In this document: one piece after another, positions 1-64,000 of the stretch
How positions within the stretch are numbered: position 1 is the stretch's first letter
How the letters are laid out: every line of letters starts with the position of its first letter
Virus record (IMG/VR): IMGVR_UViG_3300016471_001002
Coordinates: 147,098-211,097 of that record
Source: a virus
Lineage: Duplodnaviria; Caudoviricetes
Strand: one strand, 5' to 3'
DNA: 64,000 nucleotides
Notes under the pieces: generated by a model
Database searches by the model: none
Told to the model about the DNA's origin: nothing
What the model saw: the letters and a program-made list of their open reading frames with translations, nothing else
Made by a program: the position numbers and the translations under genes

Positions 1-392
1 TTACCAATCCTTGAATTGTTTGAAATAGATTGGTAATTTGAAGGAAGAACGAATTTATAAGCATGAGGACCTGCAGACTGCAAGTCTTCTCCTGTATCAG
101 TTCCTGAACCGCCTCCGGAAACGTTAGCGTCATATGTAGTACCAGTTAACGCAGTTAATACGAACTGAATATATTCGACAGTACCATTGTCTCCAGCAGA
201 TGCGCTTTGGACGAGATATAATGTTTGAGAAGGAGAATTAGGTATCGGTTCTCCGAATATAATGCCTGTCGACGTCTGTATGTTTGACCCTATTACCTCT
301 TCACCATCAATTTTTAAGTTGGAGGTATGAGCCTTGCCGAGTAATTTTTTCTGCGCAAAAAGTGTGGCGCTTGTGTCTGTTTTACCGGCCAT
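1..392 (-). CDS. putative virion structural protein, partial (runs off the left window edge)
   Basis: ATG at 392 directly after the stop of the 1741-aa ORF; reads MAGKTDTSATLFAQKKLLGKAHTSN... open to the edge; Ser/Thr/Gly-rich. Confidence 0.7.
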   Translation of the reverse strand, partial: MAGKTDTSATLFAQKKLLGKAHTSNLKIDGEEVIGSNIQTSTGIIFGEPIPNSPSQTLYLVQSASAGDNGTVEYIQFVLTALTGTTYDANVSGGGSGTDTGEDLQSAGPHAYKFVLPSNYQSISNNSRIG

Positions 393-393
393 T

Positions 394-3300
394 TTAACTC
401 CAGGTTATACTAATCCTATCTAAATAGCCAGTCCAGTCTTCAGATGCTGAAATTTTTACTACGATGTATTCAGCTCCTGATATTGTACCATCTGCTGTCG
501 CACCATTGAATGTGCACGTATTAGTCACACCGCTGACTGTCACTGTAGAATTTAAATCTCCACTTAAACAACCATCTCCTTCATTGAAATTTCCTGAACC
601 TGCCGACGGCTTTCCTAAATCCAACAACCCTGTTTTTCCTGGTATACCAACTTCTACGAAAACATTCTTATTTGCCCCAAGAACCGCCGCGTTTGCTCCG
701 GTTTTTCCAACAATTGTTGCGTCTCCGAATAATGTAACTTGAACGCTGGGTCTGTCATTTACAGTGTTGTTTAAAAATCCTCTAAAATAATTTCTTGTGG
801 AATTTGTTAATGAACTATAGTTAACGTTTCCAGCAGGAGACTCTATTGATCCACCCTCAATATGATTCCTGAAATCTCCATCAACTCCACCATCTTTAGG
901 CGCTAATAGATAAGTGTCATACACCAGCAATCCCGTAGCGTAGGTTGGGTTTCCAACTTGATCGTCCATGCTTATGGTAGAATCCCAAGTTTTTGTACCG
1001 CCTGTTATATCTGATTGAGCAGTATAAGATCCACTTGTGAGTCTGTACGTTTCACTCGTAAAGTATTCATCTGTATTAGCATTGCTCGTGTTTACAGGGG
1101 TCCACACTAACATATTTGTTGTAAGCTGAGAGGACAAAGTAAGAGTAGATTTTAGAGGGTGTAAAAACACCATTGCTCCGCCACAACTATACGCTGTTGT
1201 ATAATTTCCAGGTAAAGATTTTGTTCGCGTAAAGTTTATAGTTCCGCTAACGTGTAACAATTCATTTTGGCTATCTAAGTTTGTATTCAACGTTTGAAGA
1301 CTGTCTGTTGTAGCATTTGTAGTCTTCGTCGAAGATAATCCAGAACCTGACTGGATAATTTGGGCTGCAGTTGCATTTGTTAGACTTGCGAAAGAAATTG
1401 CAGTTGAGCTATTGGAATAAACGTTCTTATAAATGTTCGATATTCTAGTTCTTATGCTTCCTGATGGGGAATTAAAGAACTTAACTCCGCTCATGTATGA
1501 GAATGAATCATCACCAAATATTGACAGTCCATTGCCGGCAGAAGAAAGAGCATTTGAATCGGGATCATTAACCCACTCGACATAATTGGTTGTTCTGTTA
1601 ACGCCGTTTACTGTGTGATATACACGTAAGTAATTCCAACCAGTTCTTTGATTGGCGGGTACGACTCTGTACCTGGCAGTTCTCTGTATTTCTGAATATC
1701 TTGGGACACCATTGTCAAACAAACCTGGGCCCCACGTGCTTAAAGCGATGAAACCTGAACCATTTGCATTTAAACTTGTACCTGTTCCTGCACCTGGCGA
1801 TCCGACCCCTACGAGGTTATAAGATCCGGTTAATTCGACAGCATGTATTACGCTTCCGTTTACTTCGAGACTAATGCTTCCACTGTTGGCATCTGAAAAT
1901 GCGTTTGCGACGTAGTCCTGACCTGGTGACGTCACATCTTCATTTAAATCACCTTCCATGGTTGTCGCGCCGGCGAATACTGCTCTTCGAAGATTTGCAC
2001 CTGATGTTGCAACTTGATATATTGCGTTAAGATCCGCCGCAGAGAATCCTGCGTCTGTCGAAGAATTCGTGTATCCCGTTATAGATTTCGAAGAACCGAA
2101 AGAAAGTCTTGCAGTCGTCCCAGTGTTGTCAGAATCTATATTGTCTAAATCAGGGACTGGTGTTAAAGTTCCAGTACCCGCGCCGAAGTCTACAGTGATA
2201 GAAGAAACGTTACCTGTCCAAGAAGCGTCTGCTAGTATCTTTAAGACGACATACTCATTGTTGTCTACTGAAACATTTCCAAAGTTTAAATAGTTTGTAG
2301 CGTTTAAAGTACTGTCAAAACTTAGTAAGGCATTAGAAACATACGCACCGGCTCCTTCTTGCACGTTATCTAATACGAAAGGTAGCGCCACGTCCATCCA
2401 GCCCGTTTTACCAGGTATTTTAATAAAACACTTGATTCTTGACGCGTTGAACGCTGTCGCATTAGAGACTATAGTCGATGATCCATTCATCGCCAAAGAC
2501 AGGTCGTATTGTGCCCCAGATGTGTTTTTAAACCATCTATAAAATGTTCTTGTGCCTGTTATACCAGAATAATTTGGATTTTCATTAGGACCTCCTGAGA
2601 ATACGGAGAAGTTACCTCCATTCACAGCGTTCTTTGGAGATACCAGAGTCGTGTTATAGAATTGTAGTCCGTCAGAGTGGCCTCCATTTGAAGAAGTCAT
2701 GAAAACTTGTGAGTTCCAAACATTCGATGCATTAATGACATCGGCCTGAGCGTCATATGATCCTGATACTATTCTGTAGTTTTCTCTTCTAAATGTTTCA
2801 ACTAGTTCAGTCGATGTATTCGCATAATTGTATGCTAATATTTGAGAAGTTGTTGCTTGTCCACCATTAGATAAATTTGACTTAAGAGGATGAGTAACAT
2901 TGACCCCTGCAGTTATTGACCCACTGACCAAATAATCTACGTTGATTGCTGCAGATGAAGTTATATGTAAAGATTTGGAATGATTTTCTCCTGCAGCAGT
3001 ATTGATTGTCGGTTTAGCCTGGTTTGCAAAACTAAAGTTTAATCCTGAACTTGCGGCAGATGAATTGGACGTCGTAAAGCTAATTGCAGTGGTGTCATAA
3101 ACGTATTTGTAAGCGTTATCAACTTTAACTTTGTAGGTTAATGTTCCGCTTTGGAAATATTCGACGCCAGAAAGATGTATGGATCCTGAACCAGTAAAGG
3201 ATAATGAGCTATTGCTTGCAGATAAAGCGTTAGCATTGTTATCGTTAACCCATTCGACATAGTTCGTTTGAACTTGTGATGATCCTTTATTGTGTATGAC

Positions 3301-5619
3301 TTGAAGATAATTCCATCCGTTTCTTTGGTCTGCGGTGTGAACTAGATACTTACCTGTTCTGTGTTGGAATGGTGAAAATTCCATTCCATTAGATTGCAAT
3401 GCGCTACCTGTTTGTGAGAGATTTGTAAATCCAGATCCGTTTGCGTTAAGCTGCGATTTGGTTCCAGATCCAGGAACTCCAGTTCCTGCAGAGCTAGTTG
3501 TTAAATCTATGCTGTGAATTAAAGATCCGTTGACATAAAGATTTAAAGTTCCTTGGTTTGCATTTCCAAATGCGTTTGCTACGTAGTTCGTTACACCGGT
3601 ATTGTGTACGTATGATGAAACATCTTCGTTTAAATCTCCAGATACGTTCGTTGTTCCAGTATAGATTCCTTTTCTAATATTGTTTCCTGATGTAGAAGCA
3701 GAATAAGATCCGTTAACATCAACTGCTGAAAATCCTGCAGTCGTATTGCTAGAAACGTATGCAGGAGACGAAGAAGATTGATCATTGCTAGATCCAAATG
3801 AAAGATATGCAGTCGTTCCAGCTGCTGCATCACAATCTAAATTATCTAAATCTGGAGCTGGGGAAGGTGCTAAAGACAGTAATAATTCGTTGAATCTATC
3901 AATTGCAGTTCCTATCGGGGTAGACGGAGTGAAATCAGTAAAAATGCCGTCTGTGTACGTACCGTCTTCCGGATCTCCGATTGTTCCTGAAGATCCACCC
4001 CCACCAGTATCTCCAGTTGAAGATATGATTATAGAACCATTTGATTGGGATGTTATTTGAATACCAGATCCGGCAACAAGATATGATGTTCCATCGGTCA
4101 GCTGAGTTAATGATCCAGAAAATCCTGAATTAGCCTCTATTACATTTCCTGATATATCAGCTGCTCTTAAATTAGAATATGAAGAAATAGGAATAGGGAG
4201 AGATCCTGTAGCACTGTTCGTAGTCTTAGCAAATGCAAATTCTTCAGCAGAATCATCCCAAAACGCTGCGACATTTTCTCCTCCGGAAATTCCTCCAATC
4301 CACCCTCTATCTCCCGATGTTTCCGCAATTGTTCCAGAAGAAAATCCTAATCCTATGATTGAATCTTTAATTTCTAGATTTGTCGTGTTAATTGTAGTTG
4401 TGACGCCATCAACTATTAAATCGCCTGAAATTACTACATCGCCACCAATGATAACATCATTAGATACGCTTAACCCAGAACTGCCAGTAATCGATAAGTC
4501 ATTAAACTGATTATTTGTGCCTTTTGAAAATATGCTATCTTGAACTTCTAAATTGCCTTGTACGGCTGCATCATTAGAGATTGTAATTTCGTAAAAAGAT
4601 CCAGTTACTCCTGACAACGTGCTGGTCATCTTGTCATATGCAAGACCTTCACTTCCCCCGAAAGAACCTCCGTCATTAAATTGAACTTGAGTATTTGATC
4701 CTCCTGGAGAGGATACTGCTGTTGATGAAATGGTGACTGAACCATTAGACGCAGATGAAATTGTTATATTATCGCCCGCAACTAAATATGATGTTCCATC
4801 TGCAAGAGTTGTGAGAGAACCTGAAAATCCGAGGATCGATTTTAGAGTACCAGATGCTACAACATCTCCGCTAAATACTGATTTATATCCGTCGCCAGGG
4901 GATCCTGAAACGAAAAAGAATGTGTCCGATCCTACGGTTATTGTCTCTGGATGAGGAGAGAAAACGATCGTTCCTGGTTCATTCTCAACTCTAATGTATG
5001 CAGATGCTTGTCCTAAAGCCAAAGATCCGCTGATTCTGACGTCGCCTCCAAAAACAGCCTTAGATCCGTCTAGTATCGATCCGCTGACATAGAAGAAAAC
5101 GTCTGTTCCTTTGTCACGAGGAGAATCAATTCCAGGTTCGCCTCCAGTAAAAGCTACAGCCCCTGTTGTAAATGCTGCGCCCGTCGTCGTTGAAACAAAG
5201 AAATTATCTCCACCACCTCCTGCAGAAGAAATCTGAATAGCTCCATTAGAAGTCGTAAGAAGAGTAATGTTGCTTCCAGCTATGAGGTAGTCCGTTCCAT
5301 CTGTTAATTTTGTTAATGAACCTGATATTTTGTTAGAAATTAAATTTTGTGCAGAAACTCCAGCTAACGTCGTACTACCTGTAGCGCTGAAATTGTTTAT
5401 ATTCAATGTTCCTGTAAACATTGAATTAATCTCATAAAGATCTAACGCTGGATTGTCTACCCAAGTACCTTCCGGATTTAACAATCTTCTTATCTGCGTT
5501 CTCAGGCTATTGAGATCATCCGTGAGGTCACGATTCGCTAATGTAAGATCGCGATTATCATCAACATCACTCCCAAATGAGGCAGTAATTTGATTTTGAA
5601 ATACCGAGGTTTTTCCCAT
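394..5619 (-). CDS. large virion structural protein (tail fibre/baseplate-like, 1741 aa) with internal tandem duplication
   Basis: Long S/T/G/N-rich ORF; recurring GSLTxLxDGxSYLxAG motif shared with the 28006-30135 fibre; two copies of a ~570-aa module. Confidence 0.75.
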   Translation of the reverse strand: MGKTSVFQNQITASFGSDVDDNRDLTLANRDLTDDLNSLRTQIRRLLNPEGTWVDNPALDLYEINSMFTGTLNINNFSATGSTTLAGVSAQNLISNKISGSLTKLTDGTDYLIAGSNITLLTTSNGAIQISSAGGGGDNFFVSTTTGAAFTTGAVAFTGGEPGIDSPRDKGTDVFFYVSGSILDGSKAVFGGDVRISGSLALGQASAYIRVENEPGTIVFSPHPETITVGSDTFFFVSGSPGDGYKSVFSGDVVASGTLKSILGFSGSLTTLADGTSYLVAGDNITISSASNGSVTISSTAVSSPGGSNTQVQFNDGGSFGGSEGLAYDKMTSTLSGVTGSFYEITISNDAAVQGNLEVQDSIFSKGTNNQFNDLSITGSSGLSVSNDVIIGGDVVISGDLIVDGVTTTINTTNLEIKDSIIGLGFSSGTIAETSGDRGWIGGISGGENVAAFWDDSAEEFAFAKTTNSATGSLPIPISSYSNLRAADISGNVIEANSGFSGSLTQLTDGTSYLVAGSGIQITSQSNGSIIISSTGDTGGGGSSGTIGDPEDGTYTDGIFTDFTPSTPIGTAIDRFNELLLSLAPSPAPDLDNLDCDAAAGTTAYLSFGSSNDQSSSSPAYVSSNTTAGFSAVDVNGSYSASTSGNNIRKGIYTGTTNVSGDLNEDVSSYVHNTGVTNYVANAFGNANQGTLNLYVNGSLIHSIDLTTSSAGTGVPGSGTKSQLNANGSGFTNLSQTGSALQSNGMEFSPFQHRTGKYLVHTADQRNGWNYLQVIHNKGSSQVQTNYVEWVNDNNANALSASNSSLSFTGSGSIHLSGVEYFQSGTLTYKVKVDNAYKYVYDTTAISFTTSNSSAASSGLNFSFANQAKPTINTAAGENHSKSLHITSSAAINVDYLVSGSITAGVNVTHPLKSNLSNGGQATTSQILAYNYANTSTELVETFRRENYRIVSGSYDAQADVINASNVWNSQVFMTSSNGGHSDGLQFYNTTLVSPKNAVNGGNFSVFSGGPNENPNYSGITGTRTFYRWFKNTSGAQYDLSLAMNGSSTIVSNATAFNASRIKCFIKIPGKTGWMDVALPFVLDNVQEGAGAYVSNALLSFDSTLNATNYLNFGNVSVDNNEYVVLKILADASWTGNVSSITVDFGAGTGTLTPVPDLDNIDSDNTGTTARLSFGSSKSITGYTNSSTDAGFSAADLNAIYQVATSGANLRRAVFAGATTMEGDLNEDVTSPGQDYVANAFSDANSGSISLEVNGSVIHAVELTGSYNLVGVGSPGAGTGTSLNANGSGFIALSTWGPGLFDNGVPRYSEIQRTARYRVVPANQRTGWNYLRVYHTVNGVNRTTNYVEWVNDPDSNALSSAGNGLSIFGDDSFSYMSGVKFFNSPSGSIRTRISNIYKNVYSNSSTAISFASLTNATAAQIIQSGSGLSSTKTTNATTDSLQTLNTNLDSQNELLHVSGTINFTRTKSLPGNYTTAYSCGGAMVFLHPLKSTLTLSSQLTTNMLVWTPVNTSNANTDEYFTSETYRLTSGSYTAQSDITGGTKTWDSTISMDDQVGNPTYATGLLVYDTYLLAPKDGGVDGDFRNHIEGGSIESPAGNVNYSSLTNSTRNYFRGFLNNTVNDRPSVQVTLFGDATIVGKTGANAAVLGANKNVFVEVGIPGKTGLLDLGKPSAGSGNFNEGDGCLSGDLNSTVTVSGVTNTCTFNGATADGTISGAEYIVVKISASEDWTGYLDRISITWS

Positions 5620-5690
5620 CGAATTTAAATATACGGCTTATGAGTATATGGCAACAATGACTTTATAAACGTATTAAATAATACAAAAGA

Positions 5691-7238
5691 TCACTGATCT
5701 TCGAACCAGCCCACAGATACTGCCGCGGTGTCGATATCACTACTACCTGCCCTGACGGCCGCTACGGTTATAGTCTCTCCATTCCCCACGTAGAAGTTTT
5801 CATCTTCGATCTTTAGAGTCACGGAAATATTCGCGCCGATGATGACTTCCTTTAAAAGCTGTGTGTTTGATCCTATCGAGACCGTCGTGGCAGCTGTATC
5901 TGTCGCGACCATAGAATGTGTTGAGTCTATGTGTTGGAAGTTGACCGGTCCTCCCAGCACCGCATTTTTATAGAGGATTATCTTTAAGATCTTACCGCTA
6001 CTGGAATTACCAGTTTCGCAACCGAAAGAAGCATTGAATAGTTGTATTTCTCCGTAGTTGGATTGGTTGTTAAACACCCTGTTCACACGAAGGGTTACGA
6101 CAGGAACTATCGTGCTGCTCACGCTAGACTTCGTAGCTCCTTTCGCGTACGCGACGCCGACGTTCCTTTGGACCAACCCTTCGTTGAATATCGCGGCCGA
6201 AGCGCCCTTTATTGTGACGTTAGAAGCCGAAGATCCGCTGTTGATGGCTTCCCATCTGGCGCTGGTCGCTGGGTCTCTTAGGACCAGAGTGTCTCTCACG
6301 TTCGTGTTTTGGATCTTGTGAACGTCGGTCAGGAATCCAGATTCTGGGTTTTCTATAGAGAACACTGCGTCTCCGAACCCGAGGTACTGGTAACCTACCC
6401 CATAGACGTTACCTTTAGAGGTATTGAGCGTGGTTCTGGATGGTCCGTTTCCGTCCATCGTGTCTAGGTTCCATAGTGATTGTGTGGTGAACGTCTCGAT
6501 GGGCAGCTCACCGACCTGAAGGGTCGAAGTCGTGGACACGATGGATACACCTCCCACCGTGATGCTAAAAGTTCCTCCAAATGGTCCTGGGATGTCGGAT
6601 ATGAAGTACACGGTACCGTCTATCGACTCTGCTTTCCACCCAGAACCTATATTCGAATAATCTTGTTGAGAGATGAGATATGATGTTTGATTGGCGTTTG
6701 TCCCGCCATTGATAGCGAAGGACGTTGACTCTCCGTTGAGGGTGACAACAACAGTGACGGCACCTTGAGCGGTGATGGAAAATGACCTGATTTCACGTTT
6801 GGACCTGGACCTGTGTAGGATTCCAAAGTCTGTACCGTTCTTACAGAAGAAATAACCAGATTCTCTGTTTCCGATGCCGGCTAATTGTCTTGTGTCGGTT
6901 TGTCCTGGACCAAACATAGAAGTAAGTCTGCACATCACTCCTTGTCCGGCTCTGTACTTTATGTGTCGTGACAGCCTCACTGATGAAGAACCTGACACCG
7001 AATTCCCTGAAGAACACGACATGATTCCCTCGGAGACGGAGACCGAAGCCCCGATTCCGTTTGAGGATGTGACCCACAGTAACTTGTGCGGGGCCGTTCC
7101 GCGGGCAAAAGTGGCTTGAGCGGCAGGAGTCATGTTAGAAACCAGCGTCGTTCCGAATGGACCTACGCCGTTCGCATTTGAACCATTGGAACCACCACCG
7201 CCTGCTGTTCTTTTACCTAAAGACGTAAATCCTGACAT
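5691..7238 (-). CDS. putative virion structural protein (515 aa)
   Basis: Long beta-rich ORF co-oriented with the structural gene downstream; GAGGA-like RBS upstream. Confidence 0.6.
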   Translation of the reverse strand: MSGFTSLGKRTAGGGGSNGSNANGVGPFGTTLVSNMTPAAQATFARGTAPHKLLWVTSSNGIGASVSVSEGIMSCSSGNSVSGSSSVRLSRHIKYRAGQGVMCRLTSMFGPGQTDTRQLAGIGNRESGYFFCKNGTDFGILHRSRSKREIRSFSITAQGAVTVVVTLNGESTSFAINGGTNANQTSYLISQQDYSNIGSGWKAESIDGTVYFISDIPGPFGGTFSITVGGVSIVSTTSTLQVGELPIETFTTQSLWNLDTMDGNGPSRTTLNTSKGNVYGVGYQYLGFGDAVFSIENPESGFLTDVHKIQNTNVRDTLVLRDPATSARWEAINSGSSASNVTIKGASAAIFNEGLVQRNVGVAYAKGATKSSVSSTIVPVVTLRVNRVFNNQSNYGEIQLFNASFGCETGNSSSGKILKIILYKNAVLGGPVNFQHIDSTHSMVATDTAATTVSIGSNTQLLKEVIIGANISVTLKIEDENFYVGNGETITVAAVRAGSSDIDTAAVSVGWFEDQ

Positions 7239-7302
7239 TTAATCCTCGATATTTGATAAGTATTGTAGAACTTATTTACTTTTAAAAGTATATTTAATTA
7301 CG

Positions 7303-7701
7303 ATGTCTATCAATTGGCCTGCAAACGGAGAATACGCATCACCTGCGTATCAGATATCCGCATTACCTTACCTATCTTCCTCGCTCATCTCGCAGGGCCA
7401 GGTTCACAAGTATGAATTTCCTTATGTCACGAAGTTCATCAACATCGTCAACAGAGGTTCAGTAGCGACGGACAAGATAACGTTGGCCTTCACGGAAAGA
7501 GGTTTGCAGTCTTCGGTTGGGAATTATATAACTCTTGATCAAGGAGACACGGTCCATGAAGAAATCAGAACCACTGTTCTTTTCATTTCGTGTTCGCAAG
7601 GTTCTTCTGTAGATTATCAAGTTTTTTGTGGTTTGACGAATATCCCGGCGAAAAATTTCTTGATCCTTACCGGATCTAACGGTCATCCTGGCGTAGGTTA
7701 G
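7303..7701 (+). CDS. hypothetical protein, likely structural
   Basis: 132-aa ORF preceded by ATATTTA-N6-ATG motif. Confidence 0.6.
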   Translation: MSINWPANGEYASPAYQISALPYLSSSLISQGQVHKYEFPYVTKFINIVNRGSVATDKITLAFTERGLQSSVGNYITLDQGDTVHEEIRTTVLFISCSQGSSVDYQVFCGLTNIPAKNFLILTGSNGHPGVG

Positions 7702-7741
7702 TGAAAACCTCGCGTTTTTTGTTGTATGATACAATGATAGG

Positions 7742-8065
7742 GTGTCTTGCAAGAAACTAAAGAAGGGTCGACCAAAGAGATTTCGCAAAGGAAATCTTGT
7801 TAAGTTGTCGATTCCGAAGCTGTCGTTGTGTAGGGATATGACTTCAATTTCTATGTGGAATAAACATCCTGAGTTTGATCATGAAATCAACTCTTATACG
7901 TGGAAAGGATTCCCTAAGGTCATCGGCAACATGTTAAAAAACAAATTATATGTTGTGGTTTTTGTCCACAATTTCCCTCATCCTAGCAAAGATCAATATT
8001 GTTTTTTATTTGGAAACGGAGAAAAAGGGTGGGTCAACTCTCAAAACCTAGAGAAAATTTCATGA
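7742..8065 (+). CDS. small hypothetical protein (SH3/KOW-like)
   Basis: RKGNLV motif; first gene of a tightly overlapping small-ORF run. Confidence 0.5.
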   Translation: MSCKKLKKGRPKRFRKGNLVKLSIPKLSLCRDMTSISMWNKHPEFDHEINSYTWKGFPKVIGNMLKNKLYVVVFVHNFPHPSKDQYCFLFGNGEKGWVNSQNLEKIS

Positions 8066-8289
8066 AACCCGGAGATCTTGTAGCTGGAAAACTTCCTAAA
8101 AAAAAGTTTGGATATAATGTAACTTCGCTCGTTGGCATGTTGATCGAGATTAAACAGATTTGGAACGTGAAAGTAAGACAAGGGAAATGGGACGAGCACG
8201 TAGAAGACCGTCGGTTGTGGTCCGTCCTGACCGTCCACGGGCTGGTCGAAGAGCTAGAGTCCAGGATGGAGATCATACGTGAATCCTAG
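8062..8289 (+). CDS. small SH3/KOW-like hypothetical protein
   Basis: Starts MKPGDLV at 8062 (ATGA overlap with the previous stop); the track start at 7999 is probably too long. Confidence 0.6.
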   Translation: MKPGDLVAGKLPKKKFGYNVTSLVGMLIEIKQIWNVKVRQGKWDEHVEDRRLWSVLTVHGLVEELESRMEIIRES

Positions 8290-8488
8290 GGTCGACAGAA
8301 TGGAGGTGGGCGACCTGGTGGTCTGGAACGTGACACGGGGCTACAACTATTTTGACGATAGCTTGAGAAGAATCGGAATTCTTGTCAAAAAGATAGACGA
8401 GTTTGAGCATTGGATCTACGCCGATGTGGTGAATGAACAAGGTAAGTTCGATAGAGTAATGTTATACAAGAAGGATAATCCTCTATGA
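8279..8488 (+). CDS. small SH3/KOW-like hypothetical protein
   Basis: MEVGDLVVW motif; overlapping run. Confidence 0.55.
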   Translation: MNPRVDRMEVGDLVVWNVTRGYNYFDDSLRRIGILVKKIDEFEHWIYADVVNEQGKFDRVMLYKKDNPL

Positions 8489-8733
8489 AGCCAGGAGATA
8501 TGGTAATTCTTCGTGCCGACAGGGTCGCAGTACAGCTTCTCAGTGATTCAATTGAGAACAGCACGAACGTTAGATCTGTTACTTACGGAAAGATTGGAGA
8601 TTCCACATCTTTTCGTAGAGGAGATACCGGTACTGTAGTAGAGGTTAACGCAGAAAATACCGCTCGAGTGAAGATTCTATATAAATCTTCGATGTGGTGG
8701 GGAAACGTTTCTGATCTATTAGTTATAAGTTAG
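8485..8733 (+). CDS. small SH3/KOW-like hypothetical protein
   Basis: MKPGDMV start; ATGA overlap. Confidence 0.6.
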   Translation: MKPGDMVILRADRVAVQLLSDSIENSTNVRSVTYGKIGDSTSFRRGDTGTVVEVNAENTARVKILYKSSMWWGNVSDLLVIS

Positions 8734-8742
8734 AACTGTGAC

Positions 8743-8982
8743 ATGAGCTGTGACATGAGTTGGGATTATAGAGTTTTTAAAAAGAAAATTGGTAATGACT
8801 TTGTTTATGAAGTTCACGAAGTTTATTACAACCTAGACGGTAGCATCAGGTCGTGGACAGAAAATCCAATTAATCCTACCGGTGGAACCTCCGAAGAATT
8901 AAAAAAAGATTTTTATAGGCAGCTGGATGCCTTTGATAAGCCGATTTTAGATTACGATCAGCTACCTTTGAGGCGTTCGTGA
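8743..8982 (+). CDS. conserved phage hypothetical protein
   Basis: W(D/N)YRV...HEVYY...G...WTENP pattern typical of a widespread small phage protein family. Confidence 0.6.
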   Translation: MSCDMSWDYRVFKKKIGNDFVYEVHEVYYNLDGSIRSWTENPINPTGGTSEELKKDFYRQLDAFDKPILDYDQLPLRRS

Positions 8983-9197
8983 AAAAAGGCGATTTAGTCA
9001 GGTTCGAATACCTCTCTCGACATTCATCTGGCGTTGGATGGGAATTCCACAGGGGTGTGGGGGTCATCGTAAAGCACGACTTGAAAGAAGATTCATACGC
9101 GATCATGACGAAGAGCGGTAACATGATCGAGAGGCTCGACATTCAGCTAGAGTTGATTTCAGAAAACAGCGAAAATGTTGAGAAGAACGAAGGTTAA
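8979..9197 (+). CDS. small SH3/KOW-like hypothetical protein
   Basis: MKKGDLV start; GTGA overlap. Confidence 0.6.
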   Translation: MKKGDLVRFEYLSRHSSGVGWEFHRGVGVIVKHDLKEDSYAIMTKSGNMIERLDIQLELISENSENVEKNEG

Positions 9198-9438
9198 AAT
9201 TGGGTCCATGGTCGTGTTAGCAAAGGGTTTACCTGATGATCCAATGTATCAAACGTCATTGTGGGAAACAGACCTTCATTTCCTTAGGGATCCTTTTACT
9301 TTAAAAATTTCTGGCGTCTGGATCGAACAGCGAGACATTTGTATCGTCATCGATAGAATCGGTACTGGGTTTGTTCTTTTAACTCCGCGAGGAGAAATTG
9401 GGTGGATCGGCAAAGAAAGAATGGAGATTGTTAGGTGA
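9175..9438 (+). CDS. small SH3-like hypothetical protein
   Basis: KIGSMVV...GEIGWI pattern. Confidence 0.5.
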   Translation: MLRRTKVKIGSMVVLAKGLPDDPMYQTSLWETDLHFLRDPFTLKISGVWIEQRDICIVIDRIGTGFVLLTPRGEIGWIGKERMEIVR

Positions 9439-9647
9439 ATAAAAAAGTTTATTTATCTCTTTTGCAAAAAAATAATAATGATGTAAAAATCCTTGGCGTC
9501 TATTCAACGGAAGAAAAAGCTATAAATCGTTGTTTAAAAGAACCATGCTTTTCCCACCAAGGATGGAGGAAAGAATCCATAGAAAAGAATCACTGGCATA
9601 ATGGATATGGTCTTTATACGAAGGTATTAGAATCAGCAATAGAATAG
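9435..9647 (+). CDS. hypothetical protein
   Basis: ILGVYSTEEKA motif common in small phage proteins; GTGA overlap. Confidence 0.55.
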   Translation: MNKKVYLSLLQKNNNDVKILGVYSTEEKAINRCLKEPCFSHQGWRKESIEKNHWHNGYGLYTKVLESAIE

Positions 9648-9716
9648 ATGTTATGAACAAGAAATAAAAATGATGTAAAATAAAAAGTATCCCTTTCGGG
9701 CAGAAAGAAAAATAAA

Positions 9717-9935
9717 ATGAGTGATGAAACAACGACAGTCGGTCCTGATCCAAGCACAATTCTTTGCAGAGTAGTTGATGTCAATTCTGCAATACAAAAC
9801 GCTTTTACAAAATTCCTAGAATCTGAAAGCAAGACTCTTGAAGATCTTGCAACTTCTTTACGCGATGAGATGTCTCAAATCGAATTGTTCGTTCCAAACA
9901 TGTCAGCTGCTGAGCAAACAGACCAGACCGGCTGA
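9717..9935 (+). CDS. hypothetical protein
   Basis: 72-aa ORF followed by a terminator. Confidence 0.5.
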   Translation: MSDETTTVGPDPSTILCRVVDVNSAIQNAFTKFLESESKTLEDLATSLRDEMSQIELFVPNMSAAEQTDQTG

Positions 9936-9956
9936 TCACAATGATCATTTGAAATT

Positions 9957-9984
9957 AAAAGGCTTCTTCATTGAAGCCTTTTTT
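9957..9984 (+). terminator. Rho-independent terminator
   Basis: AAAAGGCTTC-TTCATT-GAAGCCTTTTTT hairpin with T-tract. Confidence 0.75.
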
Positions 9985-10017
9985 GTATAATTTAAAAGCA
10001 GGAAATAGGATATCAAT

Positions 10018-10317
10018 ATGCCAAAAGCTACTAGTAAAGAAAAAGAAAAAACAACGTTTTATCCTGAACAAGGAACAGCATTTTGCGACAAGAGTTCAAC
10101 TCAAAAACTTTTGATTGTTGAATCTCAAGAAAATCTCGCTGTAATTAATGATTTAGAAGATGGTTTCGTTGCCGTTTATTCTTTAGAAAGCGGTCACGAA
10201 GATTTTGCTAATTGGTTGCAATCTGTAAAAGATGGTAAAATCGAAGTCGTGTGGTGTCCAGTGATGAAAAGAGTTGAAAACAACAAGGATTATTTAAAGC
10301 ACTGGAAGCTTTCATGA
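10018..10317 (+). CDS. hypothetical protein
   Basis: 99-aa ORF with AGGA upstream. Confidence 0.55.
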   Translation: MPKATSKEKEKTTFYPEQGTAFCDKSSTQKLLIVESQENLAVINDLEDGFVAVYSLESGHEDFANWLQSVKDGKIEVVWCPVMKRVENNKDYLKHWKLS

Positions 10318-10517
10318 AACGCATCGGTGTTTCTGCAACAATACGTTTGGACGCTTATAAAATCATTGATGAGGTTATAGATCGAGCCATTCGATACGGA
10401 TATCGTCGTGCACATAAACATGTGAACAATCCCTCTGAAGAATCTTTGATAATGGAAATCCATAATTCAGTCATGAATGATTTAAATGACGTTTTAAAGT
10501 TCGATGAAGAGTCTTGA
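10314..10517 (+). CDS. hypothetical protein
   Basis: ATGA overlap with the previous gene. Confidence 0.55.
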   Translation: MKRIGVSATIRLDAYKIIDEVIDRAIRYGYRRAHKHVNNPSEESLIMEIHNSVMNDLNDVLKFDEES

Positions 10518-10684
10518 AAAAGAATCTAACGGTTCGGTTTTTATAATCCTTCAATTATTGTTGATGTTTCTTCCAATTTCTGTCTTTTTTATCCCAGCAC
10601 TTTTAACAATTTTCTTTAATGAAAAAAAAGAGAATGAAGAGTGTAAATAGAAAGATATTGAAGTTATATTAACAATATAAACAC

Positions 10685-10759
10685 CCGCCTGTAGGGCCGG
10701 TTGCCCTAGGAGTTCTTATAAAGCTCCGTTGCCTGGTTCAACTCCAGGCAGGCGGACCA
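10685..10759 (+). tRNA. trnI: tRNA-Ile (anticodon UAU)
   Basis: Acceptor CCGCCTG/CAGGCGG-A-CCA; anticodon arm GAGTT-CTTATAA-AGCTC; T-arm CCTGG-TTCAACT-CCAGG; short D-loop. Confidence 0.8.
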
Positions 10760-10777
10760 GACCAGCCAAGAGGAAAA

Positions 10778-11089
10778 ATGAATCTTCAATTAAATCCTAA
10801 TCAACTTCTTGCACTGTATGAATTAGTTGTTCATGCTACGTCTACTTCTTCTGACTCTAAAAAGAAATCTACTTTTATTGAATTAAAAGAGAAGCTTCAT
10901 GACACCATATCAAACTCTTTAAACCAAGTGAATGATGAGAAAAATAAAGAAAAACTCTCTGCGTGGTTAGGAAAAGAAGAACAAAAAATTAATCAATTAA
11001 ATGATGAGCTTTCAAAGCTGCGTCAAACTAGAATTGACAGTTCAAAAGAACCAGACGATGGTCTTTATTTTCGTCCCGAAAAGAAGTAG
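10778..11089 (+). CDS. hypothetical coiled-coil protein
   Basis: GAGGA RBS; 103 aa. Confidence 0.6.
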   Translation: MNLQLNPNQLLALYELVVHATSTSSDSKKKSTFIELKEKLHDTISNSLNQVNDEKNKEKLSAWLGKEEQKINQLNDELSKLRQTRIDSSKEPDDGLYFRPEKK

Positions 11090-11105
11090 ATGATAAATAA
11101 TTTTA

Positions 11106-12413
11106 GTGCTAATTTCTATCTTTACTCCAACAAATAATACTTCTTGGTTACCAGAAGTCTGGTTATCATTATCAGATCAAGACGTCCATTTTGAATGGAT
11201 TATTGGGTTGAATGGCAGAGCGGATAGAAAAAACATTCCACAAGATGAAAGGATCAAAATCATTGAGACCGGCGCTTGGGATGGCGTTGGTGATGCTAAA
11301 AAGAAGCTTTGCGAAGCTTCCTCAGGTGAAATCCTTCTTGAATTAGATCATGATGATATCCTTGCAGAAGGCGCCTTAAAAGAGGTCCTCGAATCTTTTT
11401 CAGACCCTCTTGTAGGGTTTGTCTATTCTGATTGTGCTGAATGGATAGAGTCCACGGGTCAACCTTTTACGTATTCCAAAGATTATGGATGGGAATCATA
11501 TCCTTGTGAGATCCGCGGGAAAAAGCTACTAGCTACAAAATCATTTCAACCCTCTGCAAGATCTATTTGCCAGATTCTATACGCACCTAATCACTTGAGA
11601 GCTTGGAGAAAGTCCGTCTATCTCGAAGTCGGTGGTCATGATTCATCTCTAAAGGTAGCAGATGATTTTGATCTAATCGCTAGGACATACCTCATCACAA
11701 AATTCAAACATATCCAGAAGCCACTCTATTGTTACAGACGTAGGTCTGATGGTGGAAACACATGGCTTCAAAATGTGAATGAAATCCAAAGGCTTTGTGG
11801 ACAAGGAGCTGATTTATCTATTCCAGCAGAATCGCAACCGATGCTCCTGAGAGACAAGTACCTCCATAAGCTTGTTGAAAGAGAGTGCGACTTAAAAGAG
11901 TTGCCTAAAATTGACATCGGCGGAGGAATATTTGGCGCGCCTGGGTGGAAGACGCTTGATGTATCTGGACATCCTGATATTCAACACGACGTCTTTGGTT
12001 CTAAAAAGCTTCCATTCAAAGACAATTCCATTGGAGCTTTTCGAGCCTTTGATTTCTTGGAGCACGGACATGATGAAGATGCATTTTGGCTGATGGATGA
12101 AATCTATCGCTGTTTAGTTCCAGGAGGGTGGTTCTTATCTTATACTCCTCATGCATTAGGAATAGGAGCTTCATGTGATCCATCTCACAAAGCAAGATGG
12201 GATGAAAGAAGATTTCTATACTGGTGTCATTCAGGATTGAGACCATTCCTAGAATCAGCTTACCCTCTAGCAAAGGCAAAATTTCAAGCAGTCAGGCTTT
12301 ATAAGGAACTGAGAAAAATGGGACCGCATCCATATTCTTATGATATTCCTTATCTAGTTGCAGACTTGTGCGCACTAAAAGGACAACGCCAACCCGGGGC
12401 CAAGTATATTTAG
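11106..12413 (+). CDS. glycosyltransferase family 2 fused to a class I SAM-dependent methyltransferase domain
   Basis: N-term ISIFTPT...ELDHDDIL...FVYSD (GT-A fold, DxD-like); C-term IDIGGG...FDFLEH...IYRCLVPGGWF...DPSH. Confidence 0.8.
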   Translation: MLISIFTPTNNTSWLPEVWLSLSDQDVHFEWIIGLNGRADRKNIPQDERIKIIETGAWDGVGDAKKKLCEASSGEILLELDHDDILAEGALKEVLESFSDPLVGFVYSDCAEWIESTGQPFTYSKDYGWESYPCEIRGKKLLATKSFQPSARSICQILYAPNHLRAWRKSVYLEVGGHDSSLKVADDFDLIARTYLITKFKHIQKPLYCYRRRSDGGNTWLQNVNEIQRLCGQGADLSIPAESQPMLLRDKYLHKLVERECDLKELPKIDIGGGIFGAPGWKTLDVSGHPDIQHDVFGSKKLPFKDNSIGAFRAFDFLEHGHDEDAFWLMDEIYRCLVPGGWFLSYTPHALGIGASCDPSHKARWDERRFLYWCHSGLRPFLESAYPLAKAKFQAVRLYKELRKMGPHPYSYDIPYLVADLCALKGQRQPGAKYI

Positions 12414-12523
12414 CCATATGAGCATTAAAGGTTTAGTGACGTTCATCGTCCTTGCAACTCCATGGACGTTTGTGATACCAGGCATCTTGTATCTTTATAA
12501 GACATTAAAAAATAAAAAAAAAT

Positions 12524-12552
12524 AAAGCCGAGGTTTCCCCCGGCTTTTTTAT
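12524..12552. terminator. bidirectional Rho-independent terminator
   Basis: AAAGCCGAGG-TTTC-CCCCGGCTTTTTT flanked by A- and T-tracts between convergent genes. Confidence 0.75.
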
Positions 12553-12681
12553 TTCAATTTATTCAAGAAGATTCTTGTTCAAGTAACTTCAATCTTTCTT
12601 TTTCTTCACGCTTACACTTTTAAAGTTAGTAACTAATAATGTAAGGTAAACTAACGTGATGCATCTAAGTAGTTGAAATCA

Positions 12682-14616
12682 TTAAGAGTCCCGCCATAAA
12701 TTATTTGAAGCAAAGACTAGGATCTCCTCCGCAGATTCTGCTGAATACCCATATTCTTTCATAAGAGTCTCCACCATGTCTGAGTATTTCTTTTGTTGAT
12801 CCTCGTCGCGGGTCTTTGACTTGGTCACTATACGAGCCATTGACCTGACTGAAGAGATCAAGTATGATTCAATTGCATTCTTAAGGGGCTCATAGGTCTT
12901 GAAAGAGACCGTCTCGCCGCGCCTCATTTTTGCAAACATGTAGGCGGTGACGTCTGAACGGAATCCGTCTCGTGACGAGCCGGTAACTCCGATTTGTTCT
13001 TCGATTGAGGCCATGAATCCTTCGTCTGGTTTTCGCTCTTCTTTTGTAACTCTATCCTTGAGTTTTGCACGTGTTGTATAAGCCTCAGCATTATCAAGAT
13101 AAGAATCAAATAAAGCTTGAGCTTGTTCTTCATACGCTGAGATAAACGCCTTTGCGATTTCATTCTCAAGTATCTTTAAGTACTCTTCTCTGATCGTTTT
13201 CTGGAGAAGCTCTAGGCATTTTGACTTGAGGGCTTCATCGATCAATTGCTCTTTGACCATCTTCGTCAATGAGTCAAGGACAGAGATGGGTGTGATCATG
13301 TTCTTATCTGATGCAGTGAGAGCGTTGTCAAGAGCCTTGGTGATGAAACGAGTTGAGATGCCGTCCATTCCCTCGTGCTTGGCTTCTTCACGAAGATCCT
13401 TGATGTCTACCTTACGAACGCGGCCTTTCTCGAGGACTTCCTCACCATTGTAGATCTTCATCTTGGTGAGAAGGTCACACTTGGCAGAATCCTTGAGACG
13501 TGACATGACAGAGAACATGGATGCTACCTTGAGGGTGTGTGGGGCGATGTGGGCCTTGAACTCAGACTTGCCTAACATCTTCTCATAGATCTTGACTTCT
13601 TGATTCAATTCAAGACAGTAAGGAACTGAGATCTTGACGATACGATCCATGATGGCTTCGTTGGTGTGTTCAGACTGGAATCGATTCCATTCTGCCTCGT
13701 TGCAGTGTGCTAGGATGACACCGTCGAAGTGTAACATGTCTGATTTGCCGGGAGATGGAACTCTCTTTTCCTGGGTGGCGGTGATGATGGTGTGAAGGAA
13801 TTCAATTTCATTCTTGAAGACCTCGACGAGTTCCACGATACCGCGGTTACCGACGTTGAATGCACCGTTGAGCGATAGAGCTCTTGGATCATCCTCGGCA
13901 AACTTATCTAATTTAGAAATATCAACAGATCCGATGAGGACTGAGACGTCTTGGGAGTTTGCATCCATTGGAGGAACGGAAGCTACACCACGACGAGCTC
14001 GTTGCGAAAATGTGACTTCTTCAACTTCAAAGTCTTCGTACTTTCCAGCATAGTCGTTGAGAAGTTTGTGGCGGGCGACGGGAGAAATGTCACCGTCAAT
14101 CTTAACCCCAAGCGATTCTTCTACGGATTTTCGAAGAGAACGTGGGATTAATTGTAAAGGTTCACCACGGTGTGGATCGCCTTTCAATGCAAAGTACTTC
14201 TTCTGCTCTAGAGCCTTCTTGATGTGCTCAGTAAGTGCAGATTTACCAGCTCCAACTGGACCCATGAGAAGAAGAACCTGACGAGATTCTTCACCTTTGT
14301 GAGCTGCGGATGACAAGAAGCTCATGACTTTTTCGATGACGTTCTCCATTCCGAAGAACTCGCCTTCAAAGTACTTGTGAATCTTTATTTGTTCGCCGTC
14401 GAAAACCTTAAATTTTCTTGAATCAGAATCCGGCATCACGTAAGATCCATGCTCTTCTATTGCATCGTGGAGTCTTTTGTGCGCTGATTTGACGATAGAA
14501 GGATCTTTCTCCACCATCTCGATGTAGTCCATTAGATTGCCAGAGAATTTCTTCTTCTTGCTTGATTCTTCGCGTTGTGCCTTGATCTGTTGGAGAAGTT
14601 GCTTTTTGATGCTCAT
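12682..14616 (-). CDS. prkA: PrkA/YeaG family AAA+ serine protein kinase
   Basis: Walker A GPVGAGKS; LKGDPHRGEPL; GAFNVGNRGIVELVEVFK; ends NNLWRDS; next to spoVR and yeaH. Confidence 0.92.
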   Translation of the reverse strand: MSIKKQLLQQIKAQREESSKKKKFSGNLMDYIEMVEKDPSIVKSAHKRLHDAIEEHGSYVMPDSDSRKFKVFDGEQIKIHKYFEGEFFGMENVIEKVMSFLSSAAHKGEESRQVLLLMGPVGAGKSALTEHIKKALEQKKYFALKGDPHRGEPLQLIPRSLRKSVEESLGVKIDGDISPVARHKLLNDYAGKYEDFEVEEVTFSQRARRGVASVPPMDANSQDVSVLIGSVDISKLDKFAEDDPRALSLNGAFNVGNRGIVELVEVFKNEIEFLHTIITATQEKRVPSPGKSDMLHFDGVILAHCNEAEWNRFQSEHTNEAIMDRIVKISVPYCLELNQEVKIYEKMLGKSEFKAHIAPHTLKVASMFSVMSRLKDSAKCDLLTKMKIYNGEEVLEKGRVRKVDIKDLREEAKHEGMDGISTRFITKALDNALTASDKNMITPISVLDSLTKMVKEQLIDEALKSKCLELLQKTIREEYLKILENEIAKAFISAYEEQAQALFDSYLDNAEAYTTRAKLKDRVTKEERKPDEGFMASIEEQIGVTGSSRDGFRSDVTAYMFAKMRRGETVSFKTYEPLKNAIESYLISSVRSMARIVTKSKTRDEDQQKKYSDMVETLMKEYGYSAESAEEILVFASNNLWRDS

Positions 14617-14647
14617 GATCTATATGTATTCTTTCTTTTTCTTGAAG

Positions 14648-15955
14648 TTAATCGATTTCCCACGGTTCTTCTTCGAGAAGCGTATAAAATCTCACCGGTC
14701 CACCCCAAAGATATTTAATATGCTCGACGACTTCGTTTGCGTGTTTTATTTCTAGATCTCTGCCGTCGTGCTCGTGACGTACTACTAACATTCCGTCTCT
14801 CTTCATTTCATCAACGTAGACCACCGGGATTGATCCGCCTGCCACGTTCTTGATCAGTTCATCTTTAACTTTTTCCCACCCTATCTCGTCGGAGACATCG
14901 TCGATCGAAACTCCCGCTTTTTTCTTTGATGAATACGAGAAAAGGTTGAGCTCAACGCAGTCTTCTTCTGTCAAGTACTGTCGTAGGAATGATGCATCAT
15001 AGCAGACCTCACGTGCCAAGAAGCATTCATCAATGCCATGACGTTCTTTGATCTTCTGGAATAGATGGAATCCAAGATGGTATGGATTAATTCCGCCGAC
15101 ATGTGGACGAACAACTGCGTTGTGCATCTTGACGATGGGTAAATGAAGTCCATCTGGAAGTTCTAATTCGTGGCACAACGTGTAGTGCCAGTAAGAGGCC
15201 CAACCTTCATTCATTATCTTGGTTTGGATCTGGGGCCAGAAGTATTGACCTTCTTCACGACAGACATGTATGATGTCTCGTTTCCATTCCGGGATCTTTG
15301 CATTTTCTTCTATGAAGCCTAGTAGATCATAGTCTGGTTCGATCGGAACCATGTCTATGTTGAAGTTTTTATATCTGCCGTCCTTGTCGTTGTTGATCAA
15401 TTCGACATATTCAGCTTTAATTTCAGCATGGGGACGCCTTACCTGTCCGTACTTCGTCGTTTGAAATTGAAGAGCCTGACACGCGTCGATGGTTCTTTCA
15501 ACAACTTCAATTCCGATGTGCTGATTTTCTACGTACCCCTGGATCCTCTTCTTTGCAGACCTCAGACGCTGGATGACCGATTCTGGTCTGGTGTTCTTGA
15601 ACATCCTGTTATTCTTGAAGAAATCGCTATGACCAACGCAGTGGGCCATGATGAGTATCTGGAGGTAGAGGGGGTTTTCTCTCATCAGGTAGGCAAGAGA
15701 AGGATCAGAATTGATGATGAGTTCGTAGGGAAGACCTTCCATACCGACGTTGTATCGTCTCATGGTCTGTTCGAAAGACTTGCCAAAAGACCAATGAGAA
15801 TACATGGAAGGCATACCGTGGTGCACCATGGCGCCGATCATTTCATGGTAATCAATGACTTCATAGTCTAGCTCATACCAGTCAAGGTTGTGCTTCTTGG
15901 CAAGAGCGACGATCTTTTCATCCCATTCTTTTAGATCTTCTAGTTTATAATCCAT
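14648..15955 (-). CDS. spoVR: SpoVR/YcgB family protein
   Basis: GMPSMYSHWSFGK, YELIINSDP, MAHCVGHSDFFKNN, TKIMNEGWASYWH, NPYHLG. Confidence 0.93.
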   Translation of the reverse strand: MDYKLEDLKEWDEKIVALAKKHNLDWYELDYEVIDYHEMIGAMVHHGMPSMYSHWSFGKSFEQTMRRYNVGMEGLPYELIINSDPSLAYLMRENPLYLQILIMAHCVGHSDFFKNNRMFKNTRPESVIQRLRSAKKRIQGYVENQHIGIEVVERTIDACQALQFQTTKYGQVRRPHAEIKAEYVELINNDKDGRYKNFNIDMVPIEPDYDLLGFIEENAKIPEWKRDIIHVCREEGQYFWPQIQTKIMNEGWASYWHYTLCHELELPDGLHLPIVKMHNAVVRPHVGGINPYHLGFHLFQKIKERHGIDECFLAREVCYDASFLRQYLTEEDCVELNLFSYSSKKKAGVSIDDVSDEIGWEKVKDELIKNVAGGSIPVVYVDEMKRDGMLVVRHEHDGRDLEIKHANEVVEHIKYLWGGPVRFYTLLEEEPWEID

Positions 15956-15956
15956 G

Positions 15957-17120
15957 TCACTCCTCCGTTTGTGTTCCGCCCATGAGGCTCAAAAATGCCG
16001 GCCAAACATCTTCACGCTTGTTGATCCTGACTTCTTTTAGTCTAGGTCCCTGGTGCGGTCTAAGAAGCTGGTACAGCTTTCCAGGATCTGATATCCAGCT
16101 AATTTCTGGTTCGATTTCACAGTAACCATACAGCTGGGCAACAGAGGTTAACTTTGCTGTTTCTTCTAGAAATTTTTCATTGTCTTCTGGGAAGTTGTCA
16201 CCGTCAGAGCACTGGAACATATAGATGTTCCAAGATGAAGGATGGAAACGCTTTTGTATGATGTCATTGACCATGACTAGAGCAGAAGATGCCTTCGTTC
16301 CACCAGTGGAAGCCTTTTCGAAAAAGTCTTTTTCTTCAACTTCTTGAGCCTCTGTGTCGTGGGAGATGAACACAATCTCTATTGTTTCATACTTGAGACG
16401 TAGGAACTGATAAAGAAGGAAGAAGAAAGACCTTGCAAGGAACTTCTTTTCTTGGCTCATGGATCCGCTGACGTCCATGACGAAGAAGATGACAGCATTC
16501 GTGCAAGGCTTCTTTGTGACTTTGTAGTGGCGATACTTTAGATCATCTTCATGAAAAGAGAATGTCTCGCCTTCTTCTGCTTTTTCTGGATCAAACCCTG
16601 CGGCTTTCATTCGCTTGATACGAGCGATAGCGGATTTTTTTCTATCCAGACGGGGCATAATTCCCTGCGGACGGTAGCCCTTACGCTTCATCTTTTCTGT
16701 ATCGATGTTGCTTAGGCGTTTCTTTTGAAGTTCTGGGAGTTGCAGTTCAGCAAAGAGATACTGGGCTAATTCTTCATGGGTGATTTCTACGTCATAGTAT
16801 TCTTCACCCTTATCGCCACCGGCCTTATTAGGCTGACCACCCTGCTGTTGCTGTTGATCTCCTATCTTTTGTCCACGCTTAATATCTTTTCCAGGCGCAG
16901 AGCCGACCTGCTTTCCGTTATCACCATAAACAAATCGATATTCTTTTATTCCCCTAACTGGAATTCTATATTTTTGTTTTCCATCTTTTGAGATGATGCT
17001 TTCATCTGCAACGATGTGGTGGATGCCGTCTCGAATGGCTTTTTCGATTTTTTGCTTATGCCTTCTGCGGTCTGACGCAGTTCGGTCAGCGACTGTTTTA
17101 TGTTCACGAAAAATGCTCAT
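15957..17120 (-). CDS. yeaH: YeaH/YhbH (DUF444) VWA-like protein
   Basis: DRRRHKQKI, AVIFFVMDVSGSM, FISHDTEA, GGTKASSAL, FQCSDGDN, YGYCEI. Confidence 0.93.
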   Translation of the reverse strand: MSIFREHKTVADRTASDRRRHKQKIEKAIRDGIHHIVADESIISKDGKQKYRIPVRGIKEYRFVYGDNGKQVGSAPGKDIKRGQKIGDQQQQQGGQPNKAGGDKGEEYYDVEITHEELAQYLFAELQLPELQKKRLSNIDTEKMKRKGYRPQGIMPRLDRKKSAIARIKRMKAAGFDPEKAEEGETFSFHEDDLKYRHYKVTKKPCTNAVIFFVMDVSGSMSQEKKFLARSFFFLLYQFLRLKYETIEIVFISHDTEAQEVEEKDFFEKASTGGTKASSALVMVNDIIQKRFHPSSWNIYMFQCSDGDNFPEDNEKFLEETAKLTSVAQLYGYCEIEPEISWISDPGKLYQLLRPHQGPRLKEVRINKREDVWPAFLSLMGGTQTEE

Positions 17121-17359
17121 GATCTTTGATTATAAGTACACATTAACTCTGCATATCTTCAAAAGATAAATGATTAATTCCAAAAATGAAAATCATCTGG
17201 AAAGTCTAGGTTCCTGCTGCTTGATAATGAAGGTTTTGGAATGGATCCATTCTTTATTCTTAACGTTCCAATGAATAAACTTATGCTGATAGCTGCAATA
17301 GCAGCGTGACAAATTAATATCGCCATATAAATAAACCTTTTATTTTTATTTAATTCAAA

Positions 17360-17764
17360 TCAAACGTCTAGAGTTTTTGGATATCCTTTTTGTCCTGGCT
17401 TCAGTTTAGGTTTTCCTGCTTTTCTTCTTGCTCTTATGTTTGCCCAAAGACCCTTTTGGCCTTTTTTCTTTTTTGCTTCTTGAACCATCGCATGATCTAA
17501 GTCGACGATCATCATTCCATCATCATCACAAGGAATATTATGAGATTTTGATTCTATGTACCCAAATAGGTCAGACATATCATTATATGCACGTCCTAAT
17601 TTGTATTGAACCCACCCGGGTAATTCATCATTTTCTCCAATGATATTTAACAACATGTTTGCCATGTCAGATATTCTATGTAATTGAGAAGTAGCCATTT
17701 CACCTTCATGATCTGGGTGCCCTTCGTTCCAATCTCGACCGTTGTGGGTTAAATCTTTATGCAT
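17360..17764 (-). CDS. conserved phage hypothetical protein, likely virion-associated
   Basis: EGEMATSQL...ELPGWVQYKL and GLWANIRARRKAG motifs resemble T4-like/large-phage head-associated small proteins. Confidence 0.6.
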   Translation of the reverse strand: MHKDLTHNGRDWNEGHPDHEGEMATSQLHRISDMANMLLNIIGENDELPGWVQYKLGRAYNDMSDLFGYIESKSHNIPCDDDGMMIVDLDHAMVQEAKKKKGQKGLWANIRARRKAGKPKLKPGQKGYPKTLDV

Positions 17765-17799
17765 ATCTTCTACCTTATGGGATATATATCAAATATCAT

Positions 17800-17979
17800 A
17801 TGAAGATAACTGTAAGACAATTACGAGAATTAATTAAAGAGGTCTTGGGACAAATTAATTATCCTCCCGGGCGTTATGAACCGTCCACCGGTGAACCAGT
17901 AGACAACCCAGAAGAGTTATACTACGATGGATTTCCTGACGGAATTGAAGAAGAAGATTCTAAGGAAGATGAAACATGA
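17800..17979 (+). CDS. 59-aa acidic protein with shared MKITxxQLRxLIKE leader (absent from the ORF track)
   Basis: MKITVRQLRELIKEVLGQINYPPGRYEP...EDET*; stop overlaps the next ATG (ATGA). Confidence 0.7.
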   Translation: MKITVRQLRELIKEVLGQINYPPGRYEPSTGEPVDNPEELYYDGFPDGIEEEDSKEDET

Positions 17980-18380
17980 AAATTACACCTGGAATTCTTA
18001 AAGAAATTATAGAAGAAGCTGTCATGCTTGAAGCCCTTGGCGTTTTAGATCAGTTTGAGCTTGATTTTGAAACTATTTCAGAAGAAGTTATCTTAGAAGC
18101 AGAGTATAAAGGTAGGGAAGTTTCTCTAGGAAAACCGATGCGTGGCGACGTAAAAAAATACAAAGTTTATGTCAAAGATGAAAAAACTGGTAATGTGAAA
18201 AAAGTCGAATTCGGAGATCCTAACATGGAAATTCGTAGAGATAATCCAAAGGCAAGAAAATCTTTTAGAGCCAGACATGGATGCGGTACTCCCAGAGCTT
18301 CAGATAGAACAAAAGCAGCATATTGGTCATGCCGCATGTGGTCTACAAAACCTGTTTCTAAAATTCTTAAAGGAAAGTGA
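17976..18380 (+). CDS. conserved phage protein with shared leader
   Basis: MKITPGILKEIIEE leader; AEYKGREVSLGKPMRG...KSFRARHGC...AAYWSCRMW. Confidence 0.7.
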   Translation: MKITPGILKEIIEEAVMLEALGVLDQFELDFETISEEVILEAEYKGREVSLGKPMRGDVKKYKVYVKDEKTGNVKKVEFGDPNMEIRRDNPKARKSFRARHGCGTPRASDRTKAAYWSCRMWSTKPVSKILKGK

Positions 18381-18445
18381 TTTAACTTTCTTAGTATAAA
18401 CATTCTTGATGTCGTGATATAATCGTTGATAACATCTTTCATTAG

Positions 18446-18736
18446 ATGGTATCGAAAGGTTATAAAATGTCAAAGAAAGTATTGTCAATTTTTTGTGTTG
18501 CGGCTTTTGTCTTCGGTTGCGAGGACAAGAAGTCAGAGACAGGGTCAACGTCCGCGAGCGTGACTGTCACTTCATCAGCTACTGGGGGTCAAGGAGGCTC
18601 AGGTGGTGAGGGTGGTCTTGGCGGCGCAGGAGGAGACGGTGGCTCTTCTGACTCAGCCGGCGGATCAAAGGGTACCGGTGGGCAAGGCGGATCTACTTCA
18701 TCTGTCGGCGGCGCTGGCGGTCAAGGCGGAAACTGA
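18446..18736 (+). CDS. Gly/Ser-rich lipoprotein
   Basis: Probable start MSKKV at 18467; hydrophobic stretch ending FVFGC (lipobox-like), then GGxGG repeats. Confidence 0.65.
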   Translation: MVSKGYKMSKKVLSIFCVAAFVFGCEDKKSETGSTSASVTVTSSATGGQGGSGGEGGLGGAGGDGGSSDSAGGSKGTGGQGGSTSSVGGAGGQGGN

Positions 18737-18760
18737 TTTTTAATTTAGTTTATACGAATG

Positions 18761-18790
18761 AGGCTCTGGGAAACCAGGGCCTTTTTATTT
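18761..18790. terminator. Rho-independent terminator between convergent genes
   Basis: AGGCTCTGG-GAAA-CCAGGGCCT-TTTTATTTT. Confidence 0.75.
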
Positions 18791-19093
18791 TTGTATTAAG
18801 TTAATTTCAGTAGGGCATCCTACATAAAAATCTGCGTGAGGATCGCATTGAAGAGGTATTTCTTTACTTATCAATTCTCCATCAGGTCCTTCAATTACGA
18901 TCCATTCTGATCCGCAATCCCAATAATTTTCATTTTCTTCAGGATAAGATTCGTTTGAATTAATCGATGGATATGGTCCGTATTCTTCTACGCCATCAAC
19001 GTTTTGTGCAGCTTCATCAACTTTTTCTATTTTCATTGCGCACGATATTCCTACCAACAGCAATAAAAAACTAATAAGGTGATAGTTTTTCAT
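18785..19093 (-). CDS. putative lipoprotein
   Basis: Signal-like N-terminus ending VGISC. Confidence 0.55.
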   Translation of the reverse strand: MKNYHLISFLLLLVGISCAMKIEKVDEAAQNVDGVEEYGPYPSINSNESYPEENENYWDCGSEWIVIEGPDGELISKEIPLQCDPHADFYVGCPTEINLIQK

Positions 19094-19122
19094 TAGTTCA
19101 CACCTTAAACATAAGTATTGTT

Positions 19123-19335
19123 ATGGACAAAGAAGAACTAACATTAAGAAAGTTAATCAGAGAATTTGTTAAAGCTCATGATATTAAATCAGGATCTCAT
19201 CCTGAAGAAAGCTATGATAAAGAACTTTTAGATGACTCTTCTTTTAATGACGGAAGCGTGTACGTACCTGACGATATAAAAAAGAAAATCAAAAAATGGG
19301 CAAAAGACATGGGGCTCTCAACGAGCAAGAAATAA
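19123..19335 (+). CDS. hypothetical protein with leader-like LRKLIREF motif
   Basis: 70-aa ORF. Confidence 0.6.
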   Translation: MDKEELTLRKLIREFVKAHDIKSGSHPEESYDKELLDDSSFNDGSVYVPDDIKKKIKKWAKDMGLSTSKK

Positions 19336-19342
19336 TTAGACC

Positions 19343-20230
19343 ATGCCTTATACGATAAGAAAACAAAAATGTAAGCAATCTGATGGTGATAGCGGTACGT
19401 ACGTTTTGTCATACACGGACAAAAAAGGAAAAAAGCACCGTAATTGCCATACATCCAAAAAGAAAGCAAGAGGGCAGATTGCAGCAATTGAAGCAGAAAG
19501 CGTTGAGAGGAATGAAACCATGAAAATAAACTTGTCTGAATTACGCAAGTTGATTAGAGAAACAGTGACAACGTTAATGAGTCCCGAAGGAAAAGAAGCT
19601 GCATTCAAGGCTGCTCCTACTTCAAGAGACGGAAAATTATTTCTCAGCAAAGACGGCTTGGAAGATCACATATTTGCAATTCAAGGTGGAATAGATGACA
19701 TGGTTTTATATGATACCTTAGAAAACATGTTGAAGCGAGATGATAATCTTAGCGATGATCATCCCTTAAAACTAGATCCAGAATTTAGAAGATACATCGA
19801 AGAAAAAGTTACTGAATGGCATCTTATGGTCGATCCTGGAAGAGGAGAAAGTCCTGAAGATGAGCCAAAGTTGAAACAAATGATTGATGATACTCTTGAT
19901 GGATTATATGCAAAGAAAGCAGAAGATCCTTCAAAATACATTGCAGGATATAAATCTATGCAAGCACCCAAAGTTGATCCTTCAATGTATATGGCCAGAG
20001 GTGTTAAATCAGCCGCATCAAAATTTGGTGAATCTTCTGACATCAATAAATTAAAAAAAGTAATAAGAGAATTTATCCTTGATGAGTTAAAAGAAGAAGA
20101 AAATAAAAAAGAAGACATGGATGGAGACGGTGACACCGATTCTGCAGATTATAAAATGAAAGTTTATATGGCAGGAGGAATAAAAAAAGACAAAGCTCTA
20201 AAAATGTCCAGGAAATATGATAAAAAATAA
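19343..20230 (+). CDS. hypothetical protein with internal MKINLSELRKLIRE leader and a DxDxDG motif
   Basis: Internal leader at 19520; C-terminal DMDGDGDTDSADY. Confidence 0.65.
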   Translation: MPYTIRKQKCKQSDGDSGTYVLSYTDKKGKKHRNCHTSKKKARGQIAAIEAESVERNETMKINLSELRKLIRETVTTLMSPEGKEAAFKAAPTSRDGKLFLSKDGLEDHIFAIQGGIDDMVLYDTLENMLKRDDNLSDDHPLKLDPEFRRYIEEKVTEWHLMVDPGRGESPEDEPKLKQMIDDTLDGLYAKKAEDPSKYIAGYKSMQAPKVDPSMYMARGVKSAASKFGESSDINKLKKVIREFILDELKEEENKKEDMDGDGDTDSADYKMKVYMAGGIKKDKALKMSRKYDKK

Positions 20231-20315
20231 TTTTTCAGTTTTGTGTAATTACAGTAAGTGTTGAATTAGATTATAATCATCTTTAATAGAAATTGAAGAT
20301 GGAGAATTAATGTAA

Positions 20316-20642
20316 ATGTTCGGACCAAAGCCTACTTATGATCAACAAGCTCTAGAAAACAACAAGCTTAAAATGCGAACTAGAGGTACTACCGGACAAA
20401 ATACAACTTTAGAGTCATGCACTGAGTTTACATTGCATGTTACTCAACAAAATTTTTCATCTTCAAAAAAGAGAAATTTGATCGATTATTCTGCATGCAG
20501 ATTAAAAAGATATATTGATACCGTCAATGACCCTCAACAAAAGATGGTATTAGTTGCATTACTTCATGACTACAAAAAAGGTGATGTTGCAATTGCTTGG
20601 CGCCGAGGGCAACCAGTATACGTTAAAGTTACGAAAGAATAA
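20316..20642 (+). CDS. hypothetical protein
   Basis: GGAG RBS; 108 aa. Confidence 0.6.
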   Translation: MFGPKPTYDQQALENNKLKMRTRGTTGQNTTLESCTEFTLHVTQQNFSSSKKRNLIDYSACRLKRYIDTVNDPQQKMVLVALLHDYKKGDVAIAWRRGQPVYVKVTKE

Positions 20643-20692
20643 CGTTTCATAACGTATGTACATTTTTGCTATTGATCTTAATATGATGACAT

Positions 20693-22309
20693 ATGTCATC
20701 TGAACAAGAGCAAAGTAATGTTGGGATTGTCTTTTCAAAAGACGCAAGAAAGAAGCTTTACAACGGTCTAAGATTAGCTGCTGAAGCCGTAAGCTGCACT
20801 TTAGGCCCGAATGGAAAAACAGTTTTAATTCAAAACGGTAATAATTCTCCAATCATAACCAAAGACGGAGTAACTGTAAGCAAATCAATCAAGCTTCCAG
20901 ATCCTTTGGAAATGATGGGAGCCCAGCTGCTAAGAGAAGCTGCTTCTCAAACCAACGATGTCGCTGGAGATGGAACGACAACATCGACTGTTTTAACTCA
21001 TGCTTTGGTAAAAGAAGGCGTCAAATTACTTGATGCTGGATACAATTCAAAAAAGCTTTGTGAAGGATTTGATCTAGCTTCCAAGACTATTACGAGCTTT
21101 CTGTCGATGATGTCTACTCCGGTTGAATCATCAGAAAAAATAAAACAAATCGGAACGATTAGCGCAAACGGTGATGAAAAAATTGGTGAAATCATTGCTG
21201 CAGCGATGGATAAGGTTGGAAAAGATGGAATCATAACAGTTGAAGACGCAAAAGGAACTGCAACTAGCTTTGATGTTGTCGACGGCATGCAATTTGACAG
21301 AGGATATCTTTCTCCTTACTTCGTTACAAATAACGAAAAAATGCATTCAATGTATAATGATGCATACGTTTTAGTTACAGACAAGAAGATTTCTACGATA
21401 AAGGAAATTCTTCAAATTCTTGAAAGAATTGTTGAAGTAAGAAAACCTCTGTTGATCGTCGCAGATGATGTTGAAGGAGAAGCTTTACAGGGGTTGGTTT
21501 TAAATAGAGTTAAAACTCAATTACAGGTTGTTGCAATCAAAGCACCTGGATTTGGCCCATCAAGAACCGACTATTTGAATGATATTTGCGTTCTAACCGG
21601 TGCTACATTAATTTCAAGCATTAATGGAATCACTTTAGACAAAGCTACGTTGAATGAGCTTGGTAAAACAAAGAAGATTGTAGTAGATGCAAAATCTACG
21701 ACCATTGTTGGAACAGAATCTTCTCAAGAAAAAGTAAGTTCACATGTAGAAGATTTGAGAACACGAGCTACTGACATTACGTTGGGTCATGAAGAATTGT
21801 CTGCATTAAAAATGAGAATTGCAAGATTATCTTCGGGTGTTGCAATCATTAAGGTTGGAGGTGCAACTGAAATTGAAATGATCGAACGAAAGTACAGAAT
21901 AGAAGATGCCCTTCATGCAACTCGAGCTGCAGCAGAAGATGGAATCGTTCCCGGAGGAGGTTCAGCATTGTTCTATGCTGCAGAAGAATCAAAAGCTGTT
22001 CTTCTTAGTGCAGATCATGATAGAGATGTCCTTGCAGGAATTGAGGTCGTTCTAAAAGCTTGCAAGGCTCCGTTGAGAAGAATCGTAGAAAATTCAGATA
22101 AATCATCTGACGTTGTTGAAGATGAAATGCTAAGAAATAAGGGTCAAAAATTAGGATATGATGCATCAACTGGAAGGTTTATCGATTTAATTGCAGCAGG
22201 TATAATTGATCCAGCCAAAGTGACAAAAACGGCCCTAAAAAATTCAACTTCTGTAGCAAAGTTGTTTATGACTTTGGACGCCGTCGTTTTAAATGACTCC
22301 AAGGTATAA
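20693..22309 (+). CDS. groEL: chaperonin GroEL (Cpn60)
   Basis: TLGPNGK, ITKDGVTV, AGDGTTTSTVL, GMQFDRGYLSPYF, KAPGFG, VGGATEIE, GIVPGGG, GIIDPAKV. Confidence 0.96.
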   Translation: MSSEQEQSNVGIVFSKDARKKLYNGLRLAAEAVSCTLGPNGKTVLIQNGNNSPIITKDGVTVSKSIKLPDPLEMMGAQLLREAASQTNDVAGDGTTTSTVLTHALVKEGVKLLDAGYNSKKLCEGFDLASKTITSFLSMMSTPVESSEKIKQIGTISANGDEKIGEIIAAAMDKVGKDGIITVEDAKGTATSFDVVDGMQFDRGYLSPYFVTNNEKMHSMYNDAYVLVTDKKISTIKEILQILERIVEVRKPLLIVADDVEGEALQGLVLNRVKTQLQVVAIKAPGFGPSRTDYLNDICVLTGATLISSINGITLDKATLNELGKTKKIVVDAKSTTIVGTESSQEKVSSHVEDLRTRATDITLGHEELSALKMRIARLSSGVAIIKVGGATEIEMIERKYRIEDALHATRAAAEDGIVPGGGSALFYAAEESKAVLLSADHDRDVLAGIEVVLKACKAPLRRIVENSDKSSDVVEDEMLRNKGQKLGYDASTGRFIDLIAAGIIDPAKVTKTALKNSTSVAKLFMTLDAVVLNDSKV

Positions 22310-22312
22310 AGT

Positions 22313-22519
22313 TTGCTAAATAAGATTAACAACGGAGACCTAGTTTATCACATCTTTAAAACAAAGTGTGGTATAGTTGTATGTTCTAAACCATCAAACA
22401 GCTATCCTAGTAAACACGTAGAAAATGTTTCTGAAAGCTATCATTTGAATCATTATGTTCTTTTTGAAGATTTAATAGAAGGACCTTTTCTTTCAAGCGA
22501 GCTATCTAAGGTAAGTTAA
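22313..22519 (+). CDS. small SH3/KOW-like hypothetical protein
   Basis: NGDLVYH motif. Confidence 0.45.
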   Translation: MLNKINNGDLVYHIFKTKCGIVVCSKPSNSYPSKHVENVSESYHLNHYVLFEDLIEGPFLSSELSKVS

Positions 22520-22926
22520 TGATTGAAAATAGTTCTTCATATTCAATTTCAGGAAATTGTGAATTTGATCTTCCGAATTTCATGAATACGATTGAATCGT
22601 TTTATGATGATGGATCAATTTCTATCGTTTCTTGTGGCATTCATCCAAAAACAAAAGAGCTGATCATTTTAACATCTAGTTGTATATTAAAAGAATTAAA
22701 TCTAGATCATTTCTTTCATTCTAAAAAAAATATTCTAAATGTCTATCCAATTCATAATGGATCAATTTTAGAATTTATTTTTGATGATATGATCGTCACT
22801 GTTGATGCGGAAGATATTTTAAGTTTATCGAAAGAATTACAACTCATGAACCTCGAAATAGGTATGAATCATGAAGATAACAATGTTGGCCCTGAGAAAA
22901 ATGATCAGGGAAGAAATGGAACGTAA
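22519..22926 (+). CDS. hypothetical protein
   Basis: 135 aa; TAATG coupling. Confidence 0.5.
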   Translation: MIENSSSYSISGNCEFDLPNFMNTIESFYDDGSISIVSCGIHPKTKELIILTSSCILKELNLDHFFHSKKNILNVYPIHNGSILEFIFDDMIVTVDAEDILSLSKELQLMNLEIGMNHEDNNVGPEKNDQGRNGT

Positions 22927-23086
22927 TCTTAGATGGACTGCAGGAATTGCAATGAATGGTGCTAGGTTAAGTCAACCAGGCAGAGGCATAACATACGGAG
23001 TTCCACCAGGACTTGGAAAAGATTCTGGTGATGAAATTGAAGAAAAGGAGAATGAAGAGTTAGTTTATGAAGAAGAATCGTCATGA
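22871..23086 (+). CDS. small protein with shared MKITxxxLRKMIREE leader
   Basis: MKITMLALRKMIREEM. Confidence 0.65.
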   Translation: MKITMLALRKMIREEMERNLRWTAGIAMNGARLSQPGRGITYGVPPGLGKDSGDEIEEKENEELVYEEESS

Positions 23087-23306
23087 TATGAATGATCGCG
23101 AAGATAGAATGGAATTAATCGGTAAAGTAGTTGAGTCGCTTCCTGGAACGTTGTTTGAAGTTAAAACTACAACAGGACAAACTGTTTTAGCAACATTATC
23201 AGGTAAGATGAGACAAAACCACATTATGGTTTTGCCCGGCGATGAGGTTATCATTGAGGTGTCGCCTTACGATACTACGCGGGGACGCATTATGCGGCGA
23301 AGATGA
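23067..23306 (+). CDS. infA: translation initiation factor IF-1
   Basis: GKVVESLPGTLFEV...LATLSGKMRQNHIMVLPGDEVIIEVSPYDTTRGRI (S1/OB fold IF-1 signature); true start may be slightly downstream. Confidence 0.93.
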   Translation: MKKNRHDMNDREDRMELIGKVVESLPGTLFEVKTTTGQTVLATLSGKMRQNHIMVLPGDEVIIEVSPYDTTRGRIMRRR

Positions 23307-23497
23307 TACCTACAACATACTTAATAATATAAAAAAACAAAAAAGAGGAGAACTAAAATGTTCCAAAATTGGATTGAACAACATCCTTACATTTTTGCGT
23401 TTTTAGTTTTTTATGGAATTACATCAATATGTCATTCGGTAGTAAAGACCTCAGCATATAAATACAATAAAAACTTTCATGAATAAGATAGTTAATC

Positions 23498-23815
23498 TTG
23501 ATGAATAGCTCAAAAGATTTTATCTTAAGACATTATATACGTTGCATTTTGCAAGAAGCATATTATAGCAACGTAGATGGTCCTCATCTAACAAATTTAA
23601 TGTCTCCTCATCTTTCTCAAAGAGATGAAATTCCTTATTTAGGAAAGAAGAGAAAAAAAGAAGAAGATGAAATTTCAGCTCATTTAATGGAACCAGAGTT
23701 TGACATGGAAGATTGCTATGGACCGGTTCCTCCACTTGCTCAAGAGCCAGGGGTGTTCATCGATCCGTACACACAAAATTGGCATGTTACTCCTAAAGCC
23801 GACCATCGTAGATAA
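23498..23815 (+). CDS. hypothetical protein with leader-like N-terminus
   Basis: ATAGTTA-N6-ATG(23501); ILRHYIRCILQE. Confidence 0.6.
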   Translation: MMNSSKDFILRHYIRCILQEAYYSNVDGPHLTNLMSPHLSQRDEIPYLGKKRKKEEDEISAHLMEPEFDMEDCYGPVPPLAQEPGVFIDPYTQNWHVTPKADHRR

Positions 23816-23818
23816 TCA

Positions 23819-24217
23819 ATGTTTCTAGCTTTACGACACAAGTTACGAGTCTTTACATCGAAGATTCGAGAAAAGAAGAAAGAAAAACGAAGATCGAAAG
23901 ATTGGTCTGAAGTAAGAGATAATTTTCTTTCTTTGAATCCAACATGTGCTGCATGCGGAGGAACTGAAAAATTGCAGGTTCACCATATAATTCCTTTTCA
24001 TGTGAATGAAAAATTGGAACTTGACGAAAATAATCTCATAACTTTATGCATGGGAAAAGATGAATGTCATCTTGCAATTGGTCACGGAGATTCTTGGAAA
24101 TGTTATAACCCTCGTGTGGAAAGAGACGCAAGAAAATATTTGTCTTCTGATGAAGGTCATAGACGATTTTTGATAGAAGAAATTAAATCAAAAAGATTTC
24201 ATTCTTCAAAGGCATGA
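23819..24217 (+). CDS. HNH endonuclease
   Basis: CAACGG...LQVHHIIPFH...NNLITLC...CHLAIGH. Confidence 0.85.
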   Translation: MFLALRHKLRVFTSKIREKKKEKRRSKDWSEVRDNFLSLNPTCAACGGTEKLQVHHIIPFHVNEKLELDENNLITLCMGKDECHLAIGHGDSWKCYNPRVERDARKYLSSDEGHRRFLIEEIKSKRFHSSKA

Positions 24218-24471
24218 GAAACATTCCACCAATCTGTCCATCCTGTTCCCGAAGGCGTCATGATTTTAATCATAACTTGTCCTATGCTGTCCATATCAAC
24301 TTTTATTTCTAAAATAACGCCTGAAGAACCTATGGGCCAAGAGGGGCATGTTTCCCAATCTGACATCCACTCATATGCGTTTTTTCGCAACATGATAGGA
24401 TGAAACTTTTTTACAGGTATGACAATATCTCCAATTCGGAACTTAAGTCCCGAATGTTGATCATCTCTCAT
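24199..24471 (-). CDS. small SH3/KOW-like hypothetical protein
   Basis: FRIGDIV...GTGW. Confidence 0.55.
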   Translation of the reverse strand: MRDDQHSGLKFRIGDIVIPVKKFHPIMLRKNAYEWMSDWETCPSWPIGSSGVILEIKVDMDSIGQVMIKIMTPSGTGWTDWWNVSHAFEE

Positions 24472-24483
24472 ATTGTTAAGTAT

Positions 24484-24897
24484 CTAAGACAACGATTCCC
24501 AAGCGATTTTAAACATTGATTTATGATATGCTAAAAGTTGGCAAATCATCGGCGGATTTGATTTTAACATTTCAAGTCCAAACACTTGTGTTTCATCCAC
24601 AATTAGTTGTTTTAATTCTAAAATAACATGTGGATCATTATCAGAAGTATTTTCTAAAAATTTACAGTCAGGCACCGTGAACAAGTAAGGACCATATTTG
24701 TGAGGAATAAACATGTCACCAGGGTTTGAACATCCTATGATCATGAAAACATCTTGTTCGTTTGGATTTTCTGCAAAAAATCCCCAACAATTCATGATAT
24801 CTGACCAAACCCTGGATTTATTATCTTCTTGCTTTATTTTTTCTTGCGCTGCTCGTCTTATTAAATCTAAGCCGTGTACTTCAGATAAATTTCGCAT
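24484..24897 (-). CDS. hypothetical protein
   Basis: 137-aa ORF downstream of the fibre cluster. Confidence 0.55.
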   Translation of the reverse strand: MRNLSEVHGLDLIRRAAQEKIKQEDNKSRVWSDIMNCWGFFAENPNEQDVFMIIGCSNPGDMFIPHKYGPYLFTVPDCKFLENTSDNDPHVILELKQLIVDETQVFGLEMLKSNPPMICQLLAYHKSMFKIAWESLS

Positions 24898-24915
24898 GGA
24901 AGATATTCTGACCTA

Positions 24916-25884
24916 TTAAGTCTGCAATTTGTAAAGATAAGCTTCTGTTTCTTGTCCAAATCCATTTGTTGCAGTTGAATTAAGACGTATCGACGTTAGA
25001 TTATTTGTAGTATTTGACCAATCAAGATAACCTTGATATGTATAATAAGTCTGTGTTCCAGTTGTCACACCAGTAGATGTTGAATATCTCGTATATTCAA
25101 AGTGCACCATTCTTCTTGGCCTTGCTGCCCAGATGTGCATTGTTATTTCCCAAGTATCATATGTGCTGGACCCAGCGTATTCTCCTGAATTTGCGCTTGA
25201 AGCTCCAACAGTCCCATTTGAAGCCTGTCCGGCGTTGACTACTATAGTTAGACCGGTAGAACTTCCATTTGGATAGAAATTATATGCAGAATTTGTGTTG
25301 TTTTTCACTAATCTGTGCTTGAGAACGTAGATTCTATCACTGTCACCATCGAGTCCAGAAAAATCTATGTTTGTTCTTGTTGATCCAGCTGTACTGCTAG
25401 CAACAAGAATTAAGCTACTACCTCCTGAACTGCTTCCTGAAGCCCCTTGAGAGCCAGCACTTCCTTGAGCTCCTTGAGAACCTTTGCCTCCTTGTGGTCC
25501 TTGGCTTCCTTGTGAACCTTGAGATCCTTGCAAACCTTGGGGACCAATCCCTGCTGCCCCTTGTGGTCCTTGTGATCCTTGTGAACCTTGGGTTCCTTGA
25601 GGACCAGATGCTCCTGGATTACCTTGGGTTCCTTGGGGTCCGATGGCTCCTTGAGCCCCTTGTGGTCCTGAACCTCCTTCTGAAGCTCCTGATGAAGAAA
25701 TAGCGGGTTTTACATTTGAATATGTTTGAAGAAGAACCCAACTAGTTCCTCCTTGACATTCATACACGCTTCCATTCGTGTGCTTTGCAAGAGACTTTGC
25801 CGTTGAAGAAACAACACCGTTTGGGTTTGAATTAACCTTTAAAATTTCTACAGACCCTAAATTTTTTCTTGATAAGATTGCCAT
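24916..25884 (-). CDS. collagen-like fibre protein (paralogue 3)
   Basis: MAILSRKNLGSVEILKV N-term; G-X-Q repeats; FSGLDGDSDxxY C-terminal domain. Confidence 0.85.
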   Translation of the reverse strand: MAILSRKNLGSVEILKVNSNPNGVVSSTAKSLAKHTNGSVYECQGGTSWVLLQTYSNVKPAISSSGASEGGSGPQGAQGAIGPQGTQGNPGASGPQGTQGSQGSQGPQGAAGIGPQGLQGSQGSQGSQGPQGGKGSQGAQGSAGSQGASGSSSGGSSLILVASSTAGSTRTNIDFSGLDGDSDRIYVLKHRLVKNNTNSAYNFYPNGSSTGLTIVVNAGQASNGTVGASSANSGEYAGSSTYDTWEITMHIWAARPRRMVHFEYTRYSTSTGVTTGTQTYYTYQGYLDWSNTTNNLTSIRLNSTATNGFGQETEAYLYKLQT

Positions 25885-25886
25885 GA

Positions 25887-26837
25887 CTATACCTCATACC
25901 TGTAAAGATGAAATGAACTACCAGATGCAATGACTGATTGAACTGAATTATTTGACCCAAGATAACTTGCGATTTGTAAGGATGTCAAATTATCTGTAGT
26001 GTTATTCCATCTACCGGCTCCTTCCGCACAAAAAGTAGTAGGTCCTCCCACCGTGTATCCACACCATCTGTCATTTGTATATCTTGCATATGAGCTTGAT
26101 GCTTTGATTTCTACTTTAGAAAAATAGTAGCTTGTACCGCCGGCAGAACCTAACCAATATCTGCTATTCCTATTAGCAAATCCGTGAGTTCCTGTCCTAA
26201 GAGTTGAACGATATACTTGTGTGACATTTGCATCAGATTCAGTACCATTGAAGTTTAATTGCATGGTATAAGACGTTGAAGTACTTCCTGCAAATGTAAA
26301 TCTAGAAAATAGAACATAATGTTTATCGGCGTTTCCATCTAATCCCGAGAAAGTAACTGATGAAGTTGTGTTAGTGACATATTTGCTTTCTATAAGAACT
26401 AATCCGCCTCCTGATGAAAAAACGCCTTGGGAACCTTGCGCTCCTTGAACTCCTTGGTCTCCTTGGTCTCCTTGTGATCCTTGTGGACCTTGTGGACCTT
26501 CTAATCCTTGAGTTCCTTGTGGACCTTCTAATCCTTGAGATCCTTGAGAACCTTGTGCTCCTTGGGGGCCTTGTGCACCTTGAGCTCCTTGTGGGCCTTG
26601 GTTTCCTGCTGCTCCTTGTGGTCCTGTATTTCCTTGTGATCCTTGAGCGCCGGTCGGACCGGAACCAGATTGAGATGCAAGGAATGACCATGTTGATCCG
26701 TCTAATGTCTTATATGTCGCCCCGCTGGGTGATAATTTTGCAAGAGATCCAGGAAGCGCCGTGACGCCAGACAAGGAACTGACCTTTAAGATTTCTATAT
26801 TATTAAAGTTTCTTCTAGATAATATCGTCATGATCAA
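25887..26837 (-). CDS. collagen-like fibre protein (paralogue 2)
   Basis: [17 protein letters not shown]; G-X-Q repeats; [12 protein letters not shown]. Confidence 0.85.
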
Positions 26838-27835
26838 ACCTCATATTTGTAAAGATAAAATTCACTACCGACCCCTATTGCATTCTCCGACGTGGCGTTG
26901 TTGGACATGGTGTCGATTACTAGAGAAGTAATATTTGTTGAAGAGTCAAGCAAGTTTCCCATCCACCTAAAAGATCTCAATGCGCCAGCACCAGGCTCTT
27001 TAGCTGTAGAATCGATTTTAAAAGTTCTCTTAGCACCTGATCTTGCCCCAATCTCAACAAATGAAATTCCTTCAACGCCAGCTGTTCCTTGTAGTATTTG
27101 TATTACAGCTGTGGCGCCCACCACGCCCGAACTTTGAGTCGAACCATTCTGGACATAATATGCATTTCTATGATTTGAAGTACTTCCATTCGGTTTTAAA
27201 TTGACATACACTGGCAAGGAACCAGCTGTTACATTTCTGATAAAACACCTTAGATAATAATTTTTATCTACGTCGCCATCTAATCCAGAGAATGTCACTG
27301 AAGTTACCGCAGAACCTGTGATGACTTGACTAGAAATTAAAGTAAGCCCTGCTCCACCGCCTACACCACTTGAAGCCCCTTGAGAGCCTTGAGGGCCTTG
27401 TAATCCCTGAGCACCTGCGTGTCCCGATGAACCTTGTTGGCCTTGTGAACCGACATGTCCAACCTGACCTTGAGCGCCAGGCGTACCGTTATGTCCGATT
27501 GGACCTTGAGCTCCTTGGGGTCCTACATCCCCTGTTGGGCCTTGTAATAAGCTAGATATACCTTGAGATCCTTGAGAACCTTGTGCTCCTTGTGGGCCTT
27601 GTGCACCCTGAGCTCCATTTTCCCCTGAGGAGCCTCCTGATATTTGAGAAACGTTAATAATGCTGGAAGAAACTAACATCCAAGAAGTTCCCCCAACACT
27701 TTGGTAAACAGCATTTGTGTTTGTGTTTTTTGCCAATGAACCAGCAGCAGCTGACACGCTACCATTCGGGTTGCTAGAGACTCTTAATATCTCTACATTC
27801 CCAAAATTACGTCTAGATAATACAGCCATGATCAA
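26834..27835 (-). CDS. collagen-like fibre protein (paralogue 1)
   Basis: [17 protein letters not shown]; G-X-Q repeats; [12 protein letters not shown]. Confidence 0.85.
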
Positions 27836-28005
27836 AATCCTTTCTAGAAATACAGATCATGCTCGGCGCGCAGCAACATCCGCACACCAAACTATGCCAG
27901 AAATATTTATTTCACGGTTTACAAATTCTTTGTAGAATTTTAATTTTCTTTTATTAAAAATTACTATAATCGATGCATCAATATTAGAAGATCTTGGCGT
28001 TCTTA

Positions 28006-30135
28006 TTATGATACTATGAATTTTATTTTAAATGTTCCATTTATTGAGCTGGAACTGTGTGAATTAATTATTCTAATGTTAAAAGATCCGTTGGTTATTG
28101 AATCTACATGAATATATGGATGTCCGTTGGTTCCAAACGTGCCTGAATAGTCTCCAATAGAAGCAACAACGACTGAAGTCGAAGTCACGACATTGTTGTT
28201 TACCGTAAAACTTTGCGAGTTGTTTGAACCTATAGAAGCATTCACGGTCGTTATGACCCCAGAAGCAGAATTGACAGTAACAGAAGACGTCAAGCTACCT
28301 GTTTGAGTCACTGAAGCTCGTCCTATGTTAAAGCTATAACCTTTTGCTACTTCGAAGCTTCCGCTAACTGTAACTGCTCCCGTAAAAGTAGCACCAGTTG
28401 AAACTGAAAGTTCACCATCAACATTAATATCGTCTAAGACATTAAGAGTTCCTAGAATTGCAGCATCTCCAGACACAATTGCATTTCCAGTCGCAGACAA
28501 TCCACCTGCGCTATTTAAGGATCCTGATACTATAACATCACCGCCAAATAGAGAAATTTTAGGAGAAGATATCGAACCCAAGGTTCCGCTGACGTAGAAG
28601 AAAACATCTTGCCCTTTTTCTGCAGGTGAGCTAATCGGTTCTTGTCCTCTTAAAGCCAAAGAACCCGTTGTTATAATCGATGCGCTCGTTAAGCTAGAAA
28701 AGAAATTATCTCCGTTATTTCCTTGTGAACCTTGAAGACCTTGTTGCCCTGTTGATCCTTGGCTTCCTTGTGTGCCCTGAGGACCGGAAGATCCAGTTTC
28801 ACCTTGATACCCTTGGTGTCCTTGAAAACCTTGGGATCCTTGCTGTCCTATTTGACCTTGCCATCCTTGAGGACCAGCCTCTCCTTGTGCTCCTATAACG
28901 CCTTGGTTACCTTGAGACCCTTGACTTCCTTGTGCGCCTTGAACACCTTGTTGCCCTGTTAATCCTTGTGAACCTTGGTTTCCTTGAAGACCTTGTGGTC
29001 CTTGTGGCCCTTGGTACCCTTGAGAACCCTGCAACCCGGTTTCTCCTTGCGGTCCTTGGTTTCCTTGAAGACCTTGTGGTCCTGTGGACCCCATTTCTCC
29101 TTGAGGGCCTTGCGAACCAGTACTTCCTTGAAGGCCTTGATTTCCCATAACGCCTTGAAGACCAGTTTCGCCTTGGTATCCTTGAGGTCCAGCATAGCCT
29201 TGAGGACCCTGAGAACCAATCAACCCTTGGGGCCCTTGGTTTCCTGTGGCACCTTGCGATCCTACTGACCCTACTTCTCCTTGAGGACCTTGCGGCCCTG
29301 TGAGACCCGTCACACCAATTTCTCCTTGAGCGCCTTGTGAACCAGTACTTCCTTGGACGCCTTGTGGTCCTTGAAATCCTTCAGGCACATTCGATGAAAT
29401 TGTGATTGATCCATTAGATCCCGTAGTTATAGCTACGTTTGGACCTGCTATAAGATATGAAGATCCATCGATTAAATTTGTCAGTGATCCGCTCAATCCG
29501 TTGACAAATTTAACAGATCCTGTTACGTCTGCACCTGAAGAAATGTTAATTTTTCCTTCAACATTTACGTCGTCTAGAACCGTTAATGTTCCTAGAAACG
29601 CTCCATCTCCAGAGATCACAGAGTTTCCTGTTACAGATAATCCGCCTGCTGAATTTAATGAACCAGAGACTACAACGTCTCCTCCAAATAATGAAATTTT
29701 GGGAGAAGACGAACCGCCTAGCGTTCCGCTAACATAGAAGAAAACATCTTGTCCCTTTGCGGATGGAGAACTTATTTGTTCTTGTCCACGAAGTGCGACA
29801 GATCCAGTTGTGATGATGGAATTAGTCGTTGCGCTAGAAAAGAAATCTTGTCCTGAAGACCCGCCACCAGAAGCAGATCCAGATATTGCAAGATATTGAA
29901 TTGATCCTGATGAACCAACTATGTTGATCGTTATATTATCTCCAGCAAGGATCTTTGATGATAAGAACCCTGACGAAGAATCATTGATTGAAATCCTAGA
30001 TTTAGTGAAGTCTTTTTCAAGATCATCATCAATATCTGCCGACTTGATCGTACCGTCTTGTATCTGGCTGCCTTTTATTTGCGTAGTGCTCACGAGAATA
30101 TGTATCAACAATATAAAAAAGATATATTGATACAA
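28006..30135 (-). CDS. collagen-like tail fibre protein
   Basis: Long G-X-Q tract flanked by two copies of a FFSS..ITTGS.ALRGQE.ISSP..KGQDVFFYVSGTLG module; true start probably downstream of 30135. Confidence 0.85.
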   Translation of the reverse strand: MYQYIFFILLIHILVSTTQIKGSQIQDGTIKSADIDDDLEKDFTKSRISINDSSSGFLSSKILAGDNITINIVGSSGSIQYLAISGSASGGGSSGQDFFSSATTNSIITTGSVALRGQEQISSPSAKGQDVFFYVSGTLGGSSSPKISLFGGDVVVSGSLNSAGGLSVTGNSVISGDGAFLGTLTVLDDVNVEGKINISSGADVTGSVKFVNGLSGSLTNLIDGSSYLIAGPNVAITTGSNGSITISSNVPEGFQGPQGVQGSTGSQGAQGEIGVTGLTGPQGPQGEVGSVGSQGATGNQGPQGLIGSQGPQGYAGPQGYQGETGLQGVMGNQGLQGSTGSQGPQGEMGSTGPQGLQGNQGPQGETGLQGSQGYQGPQGPQGLQGNQGSQGLTGQQGVQGAQGSQGSQGNQGVIGAQGEAGPQGWQGQIGQQGSQGFQGHQGYQGETGSSGPQGTQGSQGSTGQQGLQGSQGNNGDNFFSSLTSASIITTGSLALRGQEPISSPAEKGQDVFFYVSGTLGSISSPKISLFGGDVIVSGSLNSAGGLSATGNAIVSGDAAILGTLNVLDDINVDGELSVSTGATFTGAVTVSGSFEVAKGYSFNIGRASVTQTGSLTSSVTVNSASGVITTVNASIGSNNSQSFTVNNNVVTSTSVVVASIGDYSGTFGTNGHPYIHVDSITNGSFNIRIINSHSSSSINGTFKIKFIVS

Positions 30136-30140
30136 TAGTT

Positions 30141-30530
30141 ATGACAAATAAAATGAGCAAAATTGATCCAAAAATCGTTGTTTTAAGACAGCTGATAAGA
30201 GAAATTATTGAATCTTCTTTATTAAACGAAGATAGCACACCAGGCGGAGGATTGACTGATTTTGGCGCAAAATTTAGAATTGAAAAATCCGGAGCAATTT
30301 CGGATGCAATGAAAGCTTTAGCTGCAACCGGTGGAGATGCTACTAAAGCAGCAAAATCTTTAGGAGTCAGTACAAGAAGAATGTACGATTACATCTCTAT
30401 GTCGCCGAAGCTCGACACAGCTCAAGATAAATTTCAAGATGAAGAAAGAAAAGAAAAAGAGACAGAAAAAAGATTATCCAAAGATAAAGATTCTGATGAT
30501 GACGAATCTTTAGAAGATGAAAAATTATAG
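30141..30530 (+). CDS. hypothetical protein with leader-like LRQLIREII motif and possible HTH
   Basis: ATKAAKSLGVSTRRMYDYI resembles a Fis-type helix-turn-helix. Confidence 0.55.
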   Translation: MTNKMSKIDPKIVVLRQLIREIIESSLLNEDSTPGGGLTDFGAKFRIEKSGAISDAMKALAATGGDATKAAKSLGVSTRRMYDYISMSPKLDTAQDKFQDEERKEKETEKRLSKDKDSDDDESLEDEKL

Positions 30531-31214
30531 AAGCTTTAGCTTTTCAATTAGCTTCGCCAAAGATTCTTTATTCATTTTTTCTGAAAGTTTTACTTCACCT
30601 TGTTTTCCTCCTCCGAACCAAGTTCCTTTGGGACAAATAGAGAACCATGTAGACATGGTTCGAGGATCAGAAGCTGGAAATCCTTGCCAGCAATTTTCCG
30701 TCGCAACAAATAGGAACACAAAATCTTTATTGATTCCAACGCTTTCAAAAATTTTAATTCTTTCGTTGAAAGAATTTTCCCATTCATTTCTGGCTCTTCC
30801 GAGGCTGGTTTTACATTCAATCACTCCGATGATCCTGTCATCCCTCCAAATTGCCACATCTGGTTTAACATATTTTCCTTTATCAATTTTTATGTTATTT
30901 TCTGATGTCACCTTAAGGCCTTTATGAATGAAATCTTTTGACCTCAACACAGCATCAATCATCATGATTGTGCATTCTGTAAAAACTTCAGAAATTGAAG
31001 GTTCTTTGATTCTATTGATGACTTCAGAAAGTGATCTTGATCGTCTCGCAGATTGATCAAGATATTTGCACATTCCAAGTTGAAGTTCTTCTGCAGAAAT
31101 TGTTCCATCAGCATAAGAGTCACATGCAATTGCATATGTGATCATCTCTTGAGTAGGAGACAATCCATCACACATCATTGTGCTTGAAATTCTTGAAAGC
31201 AAATTTGTACTCAT
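30525..31214 (-). CDS. PD-(D/E)xK restriction-endonuclease-like protein
   Basis: KPDVAIWRDDRIIGVIECKTSLG catalytic-like motif. Confidence 0.6.
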   Translation of the reverse strand: MSTNLLSRISSTMMCDGLSPTQEMITYAIACDSYADGTISAEELQLGMCKYLDQSARRSRSLSEVINRIKEPSISEVFTECTIMMIDAVLRSKDFIHKGLKVTSENNIKIDKGKYVKPDVAIWRDDRIIGVIECKTSLGRARNEWENSFNERIKIFESVGINKDFVFLFVATENCWQGFPASDPRTMSTWFSICPKGTWFGGGKQGEVKLSEKMNKESLAKLIEKLKLL

Positions 31215-31261
31215 GAATTTATCATATCATGAGATGTTAAAGTTTTATATTTTAAAAATCT

Positions 31262-31996
31262 TTATTGATTTTGTTTATATAGTTCTCTGAACTTCTTTGT
31301 TGTGATTCCGTAATCCAACAAAACCAGGCATCCTTCATCTGTAATTCCCCAAGAAGACAACTTCGCAAGATCCCCTGGTAACATGTCTTTGTACCTTTCC
31401 ATGAAGGAAGAAATTGCAGATAAAAAGTCATTGCCGGTCATGCAGTTTTCTCTTCCCACGGGTTGAACTCGTTGTGCAACCCCAGGTTTTTGTCCTCCCA
31501 CAGGTGCAGTGGCATCATATTCTGATCTTGCAGATAGTCCCATCATTTTTCTTACTTCATTCCACGGAACTCCTATAATTTTTTCCGCTTTAGAAACTTC
31601 TGCATCATGAAGAGGGATGACTTTTTTTGAAACGACCCAATAAAATTCTGGATCATAATCTAATACTCCAGAAATGATCGATTCTACTTGAGGATCTCTT
31701 CCCGCCGTGACTTCAAGTTCATTTTGTGCCAGACCTTTTTCATCTCTAGCCAATTTAACTACTGAATTTCCGTCAAGCTCAAACACTAATCGTGAACTTC
31801 CTTCTCCGATTTGCTTTAATCCAAATTTGCTCAATGCTTTAAGCATTGCCTCAAAAGGAGTTTTTGATTCCCATTCTTCTGGGCTTTGGTATGCAGCAGT
31901 TATCCAATCAAGCGGATCAGAAGACGTTTCAACGTCTTCCATCGCTATTTCATTGATCAATTCTCTGATATAAGCTTTCAATAAATTTTTTTTCAT
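31262..31996 (-). CDS. protein kinase-like (PKL fold) protein with leader-like N-terminus
   Basis: IGEGSSRLVF (Gly loop), VVKLA (Lys), QNELE (helix C Glu), GDL...SSWG, LVLLDYG (DFG-equivalent). Confidence 0.7.
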   Translation of the reverse strand: MKKNLLKAYIRELINEIAMEDVETSSDPLDWITAAYQSPEEWESKTPFEAMLKALSKFGLKQIGEGSSRLVFELDGNSVVKLARDEKGLAQNELEVTAGRDPQVESIISGVLDYDPEFYWVVSKKVIPLHDAEVSKAEKIIGVPWNEVRKMMGLSARSEYDATAPVGGQKPGVAQRVQPVGRENCMTGNDFLSAISSFMERYKDMLPGDLAKLSSWGITDEGCLVLLDYGITTKKFRELYKQNQ

Positions 31997-32022
31997 ATCT
32001 CATTATAATTAACTCAGTAATC

Positions 32023-32244
32023 ATGAAAATTAAATTAAATGAGCTTAGAAAAATTATTAGAGAAATAATTGAAGAAGATTCCATTGATCAAGGACATGAA
32101 CAATCAGGAGATCCCGAATTGGTCCAATTAAACCACCAAGGTGACGGAAGCGAATACGATCAAATGGGAAATGAGGAAAATAATCAATCATTCGTTTCTA
32201 CACTCTTAAGCCAGATGAACTTATCAAAAGCTCCCTTTTCGTGA
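32023..32244 (+). CDS. small acidic protein with shared MKIKLNELRKIIRE leader
   Basis: N-terminal motif. Confidence 0.65.
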   Translation: MKIKLNELRKIIREIIEEDSIDQGHEQSGDPELVQLNHQGDGSEYDQMGNEENNQSFVSTLLSQMNLSKAPFS

Positions 32245-32519
32245 CGCTTTCGTTTCGTTTTTAAATCTAAATCAGCATCGATAAAACCGTGTTGATATAC
32301 CAACGCCAACAAAACCTCGTAAACGTCTGCAGCTTCTTCTAGAAATTCATTCGCGTCTTTCGAAGTAGAAGCTTCGATAAGCTCATCGACTTCTTCTCTG
32401 AGTTTGTCTACCAGCGCGGGAATCCTTTGTTCCTTGACAACGCTAACCCACTTGGCTTCCTTACCAGATTTTTTGATTAATTCAGGAATATTGTCTCGAA
32501 CGAGTTTATTTGTTTTCAT
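32184..32519 (-). CDS. MazG-like nucleoside triphosphate pyrophosphohydrolase (PRA-PH-like)
   Basis: KLVRDNIPELI...KLREEVDE...LEEAADVYEVL...KRHEKGAF. Confidence 0.85.
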   Translation of the reverse strand: MKTNKLVRDNIPELIKKSGKEAKWVSVVKEQRIPALVDKLREEVDELIEASTSKDANEFLEEAADVYEVLLALVYQHGFIDADLDLKTKRKRHEKGAFDKFIWLKSVETND

Positions 32520-33180
32520 TTGCAGTTGACTCCAGTGCGCTATAATCTTCGATATTTCCTTCTTGAACGTCTACCACTTTCATATCGCGAGGGTTGATAA
32601 TCGTATGAAGAGGCGTGGCAAAAGCTGATGAAATTGAGAAGGTAAAATTCGGATCTACTCCTACTGCAATATCGATTAATCCGTATTGCGATTTCCACTG
32701 AAATGTAGAAGAAGCTGTTGGTGGTCCATTTGCTTCACTGTTTGTCGTCATTAAAACTACAATTTTAATTCCCAACCCTTGCGAAGACCAGTCTTCTGCC
32801 AAATTTTGTAGTTGTTTCGCCTCGGAAGCGCAAGCAGAGCATTCGTATTTTGAAGTGATGACCAAAACAGCATTAATACTCTTGCTCCCATCGGGGTCGT
32901 ACCATTGATGAGGACTTAACGTATTCAATTGTGATGTATTCGGATCTCCCTCTAGATATCCTGGCCATGTTAAGGATTCTGAAATGGTTTGACCAACGTT
33001 GTAACCAACATTTTCTTGGGGCCATGTGGGTTGTCCGTCACCTGATGAAGTTGATGAGACCGATGAAGTAACTGTCACGCCAACAGACGTTTGAGAACCA
33101 AAGATGTTTTTTCCTTCAAAGTCCCTGTTAGGTCCACACCCGACGAGAAGACTAATGAGACCAATCAAACTTTTCTTCAT
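32506..33180 (-). CDS. thioredoxin-fold lipoprotein
   Basis: Lipobox LLVGC; Ser/Thr linker; YDPDGSKSINAVLV...CSAC; TPLHTIINPRDMKV. Confidence 0.7.
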   Translation of the reverse strand: MKKSLIGLISLLVGCGPNRDFEGKNIFGSQTSVGVTVTSSVSSTSSGDGQPTWPQENVGYNVGQTISESLTWPGYLEGDPNTSQLNTLSPHQWYDPDGSKSINAVLVITSKYECSACASEAKQLQNLAEDWSSQGLGIKIVVLMTTNSEANGPPTASSTFQWKSQYGLIDIAVGVDPNFTFSISSAFATPLHTIINPRDMKVVDVQEGNIEDYSALESTANENK

Positions 33181-33740
33181 GACTTTCTCCTGCGCTTAGA
33201 GCTCACGTAATCGTGCATTGCAATCGAAGCAGCTGCTCCGACATTCATACTTCGAACAGAACCGTAGTTTGGAATCTCAACAAACTTGTCGCATAGACTC
33301 AACACTTCTTGTGGAATTCCATTGCATTCTTCGCCGACGACGATGCAGGGCGGCTTTTCAAAGTTCCAGTTAAAATCGTATAAAGACACGGTTTCGGAAA
33401 TGTTGTTCTCAAGGGCGACTAATGTGTAATTCTTTTTGATTTCAAAGACGCCATCGATATCATCGATAAATTGCATCTTTGTGTAGTTGTGAACGCCAAC
33501 GCAACCTCTTCGATCGAATTTCTTTCTTCCTAAATAATAGAAATCCCGCGCACCGTGGAAGTTTGCAGATCGCAACACTGTTCCAATGTTAAAGTCACCG
33601 CTGATGTGCGTCATCAGGATTGCAAATTCGTTTGAGCGTTGATCCAAACGTTGGTTGATTTCTTCGTTCGTCAATCCCTTAAATTCATCGATGACATTTC
33701 GTGTCCACTGGCAAAATGGGCTTTCTGGATCATAGGGCAT
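33177..33740 (-). CDS. SpoU/TrmH family RNA 2'-O-methyltransferase
   Basis: DFNIGTVLRSANFHG; IVVGEECNGIP; VEIPNYGSVRSMNVGAAASIAM (SPOUT motifs). Confidence 0.9.
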   Translation of the reverse strand: MPYDPESPFCQWTRNVIDEFKGLTNEEINQRLDQRSNEFAILMTHISGDFNIGTVLRSANFHGARDFYYLGRKKFDRRGCVGVHNYTKMQFIDDIDGVFEIKKNYTLVALENNISETVSLYDFNWNFEKPPCIVVGEECNGIPQEVLSLCDKFVEIPNYGSVRSMNVGAAASIAMHDYVSSKRRRKS

Positions 33741-33819
33741 GATATGATCATATCAATTTAATTGTTACATTTGCACTTATTTCCGTTGAATACACTTTCT
33801 TGAACGAATACGTATTCAT

Positions 33820-34392
33820 ATGCGAAGTTCAACTAGCAAAGTTGTCGCTTCTTTACTGATGTTGTTGATGATGATTACGACGTCGATCAGCCCATCTGCA
33901 TGTGGTCCAACGGTCATATATACAGGCGGTAATAGAGATGTTTTAAATGAGTCAGAGAAAGCAGAAGTTTGTGTCGACGTAAATAAGAAATATTTGCCAG
34001 AAGTACTGGATGCAATTTATGCTTGGGATTCAGCGATAAGAAACTGGAAGCACCTAGTTCCCAGGTTAGGTCCAGACTTTGATGATTGCAATTACATAAT
34101 AAAAGAGGTCGATCCAGACGATGATACCGGTCCAAGGACTCTTGGCGCGACTTCAAGATTGTTTGGAAGAGAAATTAAACTATACCGTGGAAGATATGAG
34201 ATCGATCCGTTGTCAATTACTCTTCATGAAATAGGTCATGCTTTAGGTGCAAGACACATGCCAGGTACTATGATGAATGATGAGATCATTTATTTTAAAT
34301 ACAGGTGTCCTGACGCTGCTACTGTTGCTCAAGTTGCCGTAGCAAATGGAATCGACCCAAGCACTCTTTCGTGGTGTAGGCAATCTTTTTAA
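33820..34392 (+). CDS. secreted matrixin-like (M10/metzincin) metallopeptidase
   Basis: Signal-like N-term; LHEIGHALGARH, then Met-turn GTMM. Confidence 0.8.
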   Translation: MRSSTSKVVASLLMLLMMITTSISPSACGPTVIYTGGNRDVLNESEKAEVCVDVNKKYLPEVLDAIYAWDSAIRNWKHLVPRLGPDFDDCNYIIKEVDPDDDTGPRTLGATSRLFGREIKLYRGRYEIDPLSITLHEIGHALGARHMPGTMMNDEIIYFKYRCPDAATVAQVAVANGIDPSTLSWCRQSF

Positions 34393-35271
34393 TCATCCGT
34401 ACAATGACATATACCGTTCGCCTCTATCGCACAACATAGTTACAACAATTCCGTCGGGTTTGTTTGCGTCTATCCATCGTTCTGAAGCCACAAGGTTTGC
34501 CCCTGAACTAATCCCGACGAGCAAACCAGTTTCTTTTGCAAACCGTTTGGCTCTTTCAATTGCCTCTTCTGTCTTCACGATGATGGTTTCATCCATGTCG
34601 GCTTGCTTCGCCAAAAAATCCCTTCCGTCTCCAATGCCTTGAATCCCGTGCGGCGACTCGGCGGGGATGACCATACAAACTTTGACATGACCATTGTCTT
34701 TCAAGAATCCAGATTCATTACGAACATATTGTCTAATACCTTCGATTGTTCCACCTGTCCCAGACCCATGGATGAATGCAGACCACTTCACTCCCATCAA
34801 CCAAGTCTTCATGGATATTTCTGGCGCTGTTATCGTACGATGGCACTCAACGTTGTCAGGGTTACTAAACTGCATCGGAGACCATGACCCAGGATTCGCT
34901 ACAATAAATTCGTCTCTCATCTTTATAGCCGCTTCAAAGTCGCTGGGAGGCGCCTCGACAATCTCAGCTCCATAAACGCGCATCATCTGCTTTCGTTCTT
35001 CAGACATGTTACTCGGCATGAAGATGACGCATCTGGAACTAAGACTCGCAGCTAATGCGCTTAAAGATATACCTGAATTTCCGCTTGTCGCTTCGCACAA
35101 GACAGTACCAGACTTGACGTGACCAGATTCGATTGCTTTACACAGCACATAGGCAATCATTCTGTCCTTCACAGACCCGGCAGGATTAAATGTTTCTAAT
35201 TTGGCATATAGTTTATCTGAAATCTTTATCAGGGGAGTATTTCCACATGCTTTCTTGAATTCTTCAGACAT
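34393..35271 (-). CDS. cysK: cysteine synthase (PLP-dependent, CysK/CysM family)
   Basis: GNTPLI, KLETFNPAGSVKDR, EATSGNSGI, GSGTGGT, HGIQGIG, GLLVGISSGAN, CDRGERY. Confidence 0.92.
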   Translation of the reverse strand: MSEEFKKACGNTPLIKISDKLYAKLETFNPAGSVKDRMIAYVLCKAIESGHVKSGTVLCEATSGNSGISLSALAASLSSRCVIFMPSNMSEERKQMMRVYGAEIVEAPPSDFEAAIKMRDEFIVANPGSWSPMQFSNPDNVECHRTITAPEISMKTWLMGVKWSAFIHGSGTGGTIEGIRQYVRNESGFLKDNGHVKVCMVIPAESPHGIQGIGDGRDFLAKQADMDETIIVKTEEAIERAKRFAKETGLLVGISSGANLVASERWIDANKPDGIVVTMLCDRGERYMSLYG

Positions 35272-35281
35272 ACGTAAGTAA

Positions 35282-35539
35282 CTATACTCCTTGAAGGTCT
35301 AATTTTTTTAACCTGCTAATAAATGTCCATCCGACTTTTCCGCATGATGAGACAACCTTTATCGAATAATCTCTAGAAGATGATTTTTCATCAATCTCGA
35401 TGACGACCAAAAGTCCATCCGGATGTACATGACCGATGTCTGCAGAAATATTCATTCCTGATTGAGGTCTTAACCAAATTCCACCATTATACCCAGGGTC
35501 GATGCCTGTAAGTTCTCCAACCTTAAACCCGGATCTCAT
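35282..35539 (-). CDS. small SH3-like hypothetical protein
   Basis: FKVGEL...GKVGW. Confidence 0.55.
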   Translation of the reverse strand: MRSGFKVGELTGIDPGYNGGIWLRPQSGMNISADIGHVHPDGLLVVIEIDEKSSSRDYSIKVVSSCGKVGWTFISRLKKLDLQGV

Positions 35540-35598
35540 TTATAGAGATTATATCTTTTAATTCAAAAGATTAATTTATACTTTATTTTAAGCTGCTT

Positions 35599-36852
35599 AT
35601 GAAACAAATACCAACACCAGAACAAATCAAACAACTTCAACAAAACTGTTATAACATCCAGGAATGGCTCGATCATGTGCATGGGTTTTGCCAAGATATT
35701 ATTAACGAAGCTTACTTCAAGCTTTCGCAAGATGGCAAGACAGATCCCACTCAAAAATGGGTATCTGGTATCATGGACGTTGCTATGGCCGTTCTAGCTG
35801 ACATCGATTTTCCAGGTGCTGCAATCACTGGTTATGCGATACAGGGTCTTGTTGGATCTTTCTCTAGCGACACCCCTGAATCTCTCAATAAGGCTTTCGG
35901 TGACGTGTGGGGCAGATTTTCAGCCACTTTCCAAACGATGCAAGATTCCTTCGGCGATTATGCTACTAACCCAGAGGAAAACTGGGATAAGACGATCAAC
36001 GATCCTTTCACAGGAAAGACTTTTACAGTGAGCGACTTGGGTCGAGGCGACGTGTTCTTCCCCAGTAGAAATCCTCAGGTGGTAGACCAGAGGTTTTATA
36101 ACCCAGCAAAATACGACGAAGCGTCAGACAAAACCGTAGCAGCTTTCAAATACAATCTCGTCAAGAACGTGATCGGTAAGAAGTGGAACATTCTTCATTC
36201 TCCAAAGAATGACTTCTGGGATGGCTGGTCTGACGACGATGCTCGAAAGTTTGCAAAGGATCAAACGAATTCCAATAGAGACATCATAGTTCTATGGTGG
36301 CCTGACCAAGATGGATCTTGTGCCGGATGCCCAAACAATGGTATGTCAGTGACGGAACCACGTCTGGGAGTAGGTGATTGGTACTCTAGCTGGGACTATT
36401 ACCATGGAGAAAGCGCATCAAAGGATATGTGCGATTGGCTCATGCAAGATGATGGTTACGGTACCATACTCAATCCTGACGCTATCACAACTCGACACGA
36501 TGTATTCTACAATTGGCCTATGGAGGGTAATTTGACAGATCATCCAGAGGGTCGAACGGGGGTTAGTAAAGACCTACCGCCAGTTACAGAAGAGAGTCGA
36601 GAAAGAGCTAGGGATTGGCATAACCTCTTTTCAAATGTTTCTCGTAGTGAGTTAGAGGCTGGACTTGTACAAAAAACGATAGATGATCCATCATTCAAGG
36701 CTAATTTGGTTCGTAATCCAAAGGAAGCAATAGAAAATTACCTTGGATTGAAGATCCCAGAAGAAGTCAAATTAGAAGTGATCTTGGAAAAACCAGGCGA
36801 TTACAAGTTGGTGCTTCCCTATGTCGGTAGACCAAAAAAATCCGGTCATTAG
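35599..36852 (+). CDS. hypothetical protein with C-terminal NHLP (nitrile-hydratase-like leader peptide) domain
   Basis: C-term RSELEAGLVQKTIDDPSFKANLVRNPKEAIENYLGLKIPEEVKLEVILEKPGDYKLVLPY. Confidence 0.7.
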   Translation: MKQIPTPEQIKQLQQNCYNIQEWLDHVHGFCQDIINEAYFKLSQDGKTDPTQKWVSGIMDVAMAVLADIDFPGAAITGYAIQGLVGSFSSDTPESLNKAFGDVWGRFSATFQTMQDSFGDYATNPEENWDKTINDPFTGKTFTVSDLGRGDVFFPSRNPQVVDQRFYNPAKYDEASDKTVAAFKYNLVKNVIGKKWNILHSPKNDFWDGWSDDDARKFAKDQTNSNRDIIVLWWPDQDGSCAGCPNNGMSVTEPRLGVGDWYSSWDYYHGESASKDMCDWLMQDDGYGTILNPDAITTRHDVFYNWPMEGNLTDHPEGRTGVSKDLPPVTEESRERARDWHNLFSNVSRSELEAGLVQKTIDDPSFKANLVRNPKEAIENYLGLKIPEEVKLEVILEKPGDYKLVLPYVGRPKKSGH

Positions 36853-37139
36853 TATCTACGGTTTATGCTTCCGCTGGGATACATTTGAATGTCTAATGCA
36901 TAATACGGTAGAGTTGTTTCACCTAGTCTTCCAGCAACCCTGTAAGCAAATTTTGTTCCATTTACTTTCATTTCTTCAAGAACAACGACTAATTCATTCA
37001 TCCAAATTGGTCCACCGATCGGTAAAACTCTAGCTAAACAACCAACTTCGACAGGCAACCAAACAGTAGGTTGCGCCCATGATGGCGTTTCTACTTTCCA
37101 TTCTCCCAAGCTACTGCTGGGTATGATGGACCATGCCAT
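36849..37139 (-). CDS. hypothetical protein
   Basis: ATATTTA-N5-ATG motif upstream. Confidence 0.5.
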   Translation of the reverse strand: MAWSIIPSSSLGEWKVETPSWAQPTVWLPVEVGCLARVLPIGGPIWMNELVVVLEEMKVNGTKFAYRVAGRLGETTLPYYALDIQMYPSGSINRRY

Positions 37140-37191
37140 GACAATAAATATTCGTCATGGAATTAATTCTGAAATTCTTCTTATAGAAGAA

Positions 37192-37656
37192 TCAAGTTCC
37201 TAGCGAACCGCCTTTTCCGCCTAAAAACTCAACCGGTTGACCTGTACGAGTATCAATCACTTGACTTCTTGAACGGCCATACTGAACGTCACGTTCAGAT
37301 GTTACATCTGCTTCTTTGAAGAATCCTTTCAGTTTTTCGTAATCGTTGTGCATTTCTTCAACTTGATCACGGTTCACATCCATGTTGAAATACATGTCTA
37401 TGTAATTTGGCATCGCTTTTGGAGCTTTTTCCTTGACTGCATCAAAAAAACGATAGTAGTCGCCTTGAGCTTCTTCTTTTAACGCATCGATGTTTGGAAT
37501 TTTTGATACAAGCTGTAACCAAAGACCAAGATGCTTTTGCCCTTCTTTGAACTTTGCATAATCTTTTGCGGATTGTTCTGGCGTTACATTTTCAGAAATA
37601 ACTCTAGAAACTTCTTCTTTAATGATGCTACGTAATTGTCCGACAGTAATCTTCAT
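37192..37656 (-). CDS. hypothetical protein with shared MKITVGQLRSIIKEE leader
   Basis: Leader plus ATAGTTA-N6-ATG. Confidence 0.7.
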   Translation of the reverse strand: MKITVGQLRSIIKEEVSRVISENVTPEQSAKDYAKFKEGQKHLGLWLQLVSKIPNIDALKEEAQGDYYRFFDAVKEKAPKAMPNYIDMYFNMDVNRDQVEEMHNDYEKLKGFFKEADVTSERDVQYGRSRSQVIDTRTGQPVEFLGGKGGSLGT

Positions 37657-37685
37657 GGGATATAACTATACCTTATTAGAGAAAA

Positions 37686-38228
37686 TTATTTCTCCCAATA
37701 CACTGTTTCTCCCCTACGATAATATTTCATATTCAATTTTGCGTCATCGCTTGTGAAGTGTTTATCTTTAAATGTAACAAAGTTATTTGGTAACAATCCG
37801 AATTGTCCGCAAGATAATTCAATCAAATTTAAAGGTTTATGTTCTTGAGGGTATCTGCTGTATCCATCTGACCAATCAATTATGATCCCAGTATGTCTAC
37901 CTTCATACTTCGAAGGACGAATGATTTCGCACTCCAATCCCTCTAAATATTTTGCGTGAAAAGTTTGAATATCGTCTCCCATGCAAGACCAAGGCATTAA
38001 GTTTTCTATCTTCTCATCAAAATAGTCAAAAGTCGATAATGCGTGCAATGGAAGACCACTCCAGTTTGCCCCAGATTCCAACATCACGTGACACAATAAA
38101 ACCTGATGTGGTCTTGAATAAACTCCATACCAAATTCCCGATGTACACCCACTAGGCATTGAAGGTCCAAGAAATTCATTTTTCACGTTAACATAAAGAT
38201 GAAACGGAAGATTTTCATTTCTACCCAT
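37686..38228 (-). CDS. conserved phage hypothetical protein
   Basis: NLPFHLYVNVKNEFL...LESGANWSGLPLHAL...QFGLLPNN; start moved to MGRNE. Confidence 0.6.
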   Translation of the reverse strand: MGRNENLPFHLYVNVKNEFLGPSMPSGCTSGIWYGVYSRPHQVLLCHVMLESGANWSGLPLHALSTFDYFDEKIENLMPWSCMGDDIQTFHAKYLEGLECEIIRPSKYEGRHTGIIIDWSDGYSRYPQEHKPLNLIELSCGQFGLLPNNFVTFKDKHFTSDDAKLNMKYYRRGETVYWEK

Positions 38229-38244
38229 AAAGCCTCTTTCTAAT

Positions 38245-38469
38245 TTAAGATCTTTTCTTCTTTTTCTGCAATTCGCGATCAACAGCAGAATGCCATTCAG
38301 ATAATGTCCATCCCACCTGAGGTAGCAATTCAGTAAAAGCTTTAGAAGTCATGTTAGCTCGAAGATCTGCATTCTCAACGTGCTCCAACGAATCAAATAT
38401 CGCATACCACGCTAACGCTAATTCTTCGTAACTAATCTTCGGCGCACTTTTCGTACTCTTCGACGACAT
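38245..38469 (-). CDS. hypothetical protein
   Basis: 74-aa ORF. Confidence 0.5.
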   Translation of the reverse strand: MSSKSTKSAPKISYEELALAWYAIFDSLEHVENADLRANMTSKAFTELLPQVGWTLSEWHSAVDRELQKKKKRS

Positions 38470-38579
38470 ACAAATATGTATGCGAACTTAATAAAAAATT
38501 CTGAAGAGAACTATAAAGAAGAAAAATAAAAAGTGGACTTTTCTGGACAAAACTTAAGAAGTATTATACAATCTTCACT

Positions 38580-39083
38580 ATGTTAGTGTACGTCTCTCTA
38601 TTCATGTCGATTAATGCAATAGCGTTATCAATTTATTCATTAAATCTATTGAACAAATTAAAAAGAATCCCAGGACCACAAGGAATCCCAGGAATAAAAG
38701 GTGAACAAGGACCTCAAGGAATTCCTGGGGTGCAGGGGATACAAGGACCTCAAGGACTTAAGGGAGAAATTGGGCCGAAAGGAGAAATAGGACCGCAAGG
38801 CCCACAAGGATATGAAGGACCAAAGGGTAACAAAGGGAATAAAGGAGATAAAGGAGATAAAGGAGATCCTGGAACAAAAGGAGAAATAGGACCGCAAGGC
38901 CAACCAGGACCGGTTGGTATAAAAGGAGATCCTGGAACAAAAGGAGAAATGGGACCGCAAGGTCCGCAAGGTATCCCTGGGCTACAAGGTCCTCCAGGAC
39001 TTAAAGGAGACAGCGGGGGACCTGCAGATCGAGAACTAATAGCTAAATGGGCAAATAAATCTCTTAAATTACCTCAAGAATAA
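38580..39083 (+). CDS. membrane-anchored collagen-like protein
   Basis: N-terminal hydrophobic helix followed by about 40 G-X-Y triplets (GPQ/GIK/GDK). Confidence 0.8.
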
Positions 39084-39228
39084 CTTTCATAAATTTCTCT
39101 TATGGTCTTCATCACTTCTTGAAGTTCTTTCGCTTCTTCGTTACGATTTTGGATCCTCAAAAGATATATGATGTCTTGAAGTTGAGATAATACGTTCTCG
39201 TAATTTTCTATCATGTCCATTGTTCTTT

Positions 39229-39450
39229 TTACCGTTGAACAATACGATTCAAATTATTTCTATGCACAAAACCTATGATGCCGTTTTGCGTTGCAACTTG
39301 AGTCCATCCGCTGTCATTTTCGCATGAAATGACGATGACAAAACCTCGACCATTGATTGAATCAACTGCATTATTGAGATCTTCGTCCCACACGGTTGTT
39401 CCAAAGTAATGCTCTTTTGTCATGAGCAATTCGCCCTTTTTGAATCTCAC
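39229..39450 (-). CDS. small SH3-like hypothetical protein
   Basis: GTG start overlapping the upstream TGA; RFKKGELL...GIIGFV. Confidence 0.5.
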   Translation of the reverse strand: MRFKKGELLMTKEHYFGTTVWDEDLNNAVDSINGRGFVIVISCENDSGWTQVATQNGIIGFVHRNNLNRIVQR

Positions 39451-39779
39451 ATACGACCCTTGTGGTTCGTGGCAGTGGACTGCGTCACCGTCTTGAACTT
39501 GACGTTCGGGGTTCGCTTCTGATACCCCAACTGGCAACTTTTTCCAACCATCATTCCACTATTGACCCACCACGCTTGCCGGTACTCCTCACGGTCCTCA
39601 TGCGAATCAAACTTGAGGATGGTGACACCAGCCTGCTTCCCGTCGCCGGCGGACAGACCCAGGTACCTGACAGCGGGTTCCTCAGAACAGTCAGGACACG
39701 TGTTGATCCGACCGCCGGCGAGCCGCTTCGCTAGCGAATTTGAGTCGAAAGAACCACCACAAGAAACGCATTCTCGCAC
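39447..39779 (-). CDS. zinc-ribbon hypothetical protein
   Basis: CVSC...CPDC; GGAG RBS. Confidence 0.6.
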   Translation of the reverse strand: MRECVSCGGSFDSNSLAKRLAGGRINTCPDCSEEPAVRYLGLSAGDGKQAGVTILKFDSHEDREEYRQAWWVNSGMMVGKSCQLGYQKRTPNVKFKTVTQSTATNHKGRM

Positions 39780-39806
39780 GTTGATCTCCTTAATTCGATG
39801 TTGAAC

Positions 39807-39881
39807 TGGTGGGTCGCCTGTGAGTCGAACACAGTTCAGAAGGTTAAAAGCCTACTGCATCACCACTAATGCTTGCAACCC
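39807..39881 (-). tRNA. trnK: tRNA-Lys (UUU)
   Basis: GGGTTGC/GCGACCC-A-CCA; anticodon loop CTTTTAA; T-loop TTCGACT. Confidence 0.85.
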
Positions 39882-39926
39882 ATTGATATTGTTAATATAT
39901 CATACTAAGTTAAGACTTTACACGCT

Positions 39927-40598
39927 CTAGAGCTTTTTTATTTCATCCAAACACTTTCTATAGAACTTGCGTCCGATATCCTTTTCGGTAATCCAGAGAT
40001 GTTCATGTTTGGATAAAAGTTTCTTTTTTGCTTCTTGCGTAGAAATATAAGTTTTCCATTTATCAGAAAGCTTATCACCAACGTAAGGAGAAGTGTATTT
40101 TACTTCAACGATAATCTTCCCGTCAATAATGAAATCAGGTTGGTACTTAATACCTTCCCCCTCAAGATAACCCTTGAATCTTTCAATTTTTGAATTTGGA
40201 TGTTGTTCGAGGTACCATTTCAAAAAGGCATACTCTAAAGCAGAGTCGCATCGAATTCCTTCATACGACGTTTTTATGCCGTATCCGATGTTTCCCTTTT
40301 CGATTTCTTTTAATCTAGAAACTCTCCATTTTTCTAGAACAGTTGGATCGGAATGCTGATGATTGATAGCACATTGACAGGAGCAAAACTTTTTATGCTT
40401 CTTTTTTGTAGAAAATTTCTTTTCACATTGTTTACAGGTTTTTTCGTATGGGTCAAGTGTTAACGTCTTACTAACTTTTTCGTTAATCTCTTTTCTTTTA
40501 GACTTTGTAGAAAAACCTCTCGAACATCCCTTAGAACAAAATCTTCCAGAACCATAAGAGCCATCATTGTCAGAACCGCAGTATTCGCATTGTTTCAT
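39927..40598 (-). CDS. putative homing endonuclease (Zn-binding repeats + PD-(D/E)xK domain)
   Basis: CEYC...FCSKGCS, CKQC...FCSCQC; YQPDFIIDGKIIVEVK; start MKQCEY preceded by ATAGTTA-N5. Confidence 0.75.
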   Translation of the reverse strand: MKQCEYCGSDNDGSYGSGRFCSKGCSRGFSTKSKRKEINEKVSKTLTLDPYEKTCKQCEKKFSTKKKHKKFCSCQCAINHQHSDPTVLEKWRVSRLKEIEKGNIGYGIKTSYEGIRCDSALEYAFLKWYLEQHPNSKIERFKGYLEGEGIKYQPDFIIDGKIIVEVKYTSPYVGDKLSDKWKTYISTQEAKKKLLSKHEHLWITEKDIGRKFYRKCLDEIKKL

Positions 40599-40610
40599 GT
40601 AAATAACTAT

Positions 40611-40647
40611 TGGGCTCCAACAAATCGAACCTACAAACAATCGGTTA
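40611..40647 (-). pseudogene. degenerate tRNA 3'-half remnant
   Basis: Minus strand AACCGATTGTTTGTAGGTTCGATTTGTTGGAGCCCA: anticodon-stem 3' side and T-loop GGTTCGA retained, T-stem broken. Confidence 0.45.
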
Positions 40648-40687
40648 TTTTCTAAAACTTTTTTTCATCGTGCGATATATTGATATC

Positions 40688-40852
40688 ATGCCGAGAAACA
40701 AAAAGACAGCATCGTTAAAAGCCGGGATAACCTTTCTTAGTTTCTTATCCCAACTTGCTTCAATTCAAGAAGATAAAGGGAAAAAGAAAGAAATCGATAA
40801 CACAAACAGGTTATTAAAAGCCCTAAGATATCTTCTAGGAATTGAAAGATAA
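40688..40852 (+). CDS. small basic hypothetical protein
   Basis: MPRNKK start, 54 aa. Confidence 0.4.
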   Translation: MPRNKKTASLKAGITFLSFLSQLASIQEDKGKKKEIDNTNRLLKALRYLLGIER

Positions 40853-40856
40853 ACTG

Positions 40857-41093
40857 TCAATCCTCTGATGCTCGTCTTGATGCATGGATAAAAGAAATTA
40901 CCATTGCGCAGATGATATGCCATCCTAAAGAGGATCGACTAAAACTAGCCCATGGCCAATTAAAAGCCGCACCCAAAATCCAAAAACCTATTCCAAAAAA
41001 TAATCCTGCAAGAGGTGCAGTGCATCCATAAACTAATACCTTAGGATAAAACACTATCATGCAGACAACAAAAATAATCCACAAAATAGGCAT
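40857..41093 (-). CDS. small membrane protein
   Basis: Hydrophobic segments; AGGA upstream. Confidence 0.55.
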   Translation of the reverse strand: MPILWIIFVVCMIVFYPKVLVYGCTAPLAGLFFGIGFWILGAAFNWPWASFSRSSLGWHIICAMVISFIHASRRASED

Positions 41094-41113
41094 ATTGTTT
41101 TCCTAACAATATT

Positions 41114-41311
41114 TCAAAACTTTTTTTCAATTACCGTAAGAGTGTCTGGATCAACAAAATCGAAGACTTTAGGATCACCCACCTTACAAATACGAGCCTG
41201 AATGACGTCGAGCTCATAGTTCTTGGCAATCTTTGTGATCATCCACGATCCTTCAAATCCATCGCGGGTGACAAAATCTCCTGTGATTACTCGCTTCTTC
41301 TTCTTTTCCAT
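41114..41311 (-). CDS. small SH3-like hypothetical protein
   Basis: VITGDFV motif; start moved to MEKKK. Confidence 0.5.
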   Translation of the reverse strand: MEKKKKRVITGDFVTRDGFEGSWMITKIAKNYELDVIQARICKVGDPKVFDFVDPDTLTVIEKKF

Positions 41312-41449
41312 GTTCCCCAACATACCACCTTGTCTATCTACTTTACACAACTTTGTGGGCCATCCCCGTCCTGCCCGGGGGACCTCCACTTTATCAGAGT
41401 GGCTATCTAACTAACTGATATAATGGCCCTTGTATTCTTACGTTTTATC

Positions 41450-41526
41450 TGGCGGGATAGATGGGGTTCGAACCCACGACCTTCGCAGTGACAGTGCGAT
41501 ATTCTAACCAACTGAACTACTATCCC
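41450..41526 (-). tRNA. trnD: tRNA-Asp (GUC)
   Basis: GGGATAG/CTATCCC-G-CCA; anticodon arm TCGCA-CTGTCAC-TGCGA; T-loop TTCGAAC. Confidence 0.92.
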
Positions 41527-42332
41527 AGTCTTGATATATATTTCTCATTCCACCATTTAATCTTTTCTTGTAACTGTTCAAGCGTCATTCCACATTTTTT
41601 GCCTTTGGACACATTTAAGTTGTGAACCATTAATCTACAATTTGCTGGATGAGAAATTATGCTTGGGTCTATGTTGTTTTCAAATCCATATTTTACGGAT
41701 ATGATGTGATCTCTTGAAACACCGTCGAGATTATTTCCGCGATTTTTTGCAGAATACCAACCATACTTTTCTATCAAAGTAAAGTCGAATTCTTCGGGAT
41801 AATCGGCTAAATTAAACTTAAAACAACAAAGAGTTCTATAATATTTTAGTCCTGCTTTGTCAAGAAGCGGGTATCGAATCTTCGTGCTGCATTCAACTGA
41901 ACAACATTTTTGATGAGGATGCTTTGAACTAACAACAAATCCGTTATTACATCCTTGACAAATTTTCGTGATTCTTTCAGAGATTATTCTTCCAGAAAGT
42001 TTCTTTCTTACTTTTTCTTTAAAGACTTCTGATCTAGGTCCTCTACTGTTTGCACAAGACCTTGAGCAGAAATAAATGTCTCTTTCTGGATGTCTCTTTT
42101 CTCTTTCTTTAACAAAGAAGTGAACATAACAACGTTCACATGTCACATCATATTCTCTTACTTCTCCAAATTCATTTTTATAACGTTCAATGGTTTTTTG
42201 AGAACACTTTGATGCGCCCTTGTCACCGTTTGTAAGGTTTTTATCACACCATCTTACATGATTTGCAAACACTTTTCCTTCCTCGTTTGGAAAAAAAGTG
42301 TTGCAGTACTTACACGTTCTATCTTGTCTCAT
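41520..42332 (-). CDS. putative HNH homing endonuclease with Zn-binding repeats
   Basis: CKYC..NHVRWC, CERC..FCSRSC, CQGC..CCSVEC; GVSRDHIISV...HPANC...HNLN; stop codon lies inside the tRNA-Asp acceptor stem. Confidence 0.8.
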   Translation of the reverse strand: MRQDRTCKYCNTFFPNEEGKVFANHVRWCDKNLTNGDKGASKCSQKTIERYKNEFGEVREYDVTCERCYVHFFVKEREKRHPERDIYFCSRSCANSRGPRSEVFKEKVRKKLSGRIISERITKICQGCNNGFVVSSKHPHQKCCSVECSTKIRYPLLDKAGLKYYRTLCCFKFNLADYPEEFDFTLIEKYGWYSAKNRGNNLDGVSRDHIISVKYGFENNIDPSIISHPANCRLMVHNLNVSKGKKCGMTLEQLQEKIKWWNEKYISRLG

Positions 42333-42376
42333 ACTAATAAGTATGGACCTGCTTTTAATCGAACCTGTTTTATTTG

Positions 42377-42448
42377 TGGAGAATCCCGGCTACGCTCCGG
42401 GCACTGCTGCGTGCAAGGCAACTGTTTTCCTGAATAAACTAATTCCCC
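42377..42448 (-). tRNA. trnA: tRNA-Ala (UGC), non-canonical T-loop
   Basis: GGGGAAT/ATTCTCC-A; loop CTTGCAC; T-arm CCCGG-AGCGTAG-CCGGG. Confidence 0.8.
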
Positions 42449-42498
42449 GATGAACTACCGGCCCTAACTCTAATAAGTATTAGTCACTTTGCGTTTTG

Positions 42499-42581
42499 TG
42501 GAACGGGACAGATTCGAACTGCCGTAGACATACGCCAACGCGTTTACAGCGCGTCCCCTTTAGCCACTCGGGCACCGTTCC
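42499..42581 (-). tRNA. trnY: tRNA-Tyr (GUA)
   Basis: GGAACGG/CCGTTCC-A; loop CTGTAAA; long variable arm; TTCGAAT. Confidence 0.92.
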
Positions 42582-42582
42582 G

Positions 42583-42658
42583 TGGAGCCACCTGCCGGAA
42601 TTGCACCAGCGACCGGGACTTTACAAGGGTCCTGCTCTGCTAACTGAGCTAAGGTGGC
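42583..42658 (-). tRNA. trnT: tRNA-Thr (UGU)
   Basis: GCCACCT/AGGTGGC-T-CCA; loop CTTGTAA; T-loop TGCAATT. Confidence 0.88.
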
Positions 42659-42671
42659 GTAATCTATGTTG

Positions 42672-42866
42672 TCAAGGTGGTAAAATTGTTTGTCCGTCAG
42701 AGGGAGGAATTTGTTTCCATTCCTCACAATTTTCAATGTAAAGATATCTTTCTTGAACTTTTTGTATACATTGCGCAGAAGGATGTTTGATTTTTTTTTG
42801 CTTTTTAGTTGGAAAGCAAGCGCACGTTAGAGCGAGTGCATATAATAATAAAGCTTTTTTTAACAT
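42672..42866 (-). CDS. small putative lipoprotein
   Basis: LALTCAC lipobox-like. Confidence 0.45.
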   Translation of the reverse strand: MLKKALLLYALALTCACFPTKKQKKIKHPSAQCIQKVQERYLYIENCEEWKQIPPSDGQTILPP

Positions 42867-43078
42867 TGCTCTCCAAATAGCACGTTAAACTCATCCTCGT
42901 ACATTTTAGAGACTCTGCCCATAAAATCTACTGATTCGATCGTGTCCATTACAATTGATTCATCTCCAATGAACATCTTGATTCGACCGCGGCTGGATAC
43001 ATACACACGCAAATTATCCTTGGAGTATGAAAACTTCCAAGTCTCGGCACGATCAAGAAGAGATACGACGTTATTCAT
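42860..43078 (-). CDS. hypothetical protein
   Basis: 72-aa ORF inside the tRNA cluster. Confidence 0.55.
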   Translation of the reverse strand: MNNVVSLLDRAETWKFSYSKDNLRVYVSSRGRIKMFIGDESIVMDTIESVDFMGRVSKMYEDEFNVLFGEQC

Positions 43079-43116
43079 GGTTCTTAATATAAAACAATCA
43101 AGTTAAAGTTTACACT

Positions 43117-43193
43117 TGGTGACCCTACTGGGTGCTGCCCCCAGTTTTTCGCCTTGAAAGGGCGACGACTTAGCTGACGTGGTCGATAGGGCC
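43117..43193 (-). tRNA. trnE: tRNA-Glu (UUC), non-canonical T-loop
   Basis: GGCCCTA/TAGGGTC-A-CCA; TCGCC-CTTTCAA-GGCGA; T-arm CTGGG-GGCAGCA-CCCAG. Confidence 0.82.
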
Positions 43194-43194
43194 A

Positions 43195-43268
43195 TGGTTG
43201 GGGAACTAGGATTCGAACCTAGATAAAGAGATTCAAAGTCTCTTGTCCTGCCTTTGAACGATTCCCCA
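43195..43268 (-). tRNA. trnQ: tRNA-Gln (UUG)
   Basis: TGGGGAA/TTCCCCA-A-CCA; AGAGA-CTTTGAA-TCTCT; TTCGAAT. Confidence 0.92.
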
Positions 43269-43269
43269 G

Positions 43270-43356
43270 CGGAGAGACAGGGATTCGAACCCTGGGTACC
43301 CGTTAAGATACACAGCATTTCCAATGCTGCTCCATCGGCCTCTCGGACATCTCTCC
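43270..43356 (-). tRNA. trnS: tRNA-Ser (GGA)
   Basis: GGAGAGA/TCTCTCC-G; CAGCA-TTGGAAA-TGCTG; long variable arm. Confidence 0.92.
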
Positions 43357-43363
43357 AATTTTG

Positions 43364-43442
43364 AGCGGGTGGACGGACTCGAACCGACGATGCTTTCGCG
43401 GGAGGTTGGAAACCTCCTGCCATACCACTAGGCGACACCCGC
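43364..43442 (-). tRNA. trnG: tRNA-Gly (UCC) with enlarged variable region
   Basis: GCGGGTG/CACCCGC-T; GGAGG-TTTCCAA-CCTCC; 12-nt variable region CGCGAAAGCATC. Confidence 0.85.
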
Positions 43443-43519
43443 AAGATTAAGTTATCAACTTATCGATTATATTGTTAAAGACATGAAATGTATTCGTCAA
43501 CGTTGAAATTTTAAAAACA

Positions 43520-43891
43520 TTAAATCTTACATGAATCATCGCAACGACCGGTCCACTTCAGCCGATTTTTTGCGAAGATTTTATATCCCCAATCAAGAAG
43601 ATGAGAGATTCCTGGCCAACGAGTTACTTTAACAATCCAGCCAAATCCCACTGCTGTATAGAGATGACGGAAAACTTCTACGCCTTCGATCATTGTTCCG
43701 TCAGGGAGTTTACCATTGATTTTGTCCATCAACGCTTGCCATTCGGGAGTTCCTCGTTTATCGTAAAAATCCTGACCAGCAATGTCAGTGAACTTGATCT
43801 TGCTCTTCTTGTCCAACCTTCGCAGCATGTTGATTTCACGGATGCAAAGAGGGCAATCACCATCAAAAAAAACTTCTATATCCCAAGTCAT
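43520..43891 (-). CDS. DCC1/DUF393-family thiol-disulfide oxidoreductase
   Basis: [14 protein letters not shown]...GVEVFRHLY...[15 protein letters not shown]. Confidence 0.88.
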
Positions 43892-43931
43892 GTTTTATTA
43901 TACACAAATATAAATATCGAATTGAGGATTT

Positions 43932-44693
43932 TCATTCTCTTATTAAACCATTGTCGATGATAATCTTCACGATTTCTTTCGATATAGCCGTGTCAGAAGG
44001 ATAATGAATGCCGACCAACTCTCTACTTCTGGCTATCTTGTCTCCTAGAGCATACAATTCAATTGCAGCATCAGGATACTTCCTGGCATAATATTCGCTC
44101 ATCATGAAACCTGCCATAGCATGACCGCCTGGGTAAGACGCTGACATCGCATCTGTACGCATCAATGGATACAAGGCAAGGCCATAAGACTTGGCTAACT
44201 GATATGGTCTTGGACGATTAATGATGTCTTTTAAGTGATAGAGAAGCCCTTCATTCTGGGTCTCGATCTCGAAGAATCTACCCATGTCCTCTTCATGTCC
44301 TTTTTCTGACAACAGGTCGATAAAAGTCTGCGCCAAATTACTCAAATCATCGACGTAACGAGCAAAGGTAATGTCTTCAGACGTCGCTGAATTCACTAAT
44401 TCCAAAAGAATGTTTAAATCTTCTCTTGTCGTTTCGCTGTCGTTTGCCGGTGCCGATCGACAAATTTCATCTACCAATCCGTGGTTAATGAACCAGTTCT
44501 TGATAAAATCTTCAGTGTTTTTGGCAATCTTGTGAAACTCCAGCGGAGGATTTCCGTAATTTACGACGTCGACGTCGCCGACGGGTTCGGCAGGCAAAGT
44601 TTTAGCAACAAAACCTTCGTCAGGCGTGAGGGCCGGCCTCAGCTCGACCTCCTCCCGGATCAACTTCCTCAATTCACTCAATCGTATCTTCAT
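43932..44693 (-). CDS. PAP2/vanadium-haloperoxidase-superfamily phosphatase with shared leader
   Basis: Start MKIRLSELRKLIREEV; K..INRPRPYQ, SYPGGHA, SRELVGIHYPSD motifs. Confidence 0.8.
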   Translation of the reverse strand: MKIRLSELRKLIREEVELRPALTPDEGFVAKTLPAEPVGDVDVVNYGNPPLEFHKIAKNTEDFIKNWFINHGLVDEICRSAPANDSETTREDLNILLELVNSATSEDITFARYVDDLSNLAQTFIDLLSEKGHEEDMGRFFEIETQNEGLLYHLKDIINRPRPYQLAKSYGLALYPLMRTDAMSASYPGGHAMAGFMMSEYYARKYPDAAIELYALGDKIARSRELVGIHYPSDTAISKEIVKIIIDNGLIRE

Positions 44694-44742
44694 AACAGAT
44701 AAATATACCATGTTCCCCCTCTCGGGAGATAAATAAAAGTTC

Positions 44743-45396
44743 TCACTCGACAGGCAAAGGCTTCCAAACAATCTTGTAGACATTAATGTCCCCGAGACCG
44801 ATAACCTCAGCCTCGTCGCTAAATCCTGCAATGTAGTCAAGCTGATACAAGTGTCCGGGACCTGTAACAAACTTATTGGGGTTATCAGCCACCTTGGCGC
44901 ATAATGTGACAGAGACAGAACCAGGAGTTTTTAAAACGCTACGCTTCGTGGAAAACCTATTAGAGATAGTGTCATCCATCGTCCAGGAAGATCCACCTCC
45001 GTTCTTCGGCTTGAACACGGTGTCAACCTCCCGTTCTCCAGACTTGGGAACCTGCGCCGCGCTAGCAACACCAAGGAACTTCGCCAACCACTGCCGACTC
45101 ACCTTCATACCCCTGAAAACCTCGCTCGAATCGGGAGGAGAAAAGACGCTGGGATACAGTCCCTTCGCCAACAGGTCCTCGATCCACATTGCCTCCTCAG
45201 CATTCAACTTTGAGTTCCTGACAACGTGGTCCTCCAAGGCGTTAAACAACTTCACTTCCAACGGCGTGTCTGGTTCCGGAGGCAGTCCCCTCCTGTACTT
45301 GGGAAACGCGAACCGACCCAACGGAGAATCCTCAGGAGCTTCACCCTCGATCTCCTCCCGGATCAACCTCCTCAACTCACTCAACCGGATCTTCAT
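44743..45396 (-). CDS. putative ADP-ribosyltransferase-like protein with shared leader
   Basis: MKIRLSELRRLIREEI; VFRGM (R), SSWT (S), DEAEVI (ExE) in R-S-E order. Confidence 0.55.
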   Translation of the reverse strand: MKIRLSELRRLIREEIEGEAPEDSPLGRFAFPKYRRGLPPEPDTPLEVKLFNALEDHVVRNSKLNAEEAMWIEDLLAKGLYPSVFSPPDSSEVFRGMKVSRQWLAKFLGVASAAQVPKSGEREVDTVFKPKNGGGSSWTMDDTISNRFSTKRSVLKTPGSVSVTLCAKVADNPNKFVTGPGHLYQLDYIAGFSDEAEVIGLGDINVYKIVWKPLPVE

Positions 45397-45441
45397 GGGG
45401 TATAACTATACTCCCAGGGCGGAGACAATCTCTAAAAATAC

Positions 45442-45639
45442 TCAACCTCCAACCACGGCCCGAAGATCAACCACCCTTCGACACTGATATCCTTCGTCAT
45501 CTAAACAATCACGACACCCGACACAAGATAATCCACCCTCTTCGGTCTCATGTAGTCCACCACAGGAACACTCATAGACGTATCCCTTCTCAATGCAACT
45601 AAGATAGTACGATATCAACAACGGCTCTGGATTGTCCAT
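45442..45639 (-). CDS. small Cys-rich hypothetical protein
   Basis: CSCG..H, CVGCRDC; GGAG upstream. Confidence 0.5.
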   Translation of the reverse strand: MDNPEPLLISYYLSCIEKGYVYECSCGGLHETEEGGLSCVGCRDCLDDEGYQCRRVVDLRAVVGG

Positions 45640-45752
45640 ACTCGTATATTATTACTCCACCTCACGCCACAATGACAATAATTCTCAAAAATAAAGATGG
45701 TTTCTAAACAGCAAATATAGTTAAAAATCCTAAATAAAGGAAATCAACATCG

Positions 45753-46145
45753 ATGAAACACAACGCAGGCCTACACATAATTCTAGACGGATACGTCAGA
45801 GATCCAAGCGTCTTCAACGCACCGGCACTAAAGAACGCTTTTGAAAAATTAGCCGAAGCTCTAGAAATGAAGATCATCATGGGCCCAGACTTCCTAGAGG
45901 TCGAACTAGATCCGACAAAACTCCAGTCAGAAACCTTCCAAGACGAAGGCGGAATCACAGGCATGTGCGTCATCTCCACGTCTCACATGTCCATCCACTG
46001 CTGGCCCATCAGAAAGTGTTTCTCCATGGACGTCTTCTCCTGCAAGGACTTCGACGGAGACAAAGCCAAGGACATCATCTGGAATCTCCTCGGGGTAGAG
46101 GAAGGAAACCTGGTCGCTGTCAATCGCTACTTCCCTCGAAAATGA
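45753..46145 (+). CDS. speD: S-adenosylmethionine decarboxylase proenzyme
   Basis: GLHIILDGY...GGITGMCVISTSHMSIHCWP...MDVFSCKDFD. Confidence 0.9.
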   Translation: MKHNAGLHIILDGYVRDPSVFNAPALKNAFEKLAEALEMKIIMGPDFLEVELDPTKLQSETFQDEGGITGMCVISTSHMSIHCWPIRKCFSMDVFSCKDFDGDKAKDIIWNLLGVEEGNLVAVNRYFPRK

Positions 46146-46344
46146 AGATGCTTTAATCTTCATTGAACAATAAAATCCCACAAACAACACGATCAAGCTG
46201 AGAACATGCCTCGGCTTGATTTGTTTCAAGAACTTATTCATTTCAGGCGTGACAATCAATCCAATCATCAGCAACAAAAAACTAAAAATGTATTTCATGA
46301 ACGTATCATCCTTCGAAGCCGCGGACAATTTCTAAAAACGCTCA

Positions 46345-47100
46345 TTAAGTCGATACTTTGCAAACTGGTATCGGCAACATCTTATGCAAATTTGCATTAT
46401 GATGCTTCGTGTACGTTTCAACCCACTTCTTCTGTTCATCCGTCATTTCATCGACCTTATCAAGGTTCTCCATCACCCATTCCAATTGTTCATACGTCGC
46501 ACCAATCTGCTGTTCATCCGTTCGATCATCATCCCATAATCCATCCGTCGGCGGAGCATCAATAATCTCTTGCAAAACGCCAAGCTTCTTCGCCATCTCC
46601 CAAACTTCACTCTTATATAAATCTGCAATCGGTGAAATGTCCACACCCCCATCACCATATTTCGTAAAGAAACCTACACCAAAATCTTCAACCTTATTCC
46701 CAGTTCCCACAACAAGACCATTATGATTGGACGCTATCTGATACAACGTCACCATCCTCAATCTAGATTTCGTGTTTGCCAATGACAATCCGGATTTTTC
46801 TTCGCTAGAGAAAAGATCAATAAAAACATCATACGCATCAGATAAATCTATCACACGATGTTCAACATTCGAATACTTCTTAACAAGCCATGCACCCTGT
46901 GCCATCGATAAGTCATGCAACTTCTCAGCCTGATGCAACGGCAAGCTAACCACAATCGTCTTCATGGAAGTCTCTGCACACAACGTCGATACCAACGCTG
47001 AATCAATCCCACCCGAAATCCCAACAACCAACGCATCCTTTCGACTCCGCGCGGCATAATCAACAATCCACTCAACAATCTTCTTGTCCTCTTTCATCAT
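46345..47100 (-). CDS. nadE: NH3-dependent NAD+ synthetase
   Basis: VVGISGGIDSA, NTKSRLRM, GTGNKVE..VGFFTKYGDGG..ISPIADLYK, PTDGLW...TDEQQIG; start moved to MMKEDKK. Confidence 0.93.
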   Translation of the reverse strand: MMKEDKKIVEWIVDYAARSRKDALVVGISGGIDSALVSTLCAETSMKTIVVSLPLHQAEKLHDLSMAQGAWLVKKYSNVEHRVIDLSDAYDVFIDLFSSEEKSGLSLANTKSRLRMVTLYQIASNHNGLVVGTGNKVEDFGVGFFTKYGDGGVDISPIADLYKSEVWEMAKKLGVLQEIIDAPPTDGLWDDDRTDEQQIGATYEQLEWVMENLDKVDEMTDEQKKWVETYTKHHNANLHKMLPIPVCKVST

Positions 47101-47160
47101 CAATTCCCTCTCACACTTACTATACACCCATATCCCCGGCGCGGACAATTTCTAAAAACA

Positions 47161-47460
47161 CTCAACCCAACACCCCAACTCACGCCCTAACCACAACACC
47201 CATACCAACTACGACTCCCCCTACTAGACAAACCCCCACCTATCCTACACCTACGTTAACTCAATCTAATACTACCCAACCTACTACAATGTAACTTATC
47301 CCCCTATACCACATACTACACCCCAGCCCTACACATCCAACTCTATCCATATCACACCCACATCTCTACTACACCGTCTACACCACTCTACAAATATACT
47401 CGCTTACCACTTCATACCACTCCCTACCACCTCCAAAAAACCACCCCTCACAGGCTCCAA
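47161..47460. other. non-coding, almost G-free tract (left arm of skew inversion; candidate origin region)
   Basis: 10 G in 300 nt by hand count; no credible ORF. Confidence 0.6.
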
Positions 47461-47561
47461 TAGACGGTGGTCGACACGCTCTAGAGGGCACTTTACCACC
47501 CCATCACTCGTGACAAGTGGACACGCCCATCATGCTATCAGGCAACTCTACACCACAACGG

Positions 47562-47598
47562 AAAATAAAAAAGCCTTCTGCGAGAGGGCTAGAAGGCT
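47562..47598 (-). terminator. Rho-independent terminator (minus strand)
   Basis: AGCCTTCT-N11-AGAAGGCT hairpin followed on the minus strand by TTTTTTATTTT. Confidence 0.6.
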
Positions 47599-47747
47599 GT
47601 GGGTCTAGAGTGTACTTAGCTCTATAAGAAACATATATATTCGCTGCCGAATAAAAAGTACCGCAGAAAGTGCTGCCGACGTGCACTTTTTTTATTCAGG
47701 TTTGTGGTAGGCAGATGATCCGTGGCGGTGTCACGTGTAGTTTGATC

Positions 47748-47904
47748 TCCACTAGCACGAAAAGCAGACCGAAAGTGGTTCCTTGAAGCGTGGGAGGGTT
47801 GTGGTGGGATGAGAAGGGTGGAGGAGTGAGCCGGTTGAGCAGGAGAGTGGGTGGGGTGTGTGTCTGAAGGCGTCCACTAGCACGAAAAGCAGACCGAAAG
47901 TGGT
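47748..47904. repeat. 32-bp perfect direct repeat, two copies
   Basis: TCCACTAGCACGAAAAGCAGACCGAAAGTGGT at 47748-47779 and 47873-47904. Confidence 0.9.
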
Positions 47905-48080
47905 CTGGGGAGTGATGGTAATGTTGTCTACGCGCGGGGGTGAGGGTAGAAAAATGGGCGGAGAATCCGGCCGGAATGTTTGCTCGTTGGTGACCCAAGA
48001 ATGGGTGAGGTGTGATGGCTCGGTGTCCGCCCAAAGTAATTATGGATTCATTTGCAATTAAGTGCTGTGAAATGTCGGGG

Positions 48081-49547
48081 TCAGCGCCACGCTCCGGTGG
48101 TGTGTGGGTTTGGGTCGAGCGAGATGGTGATCTCGTCGGTGGGGAAGTGAAGCTTGCAGCCTTGACCGAGGACCCATCCGCGTTTGATTCGAGAAGGTGA
48201 TGGTTTGTTGCATTCCCCATCGGTGAGGATGAGCATGCCGTCCCATTTACCTCGGTTCTTGGGGTCGTTGGCAAACTTGGTGGGTGCCTCGAAGTCGGTG
48301 CCGCCGCCGCGGACACGTTTGATGTCTGGGTTGGTGCCCTTCTTCCACTCGAACATTTCCTTGTCTGCGACCGTGTAGTCGAAGGGGAGGATGGTGACCG
48401 ACGTGCGTTTCGTGAGGATGGATAGTTCGCCGAAGAAAGCGGACAGCATCTCATTGGAGACTGAGCCGGATTGATCGATGGCGACGAGAAGTTTTGCGGT
48501 GTAGCCGCGTTTGGTGCCTGGGTGGATGTATGGGTAGCGCTTGTTGATGCGCTTCATGGTGGTGGTCTTGTTGCCACGTTCCAGGCTTCCGACGAAGTTG
48601 CGGAGGATGGCACGCCAGTCGACGATGTTGGCGACGGACTTGCGGATGTCTTCTCGGAGTTGGGATGGGATGTTGCCCCAGCCGTTGGCTTGTGAATCTG
48701 CTTTGCGAACGGCCTTTTCGACGATGCTGGAGACGCGTCCTTTCACCACCTCGCGGAGTTCTTCTGGGATTTGGTCCCAGCCTGAGTGGTCGTCCATTGA
48801 GTCCAGCCAGTCTTCTCCGCACGTGCATTTGGGACCATTTTCAGCATGGTCATGACCGCCGCCATGCTTGTGATCGCCAGAGGCATCAGATTTATTCTTG
48901 GAATTATCTGCATTGTTGTCACCGGCAGAATTATCCTGATTATTCTTGGGCTTGCCCTTGCCTCCTTGAGAGGATCCTTTGCCGTGGACCGGGCAGTTGT
49001 CCTGCATTTGTTGACGGACTTCATCTGCCTTTTGTTTCAGTTTGGTGAAGTACCATTCAGAAGATTGGGCGTGGGGGAATGACTCGATGAGGGAGCCGAG
49101 GGGCATGGCGTCCTTCTCTTCTTTGGTGAATTCGCGACCGTCCGGCGGGAGGGGAAAGACTCCTGGAATGAGGCCACCTCTGGGTAGTGCATTTTGTTTG
49201 GCGTTCTCGCCCGTGGTGATGATGGAGTTGATCGCAAGATCGGTTGCGATGTTCCACATTTTGGGAGGAGACTTGCGCCGATGGGTCAGATGGCAGAAGA
49301 CAAGATGATAGAACTCGTGGAGAAGAACGCCACGAACTTCTGCATCGGTCAACGATTTGAAGAAATCTGGATTCCAGTACAGGGTGATGTCGTCATATTC
49401 AGGGTCGAATGCGACCCCGGCCGTTGGGAGGTCCGCAGTGGGAGTCTTGCGGATGTATCGAGACATTTCCGCGAAGAAGGGTGCGTCCTGGAGGAATGAG
49501 ATCAGGTGGCGATCGATGTTGTAGTCGGTGTCGCTGTGGCTGAACAT
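48081..49547 (-). CDS. VWA-like domain protein with N-terminal metallopeptidase-like domain (DUF2201 type; MoxR partner)
   Basis: LLHEFYH, WNIATDLAIN; C-term VAIDQSGSV...GGGTDF...LILTDG (MIDAS). Confidence 0.88.
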   Translation of the reverse strand: MFSHSDTDYNIDRHLISFLQDAPFFAEMSRYIRKTPTADLPTAGVAFDPEYDDITLYWNPDFFKSLTDAEVRGVLLHEFYHLVFCHLTHRRKSPPKMWNIATDLAINSIITTGENAKQNALPRGGLIPGVFPLPPDGREFTKEEKDAMPLGSLIESFPHAQSSEWYFTKLKQKADEVRQQMQDNCPVHGKGSSQGGKGKPKNNQDNSAGDNNADNSKNKSDASGDHKHGGGHDHAENGPKCTCGEDWLDSMDDHSGWDQIPEELREVVKGRVSSIVEKAVRKADSQANGWGNIPSQLREDIRKSVANIVDWRAILRNFVGSLERGNKTTTMKRINKRYPYIHPGTKRGYTAKLLVAIDQSGSVSNEMLSAFFGELSILTKRTSVTILPFDYTVADKEMFEWKKGTNPDIKRVRGGGTDFEAPTKFANDPKNRGKWDGMLILTDGECNKPSPSRIKRGWVLGQGCKLHFPTDEITISLDPNPHTTGAWR

Positions 49548-49583
49548 GTTACTATCCTAACGCAATTTAGTTGAACATTGCAC
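49548..49583 (-). promoter_or_regulatory. GTGCAA-N18-TAGGAT-N6-ATG promoter (leaderless type)
   Basis: Minus strand GTGCAA TGTTCAACTAAATTGCGT TAGGAT AGTAAC ATG. Confidence 0.7.
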
Positions 49584-49621
49584 GGTTATAGTGCAACGAG
49601 TTGCAAAAAATGCAGGCTTGT

Positions 49622-49816
49622 TCACTTGTCTGTGTCTGGTTTGATCAGGTAGATCGTTGAAGAAATTGCATCCCTGAGGATTCTAGCATAAGCCCAACCT
49701 GTCAAGACGATGATGATTCCTGTGATGCCAAATTCCTTGTCGGAGGTTGACCACACGCTGGTCAAGGATAGTATGGCAGCGAAGGCAATATTCGAGTAGT
49801 GGTTGACGTTTTTCAT
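49622..49816 (-). CDS. small membrane protein
   Basis: Two hydrophobic segments; ATGA overlap. Confidence 0.5.
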   Translation of the reverse strand: MKNVNHYSNIAFAAILSLTSVWSTSDKEFGITGIIIVLTGWAYARILRDAISSTIYLIKPDTDK

Positions 49817-50004
49817 CCTAGGTCTACCGGTGAGATGGTGTCCATTCGCATTGCCTTGTCTTCGACAAGTTCTGCAAGTCTATTTGCTTCTTCGATTTCC
49901 TTGAAAGCATGTTCTGTTTTCATGTCGATGTAGAGTTTTGTTTCAACTGCGGTCGCATATCGCCTCAGGAATAGTGCGATGTGGATCAGGTCTTCGTATG
50001 TCAT
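49813..50004 (-). CDS. hypothetical protein
   Basis: ATGA overlap. Confidence 0.5.
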   Translation of the reverse strand: MTYEDLIHIALFLRRYATAVETKLYIDMKTEHAFKEIEEANRLAELVEDKAMRMDTISPVDLG

Positions 50005-50567
50005 CGCTTCTTCTTCTCCAGCTTTGCTCGCTTTTCTGCCATGATGACTTCGCGTGATCGGTTCTTCGTTCCGGGTGGACGACCTCGTCGTTTTGCGACT
50101 GGTTTGCCGTCTGGCCCGAGGAGAACGGGTTTTGGTTCTTCAGGGATTCCAGTTGGGTTCTTCTTCGGCCGGCCGCGTTTCTTATGACCGATGCAGAGTC
50201 CTTTGGACGTGGGAAGTTTGAATCGGTATCCTACCTTGATGCCTTGTACGAAGTTGCTGGTTGCCGATCGGTGGAGGTCATCATCCCAAAGAGCGAGATT
50301 GCCAGTTGCTGCGTCGATAGATTCGATCGTATAGGTCTTGGTGTCCAGCCACGGCTTGTGAGAGAGGACCGTCGCGACACGTTCAATGATGATCTTGTCT
50401 CCTGGTTCTGCAAGAAGGGTTGGTAGACCCATCTCATCGGTTTCGACTGCATCTGGGAGGTGATCGATCATGGGCTTGTTGGCTGCCTTGGCAGCTTCTT
50501 TTGCAGCAGCACGAGAGATCTCGTCCATCTCGTCGTTGACGATCGGGCCGTTGTCATCGTTGATCAT
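50001..50567 (-). CDS. hypothetical protein with two AT-hook motifs
   Basis: KKRGRPKK and KRRGRPPG. Confidence 0.7.
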   Translation of the reverse strand: MINDDNGPIVNDEMDEISRAAAKEAAKAANKPMIDHLPDAVETDEMGLPTLLAEPGDKIIIERVATVLSHKPWLDTKTYTIESIDAATGNLALWDDDLHRSATSNFVQGIKVGYRFKLPTSKGLCIGHKKRGRPKKNPTGIPEEPKPVLLGPDGKPVAKRRGRPPGTKNRSREVIMAEKRAKLEKKKR

Positions 50568-50659
50568 GAATCAATCCTAACATAATATGGAGAAACATTG
50601 CACTGCTTTTTTTCTTTTTTTCGGTGCAAAGTTTCCTGTTGACATGGTATATTGTGATC
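50568..50659. promoter_or_regulatory. back-to-back divergent GTGCAA-type promoters sharing a T-tract
   Basis: Minus: GTGCAA(50603)-N18-TAGGAT-N6-ATG(50567); plus: GTGCAA(50624)-N18-TATATT-N6-ATG(50660). Confidence 0.72.
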
Positions 50660-50893
50660 ATGGACTTGCTTTCAAAGGTTAAGTTTCGAACGTTGACACA
50701 GGACGAGTTTGATGCTCGGTATCCTGCTGTTCCAGAGCCAGAAGCTCGTGGACCTCGATTCACAGGTGAAGTTCAGGTTTCTGGGGTTGGGTGGGTCCCT
50801 GCGTCGGTTTTCAAGGGATTGCCTGACATGTACTTTCACAATGATGAGTGGGTTCGTTTTCAGCCGAAGACAGAATTCACGAAGATCCTGTGA
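50660..50893 (+). CDS. hypothetical protein
   Basis: Start fixed by promoter spacing (MDLLSKV). Confidence 0.6.
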   Translation: MDLLSKVKFRTLTQDEFDARYPAVPEPEARGPRFTGEVQVSGVGWVPASVFKGLPDMYFHNDEWVRFQPKTEFTKIL

Positions 50894-51147
50894 CATGGAC
50901 AGAGACGATCTGGTTCGGAAGATTAACAAGGTCGACGATTACGTAGGCGAGCACGTTATACCGATTGCTTGTGGGGCGGCCGGAACTTTCTTAAGCTTTT
51001 GCATCCTGTTTTATTCGAACAACGTAAAAGTCTACAACGAAAAAAAAATTCAACTTAGCAGTGTAAAGTTCGAGGAAGACAAGTTAAAGTTATCTTATCA
51101 ACGCGATCAAGATCGCAAACCAACGAAAAAGGAAAAGGAAAAAAACT

Positions 51148-51774
51148 ATGGATACGACGAACACTCAGGCACTCGACACGAAGCTCTCGGCCATCGACAA
51201 GGCTCTTGCGGCAGCCAAGGCACGCAAGGCAATGAAGGAAGGTACTTCGACGGACACGGTCGAGATTGCGACCTCAGTTCCACGCCAGAAGCAGACGAGT
51301 GAGCAGAAGGCCGCCAAGCTCGCGGAACGTGCCCAGCGTCAGGCGCAGCTGAAGGCAGATCGTGAGGCACGTCGAGCGGCTAAGGCTTCTCAGCCCAAGG
51401 GTCCTGCCCACATGAAGAAGATCGATCGTGCTGCAAGTAAGCTCCCATCGCTGAATGATCAAGCGCAGCTTCTGTTCAATGAGGCAACCACGAACTTCTC
51501 AGCTGAGCAGCTCACAGCCCTTGCATTGCACCTTCAGCACTTCAATCGTGTCAAGGCGACTGAACGTGCACTCGGTCAGAAGATCGAAGCTGGTCAGGCT
51601 GTTCGGATCATTGGTGGTGATCCTCGGTTTGTTGGCATGACTGGTACTGTCACCAAGGCGCAGCGGATTCGTTGCTACGTGTCAGTTCCTGGTTTCAAGC
51701 GAGATGCTTATTGCTTTACCTCAGATGTTGAGGTTTGCGAGGTAGCGCAGGCATCGACCGGTACTCACGGCTGA
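51148..51774 (+). CDS. hypothetical protein, coiled-coil plus C-terminal KOW/SH3-like domain
   Basis: GQAVRIIGG...GMTGTVTK; GTGTAA-N18-TAAAGT promoter at 51061. Confidence 0.7.
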   Translation: MDTTNTQALDTKLSAIDKALAAAKARKAMKEGTSTDTVEIATSVPRQKQTSEQKAAKLAERAQRQAQLKADREARRAAKASQPKGPAHMKKIDRAASKLPSLNDQAQLLFNEATTNFSAEQLTALALHLQHFNRVKATERALGQKIEAGQAVRIIGGDPRFVGMTGTVTKAQRIRCYVSVPGFKRDAYCFTSDVEVCEVAQASTGTHG

Positions 51775-51857
51775 TATAGCCACTTTCCGGTGGGTGAGAT
51801 GACTTCAATCTCACCGGACCAGTGTAAAGTTCTTTCAAGAAAGGGTATTATAGAACC

Positions 51858-52073
51858 ATGAAGAAGCAAGTCATTCAGTTGGCGCAAGCTCTTTATCCGA
51901 ATTCGCTCGTCGAGGTGACCGGTGGCAGGAAACGGCACAACGGTGGTAAGAAGCCCTACTTCATCGTCCAGGTCAACGTGGACGGATTATGCCTCACGTC
52001 AGCCGCCGAGAAGGACGCAAAGACCGCGTATAAGACCGCTGGAATCAAGCTATCGAAAGGAGTCGTGACGTGA
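51858..52073 (+). CDS. hypothetical protein
   Basis: GTGTAA(51822)-N18-TATTAT-N6-ATG. Confidence 0.65.
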   Translation: MKKQVIQLAQALYPNSLVEVTGGRKRHNGGKKPYFIVQVNVDGLCLTSAAEKDAKTAYKTAGIKLSKGVVT

Positions 52074-52255
52074 CAAAAGATCAGACCATCTCTGCATACA
52101 ATCGAATCAATGGTATGCTTACTATCACTGAAGAACTCGTTAATCTTTACAAGCCAGAGTCAAAAGTGTTATCCGAGTTGATGCTAGCATATACGGCGCT
52201 TAAGATGGCCCAGAACGAACTGGGTTGGGATCCTGATCCTAAGCATGAGTCATGA
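52070..52255 (+). CDS. hypothetical protein
   Basis: GTGA overlap. Confidence 0.5.
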   Translation: MTKDQTISAYNRINGMLTITEELVNLYKPESKVLSELMLAYTALKMAQNELGWDPDPKHES

Positions 52256-52566
52256 ACCATCTGGAAGCCCTCCAGCTCCACCTGAAGCATCCTCAGCGAA
52301 GAGGGGTAGGGGGACCGGTCCCACCTGTTGTCTGCGCCGATGGTTTTGCCATGTCTGTCCAGGCCAATGAGTTCGTCTATTGCGAACCCAAGAACAACAT
52401 GGGTCCATGGCGGTCAGTAGAGATAGGGTTCCCCAGTAGAGTTGAGCCTCTCCTTTTGAATTATGCAGAATCGCCAGGGAACTGGACAGACACCGTATAT
52501 CCGTATGTCCCCGTCGAGCTGGTGGCAGCAGTCATTGAAGTTCACGGTGGAATGAAAGATTCATAA
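52252..52566 (+). CDS. conserved phage hypothetical protein
   Basis: CADGFAMSVQA...YCEP...VEIGFPS...VYPYVP...VIEVHGG. Confidence 0.7.
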   Translation: MNHLEALQLHLKHPQRRGVGGPVPPVVCADGFAMSVQANEFVYCEPKNNMGPWRSVEIGFPSRVEPLLLNYAESPGNWTDTVYPYVPVELVAAVIEVHGGMKDS

Positions 52567-52615
52567 AAAGATTTCAATAGTGCAAAGTGTTTGATTAACA
52601 GGATAGGATAAGACC

Positions 52616-53749
52616 ATGACCACGATGCAAGTACGAACGTTTCTGAAGGTTGCTCCACTTCTTCCTCGTGCCACGTCGGTTCTCCTCCGCGGAAACCATG
52701 GCATCGGCAAGAGTCAAGTTGTTCGGCAGGTTGCCAGCATCATCGCATCAAATGAGGAAATGAAGAACTTTGAAGTCATCGACCGGCGGCTGTCTCAGAT
52801 GTCCGAAGGTGACATGATTGGTCTTCCCTCTACGGATGGTGAGGTGACTCGTTTCAATCCTCCTTCATGGTACAAGGAGGCATGCGTTAAGCCGGTATGT
52901 CTCTTCCTCGATGAGCTGAATCGTGCGACCCCTGAGGTCATGCAGGCTGCATTCCAGATTGTTCTGGATCGTGAGCTCAATGGGTGGCAACTTCATCCTC
53001 AGACTCGCGTTTTTGCGGCCATCAACACTGGTGGATCGTATACCGTCAATGAGATGGACCCTGCACTTCTTGATCGATTTTGGGCCATCGACCTGACGCC
53101 GGACGTAGAGGATTGGATTGCATGGGCCAAGGATTCCGGTAAGGTCCATGAGAATGTGATTACGTTCATCACGGGAAACGATAAGTGGATCGATCCTCCT
53201 AAGGGTGGAGATCCAGGCGCTGTGTCCCCTAGTCGTCGTAGCTGGGAACGCCTCAGCAATGCACTTGTCCAGACCGGTATCGCCGAGCAGCCAGACAATC
53301 CACTCTTCTACCCGCTCTGCTTGGGGTATGTCGGTACTGAGGCAACGATCGCATTCCATGACTATGTTAAGACGATCGAGGCACAGGTTACTGGCGAGGA
53401 GATCCTTAACCAGTATCCTCAAGTCAAGAAGAAGATTGAGCGTCTTGGTCAAGAGAAGCTCAACATCGCAATCGATAAGCTTGCAGATTACATCCTGAAG
53501 AACATCACGACCGTGAATGACACCCAAGGTCAGAACCTGAAGGACTTTATGGAATATCTTCCTGCAGAGCTTCGAGTCGCTGCATGGTCAAAGTTCACGG
53601 CATCAGGAGTTGAGAAGCTCGAACTTACGAAGAGCATTCACAAGTGGTGCGTCGGTGCAATCCTGGAAGCTTTGAGTGTGCCGAAGGCAGACATCGACAA
53701 GGCCGTACAGCCTGTCAAGGCTTCTTCAAAGAAGGGCAAGTCGAAGTGA
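52616..53749 (+). CDS. MoxR-like AAA+ ATPase
   Basis: LRGNHGIGKS (Walker A), LFLDELNRA (Walker B), FAAIN, MDPALLDRF, SPSRRSWE; promoter GTGCAA(52580)-N18-TAGGAT-N6-ATG. Confidence 0.9.
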   Translation: MTTMQVRTFLKVAPLLPRATSVLLRGNHGIGKSQVVRQVASIIASNEEMKNFEVIDRRLSQMSEGDMIGLPSTDGEVTRFNPPSWYKEACVKPVCLFLDELNRATPEVMQAAFQIVLDRELNGWQLHPQTRVFAAINTGGSYTVNEMDPALLDRFWAIDLTPDVEDWIAWAKDSGKVHENVITFITGNDKWIDPPKGGDPGAVSPSRRSWERLSNALVQTGIAEQPDNPLFYPLCLGYVGTEATIAFHDYVKTIEAQVTGEEILNQYPQVKKKIERLGQEKLNIAIDKLADYILKNITTVNDTQGQNLKDFMEYLPAELRVAAWSKFTASGVEKLELTKSIHKWCVGAILEALSVPKADIDKAVQPVKASSKKGKSK

Positions 53750-53756
53750 GGTAGTC

Positions 53757-54323
53757 ATGGCCGAGTTCGACCCTCGTAAGCGGGAAGATAAAGCTTGGTC
53801 TAAGTATGCTCGGGTGGCGAAGAAGTTGTCACCCGAGCGTAAGTCAATTCAAGCAAAAAAGTTATCTGATGAAATAGCAGCTGTCAATGGTATCAAGCTA
53901 TTGATCGATTGGTGCGAATCAAAAAAGATTAACGTTGAATTTACGAACAGGAAGTGTGGAGGAGGCTACGTCGCCGCAGAGAAGACGATTTACGTTAACT
54001 CAACACAAACTGCTGAAAAGCAATTGTTCGTTCTTATCCACGAATGTGGTCATTTGTTGATCGACAATAACGCAGAAACGACAGAGCTTCGCTTCAGGCA
54101 TGGGTATCTAACCCCCGATCCCAATATGCGAAGAAAGTTTATCCATCGATGCACTGTCGTAGAAGAAGAATTTGAAGCGTGGCACAGAGGTAGAAAGTTA
54201 GCCTCGAAGCTTGGAATTGAAATAAATGACGAACGCTTTTCTGCCACCAAGGCATACATGTTAAAGTCTTACATGAAGTGGGCAATTGGTGATCCCAACT
54301 TCCAGGAGGATGGCCCAGGATAA
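53757..54323 (+). CDS. ImmA/IrrE-like HExxH metallopeptidase-domain protein
   Basis: LIHECGH...EEEFEAWHRG; start MAEFDP with GAGG RBS. Confidence 0.65.
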   Translation: MAEFDPRKREDKAWSKYARVAKKLSPERKSIQAKKLSDEIAAVNGIKLLIDWCESKKINVEFTNRKCGGGYVAAEKTIYVNSTQTAEKQLFVLIHECGHLLIDNNAETTELRFRHGYLTPDPNMRRKFIHRCTVVEEEFEAWHRGRKLASKLGIEINDERFSATKAYMLKSYMKWAIGDPNFQEDGPG

Positions 54324-54386
54324 TTCAAAAAATGATCACATAAATTTATGCATTTGAATTTAAAAGAATTTGTGTGATGCATAAAT

Positions 54387-55007
54387 ATGATCATGAGCCG
54401 CAAGCGCAAGTGGAAGAGCTTGAAGCATAAGGTCGAGCACTTGAGGTTGGAGATTGAGGATCGCAATGAAACCATTCAAGAGCTTGAATCTGGATTCTTG
54501 CAAGCGTTGTCAGAATTGACCGACGGATCTCCTGTACCTGATCCTGAGATTCCAGAACCTGTCCCGACCGCGTCTGTTGTGGGCGCAGATGGTATTCCTT
54601 CTGAAGAACCTGCAGCTGTGGATAGTGCGCCGAAAGGTGAACCATTACCTGAAGACATCAAGAAGCTCTGGAAGACAATCGCCAGCATGACTCATCCTGA
54701 TCGTACAAAGAACGATCCTCATAAGACAAAACTGTACCTTGAAGCCAGCAAAGCAGTTGAAGATGGTGCAGTGGATGAGATCCTTCGAATTGCAATTGAG
54801 TTGAACATCGATATTCCTGAAGCTTCAGAGGGTGCAGTATTGAAGCTTGAATCGATTGCAAAGGATCTTCAAAAGCAGCTTGTTGAAACTGAAAATTCTG
54901 TTTTATGGCAATGGGGCACCGCGACTGAAGAAGTGAAGAAGAAGATCCTAGATGCTTACATAAAGATGAGGAAACTAAAAAGAAAAGAATCTCCTCAATC
55001 AGTGTAA
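54387..55007 (+). CDS. J-domain-like protein
   Basis: IKKLWKTIASMTHPDR (HPD motif) preceded by a coiled coil and a Pro-rich linker. Confidence 0.65.
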   Translation: MIMSRKRKWKSLKHKVEHLRLEIEDRNETIQELESGFLQALSELTDGSPVPDPEIPEPVPTASVVGADGIPSEEPAAVDSAPKGEPLPEDIKKLWKTIASMTHPDRTKNDPHKTKLYLEASKAVEDGAVDEILRIAIELNIDIPEASEGAVLKLESIAKDLQKQLVETENSVLWQWGTATEEVKKKILDAYIKMRKLKRKESPQSV

Positions 55008-55044
55008 AGTTACAAGAAAACTTGTTAGATTATATCTATCGGCG

Positions 55045-55449
55045 ATGGCACTTAAGAAGAAAGTCACGTGGAGTTCGGGCCAAGGTCCTACCTCACGTAA
55101 CGTTGCCAAGATGCCAGCATACTTCCCCACCCCAGAGATTGTCGACCAAGAACTTAAGGATGCATGGTCCCAGATCGTCGTTGGACAAATTTGTCTTGTA
55201 ACCGACGAAATGAATGCCTTCCCGTCAAACGACGGTTTGTATCCGTACCCAATCATGAGGCAAGGCGGATGGTACGGAGATGCATCGGTTAATATCGGAC
55301 AACCAGTTGTTTATATTGGACAAACGAACGTAAATTGTCTAGGAACAAAAGGCAGAATCATCTCAAAACCTTACGCAACAATCTTTTACAACGGATCAAA
55401 GTATCTGGTCTCAGATCCAAATTGTCTCAAACCTATCGGAATGGATTGA
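55045..55449 (+). CDS. hypothetical protein
   Basis: GTGTAA(55002)-N18-TAGATT promoter upstream. Confidence 0.6.
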   Translation: MALKKKVTWSSGQGPTSRNVAKMPAYFPTPEIVDQELKDAWSQIVVGQICLVTDEMNAFPSNDGLYPYPIMRQGGWYGDASVNIGQPVVYIGQTNVNCLGTKGRIISKPYATIFYNGSKYLVSDPNCLKPIGMD

Positions 55450-55451
55450 AC

Positions 55452-55745
55452 ATGGAAACGAACGAACAAAAGAACGTTGAAAAGCTTGTTCTTCTCACCA
55501 CACAGCGAGTCTTTGACGACTCAATCGGCGCGAAGGTTCTTCAAGTCGAACTGTCAGGGGCGTGGGTCGAAGTTGATGAGGATATCTTCATTTCGTGGAC
55601 GGGACTTCGTCGAATCAACGGAGAAGATTACCACGGACCGGTTTATAACTTCAATTCTGGATCTGAAACCCCTTATGCCGGTTCTCGTACGTGCAAGTGT
55701 GGTGTTTGTCAAGAACATGTTGAGCCCAGTCTAAAAGCGAATTGA
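55452..55745 (+). CDS. hypothetical protein
   Basis: Start METNEQK; C-terminal CKC.VC..H. Confidence 0.55.
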   Translation: METNEQKNVEKLVLLTTQRVFDDSIGAKVLQVELSGAWVEVDEDIFISWTGLRRINGEDYHGPVYNFNSGSETPYAGSRTCKCGVCQEHVEPSLKAN

Positions 55746-55785
55746 GACAGTGTAAAATCAGCTAGCCTTGTGGTAGTATAACAAT

Positions 55786-56055
55786 ATGACAAACACCAAC
55801 CGAACACTAGGTAAGCTTTACACGGCATACATCGTTCGCGATGCAAACAGCCGCCGATTCCTCAACACTCGCACCTATTCAGGTCGCCAGCGTGGAATCT
55901 GGGACACAATTGATAATTCAGAGGTCTTCTACACTCGCGAGCAGGCACAGAGCTGCGCAAGCAACATCAATGCCCGCCGACCAGATGGAACCTCATCGTA
56001 CTTCGCACAGGTACGTGAGATCAAGCTACGCGGTCGTGGACGCCTGGTAAAGTGA
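55786..56055 (+). CDS. hypothetical basic protein
   Basis: GTGTAA(55750)-N18-TAGTAT-N6-ATG. Confidence 0.65.
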   Translation: MTNTNRTLGKLYTAYIVRDANSRRFLNTRTYSGRQRGIWDTIDNSEVFYTREQAQSCASNINARRPDGTSSYFAQVREIKLRGRGRLVK

Positions 56056-56067
56056 ACTTGGAGCCCC

Positions 56068-56095
56068 GCCGGAGAGGCTGATATCTCCGGCACCA
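56068..56095 (+). other. acceptor-stem microhelix ending in ACCA (collapsed tRNA-like element)
   Basis: GCCGGAGA-GGCTGATA-TCTCCGGC-ACCA. Confidence 0.5.
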
Positions 56096-56097
56096 AT

Positions 56098-56179
56098 GCC
56101 CCGATGGCGAAATCGGTATCCGCAGAAAATTTAAAATTTTCCGTCGAAAGACATGCCAGTTCGAGTCTGGCTCGGGGCA
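56098..56179 (+). tRNA. trnL: tRNA-Leu (UAA)
   Basis: GCCCCGA/TCGGGGC-A; GAAAA-TTTAAAA-TTTTC; long variable arm; TTCGAGT. Confidence 0.9.
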
Positions 56180-56215
56180 CAAAGTTCTCTGTCTTTGACA
56201 ATTTAAGATTACTGA

Positions 56216-56297
56216 GCCGCTCTGGCGGAACTGGCATACGCATCGGTTTCAAACTCCGACGTCCTCGGACTTGTGGGTTCGACTCCCACGGGCGGCA
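56216..56297 (+). tRNA. trnL: tRNA-Leu (CAA)
   Basis: GCCGCTC/GGGCGGC-A; loop TTCAAAC; long variable arm; TTCGACT. Confidence 0.88.
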
Positions 56298-56301
56298 CAA
56301 T

Positions 56302-56334
56302 GCACCAATAGCTCAGCCGGATAGAGCAGCGCAG
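56302..56334 (+). pseudogene. tRNA 5'-half (Arg-type D-arm), truncated before the anticodon
   Basis: GCACCAA-TA-GCTC-AGCCGGATA-GAGC-AGCGCA, then TATATATATG start of the endonuclease; no matching 3' half found. Confidence 0.7.
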
Positions 56335-56341
56335 TATATAT

Positions 56342-57136
56342 ATGAGTATGACATTACTCAAATGTAGATATTGCTCGGTTGAATTTGAAAACAAAGCTAA
56401 ATTATCTGGACATGTTACTTGGTGTATTCTTAATCCAAAAAGAAAAAAGAACTTAGAAACGTTAAGTAATTCTAGATCAAAGATCAAAAATAATCTCTTT
56501 GACGAGATTACAAAATCGTGCAAGTGGTGCGGAAAAGAATTGACCTTAGTAAGATCTGCTTTTATTAATCATGTTCGTTGGTGTGATTTAAATCCAAATC
56601 TTGAAAAGTACAAAGAGACTCTTAAGCAAAGTTCCTCTTTAAACAAAGAATCAATTGAAAAAATGCGTTCTTCTTTAAAAGAAGCGCATAAACGAGGAGC
56701 ATATAAAGATGCTCATGAAAAGTTGAGAGGAAAGCCCGGGCGTAAACATTCGGAAGAAGAAAAAGAGAATCTTTCGAAAAAAAGAAAAGAATGGCTTACG
56801 AAGAATCCTGATAGGCATCCTTGGAAAAGAAATGAAAAGTTCGTTAGCATTCCTTGCGAAAAGCTAAAGAATGATTTGAAAAATGAAGGGGTTCTCTTTG
56901 AGGAAGAATTTACACCGCTACCAGATCGCTACTTTTCACTAGACATAGCTTTTCCAGAAAAAAAGTTAGGAATTGAAGTTAACGGAGAACAGCACTACAA
57001 TCGCGATGGAACATTACGAAAGTACTATCAAGAACGTCATGACTTAATCGAATCCGCAGGATGGAAATTGCTTGAACTTCATTATAAAGATTGTTATAAT
57101 GAAGATGTAGTCGATAAAATAAAGAAACTTTTATAA
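56342..57136 (+). CDS. putative homing endonuclease (Zn-finger repeats, NUMOD3-like, DUF559/Vsr-like PD-(D/E)xK domain)
   Basis: CRYC..GHVTWC, CKWC..NHVRWC; GKPGRKHSEEEKENLS; LDIAFPEKKLGIEVNGEQHY. Confidence 0.8.
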   Translation: MSMTLLKCRYCSVEFENKAKLSGHVTWCILNPKRKKNLETLSNSRSKIKNNLFDEITKSCKWCGKELTLVRSAFINHVRWCDLNPNLEKYKETLKQSSSLNKESIEKMRSSLKEAHKRGAYKDAHEKLRGKPGRKHSEEEKENLSKKRKEWLTKNPDRHPWKRNEKFVSIPCEKLKNDLKNEGVLFEEEFTPLPDRYFSLDIAFPEKKLGIEVNGEQHYNRDGTLRKYYQERHDLIESAGWKLLELHYKDCYNEDVVDKIKKLL

Positions 57137-57141
57137 GTTTT

Positions 57142-57211
57142 GCCTCGAGGGCCGGATGCCCAGCAGAGTCTTCTAAATTCAGCGTGCTATGTTCAACTCA
57201 TAGTCGAGGCG
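57142..57211 (+). tRNA. trnR: tRNA-Arg (UCU), divergent
   Basis: GCCTCGA/TCGAGGC-G; loop CTTCTAA; T-arm CTATG-TTCAACT-CATAG; weak D-arm. Confidence 0.7.
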
Positions 57212-57253
57212 CAAAGCAAATAATTCGAATAGTTCTTTGAAGGAGAATACGAA

Positions 57254-57556
57254 ATGGGAAAGGTAAAGGGAGCACAACACATGACGTGGGGTCATCATGA
57301 CACGATGATCGTTAACCTGCGAGATTGGGTTCGTCGTGAGATCAATGTGCTACGCTCAGATCTTACGAAAGAGGTGCCGTCATTGTCCGACAATCCTGAC
57401 GTCATGAAAACCCTCCAGTCAGCAGAGGATCTGAATGTTCAAGTGTTCGATTTGATTCGTAGTGTTGTCGATCTCGCAGAGAAGTCTTCAAAGGCAAAGC
57501 CTCAAAAGGCAATTGCCGATGAACCTGATTACCCTGCGCACGATGACATGGATTGA
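57254..57556 (+). CDS. hypothetical protein
   Basis: AGGAG RBS; 100 aa. Confidence 0.65.
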   Translation: MGKVKGAQHMTWGHHDTMIVNLRDWVRREINVLRSDLTKEVPSLSDNPDVMKTLQSAEDLNVQVFDLIRSVVDLAEKSSKAKPQKAIADEPDYPAHDDMD

Positions 57557-57831
57557 TGCATTCTTTGAATGCTAAAAACAATAGAAGGTTGAACAAGGGA
57601 GAAATGCAAATGATTATTAAACGAATTAAGCAAGTTATTAGTGATAATGTTGAGAACTTTAAGAGTTACTGGTACGTGCTTCTATCATTCGTAGCCTTGG
57701 GGTCTATGTCTCGTAATTCAGATATGCTTCATGTCATCCTCGTTGCAATTCCAGCGTGGATGGCTGTTGCTGCAACGCTACGTTTGAATCATGATGTCTC
57801 GCTTCGAGCGGCACGAAAGTCAAGTCAATGA
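57553..57831 (+). CDS. small membrane protein
   Basis: Two hydrophobic segments; start may be at a later ATG after GGAG. Confidence 0.55.
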   Translation: MMHSLNAKNNRRLNKGEMQMIIKRIKQVISDNVENFKSYWYVLLSFVALGSMSRNSDMLHVILVAIPAWMAVAATLRLNHDVSLRAARKSSQ

Positions 57832-57871
57832 TGTACAACGGGGTCTTCATGGTATATGATTGACCCCACAT

Positions 57872-57947
57872 TGATGGGTAGCCAAACGGTAAGGCTTCGC
57901 ACTGTTAATGCGACGATGTGTAGGTTCGAATCCTACCCCATCAGCCA
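57872..57947 (+). tRNA. trnN: tRNA-Asn (GUU)
   Basis: TGATGGG/CCCATCA-G-CCA; TCGCA-CTGTTAA-TGCGA; TTCGAAT. Confidence 0.9.
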
Positions 57948-57965
57948 AATTATTAATGCAACGAG

Positions 57966-58220
57966 TTGCAATTTGTGCGTGCACGGGAAGGTAAGCATTC
58001 ATTAGATCTTCATGGTGTTTCTCATGAAGAAGCCGGTGACATCGTGCATCAGTTTGTCAATGCCCATTGGCACGCGAATGTAGAACTACACATCATCACC
58101 GGCCATTCTGCACGCATGAAGTCGATCGTCCGATCCGTGTTGAAGTGCTATGATCTCGAGGTGTTTGAAGGCGATCCTCGGAATTCAGGTTACATCAGGG
58201 TCCAGACATGGCAGGAATGA
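57966..58220 (+). CDS. Smr (small MutS-related) domain protein
   Basis: LDLHG...IITGH...N.G motif order; start codon uncertain. Confidence 0.75.
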   Translation: MQFVRAREGKHSLDLHGVSHEEAGDIVHQFVNAHWHANVELHIITGHSARMKSIVRSVLKCYDLEVFEGDPRNSGYIRVQTWQE

Positions 58221-58358
58221 CCCAGGAGAGGCTTTCAAGAATGGGATAAGGTTACCATGGGGTTGGTTTTAAAAGCCTCTCCAAGGGCATCCTCGAGTGA
58301 ATGAACTTTTTTACGGTGATGAGTGCAAACTTCCTTTTTGAAGTGATAGGATTGGATC

Positions 58359-58742
58359 ATGGCAACGAGATCATTCATCGGTAAGCTCAATCATGACGGG
58401 ACTGTCGCTGGGGTCTACTGTCACTATGACGGGTATCCTGAGGGCGTTGGTCGGATCCTCAAGAACCATTACACTGATCTTGAGAAGATCGATGAACTTC
58501 TTGCCTTGGGGTCCATCTCAAACCTTGGACCTGAGATTGGCGAGGCACATGACTTTGACTCTGCTCCGGAGACGGCCGTGGCCTGGACGACAGCATATCA
58601 TCGAGATCGTGGAGAAGAGTTGGAACCGGCCGACGTCTATCCGGACGTTGTGGAACTCGTGAAGAACGCCCGAGAAGACTTCGGGGCAGAGTGGGTCTAC
58701 GTCTTCCAGTACGACGGATGGCGAACTTACGAAGTTCCGTGA
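58359..58742 (+). CDS. conserved phage hypothetical protein (cassette)
   Basis: MATRSFIG...VYCHYDGYPEGVG..LKNHY. Confidence 0.8.
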   Translation: MATRSFIGKLNHDGTVAGVYCHYDGYPEGVGRILKNHYTDLEKIDELLALGSISNLGPEIGEAHDFDSAPETAVAWTTAYHRDRGEELEPADVYPDVVELVKNAREDFGAEWVYVFQYDGWRTYEVP

Positions 58743-58782
58743 CGTGGTGCAAAGTTCCTCCAAGAAGTGATAGGGTAGAACC

Positions 58783-59103
58783 ATGAACATCGTCGAGTAC
58801 ATCTCTGGTCCCCGCAAGTACCGCGTCACCCTCGTCCCCGGTGCCCACGTGATCGTGGAACACTTCCGTGACGACCAGTTCATCTCCATGCGGAGGTTCG
58901 AGGTGGGTGACGAGGTGGAGTACGACTCTTTCAACCTGAGCTACACCGGGCCCATCCTCTCCATCGGCAAGAAGACCGTCACGGTGGAGTCCTCCTTCAA
59001 GGGGAAGAGGCGCCTCAAGGCCGAGGAGTTCGGCTGGCGGAACTGGGACTTCAACGCGGGCGAGGTGGCCCGCCGGAACGCGGAGACGTCGCAATCGATC
59101 TGA
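58783..59103 (+). CDS. hypothetical protein, SH3-like (cassette)
   Basis: FEVGDEVEYDSFNLSYTGPI..IGKKTV. Confidence 0.75.
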   Translation: MNIVEYISGPRKYRVTLVPGAHVIVEHFRDDQFISMRRFEVGDEVEYDSFNLSYTGPILSIGKKTVTVESSFKGKRRLKAEEFGWRNWDFNAGEVARRNAETSQSI

Positions 59104-59144
59104 ACCCGGTGCAAAGTTCACCAACGATTTGATAGGATAGGACC

Positions 59145-59324
59145 ATGGACAACATCAACGAACCGCAGTTTGACGAAGTCGACCTCAACCGGTTGTACGA
59201 GGCATTGATGTACCGTATCACCGCCCATCGCTCTGCCGTCGAACGGGTAGCTCCCGAGGAGCTTGACGCGCTCCGCGAGCTGAAGGACCGGATTGGCCAG
59301 ATGTTGAACGCCCAGCTGGTGTGA
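59145..59324 (+). CDS. 59-aa hypothetical protein (cassette; absent from the track)
   Basis: MDNINEPQFDEVDL...NAQLV*; start fixed by the repeat. Confidence 0.7.
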   Translation: MDNINEPQFDEVDLNRLYEALMYRITAHRSAVERVAPEELDALRELKDRIGQMLNAQLV

Positions 59325-59376
59325 AAAGTTACCCGATTCAGTGCAAAGTTCAACCACGAAGTGATAGGATAGAACC

Positions 59377-59577
59377 ATGAGCAACGACAAGTTCCAACTC
59401 AACCCCGACCTCCACGATGCCTCCCTCGAGAAGGCCTGCGAGATGGCCAACGATCTCATCGAAGAGATCGAAGACGCATACAACGATGGACCCTCTCATC
59501 CTGGTGTTACAGCTTTCAATTTGAGCTACATGCTCGAGTACCTCCGGCTCAACTTCGACCTGGTGCCGAAGAAGTGA
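59377..59577 (+). CDS. hypothetical protein (cassette)
   Basis: Start fixed by the repeat. Confidence 0.72.
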   Translation: MSNDKFQLNPDLHDASLEKACEMANDLIEEIEDAYNDGPSHPGVTAFNLSYMLEYLRLNFDLVPKK

Positions 59578-59613
59578 GTGCAAAGTTCGACCAAGAAAGG
59601 GTATACTAGGACC

Positions 59614-59808
59614 ATGAAGAACAACGCTGCATCGTACAAGTACTTCGTCGGCTTCAAGTTCACGGCCCTCGAGGTCGAGGAGCAGGCGGCGGTCCGCCGT
59701 GAGGTGCGTGAAGGGTACCTCCGGATCGAACCTGGCACCCGGATCGTCCGAGCCATTCCTCAACCTGACCCGGCTCTGCCGGTCCACAACGGTCGCTTTT
59801 GGGCCTGA
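59614..59808 (+). CDS. hypothetical protein (cassette)
   Basis: MKNNAAS...; the track's GTG start is the promoter -35 box. Confidence 0.7.
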   Translation: MKNNAASYKYFVGFKFTALEVEEQAAVRREVREGYLRIEPGTRIVRAIPQPDPALPVHNGRFWA

Positions 59809-59849
59809 TCGCGGTGCAAAGTTCAACCAAGAAGTGATAGGATCTATCT

Positions 59850-60221
59850 ATGCCGATCAAGTACAGTTTCACCCCTCGTGAGCTCATCAACGCCTACAAC
59901 CGGAAGGTCATGACCAAGGTGGCCGAGATCTTCGAGTCGAGCCCGTGTCGTGACGGTGTCATCCTCGAGGATTGTGGTTCCTGGTTGGTCCAGGAGGCCT
60001 GGCAGGACCGGACGGGGTTCTACATGACCATCCGGTTGGCACCCCTGGACAAGCACCGTGAGGCCGTCCAGGAGGAGGGTCGGGTCATCACCCGGAAGTT
60101 CCTGGACATGTTCCCGGACCGCACGGCGTCGGGGACCTTCTACGAGGGTCAGGACGGGTACCTGGAGGGTGAGAAGGTGACGGTCTTCGTCCAGACGTCC
60201 TCCTACTCCATCGCGGACTGA
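59850..60221 (+). CDS. hypothetical protein (cassette)
   Basis: 123 aa; start fixed by the repeat. Confidence 0.72.
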   Translation: MPIKYSFTPRELINAYNRKVMTKVAEIFESSPCRDGVILEDCGSWLVQEAWQDRTGFYMTIRLAPLDKHREAVQEEGRVITRKFLDMFPDRTASGTFYEGQDGYLEGEKVTVFVQTSSYSIAD

Positions 60222-60223
60222 AT

Positions 60224-60307
60224 ATGCGCCTAGACGATCCGGCTTTCCAGCACGTTCTTGTTGCAGTTTCATTGGTGTTCTGCACTTTTGTGCTCATCTT
60301 CTGTTGA
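60224..60307 (+). CDS. 27-aa hydrophobic peptide
   Basis: MRLDDPAFQHVLVAVSLVFCTFVLIFC* fills the gap before the next repeat. Confidence 0.4.
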   Translation: MRLDDPAFQHVLVAVSLVFCTFVLIFC

Positions 60308-60347
60308 AGCAGTGCAAAGTCACCGACGAGTTTGATAGATTAAGACC

Positions 60348-60449
60348 ATGGACATCATCATTGAAGCCATCTCCACCGCGGCTTTCATCATCGGCGTCTT
60401 CTTTGGTCCGGCCCTCGCTGTAGAGGCTTACAAGGCAGTTCGTTCCTGA
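60348..60449 (+). CDS. 33-aa single-TM peptide (cassette)
   Basis: MDIIIEAISTAAFIIGVFFGPALAVEAYKAVRS*. Confidence 0.65.
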   Translation: MDIIIEAISTAAFIIGVFFGPALAVEAYKAVRS

Positions 60450-60490
60450 ATTCAGTGCAAAGTCAACCCTGAACAAGATAGGATAAGACC

Positions 60491-60667
60491 ATGAAGAACG
60501 ACATCAAGCCTGGCGACATCGTCACCCTCGGCCCGGAGAACGGACTCGGCACCGGACGTTTCCTCGTCCTCAAGATGTATCCAAACGATCCCATCCACAA
60601 GCTCCTCGTCTCCGGCTTGAACGGCATCTGGCCGGCTCGGATCGAGGGTGCTCGGGTCGTCGGCTGA
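60491..60667 (+). CDS. 58-aa SH3/KOW-like protein (cassette)
   Basis: MKNDIKPGDIVTL... Confidence 0.7.
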   Translation: MKNDIKPGDIVTLGPENGLGTGRFLVLKMYPNDPIHKLLVSGLNGIWPARIEGARVVG

Positions 60668-60720
60668 AAAAGTTTCTGAGCTCGGTGCAAAGTCAACCCT
60701 GAACAAGATAGGATAAGACC

Positions 60721-60909
60721 ATGAACGAGATCAAGACCTGCAAGTGCGACTCCTGCGGTGCCACCCTCCCGGGAGTCGAGTTCCACCACAACGGTGCCCC
60801 GGTTCTCCAGCTCTGCAAGAACTGTTCCCCCAGCAACTTTGAGGCTCAGGCCCGTGATGACATCGACGCCTGGTTGAATGGTGGCGATCCTTCGGCTTTC
60901 GGGCGCTGA
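60721..60909 (+). CDS. zinc-ribbon protein (cassette)
   Basis: CDSCG...CKNC. Confidence 0.72.
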   Translation: MNEIKTCKCDSCGATLPGVEFHHNGAPVLQLCKNCSPSNFEAQARDDIDAWLNGGDPSAFGR

Positions 60910-60962
60910 AAAAGTTCGTTGCCTCGGTGCAAAGTCGCTGACGAATAAGATATACTAAGATG

Positions 60963-61154
60963 ATGGACAAACGTTGCATCATCCAACCGTCTCTTGGTCC
61001 GGTGGCTGCAGCTACTAAGCTCAAGGCCATTGTCAAGGAACTCGACGTTCTTTTCAACCTTCCAGGTCTTCCAGAATCTTATTACGATGACCTGTTTCAT
61101 GCCATGGCCAATACTGCGTCTGCAATTAATTCGGTCCAAAAAGTAACACGTTGA
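60963..61154 (+). CDS. hypothetical protein (cassette)
   Basis: MDKRC; start fixed by the repeat. Confidence 0.65.
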   Translation: MDKRCIIQPSLGPVAAATKLKAIVKELDVLFNLPGLPESYYDDLFHAMANTASAINSVQKVTR

Positions 61155-61190
61155 GTGCAAAGTCGCTGACGAACGAGGTATATTAAGACC

Positions 61191-61919
61191 ATGGCAATCA
61201 CCAAGACCAGCTGCGACGCCAACGGCCTCTACACCATCACCGAGACCCTCTACCACGGGCGAGTCATCCGGCTTGAGACGACCACGGAGACCCGCAACTG
61301 GTCGGACACGCTGGACTACACGGATATGCGGTCCACCACTTGCACCTACGCCCTGGTCTACCTCGGCCACGAGGGCAAGAAGCCCCGTCACCACCACGTC
61401 GGCAGCCGTGCCTACGTCACCGACGCGCCCTGGGTTGAGGTCGAGGCCCTGGACATCGGCGACCGGTTCGCCTGGGTCGACTGCACCAACCTCTTCGTGC
61501 ACCGCAACGGTTTCAGCCTCGCTCCGGTGGTCGACACCTTTGGCGACATCATCCTCCACTGCGGCACCGAGGTCTACGACGAGCTGGCAGCCTGGGAGGC
61601 TCATCACAAGGCCGTCCTCGAGGCGAAGGTCGCCGAGGACAAGCGACAAGCTGCGATTCGCCAGGCCGCGCTCGAGGCCGAGAATGCCAAGCGCGCCGAA
61701 CGGAATGCCAAGAAGCAGGCCAAGGAGGATGCCCTCAAGTCCGAGGCGGAGAAGCTCCTGGCCCGAATCCCGGCCAAGGGCACCGAGGTCACTGTCGACG
61801 GGTTCACCGGTAAGGTCTTCTGGGTCGGCGTCTCCAAGTATTACGGCAAGTTCAACGCCCGAGCGGGGGTCAAGGACACGAAGGGTAACGTCCAGTGGAT
61901 CGACGCCGCCCGGTTCTGA
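61191..61919 (+). CDS. hypothetical protein with central coiled coil (cassette)
   Basis: 242 aa; C-term KGTEVTV...GKVFWVG SH3-like. Confidence 0.78.
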   Translation: MAITKTSCDANGLYTITETLYHGRVIRLETTTETRNWSDTLDYTDMRSTTCTYALVYLGHEGKKPRHHHVGSRAYVTDAPWVEVEALDIGDRFAWVDCTNLFVHRNGFSLAPVVDTFGDIILHCGTEVYDELAAWEAHHKAVLEAKVAEDKRQAAIRQAALEAENAKRAERNAKKQAKEDALKSEAEKLLARIPAKGTEVTVDGFTGKVFWVGVSKYYGKFNARAGVKDTKGNVQWIDAARF

Positions 61920-61925
61920 GGCTCA

Positions 61926-61993
61926 GGTTGGCCCAGGAAGGGTTCTTGGATATTCGGTAGGGGTAACCAAGGCCGGCCTTTCCTGGGCCAACC
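61926..61993 (+). other. long intergenic hairpin
   Basis: GGTTGGCCCAGGAA pairs with TTCCTGGGCCAACC; inner CTTGG/CCAAG stem. Confidence 0.65.
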
Positions 61994-62068
61994 CGGGGGC
62001 TTCCTGGGTGCTGAAAAAAGTTTCTCGATTCGGTGCAAAGTCAACCCTGAACGAGGTATACTAGAACC

Positions 62069-62230
62069 ATGGAAACGAAGCTCTCCTTCGACGAAGTCGA
62101 ACTGAACTACATCCTCGAGGCCGTGCAGCACTTCCGTGAGCATGGTTCGATCGCCGGCACCGACATGGCCGTGTACTCTGCCGAGCTGGAGAACATTGAG
62201 GATCGGATCCTAGAGTTTCTCGGTGAGTGA
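62069..62230 (+). CDS. 53-aa acidic protein (cassette)
   Basis: METKLSFDEVELNYILE... Confidence 0.68.
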   Translation: METKLSFDEVELNYILEAVQHFREHGSIAGTDMAVYSAELENIEDRILEFLGE

Positions 62231-62283
62231 ACTTTTTTTAGCTCGTGGTGCAAAGTCGCTGACGAACCGAATATATTAGAATC

Positions 62284-62463
62284 ATGGAAACAATGTACAT
62301 CATCAACCCGGACACGAACGAAAAGGTTCTCGTCACCGTCGGCGAAGGCCCTCTCCCCTACACGGTCGAGCTCACCTTCGGCTCCAGCTACTCGATCGTC
62401 ATGAGCACTGAAGATGCTTCGAAGCTCGGGGTCGCACTGGCCCAAACCGGCGTCCAACCCTGA
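62284..62463 (+). CDS. 59-aa hypothetical protein (cassette)
   Basis: METMYIINPDTNEKV... Confidence 0.68.
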   Translation: METMYIINPDTNEKVLVTVGEGPLPYTVELTFGSSYSIVMSTEDASKLGVALAQTGVQP

Positions 62464-62516
62464 AGAAACCGCACCACACGGTGCAAAGTCGCTGAAGAAC
62501 AAGGTATACTAGAACC

Positions 62517-62696
62517 ATGGCAAACACTCGTAAGGTTCAGGTCGGAGACAACGTCACCCTCAACGGTCGCTCTTGGGCGGTCACAGCCATCAGCCGCGGC
62601 GTCGAAAAGATCGCTCGTCTCTGCGTCCCCGGAGACCCCAACAACGTCATCTTCGCCTACGTCCACGAGCTCTCGAACCCCGGTCCCTGGCGCTGA
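62517..62696 (+). CDS. 59-aa SH3/KOW-like protein (cassette)
   Basis: MANTRKVQVGDNVTLNG... Confidence 0.68.
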   Translation: MANTRKVQVGDNVTLNGRSWAVTAISRGVEKIARLCVPGDPNNVIFAYVHELSNPGPWR

Positions 62697-62748
62697 AAAG
62701 TTACCCGATTCAGTGCAAAGTCACAGACGAATAAGATATACTAGAACC

Positions 62749-62961
62749 ATGGACAACATCTACACCTGGAACTGGAAGACTGGCGGTTACAACTCCTGCA
62801 CGGCTCGGAACCTTTCCGACGCCAAGCGCAAGGCCGACACAATGGGCACCCCCCGCGGCGGCATGAAGGTCCGCCTCGTGCCTGACCCGACGTCCTTCCG
62901 CAAGATCACGACGGCCGAGATGGCCGCCCTCGACCGAGCCTGGGCCGCGGCCTTCGACTGA
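62749..62961 (+). CDS. 70-aa hypothetical protein (cassette)
   Basis: MDNIYTWNWKTGGYNSC... Confidence 0.72.
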   Translation: MDNIYTWNWKTGGYNSCTARNLSDAKRKADTMGTPRGGMKVRLVPDPTSFRKITTAEMAALDRAWAAAFD

Positions 62962-63006
62962 GCGCGGTCTGTGCAAAGTCAACCCTCAACAGGATAGGAT
63001 AAGACC

Positions 63007-63177
63007 ATGAGCCGAACCCGCAAGGTAACCAACCAGCTCCTCGATATGATCGAAGACGGAATCCTCGACCCAGAGGCCGTCCTCATGGCATGCCTCCAGT
63101 ACATGAGCGAGGCAGACGTGGCAGACATGGCCCACAGCAACGAGTTCATTGTCGAAGAAGACGAAGAAGACGAGTGA
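63007..63177 (+). CDS. 56-aa acidic protein (cassette)
   Basis: MSRTRKVTNQLLDMIEDGILDPEAVLMACLQYMSEADV... Confidence 0.72.
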   Translation: MSRTRKVTNQLLDMIEDGILDPEAVLMACLQYMSEADVADMAHSNEFIVEEDEEDE

Positions 63178-63231
63178 CAAAAACTTCCTGGCCCGGTGCA
63201 AAGTCGCTGACGAACAAGGTATATTAAGACC

Positions 63232-63375
63232 ATGGACAACGAAAACGAGATGGAGTACGACGACGATCCCCCATACCTCTCACCCGGTGAGATCCGCGTC
63301 ATGCGTGAACACGAGTACCGGTACGACATCGACGTCTGGCTCCTCTCAGGCCGGACCGACCACTTCCAGCTCTGA
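63232..63375 (+). CDS. 47-aa acidic protein (cassette)
   Basis: MDNENEMEYDDDPPYLSPGE... Confidence 0.62.
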   Translation: MDNENEMEYDDDPPYLSPGEIRVMREHEYRYDIDVWLLSGRTDHFQL

Positions 63376-63428
63376 AAAAGTTTCCCAACTCAGTGCAAAG
63401 TTCGACCAGGAAAGGGTATATTAAGACC

Positions 63429-63788
63429 ATGAACAAGGTTCGAAGCCACGCCGGCAAGTACGAGACCGCCCTTCAGAAGTACATCCCGCAGGAGGTGAAG
63501 ACCTGGACTCCCCTCCACGTCGAGCTCCTGACAGCGGCGAGCACCATCGACCGGCTCACGGCGGACATCATCCGCGACTCCAAGAGCCTGAGTGAGAAGT
63601 TCGCCCGGTACGCAGAGGAGGTCGAGCACCGCGGTGAAGGTTGGTCTCCCCTCGGCTACTCCTCCCTCCGGGACCTGGACCTCAACATCGCACAGCTCGC
63701 GGTCCACAAGGAGTACTTCCGTAACCTGCTCCGGACCCTCGACCCCGAGGCACCCAAGGCTTACCTCAAGGACCTCACCACGGGCTGA
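63429..63788 (+). CDS. hypothetical helical protein (cassette)
   Basis: MNKVRSHAGK; start fixed by the repeat. Confidence 0.72.
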   Translation: MNKVRSHAGKYETALQKYIPQEVKTWTPLHVELLTAASTIDRLTADIIRDSKSLSEKFARYAEEVEHRGEGWSPLGYSSLRDLDLNIAQLAVHKEYFRNLLRTLDPEAPKAYLKDLTTG

Positions 63789-63878
63789 AAAGTTTCCCCT
63801 CCCGGTGCAAAGTCAGCGGCGATCCTGGTAGATTAAGATAGTCAACACACGGCAACCTCAACACGCGGAGCACACATC

Positions 63879-64000
63879 ATGGCAAACATGAACCTCAACG
63901 TTTCGATGAAGTCTTGGAAGCGCGGCACCAACATCCTCGACCTCGAGGTCCCGGCCCAACTGGAACGCACGGTGAAGACCGGTCTCAAGTGGTTCGACGA
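63879..64000 (+). CDS. partial ORF, possibly the N-terminus of a RecA/RadA-family ATPase
   Basis: GGAG RBS; MANMNL...ERTVKTGLKWFD resembles the (I/V)xTG..xxD segment preceding the Walker A of RadA/KaiC-like proteins; truncated by the window. Confidence 0.4.
   Translation, partial: MANMNLNVSMKSWKRGTNILDLEVPAQLERTVKTGLKWFD

Follow-up and report, generated by a model that had tools for sequence, protein, structure and literature searches.

A shared N-terminal peptide on unrelated proteins of a T4-like jumbo phage clade, a probable capsid-targeting leader

Unrelated proteins of an uncultured giant T4-like lake phage (genome of 211 kb, about 65% complete) begin with the same 15-residue peptide, here called the tag, of consensus M-K-I-T-x-x-Q-L-R-x-I-I-[RK]-E-E. 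The sharing of this peptide is real and far above chance. Since the tag resembles a longer form of the capsid-targeting, protease-cleaved leader of T4, it probably marks proteins that are packed into the head. We therefore favor the reading, which we consider probable, that the tag is a prohead-loading leader similar to the T4 capsid-targeting sequence (CTS), serving a clade of T4-like jumbo phages in both capsid targeting and processing; we infer packaging and cleavage from sequence.

Occurrence of the tag

A strict motif, MK[ILV]-x(3-5)-[LIVM][RK]x[LIVM][ILVM][RKE]E, was searched as a regular expression and found 14 times in the 211-kb genome. Eight of these copies are in the window (the whole 64,000-nucleotide stretch analyzed here), and the coordinates and strands that the preliminary description had given for them were right (Table 1). 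All 14 begin on an ATG at or near the start of an open reading frame, the exception in position being the copy at 19520, which lies 60 codons inside a longer frame. Shuffling the residues of the 328 called proteins gave a mean of 0.001 strict N-termini against the 14 observed, and for the 7-residue core of the tag 24 occurrences were observed against 1.5 expected.

Besides the strict copies, the same genome has about 11 looser N-terminal copies. Of the 13 PSSM matches scoring 10-20, eight are no more than about 15 residues away from the start of an ORF, a zone that holds only about 6% of residues. The preliminary description had also named four looser copies in the window: those at 19123 and 30153 were recovered with scores of about 13, and those at 23501 and 31996 (minus strand) fell below the PSSM threshold and are resemblances only.

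Table 1. Tagged genes and associated features in the window. Genes called tagged, and the internal tag at 19520, carry strict copies.
Feature	Coordinates	Strand	Tag	Remarks
Tagged gene, 59 aa	17800..17979	+	MKITVRQLRELIKE	very acidic tail follows tag
Tagged gene, 134 aa	17976..18380	+	MKITPGILKEIIEE	cargo matches phrog_7595 from residue 42 on
Loosely tagged gene, 70 aa	19123..19335	+	MDKEELTLRKLIRE	PSSM
ORF with internal tag, 295 aa	19343..20230	+	MKINLSELRKLIRE	conserved basic 59-aa N-terminal domain, then tag at 19520, then cargo; second tag-like KLKKVIRE near C-terminus; ATAATTA box 19332-19338
Phage GroEL chaperonin	20693..22309	+		inside cluster of tagged genes; context for the chaperonin-targeting alternative
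Tagged gene, 71 aa	22871..23086	+	MKITMLALRKMIRE	
Very loose copy	23501..23815	+	MNSSKDFILRHYIRCILQE	below PSSM threshold; ATAGTTA box 23488-23494
Loosely tagged gene, 125 aa	30153..30530	+	..VVLRQLIREII	ATAGTTA box 30135-30141
Very loose copy, 244 aa	31265..31996	-	MKKNLLKAYIRELINE	cargo matches phrog_4301
Tagged gene, 73 aa	32023..32244	+	MKIKLNELRKIIRE	acidic cargo; ATAATTA box 32005-32011
Tagged gene, 154 aa	37195..37656	-	MKITVGQLRSIIKEE	ATAGTTA box 37663-37669, 6 nt before ATG
Tagged PAP2-family phosphatase-like protein, 253 aa	43935..44693	-	MKIRLSELRKLIREE	ATATTTA box 44700-44706
Tagged ADP-ribosyltransferase-like protein, 217 aa	44746..45396	-	MKIRLSELRRLIREE	ATAGTTA box 45403-45409

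The internal position at 19520 is a property of a conserved family, in which the tag follows the 59-aa domain and is Met-less and degenerate in some relatives.

Conservation of the peptide

Identity between copies is 58% in the tag versus 28-31% in the flanks, and only 38% of identical residues use the same codon; the invariant L8 is written with five codons and R9 with five Arg codons. With their different codons and unrelated flanks, the copies are conserved at the protein level, and as judged from this comparison selection on the tag acts there. Across 363 distinct tagged proteins L8, I11, I12 and E14 (frequencies of 97%, 90%, 99% and 97%, respectively) each carry 3.7-4.2 bits of information; the content collapses beyond residue 16, giving a conserved block of 15-16 residues. 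I12 and E14 are invariant in the 14 strong copies of this genome, and 39% of the 363 proteins have a second [ILVM]xE ending at residue 21 or 22. The tag had been described as an amphipathic helix. AF2 does predict a helix, spanning residues 5-21 of a tagged head-module protein and followed by a low-confidence linker. The amphipathicity of the tag is modest, with a mean hydrophobic moment of 0.41 (z 0.9).

Cargo proteins

The sequences behind the tag had been considered unrelated and the tag modular, and both points were confirmed. Residues 21 to the end of the 26 tagged proteins in this genome showed no mutual BLASTP similarity at E<=0.01, except for one low-complexity match of 21-22 residues, and 138 long tagged proteins from the IMG/VR sample fell into 93 unrelated cargo clusters, making the tag portable across at least 93 cargo families. 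For most cargo no known domain was recognized; a DnaJ domain is among the rest, and many cargoes are acidic peptides of 60-100 aa that are probably disordered.

Three cargoes in the window had been given tentative functions. The PAP2-like reading is confirmed by a match to PF01569 over residues 154-237, at 30.7 bits against a gathering cut-off of 27.2. The ADP-ribosyltransferase (ART)-like protein has no Pfam match. R95, S136-S137 and E195-x-E197, an R-S-ExE signature, are invariant in seven homologues, and an AF2 model of pLDDT 67 has ARTs as its top Foldseek matches, all weak (best the Vis toxin, 4xzk, E 0.03). A putative ADP-ribosyltransferase is plausible from sequence and model. Its homologues keep the tag and have, between the tag and the catalytic domain, a 120-aa segment that the window copy lacks. 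The kinase-like reading of the protein encoded at 31265..31996 was not confirmed, the sole match, phrog_4301, having no assigned function.

Head genes and a promoter-like box

The head module of this genome has the order terL, portal, Peptidase_S77 protease, scaffold-like protein and gp23 major capsid protein (MCP). The gp21-family prohead protease matches PF03420 (Peptidase_S77) at E 2.5e-27, and further head-module matches are phrog_207 (E 1.6e-51) and PF07068 (E 1.4e-64). The scaffold-like ORF between the protease and gp23 encodes 651 aa, 24% of them acidic, with 24 [IL]xE sites. By homology to T4 gp23 (FLTE/A, the slash marking the cut), the MCP cleavage site in the clade would be VLKE/S, an L-x-E site. 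The end of the tag had been likened to a gp21-type site, and this is consistent with the invariant I12-x-E14 and with a T4-like genome that encodes a Peptidase_S77 (gp21) protease.

Small tagged genes are syntenic in the head module across relatives: one separates terL from portal, and another two, p139 and p100, stand between protease and scaffold. In this genome p139 (genome position 10089) and p100 (10563) carry the tag in a loose form. The 484-kb huge phage LR756508.1, a distant relative, has 16 diverged tags, and eight of these are interspersed among its portal, protease, scaffold and MCP genes.

An ATAnTTA box occurs just 106 times in the genome and is found within 60 nt upstream of 46 of the 328 genes, compared with 4.4 expected. 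These genes include three sheath-like genes, the tube gene, virion genes of 1741 and 515 aa, and most tagged genes; the early GTGCAAAGT box precedes none of the strong tags. This shared promoter-like box is our sole ground for suggesting that the tagged genes may be expressed late. It lies 4-8 nt from the ATG in this genome, and leaderless mRNAs are therefore predicted. A tblastn search of this genome, which is about 65% complete, detected neither a gp55 nor a gp45 homologue, and the replication module is not T4-like. RNA contigs were of low depth, and one low-depth contig joint connects the sequences immediately preceding the starts at 37656 and 45396.

Distribution of the tag

The tag is clade-wide, being present in at least 119 IMG/VR stretches. 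A profile (HMM) search of eight large relatives gave 16-25 matches in each of five. T4, RM378 and bacterial genomes lack the tag. In 596 Gb of cellular genomes there were seven tag stretches, all on MAG contigs, against the at least 119 in IMG/VR. Going by these searches, the tag is phage-specific. The closest cultured relatives, the Flavobacterium 'immuto' phages and Microcystis phage Mel-JY01, gave weak matches only. Marine relatives carry their tagged genes in long tandem arrays, made up of ORFs of 80-120 aa that have Shine-Dalgarno sites.

Comparison with T4 and other packaging systems

Internal proteins of T4 carry a short N-terminal CTS, reportedly treated by Mullaney and Black in 1996, and the T4 prohead protease gp21 cleaves after (I/L)-x-E. 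The CTS of IPI, IPII and IPIII has been reviewed (PMC9026906, PMC3012670), with residues 4 and 7 acting in targeting and 8 and 10 in processing (PMC9026906). When the two peptides are aligned on Glu14, L8, I11, I12 and E14 of the tag correspond to Y4, F7, I8 and E10 of IPIII (CTS MKTYQEFIAE), so that its four most invariant residues fall on the four CTS positions reported as functional. The T4 gp24, gp68 and gp23 sites have the same -6/-3/-2/0 pattern. The tag HMM had no match in T4, and homology to the CTS is consequently not demonstrable; peptides of this length do not permit a homology test, and the correspondence is one of pattern.

The two systems are alike in having a short N-terminal peptide, a propeptide in T4 and a candidate one here, which stands on unrelated proteins, starts with M-K, is hydrophobic at positions -6, -3 and -2 before a Glu at 0, and ends in (I/L)-x-E, in genomes with a gp21-family protease, a T4-type scaffold, gp23 and a hypervariable cargo set. 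They differ in length, the tag having 15 residues compared with 10 in IPII and IPIII (CTS propeptides range overall from 10 to 19); the four additional residues at its N-terminus are K-I-T-x, and R9, R10 and R13 give it a basic face. They also differ in scale, with 20-25 or more tagged genes per genome, known here from sequence alone, versus three or four in T4, and in arrangement, the tagged genes being dispersed or in long arrays across a whole uncultured clade.

T4 Alt is an ADP-ribosyltransferase packaged in the virion; gp21 processes it, and it is injected along with the DNA. The ART-like cargo of the window likewise joins a putative enzyme to a leader with a protease site, again in a T4-like phage, although it is much smaller (217 aa) and without sequence similarity to Alt. 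The T4 prohead core proteins gp67, gp68 and gp22 and the vertex protein gp24 lose N-terminal pieces to gp21 (gp24 N-terminus MAKINELLRE/S; gp68 site ..VEALIPE/A). They too are small acidic or basic helical proteins with an N-terminal (I/L)-x-E, encoded beside the portal, protease and MCP genes, and here it is p100, p139 and the relatives' terL-portal gene that carry the tag. Homology of the head-module proteins to T4 gp67 or gp68 was not detectable, and in this clade dozens of genes located away from the head module bear the leader as well.

Encapsulin cargo-loading peptides are usually C-terminal, bind the shell protein directly and stay uncleaved; the likeness is that a short portable peptide sends unrelated cargo into an HK97-fold shell. 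In the phiKZ-like phages 201phi2-1, phiKZ and SPN3US many cargoes are in the head, and many head-internal proteins are cut after Glu by a gp21-related protease (PMC9026906). These phages differ in having no single conserved N-terminal address peptide among their cargoes, another cleavage motif and another capsid lineage.

Proposed role of the tag

If the tag is a capsid-targeting leader, late-type ATAnTTA promoters would transcribe the tagged genes alongside the structural genes. The tag, as a short basic helix, would dock through L8 and I11 on the acidic scaffolding core, and the attached protein would be built into the core. The gp21-family protease would then cut after Glu14 (I12-x-E14), often with a back-up [ILVM]-x-E at residue 21 or 22, and the cargo would be freed and retained inside the head. 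Enzymatic cargo (PAP2-like, ART-like) would probably be ejected into the host with the DNA. This injection is the weakest step, and even granting packaging we regard it as evenly balanced. The internal tag in one family, the modest amphipathicity, the lack of an HMM match in T4, the missing gp55 and gp45 homologues, the weak matches in the closest cultured relatives and the presence of GroEL in three of three (near-)complete tag-rich genomes count against the capsid-leader reading.

A further possibility, which we put forward tentatively and with some doubt, is that promoter and tag together form a portable 'address cassette' that captures genes by recombination for a very large, fast-evolving set of head-packaged, injected proteins, in which case the 15-mer alone would predict the injected repertoire, running to hundreds of unrelated families, across an entire uncultured clade of jumbo and huge phages. 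Hints of such a cassette are promoter and tag DNA that is nearly the same on unrelated neighboring genes, the retention of the tag across the 120-aa internal deletion, the number of cargo clusters (93) from a small sample, and one weak contig joint between two modules.

Alternative explanations

The tag could instead be a shared interaction or oligomerization helix of a large set of small host-takeover or anti-defense proteins, which would stay unpackaged and act in the producing cell's cytoplasm, perhaps by binding one partner, of host or phage, common to all. We find this unlikely, although the marine tandem arrays are reminiscent of the hyperplastic early regions seen in T4-type phages, the scarcity of known domains and the internal tag would fit, and a DnaJ-domain cargo is hard to explain as head content. 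It would leave aside that the most invariant residues coincide with a gp21-type site and with the functional CTS positions, that several lineages have tagged genes within their head-gene module, and that in this genome the tagged genes follow the structural-gene box and not the early box.

Recognition by the phage GroEL is far less probable. The N-terminus of T4 gp23 targets fusion proteins to GroEL (PMC3012670), the MCP N-terminus here (MKQFTLDQLAQGIRE) is loosely like the tag, and a GroEL gene is found within the tagged-gene cluster of the window and in each of the three (near-)complete tag-rich genomes examined (G002, G006 and G007). However, in G006 GroEL is far from the tag arrays, LR756508.1 has its tags without a Cpn60 match, the many short acidic, probably disordered cargoes would have no need of a chaperonin, and the 'E14' equivalent in the MCP is often Asp.

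It is equally improbable that the repeat is primarily a cassette junction at the DNA level, where recombination would have spread a promoter together with a 5' coding stub in the way of the T4 PeSL cassettes, or a leaderless-translation signal, in either case with a functionless peptide: the predicted leaderless mRNAs, the low-depth contig joint and two neighboring gene pairs with near-identical DNA (genome 142918/143361, 97% upstream and 81% in the tag; window 44693/45396, 90% in the tag) would suit it, but codons largely differ where residues are kept, in relatives the peptide persists with ordinary Shine-Dalgarno sites and different DNA upstream of it, protein conservation ends sharply at residue 15-16, and module recombination is compatible with a function of the peptide.

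Implications

Should the capsid-leader reading be true, a 15-residue pattern would suffice to list the head-carried, and possibly injected, proteins of a large, globally distributed and wholly uncultured clade of T4-like jumbo phages. These would number 20-25 or more per genome, mostly without assigned function and including the PAP2-like and ART-like enzymes, and would constitute a large candidate pool of anti-defense and host-takeover proteins. The T4 CTS principle would extend beyond the T-even phages with a residue-by-residue match (-6, -3, -2 and 0 from the cut), and those who load foreign proteins into phage capsids would gain a second targeting peptide, already diversified in nature. 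What giant phages deliver besides their DNA would then become testable for the clade.

Tag copies in the genome

The window covers bases 147098-211097 of a 211,097-bp IMG/VR virus record (40% G+C, completeness estimated at about 65%). A six-frame scan with the strict pattern MK[ILV]-x(3-5)-[LIVM][RK]x[LIVM][ILVM][RKE]E gave 14 matches genome-wide, all of them on an ATG that opens an ORF or lies close to its start. All eight strict copies that the preliminary description had reported in the window were found again at the same positions and on the same strands; the one at window 19520 lies 60 codons inside a longer ORF. A PSSM built from the strict copies identified about 11 more, looser copies, nearly all of them no more than 15 residues from an ORF start. 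Two of the looser copies proposed earlier were recovered in this way (window 19123 and 30153), but the other two, at 23501 and 31996(-), were too weak to score. When the residues of each called protein (328 in total) were shuffled, 0.001 matching N-termini per genome resulted, against the 14 observed, and the 7-residue core had 24 occurrences versus 1.5 expected. The tag is far beyond chance. Outside the window, at genome 118626 (-), a tag-like sequence KVLRGVLRELIKEELKRSR is located at the C-terminal end of an ORF instead of the N-terminal end, and this may be either a chance occurrence or a C-terminal processing site.

Comparison with the capsid targeting sequence of T4

Position statistics were obtained from 363 distinct tagged proteins of this genome and its relatives. 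After M1, the most informative positions are I12 (4.22 bits), L8 (4.13), E14 (4.09), K2 and I3 (3.8) and I11 (3.70), and conservation collapses past residue 16. A second [ILVM]-x-E ending at residue 21 or 22 is present in 39% of the tagged proteins versus about 2% in the background. The T4 internal proteins IPII and IPIII start with MKTYQEFIAE/A (the slash marks cleavage), and in this capsid targeting sequence (CTS) targeting relies mainly on residues 4 and 7, and processing on residues 8 and 10 (PMC9026906). With the cleaved Glu as the anchor of the alignment, Y4, F7, I8 and E10 of T4 fall exactly on L8, I11, I12 and E14 of the tag. The same pattern, hydrophobic at -6, -3 and -2 with Glu at 0, also occurs in T4 gp24 (MAKINELLRE/S), gp68 (..VEALIPE/A) and gp23 (FGSFLTE/A). 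In T4, Asp in place of Glu at position 10 blocks cleavage. Based on the correspondence of residues, the tag can be described as CTS-like in its core, to which four N-terminal residues and a basic face are added.

An AF2 model of a tagged protein from the head module has the tag as a helix (residues 5-21), then a linker of low confidence and a long helix. The helix suggested in the preliminary description is thus predicted, but its hydrophobic moment is only modest and "amphipathic helix" is therefore a weak descriptor. That internal proteins which are themselves hypervariable carry a conserved CTS is already known from T-even phages (PMC3012670, PMC9026906), and many of the tagged cargoes are short and acidic or basic, as are T4 core and internal proteins. 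We consider it fairly probable that the tag is a CTS-like leader that loads proteins into the capsid, and this estimate extends to the mechanism, in which injection of the tagged cargo into the host would be the least supported step. That the tag would instead be a cytoplasmic interaction helix of host-takeover proteins seems unlikely to us.

Tagged genes in the head module

The head and tail of this phage are T4-like. The head module is arranged in the order terL, portal, a 285-aa ORF, the gp21-like prohead protease at genome 9040-9675 (Pfam Peptidase_S77, E 2.5e-27; phrog_207, E 1.6e-51), three small ORFs and one of 164 aa, a scaffold-like protein of 651 aa at genome 11418-13373 (24% acidic residues, 24 [IL]-x-E sites) and the 629-aa gp23 capsid protein (MCP). 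Between protease and scaffold lie two loosely tagged small ORFs, p139 and p100, whose synteny is kept throughout the relatives examined. A small gene between terL and portal is tagged in most relatives, and its orthologue in this genome (genome 5805-6110, 26% identical to positions 2248-2570 of the relative's contig L024) has lost the tag and has a degenerate N-terminus, MNMTLSKKKLQLSLNE.

Positions of tagged genes near the MCP and examples of ATA[N]TTA boxes
Feature	Coordinate system	Position	N-terminal sequence
Loosely tagged small ORF, protease-scaffold interval (p139)	genome	10089	MGITKGQLKAIVKE
Loosely tagged small ORF, protease-scaffold interval (p100)	genome	10563	MKLTSTVLKRIIAEE
Strict tag copy downstream of MCP	genome	16267	
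ATA[N]TTA box	window	19332-19338	
ATA[N]TTA box	window	23488-23494	
ATA[N]TTA box	window	30135-30141	
ATA[N]TTA box	window	32005-32011	
ATA[N]TTA box	window	37663-37669	
ATA[N]TTA box	window	44700-44706	
ATA[N]TTA box	window	45403-45409	

The MCP propeptide region is conserved across the relatives, and by homology to T4 gp23 (..FLTE/A) the cut site in this clade would be ..VLKE/S, an L-x-E site. A likeness between the MCP N-terminus and the tag itself was set aside as support, being loose and often having Asp at the equivalent of E14.

Tagged cargo

The downstream parts of the tagged proteins are unrelated, as had been proposed: beyond residue 20, the 26 tagged proteins have no BLASTP similarity among themselves, and clustering of the 138 tagged proteins that are 130 aa or longer gave 93 clusters without mutual similarity. 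Pfam found only single instances of DnaJ, WGR, PAP2, DUF5824 and DUF5710 in the cargo. The PAP2-like cargo in the window was borne out by Pfam, and the "kinase-like" assignment of window 31265-31996 could not be confirmed. For the ART-like (ADP-ribosyltransferase-like) cargo at window 44746-45396, the R-S-ExE signature is invariant but fold matches to ARTs are weak, and Foldseek on the model gave no match at E<=0.001. Its homologues (P0004-P0009) are tagged proteins of 321-333 aa with an extra segment of about 120 aa between tag and catalytic domain. This segment is missing from the window copy and the tag is present in all, and thus the tag was retained across a deletion.

The protein encoded at window 19343-20230 begins with a conserved domain of 59 aa that is basic and contains Cys and His (MPYTIRKQKCKQSDGDSG...AIEAE), then has an internal tag, and then variable cargo. 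The same layout is found in the relatives' contigs L178, L107 and L157/L128, and in some relatives of this family the internal tag is degenerate and lacks the Met.

Distribution among phages

Relatives of the MCP are encoded on at least 598 IMG/VR stretches (identity 65-97% for the 80 best), and copies of the tag turn up again in the flanks of the relatives' MCP genes. The tag profile had 2-16 matches in five large relatives picked by MCP similarity, including 16 in a complete 298-kb genome, and 9-25 matches in four further large tag-bearing contigs, all four of which encode a gp23 of 630-660 aa. A degenerate DNA pattern for the tag matched at least 119 IMG/VR stretches, where the copies often lie in tandemly arrayed small genes, 10-20 to an array. 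In bacterial and archaeal genomes (596 Gb) only 7 stretches matched, each on a MAG contig. These contigs (L220-L226) belong to MAGs with the labels Halobacteriovorax, Methylococcaceae TMED69, Bdellovibrionota, Gemmatimonadetes and Eubacteriales, and probably they are phage sequences that were mis-binned. One MAG contig with a tag array and one IMG/VR viral record are both 101,404 bp long. The DNA of the phage itself occurs in freshwater sequencing runs that come from at least 13 studies.

Neither T4 nor Rhodothermus RM378 had a match to the tag profile, and the matches in the nearest cultured phages were no more than weak. The uncultured 484-kb phage LR756508.1, whose MCP is 49% identical, has 16 diverged copies, 8 of which are interleaved with the portal, protease, scaffold and MCP genes. 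A homology search with residues 1-40 of one tagged protein found only two near-identical orthologues, the 16-residue tag being below significance in a database of 5.8 billion sequences. There was no match by tblastn of 20-25-aa tags against cultured phages, which probably reflects a limit of sensitivity and is not evidence of absence, or by megablast against phages with a 20-kb part of the window. In the library of papers searched, there was no earlier description of the tag strings, nor of a CTS in jumbo, huge or cyanophages.

A chaperonin-targeting signal is also suggested, given that a phage GroEL gene (window 20693-22309; phrog_5725, E 1e-150) lies inside the tagged cluster and that GroEL is encoded in three complete or nearly complete tag-rich genomes. 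However, LR756508.1 is tagged and has no Cpn60 match, and the cargo is mostly small and probably disordered. Upstream of GroEL, window 20316-20642 encodes a 108-aa ORF without a Pfam match, which could be a divergent co-chaperonin.

Promoter-like sequences and probable recombination

The genome is strongly depleted in the heptamer ATA[N]TTA (106 sites on both strands), and it is found on the coding strand within 60 nt upstream of 46 of the 328 genes, against 4.4 expected. These include three sheath-like genes, the tube gene, virion genes of 1741 and 515 aa, several homing endonucleases and most of the tagged genes, in which only 4-8 nt separate the box from the ATG. Outside the window, at genome 30487-39918, three consecutive genes of about 1000 aa with a T4 gp18 sheath-like C-terminal region each have the box upstream. 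This class is distinct from the early-type GTGCAAAGT-N17-GATAGGATA cassettes (58-64 kb), whose -35 box is absent from all 14 strong tags. ATA[N]TTA is likely a -10-only late promoter and, being common to tagged and structural genes, suggests that the tagged genes would be expressed late. No homologues of T4 gp55, gp45, gp44 or gp43 were found by tblastn against this approximately 65% complete genome. Metatranscriptome contigs from run X20 overlap two tagged genes at a depth of about 3, but are uninformative on starts, strand and level and possibly of DNA origin, and they were left out of the evidence.

It is the peptide that is conserved, rather than the DNA. The invariant L8 is encoded by five codons and R9 by five Arg codons from both codon boxes, the same codon is used in only 38% of identical tag residues, and nucleotide identity between pairs of copies averages 58% over the tag, 31% in the upstream flank and 28% in the downstream flank. 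Two other readings, a purely DNA-level cassette and a signal for leaderless translation, are contradicted by codons that differ while the tag residues are kept, and by the ordinary ribosome-binding sites of the relatives' tagged genes.

Two neighbouring pairs, genome 142918/143361 and window 44693/45396, are recent DNA copies. Recombination probably does take place at the module of promoter and tag. In a related lake population, a DNA contig from run X5 joins window 37674 to 45420 and leaves out 7.7 kb; both points lie immediately upstream of the start of a tagged gene. With a depth of 5.9, only 27 nt on one side and repeated promoter DNA at the joint, this is a weak hint of a deletion variant between two such modules, or else an artefact from assembling repeats. 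The HNH endonuclease gene between tRNAs at window 41430-42376 is replaced by 678 other bases in the related population (run X5), consistent with a mobile endonuclease cassette.

Compared with the CTS of T-even phages, the tag is distinct and longer and defines a whole uncultured clade. Its scale is also new, with about 20-25 or more genes tagged in each genome and no fewer than 93 families of cargo, as is the residue-level match to the functional positions of the T4 CTS in a peptide that would probably serve as a capsid-loading leader.

Follow-up and report, generated by a model that had tools for sequence, protein, structure and literature searches.

Hyperplastic regions of T4-type phages are built from promoter-early stem-loop (PeSL) cassettes (Arbiol et al. 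2010, PMC2839356; Comeau et al. 2014, PMC4122927). These cassettes are the closest known system to the array described here, which belongs to an uncultured far-T4-like jumbo myophage from a freshwater lake. Both systems occur in T4-type phages and consist of rows of small ORFans, before each of which stands a repeated promoter of the sigma-70 type, itself preceded by an A/T-rich tract. In both, close relatives differ by insertion, deletion, and replacement of whole ORFans at the repeats, and a dedicated recombinase was not seen. While a PeSL ends in a Shine-Dalgarno (SD) sequence and a start codon, the promoter here is fused to the ATG, and a leaderless mRNA is predicted. Each PeSL unit contains a stem-loop terminator, but 17 of the 19 units here lack one, and long hairpins (about 85 nt), separate from the units, are confined to block boundaries. 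Instead of the host consensus used in PeSLs, the −35 element here is a 9-mer that is private and invariant, and the array is a GC-rich island inside an AT-rich genome. The cassette layout is real, is common to related phages, and is a leaderless variant of the PeSL cassettes known from T4.

TANNNT elements adjoining ORFs drive leaderless genes in Deinococcus-Thermus and Actinobacteria (PMC12340547). The array shares with these genes the position of TANNNT (−12 to −7 from the start codon), the lack of an SD, and the use of AUG, and differs in its invariant upstream 9-mer, its dense tandem one-gene cassettes, and its location in a T4-type phage. Middle and late transcripts of the Thermus phage phiYS40 are also leaderless, as Sevostyanova et al. 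reportedly found in 2007; that leaderless class is middle/late, not early. Among cultured phages, those with the PrkA most similar to that of the present phage are phiYS40 and TMA (34%), a similarity that is uninformative on the host. For halovirus HF2, an excerpt of the published account (PMC8707807) places promoters in intergenic repeats. There, as here, repeated intergenic promoter elements punctuate the early gene region of a virus, but the host and promoter type are archaeal, the repeat sequences are unrelated, and a fixed fusion to the start codon is not described in that excerpt.

Cassettes of the array

The window, i.e., the whole stretch of 64,000 nt that was analyzed, forms the terminal part of a 211-kb IMG/VR contig, and the large terminase, portal, and sheath assign the phage to the T4 type. 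The initial annotation had described a repeated promoter before nearly every ORF, with the ATG exactly 6 nt past the −10 hexamer, and this arrangement was found for 18 of the 19 array copies. We interpret this part of the genome as a hyperplastic region of early genes that comprises 19 or more promoter-ORF cassettes, whose promoters are fused to the ATG and are predicted to give leaderless mRNAs (probability, about 0.7). The features are as follows.

58205..58290, +, degenerate copy of the long array hairpin just 5′ of cassette 1; inner stem GGAGAGGC.../...GCCTCTCC
58323..58742, +, cassette 1; promoter 58323-58352 (GTGCAAACT variant, TAGGAT), ATG 58359, 127 aa, TGA
58747..59103, +, cassette 2; promoter 58747-58776 (TAGGGT), ATG 58783, 106 aa
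59109..59324, +, cassette 3; promoter 59109-59138, ATG 59145, 59 aa
59341..59577, +, cassette 4; promoter 59341-59370, ATG 59377, 66 aa
59578..59808, +, cassette 5; promoter 59578-59607 directly after the previous TGA, ATG 59614, 64 aa
59814..60221, +, cassette 6; promoter 59814-59843, spacer CTATCT, ATG 59850, 123 aa
60312..60449, +, cassette 7; promoter 60312-60341 (TAGATT), ATG 60348, hydrophobic peptide of 33 aa
60455..60667, +, cassette 8; promoter 60455-60484, ATG 60491, 58 aa
60685..60909, +, cassette 9; promoter 60685-60714 (identical to that at 60455), ATG 60721, Cys-rich, 62 aa
60927..61154, +, cassette 10; promoter 60927-60956, ATG 60963 (second ATG 60960), 63 aa
61155..61919, +, cassette 11; promoter 61155-61184 directly after the previous TGA, ATG 61191, 242 aa
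61918..62003, +, long RNA hairpin; stem of about 30 bp, apical GGGGTAACC
62033..62230, +, cassette 12; promoter 62033-62062, ATG 62069, 53 aa
62248..62463, +, cassette 13; promoter 62248-62277, ATG 62284, 59 aa
62481..62696, +, cassette 14; promoter 62481-62510, ATG 62517, 59 aa
62713..62961, +, cassette 15; promoter 62713-62742, ATG 62749, 70 aa
62971..63177, +, cassette 16; promoter 62971-63000, ATG 63007, 56 aa, acidic tail
63196..63375, +, cassette 17; promoter 63196-63225, ATG 63232, 47 aa
63393..63788, +, cassette 18; promoter 63393-63422, ATG 63429, 119 aa
63805..64000, +, nineteenth promoter and gene; promoter 63805-63834 (TAGATT), GGAG 63867-63870, ATG 63879

All 18 array ORFs (33 to 242 aa) start with ATG and stop with TGA. 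They are coding, and 15 of them have homologues in related arrays at the protein level (30 to 98% identity). No Pfam domain was found in any array protein, and only one, that of cassette 1, matched a PHROG family (phrog_1987, E 7e-29; function unknown); it falls in the Atlas cluster "T4-like GC 66" and has homologues at 8 related loci. The cassette 11 protein is the most widely conserved of the array (13 matches, 52 to 98% identity), and that of cassette 9 gave 12 homologous matches. Cassette 2 has homologues of 83% identity in two related loci (L036 and L092) and is missing in a near-identical relative, L123; cassette 6 has homologues of 89% identity in L128 and L123. The cassette 4 protein had no homologue among the related loci compared. 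The cassette 18 family is last or next to last in six arrays compared. Downstream of it, the gene at ATG 63879 encodes a KaiC/RadA-like ATPase and runs off the contig end; in L019, the homologous protein matches the KaiC ATPase domain of Pfam (E 9e-11). The proteins had been called unrelated to their neighbors, a description that proved too strong: by eye, an SH3/KOW-like appearance was noted for at least two small proteins and for the C terminus of the cassette 11 protein (242 aa).

The repeated promoter

Allowing at most one mismatch, GTGCAAAGT-N15-TANNNT matched 28 times in the window, compared with 0.30 matches expected from shuffles (largest shuffle, 2). Nineteen copies lie on the + strand at 58323-63834, the first of which reads GTGCAAACT. 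Their −10 hexamers are the variants originally listed, TAGGAT (7 copies), TATACT (5), TATATT (4), TAGATT (2), and TAGGGT (1). In the exceptional copy, at 63805, the predicted leader is about 38 nt long and contains GGAG, 8 nt before ATG 63879. The A-tract was likewise recovered: an A/T tract (mostly A3-6GT) is present in 12 of the 19 units at a fixed offset of 17 to 19 nt before the 9-mer and directly follows the previous TGA in six. Six sites proposed outside the array, at 49583(−), 50603(−), 50624, 51822, 52580, and 55750, have the same geometry with 0 to 2 mismatches in the 9-mer.

Each half of the motif was then used alone as an anchor. With the 9-mer as the anchor, TANNNT stood at N15 in 22/22 cases and ATG at +6 in 21/22 in the phage's own genome; the corresponding values in relatives were 161/169 and 142/169. 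With the −10/discriminator/ATG half as the anchor, the 9-mer was in register at 57 of 58 sites. A matrix trained on relatives only gave 26 matches in the genome and 0 in shuffles, and 25 of the 26 abut an ATG. Five related phage records contain 106 motif copies, 96 with ATG at +6, while a reversed-pattern control gave 0.

Conservation is concentrated at G−14 (92%), T−12 (98%), A−11 (98%), and T−7 (97%), with positions −10 to −8 free, and at C−1 (83%) and A+1 (91%) around the predicted start. A −10 element would be conserved in this way, an SD would not, and the same positions are expected of a sigma-70-type promoter whose transcripts begin at the A of the ATG. The reading as a promoter joined to the start codon, originally suggested, is supported: the repeat behaves like one of the sigma-70 type, with the geometry known for leaderless genes.

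Polymerase, transcripts, and translation

We propose that a rigid composite promoter, about 45 nt long, stands at the head of each cassette. Its predicted elements are GTGCAAAGT (−36 to −28), G−14, TANNNT (−12 to −7), and the 6-nt discriminator ARRACC, and an A-tract is often present near −55 to −47. With the discriminator joined to the ATG, a sigma-70-type holoenzyme would start on the A of the ATG (C−1/A+1) and produce a leaderless mRNA. The polymerase is most likely the host's, because neither an RNA polymerase nor a sigma factor was detected in the phage; searches for Sigma70_r2, RNA polymerase, MotA, and AsiA gave no match across the 211 kb. The contig is about 65% complete, and the part of the genome beyond it could encode a phage sigma factor or activator. 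The 9-mer hardly varies at all, although it agrees with TTGACA at only 3 of 6 positions; host −35 boxes are not usually like this, and an extra factor could be involved.

T4 middle promoters combine a MotA box with a sigma-70 −10 element, sigma being appropriated by MotA and AsiA, and T4 middle mRNAs have leaders. The present promoters resemble them in pairing a conserved nonconsensus element in the −35 region with TANNNT at −10. They differ in box sequence and spacing, in the leaderless mRNA predicted here, and in that MotA/AsiA homologues were not found in the 211 kb. It is conceivable, though in our estimate unlikely, that the repeats are phage-private (middle-type) promoters at which a phage factor, possibly virion delivered, reads the 9-mer in place of sigma region 4 while the host sigma reads only the −10 box, as with MotA/AsiA at T4. 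The leaderless geometry would be unchanged. The near-invariance of the 9-mer when anchored on the other half and its poor match to TTGACA fit this possibility, as does its occupation of the T4 MotA box position together with a TANNNT −10. A candidate factor would be a conserved 284-aa phage protein with a weak sigma-70 region-4-like helix-turn-helix (E 0.02 to 0.06), which also occurs in three related records and among about 270 metagenomic proteins; however, the region-4-like match does not reach any threshold, the protein's AlphaFold model is of poor quality (pLDDT 67), and no match came from Foldseek. Also against middle-type promoters are the missing MotA/AsiA homologues, the host-type codon usage, which points to earliest expression, and a consensus scan of 57500-64000, a range in which no second abundant sigma-70-type class, from which such a factor might be expressed beforehand, appeared. 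A contig-wide scan for TANNNT 6 nt before ATG did not separate promoter classes.

Under the preferred reading, initiation by the host holoenzyme on the A of the ATG, the extent of each transcript would be set by the long hairpins. The hairpin at 61918..62003 (dG −63.3 kcal/mol, z −4.9) is probably a transcript 3′ end, an insulator, or an RNase III-type processing site. Its conserved family precedes the A-tract and promoter: about 12 copies occur in relatives, each with a promoter about 73 to 76 nt after the core. The family shows five compensatory pairs and has G-U pairs on the sense strand. In the copy at 58205..58290 the core has GGTTACC in flipped orientation, and the fold of 58225-58325 contains an 11-bp inner stem whose letters are those of the relatives' consensus hairpin. 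The promoter units themselves are unstructured (fold mean z, +0.47), and no + strand terminators were found within the array. The proposal that every cassette is an independent transcription unit was thus not supported: only the long hairpins bound blocks of cassettes, and with no terminator found between cassettes, nested read-through transcripts are likely. Each promoter's transcript would read to the next long hairpin, giving nested 3′-coterminal RNAs. Material from RNA libraries amounted to a few contigs of low depth, which do not resolve 5′ ends.

Ribosomes would bind the 5′-terminal AUG of these RNAs directly, without an SD, the host being assumed capable of leaderless translation. Internal ORFs lack a good SD, and mainly the first ORF of each RNA would be translated, which would explain why every ORF has its own promoter. 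The initial annotation had noted no SD; this stands for most copies, with the caveat that the seven TAGGAT boxes place AGGA 7 nt upstream of the ATG, so a weak SD-like reading is possible for these. Elsewhere in the genome, SDs precede 122 of 300 genes, compared with 26 in a shifted control. Given both observations, some internal initiation on read-through RNA is possible. A more radical version would have ordinary SD-led initiation on long polycistronic read-through RNAs account for most of the translation. The ribosome-binding site would be the purine-rich part of the repeat (AGGA in TAGGAT, or AGG/GGG just upstream of TATAYT), and the constant distance to the ATG would be SD spacing. Beyond the AGGA copies, the conservation of G−14, the lack of terminators between cassettes, and SD use elsewhere would agree with this. 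We nevertheless regard it as improbable: T−12, A−11, and T−7 are conserved while −10 to −8 vary freely (TAC, TAT, GAT, GGA, and AGG), the opposite of what an SD needs; the nearest purine run in TATAYT copies ends about 12 nt from the ATG, which is too far; and the upstream 9-mer at its fixed 15-nt spacing would have no role.

Codon usage, timing, and cassette exchange

Codon usage splits the array from the rest of the genome. GC3 is 0.43 to 0.92 in the array (mostly >0.75; about 0.8), with the minimum in cassette 10, compared with 0.24 to 0.36 across most of the genome. Usage of ATA, AAA, TTA, and AGA is 0.00 to 0.03 in the array and 0.23 to 0.59 elsewhere, and these avoided codons are those of the phage tRNAs Ile-UAU, Lys-UUU, Leu-UAA, and Arg-UCU. 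Two relatives (G005 and G001) have the same GC island with dense promoters. The array had been called early, and its GC-rich, host-type codons and avoidance of phage-tRNA codons lend this indirect support, as such genes should be translatable immediately after infection.

Near-identical relative L123, whose flanks are 98% identical to this phage, differs by whole-cassette indels bounded by promoter repeats. Four cassettes are replaced by one, and cassette 8 is absent through a 230-bp indel between the identical promoters at 60455 and 60685. Across 20 arrays with 94 protein families, the order is shuffled. The 3′ end of cassette 5 (..HNGRFWA) also occurs on an otherwise unrelated 78-aa cassette of L123. 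With whole cassettes exchanged at promoter repeats and the array in a T4-type phage, the comparison with PeSLs drawn at the outset is apt.

Indels and reshuffling exactly at the repeats, and the portable junction formed by stop codon, repeat, and start codon, might also suggest that the repeats serve first of all for recombination in an integron-like or transposon-like gene capture system, their promoter look being secondary. This is very improbable. No recombinase was found among the neighboring ORFs scanned, the units have no attC-like folded structure, and not all breakpoints are at a fixed site, at least one being within the 3′ end of an ORF. Homologous recombination, which is very active in T4-type phages, suffices (PMC2839356).

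In the proposed mechanism, with promoters fused to the ATG, host-type codons would allow the array genes to be translated immediately after infection. The repeated promoters would at the same time provide the homology for recombination through which cassettes may be gained, lost, and reshuffled between related phages.

Predicted promoter repeats joined to start codons

The element GTGCAAAGT-N15-TANNNT, with at most one mismatch, has 28 matches in the window against 0.30 expected, and a head-to-tail row of 19 copies occupies the + strand between 58323 and 63834. For 18 of these 19, an ATG begins exactly 6 nt past the -10 hexamer, leaving no space for a leader. In the remaining copy (63805), a leader of ~38 nt, with GGAG 8 nt before the ATG, precedes the start codon at 63879, which opens a KaiC/RadA-like ATPase gene that runs off the contig. 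The gap between a stop codon and the next 9-mer (GTGCAAAGT) is 0 to 18 nt at 16 junctions; the two larger gaps are 90 nt and 113 nt. These counts bear out the array of ~19 promoter-gene units, with the ATG at 6 nt in 18 of 19, that was proposed in the initial annotation. The recurrence of the same geometry at other sites listed there was likewise confirmed.

Conservation across 191 copies is highest at G-14 (92%), T-12 (98%), A-11 (98%), and T-7 (97%), with positions -10 to -8 varying freely; at the start site, C occupies -1 in 83% and A occupies +1 in 91%. Judged by its letters, this pattern is typical of a -10 element of the sigma-70 family that has the G of an extended -10 and starts transcription at a pyrimidine/purine step, and the repeat looks like a promoter rather than a ribosome site. 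Six nucleotides from the -10 hexamer to +1 is the standard distance. The same -10-to-start geometry has been demonstrated experimentally for leaderless genes of Deinococcus (PMC12340547). The 9-mer spans -36 to -28, which gives a spacer of 17 bp if TGCAAA is counted as the -35 hexamer. It is near-invariant, yet it agrees with TTGACA at only 3 of 6 positions. An A/T tract resembling an UP element lies at a fixed offset (~-55 to -47) in 12 of the 19 units.

The motif was also recovered when only part of it was used as an anchor. With the 9-mer alone, TANNNT was found at N15 in 22/22 cases and ATG at +6 in 21/22 in this genome, and in 161/169 and 142/169 cases, respectively, in related loci. With the downstream half alone (TANNNT, ARRACC, and ATG), searched in this genome and in 20-kb pieces taken without selection from two relatives, 57 of 58 sites had the 9-mer in exact register. 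A weight-matrix scan, proposed in the initial annotation, was run with a matrix trained on 261 copies from relatives only; it gave 26 sites in this genome, 25 of them directly followed by ATG, and 0 in five shuffles. A pattern scan of IMG/VR returned at least 118 stretches, with multi-copy arrays on about a dozen contigs among the matches listed. Five whole related records held 106 copies, 96 with ATG at +6, while the reversed-pattern control gave 0. The motif is far above chance and common to a clade.

All 18 array ORFs (33 to 242 aa) start with ATG and stop with TGA. The letters upstream of each ATG are promoter positions, and to this extent the earlier statement that the genes have no Shine-Dalgarno (SD) sequence stands; it is qualified by the seven TAGGAT boxes, which have AGGA inside them. 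The rest of the genome does use SDs: an SD-like tetramer was found for 122 of 300 crude gene calls versus 26 in a shifted control. Genome-wide, TANNNT stands exactly 6 nt before the ATG of 35 genes, against a background of ~8 to 10, and counts of motif-to-ATG distance peak at 6 nt for TANNNT and at 5 to 6 nt for ATA.TTA.

Fifteen of the 18 ORFs have protein homologues in related arrays (30 to 98% identity, mostly aligned from residue 1), and by this measure the array ORFs are genes. A Pfam search found no domain in any of the 18 proteins. One of them matches a PHROG without known function and an atlas cluster whose name comes from a T4-like cyanophage gene cluster, and Pfam, PHROGs, and the protein atlas together gave practically no functions for array proteins. 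A role for these genes in host takeover is a guess from their position and size. Between cassettes 6 and 7 (60225-60308), a 27-codon hydrophobic ORF (MRLDDPAFQH...) starts 3 nt past the TGA of cassette 6. It is without its own promoter and adjoins cassette 7, itself a hydrophobic protein of 33 aa; it could be a coupled micro-peptide or a mere spacer.

Neither Sigma70_r2 nor a multisubunit RNA polymerase was matched in the 211-kb contig. A T7-type RNA polymerase was likewise not matched in the 211 kb, but the same search was silent in control genomes too and so shows little. Searches for MotA and AsiA (PF09114 and PF09010) across the 211 kb of this ~65%-complete genome were negative at E<=1. 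Since no phage polymerase, sigma factor, MotA, or AsiA was found, the host holoenzyme would be the most economical reader of the promoter. A phage factor still has room, because a third of the genome is missing. One candidate was a 284-aa protein (G000:C1:93481-94335 on the whole contig; L127:1009-1863 as a locus) with an N-terminal MRQVLITESSLRELLKE-type tag and a weak sigma-70 region-4-like helix-turn-helix (E 0.02 to 0.06). It is conserved across three related records and has ~270 metagenomic counterparts, all of them lacking a Pfam domain. Its AlphaFold model is poor (pLDDT 67, pTM 0.30), and a Foldseek search of this model against the PDB gave no match with E<=0.001. The protein stays a weak candidate for the phage factor reading the 9-mer; it may possibly be a phage DNA-binding or transcription factor.

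Hairpins, transcripts, and cassette exchange

No terminator-like site was found on the + strand of the array, and folding of the 19 promoter units was no stronger than that of shuffled sequence (mean z, +0.47). A long hairpin is present at only two of the 19 boundaries:

58205-58290, + strand, degenerate long hairpin just before cassette 1
61918-62003, + strand, very stable long hairpin (-63 kcal/mol, z -4.9)

The hairpin family has about a dozen copies in related arrays, each with the apical core GGGGTAACC and each followed by an A-tract, with a promoter ~73 to 76 nt past the core. An alignment of 11 copies has 22 pairs, with compensatory changes in five, and the tolerance of G-U pairs on the sense strand points to a role of the hairpin in RNA. 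The hairpins are without a U-tail. They may be factor-assisted or tail-less terminators, 3′-end stabilizers, or RNase III-type processing sites. A small Smr-domain ORF (57966-58220) lies just upstream of the array, with its stop codon inside the 5′ arm of the degenerate hairpin.

The initial annotation had described each cassette as an independent transcription unit. This was not borne out, as there are no terminators between cassettes and hairpins stand only at block boundaries; the cassettes are thus predicted not to be independent transcription units, and nested 3′-coterminal transcripts are expected. On such nested RNAs, the 5′-terminal AUG alone would be well placed for initiation, because internal ORFs have promoter letters upstream and not an SD. 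The rule of one promoter per ORF would follow from initiation at the 5′-terminal AUG only. Lake metatranscriptomes, searched as Logan contigs, which are unable to show 5′ ends, gave few matches (170 to 460 nt, at a depth of ~3, with DNA carry-over possible). These matched window positions 61827-62011 and 63858-64000 at ≥99% identity. One contig stops at 62011, 8 nt past the long hairpin, which is at best a weak hint of an RNA end there.

Comparison with L123, a near-identical locus on another lake phage contig, revealed differences in cassette content. L123 is 98% identical to window positions 57000-58787 and 91 to 94% identical over 59781-61633. It has one unrelated 78-aa cassette in place of four cassettes of the window (58783-59808), and it is without the 58-aa cassette (60491-60667), a 230-bp difference flanked by identical promoters at 60455 and 60685. 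One breakpoint lies inside the 3′ end of an ORF, so that two unrelated proteins share the ending HNGRFWA. Across 20 arrays, 179 cassettes (median, 73 aa; TGA stop in 158) fall into 94 protein families, and their orders differ; the protein family of ORF 63429 is last or next to last in six arrays. The promoter repeats are, by these alignments, sites of cassette exchange.

Codon usage, genome context, and host

The array has a GC content of 54 to 58%, compared with ~40% for the genome, and its genes mostly have a GC3 of 0.75 to 0.92, compared with 0.24 to 0.36 in most 10-kb bins. ATA, AAA, TTA, and AGA make up 0.00 to 0.03 of their synonymous sets in the array versus 0.23 to 0.59 elsewhere, and CAA, GGA, ACA, and GCA are likewise avoided. 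The avoided codons are those of the phage tRNAs Ile-UAU, Lys-UUU, Leu-UAA, Arg-UCU, Gln-UUG, Gly-UCC, Thr-UGU, and Ala-UGC. The phage tRNA genes number thirteen, mostly for A/U-ending codons and including an Ile anticodon UAU, and are located as follows:

10685-10759, tRNA genes
39807-43442, tRNA genes
56098-57947, tRNA genes

A RAP/DUF559-type endonuclease-like ORF (56342-57136) and the Smr-domain ORF are interspersed with tRNA genes just upstream of the array. Two related whole phage records, G005 and G001, have the same GC-rich, promoter-dense island adjoining tRNA genes, and in G005 a promoter from the array's family stands upstream of a cluster of 12 tRNAs. The simplest reading of the codon split is that the array genes are expressed early. 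The tRNA pool of a GC-rich host would serve for translation of the array at a time when phage tRNAs are not yet available, and later genes would depend on the phage tRNAs. T4 shows a mild form of this early/later codon pattern.

A second compositional block, G000:C1:125001-145000, ends ~2 kb before the window. This 20-kb block is nearly without GAC/GTC (observed/expected of 0.07, 0.07, 0.00, and 0.14 in four consecutive 5-kb bins versus 0.7 to 1.2 elsewhere), and these trinucleotides are not depleted in the early array (1.2 to 1.4). The gap suggests avoidance of a GWC-containing restriction/modification site in one genome block only.

The window forms the final 64 kb of an IMG/VR viral contig (211,097 bp; ~65% complete per CheckV). 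This contig has PHROG matches to a large terminase, portal, major head protein, three sheath paralogues, SbcCD, DnaB, and ribonucleotide reductase. By gene content, the phage is a tailed myovirus whose packaging and head module is of the T4 type. PrkA (E 1e-138) and SpoVR (E 1e-115) are encoded by adjacent genes at 12682-15955; the closest PrkA among cultured phages is that of Thermus phages phiYS40 and TMA (34%), and the gene is also found in ~600-kb uncultured phages. A GroEL-type chaperonin is encoded at 20693-22309.

The position of the array at the contig end, here and in G001, had raised the idea of a genome terminus like the first-step-transfer region of phage T5. This was rejected because the terminase is of the T4 type (headful packaging) and the array is internal, at 59 to 76 kb, in the 278-kb relative G005. 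Assembly breaks at repeats probably account for the contig ends.

Large terminase identity is 41% to Flavobacterium phage "immuto" and Microcystis phage Mel-JY01 (far-T4 type) and ~30% to T4-like coliphages; the closest terminases are spread over phages of three host groups, Flavobacterium, Microcystis, and Rhodothermus. Metagenomes of freshwaters and lakes from 11 studies contain near-identical DNA. The array had no megablast hit among 50,697 phage records, and no DNA-level match to it was found in cultured phages. Neither of the host markers WhiB and psbA was found in the genome. In genome collections, the extended motif was present only on short contigs binned into lake MAGs of unrelated phyla:

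RFPR01000166, RGVZ01000341, RGWK01000283, RGCW01000031, and JBBAUR010000072, contigs with phage arrays (L128-L133), in bins of Proteobacteria, Chloroflexota "Aquidulcis," and Bdellovibrionota

These bins were rejected as host evidence, the array contigs being probably misbinned phage fragments that contaminate lake MAGs. The host-type codons of the array and the phage tRNAs for AT-rich codons predict a GC-rich host capable of leaderless translation, which narrows the host search.

Known systems and the meaning of the array

In T4-type phages, early promoters recur as PeSLs (promoter-early stem-loop cassettes), which have an AT-rich tract upstream and also contain a stem-loop terminator and an SD. 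Placed on either side of ORFans, PeSLs drive modular shuffling that involves no dedicated recombinase (PMC2839356, PMC4122927). Exchange between two such elements also yields excised mini-circles. The likeness to PeSLs drawn in the initial annotation held in part. The array shares with them the T4-type phage, the ORFan context in a variable region, a repeated sigma-70-type promoter with an A/T tract (here a predicted promoter, with a -35 only 3/6 to TTGACA), and recombination between elements that leads to ORFan indels or replacements among close relatives. The likeness fails at two points: each PeSL contains a stem-loop, whereas most units of the array do not, and a PeSL ends in an SD plus start codon, whereas the array ATG lies within the promoter's own spacing. 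To the PeSL pattern the array adds the ATG-fused promoter, a private invariant element at the -35 position, block-bounding hairpins, and a strong GC and codon island.

With leaderless genes, the array shares TANNNT 6 nt before the ATG (18/19 here and 96/106 in relatives), C-1/A+1, and an AUG start with no SD, the AGGA-containing boxes aside. The phage differs from T4 with its middle promoters (sigma appropriation) in having no MotA/AsiA match in the ~65%-complete contig. Unlike integron cassette arrays, the units are unstructured, with no attC-like fold, and no recombinase was found among the neighboring ORFs scanned. Nothing on leaderless promoter arrays in T4-type or jumbo phages came up in a full-text literature search; leaderless transcripts are absent from phiKZ, and AR9 leaders are 26 to 491 nt long.

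Taken jointly, these features may describe a dedicated SD-independent expression platform in a genome split into two translation regimes, with the 9-mer read by a phage-supplied factor and not by host sigma region 4. This joint reading is speculative, and we give it a probability a little below one in five. The first proposed regime would comprise GC-rich, leaderless, host-tRNA-dependent genes with one promoter per ORF, on nested 3′-coterminal RNAs ending at the long hairpins; the second would be the AT-rich remainder, dependent on phage tRNAs. If this reading is true, the promoter would be private to the phage clade, and the array would be a plug-in site at which any captured ORF is expressed at once.

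Lakes commonly harbor the clade, and one 45-nt element occurs in hundreds of copies over dozens of contigs, so the motif is a ready marker when uncultured jumbo phages are searched for early and probable anti-host genes. Confirmation of the start sites would make this a T4-type phage with its whole early program on leaderless mRNAs, in which one promoter per gene would be a structural consequence. The array ties together promoter cassettes that shuffle ORFans, leaderless translation, and an early/later codon-tRNA split, which are usually studied apart, and it offers a natural setting in which to study what leaderless initiation does for a virus.
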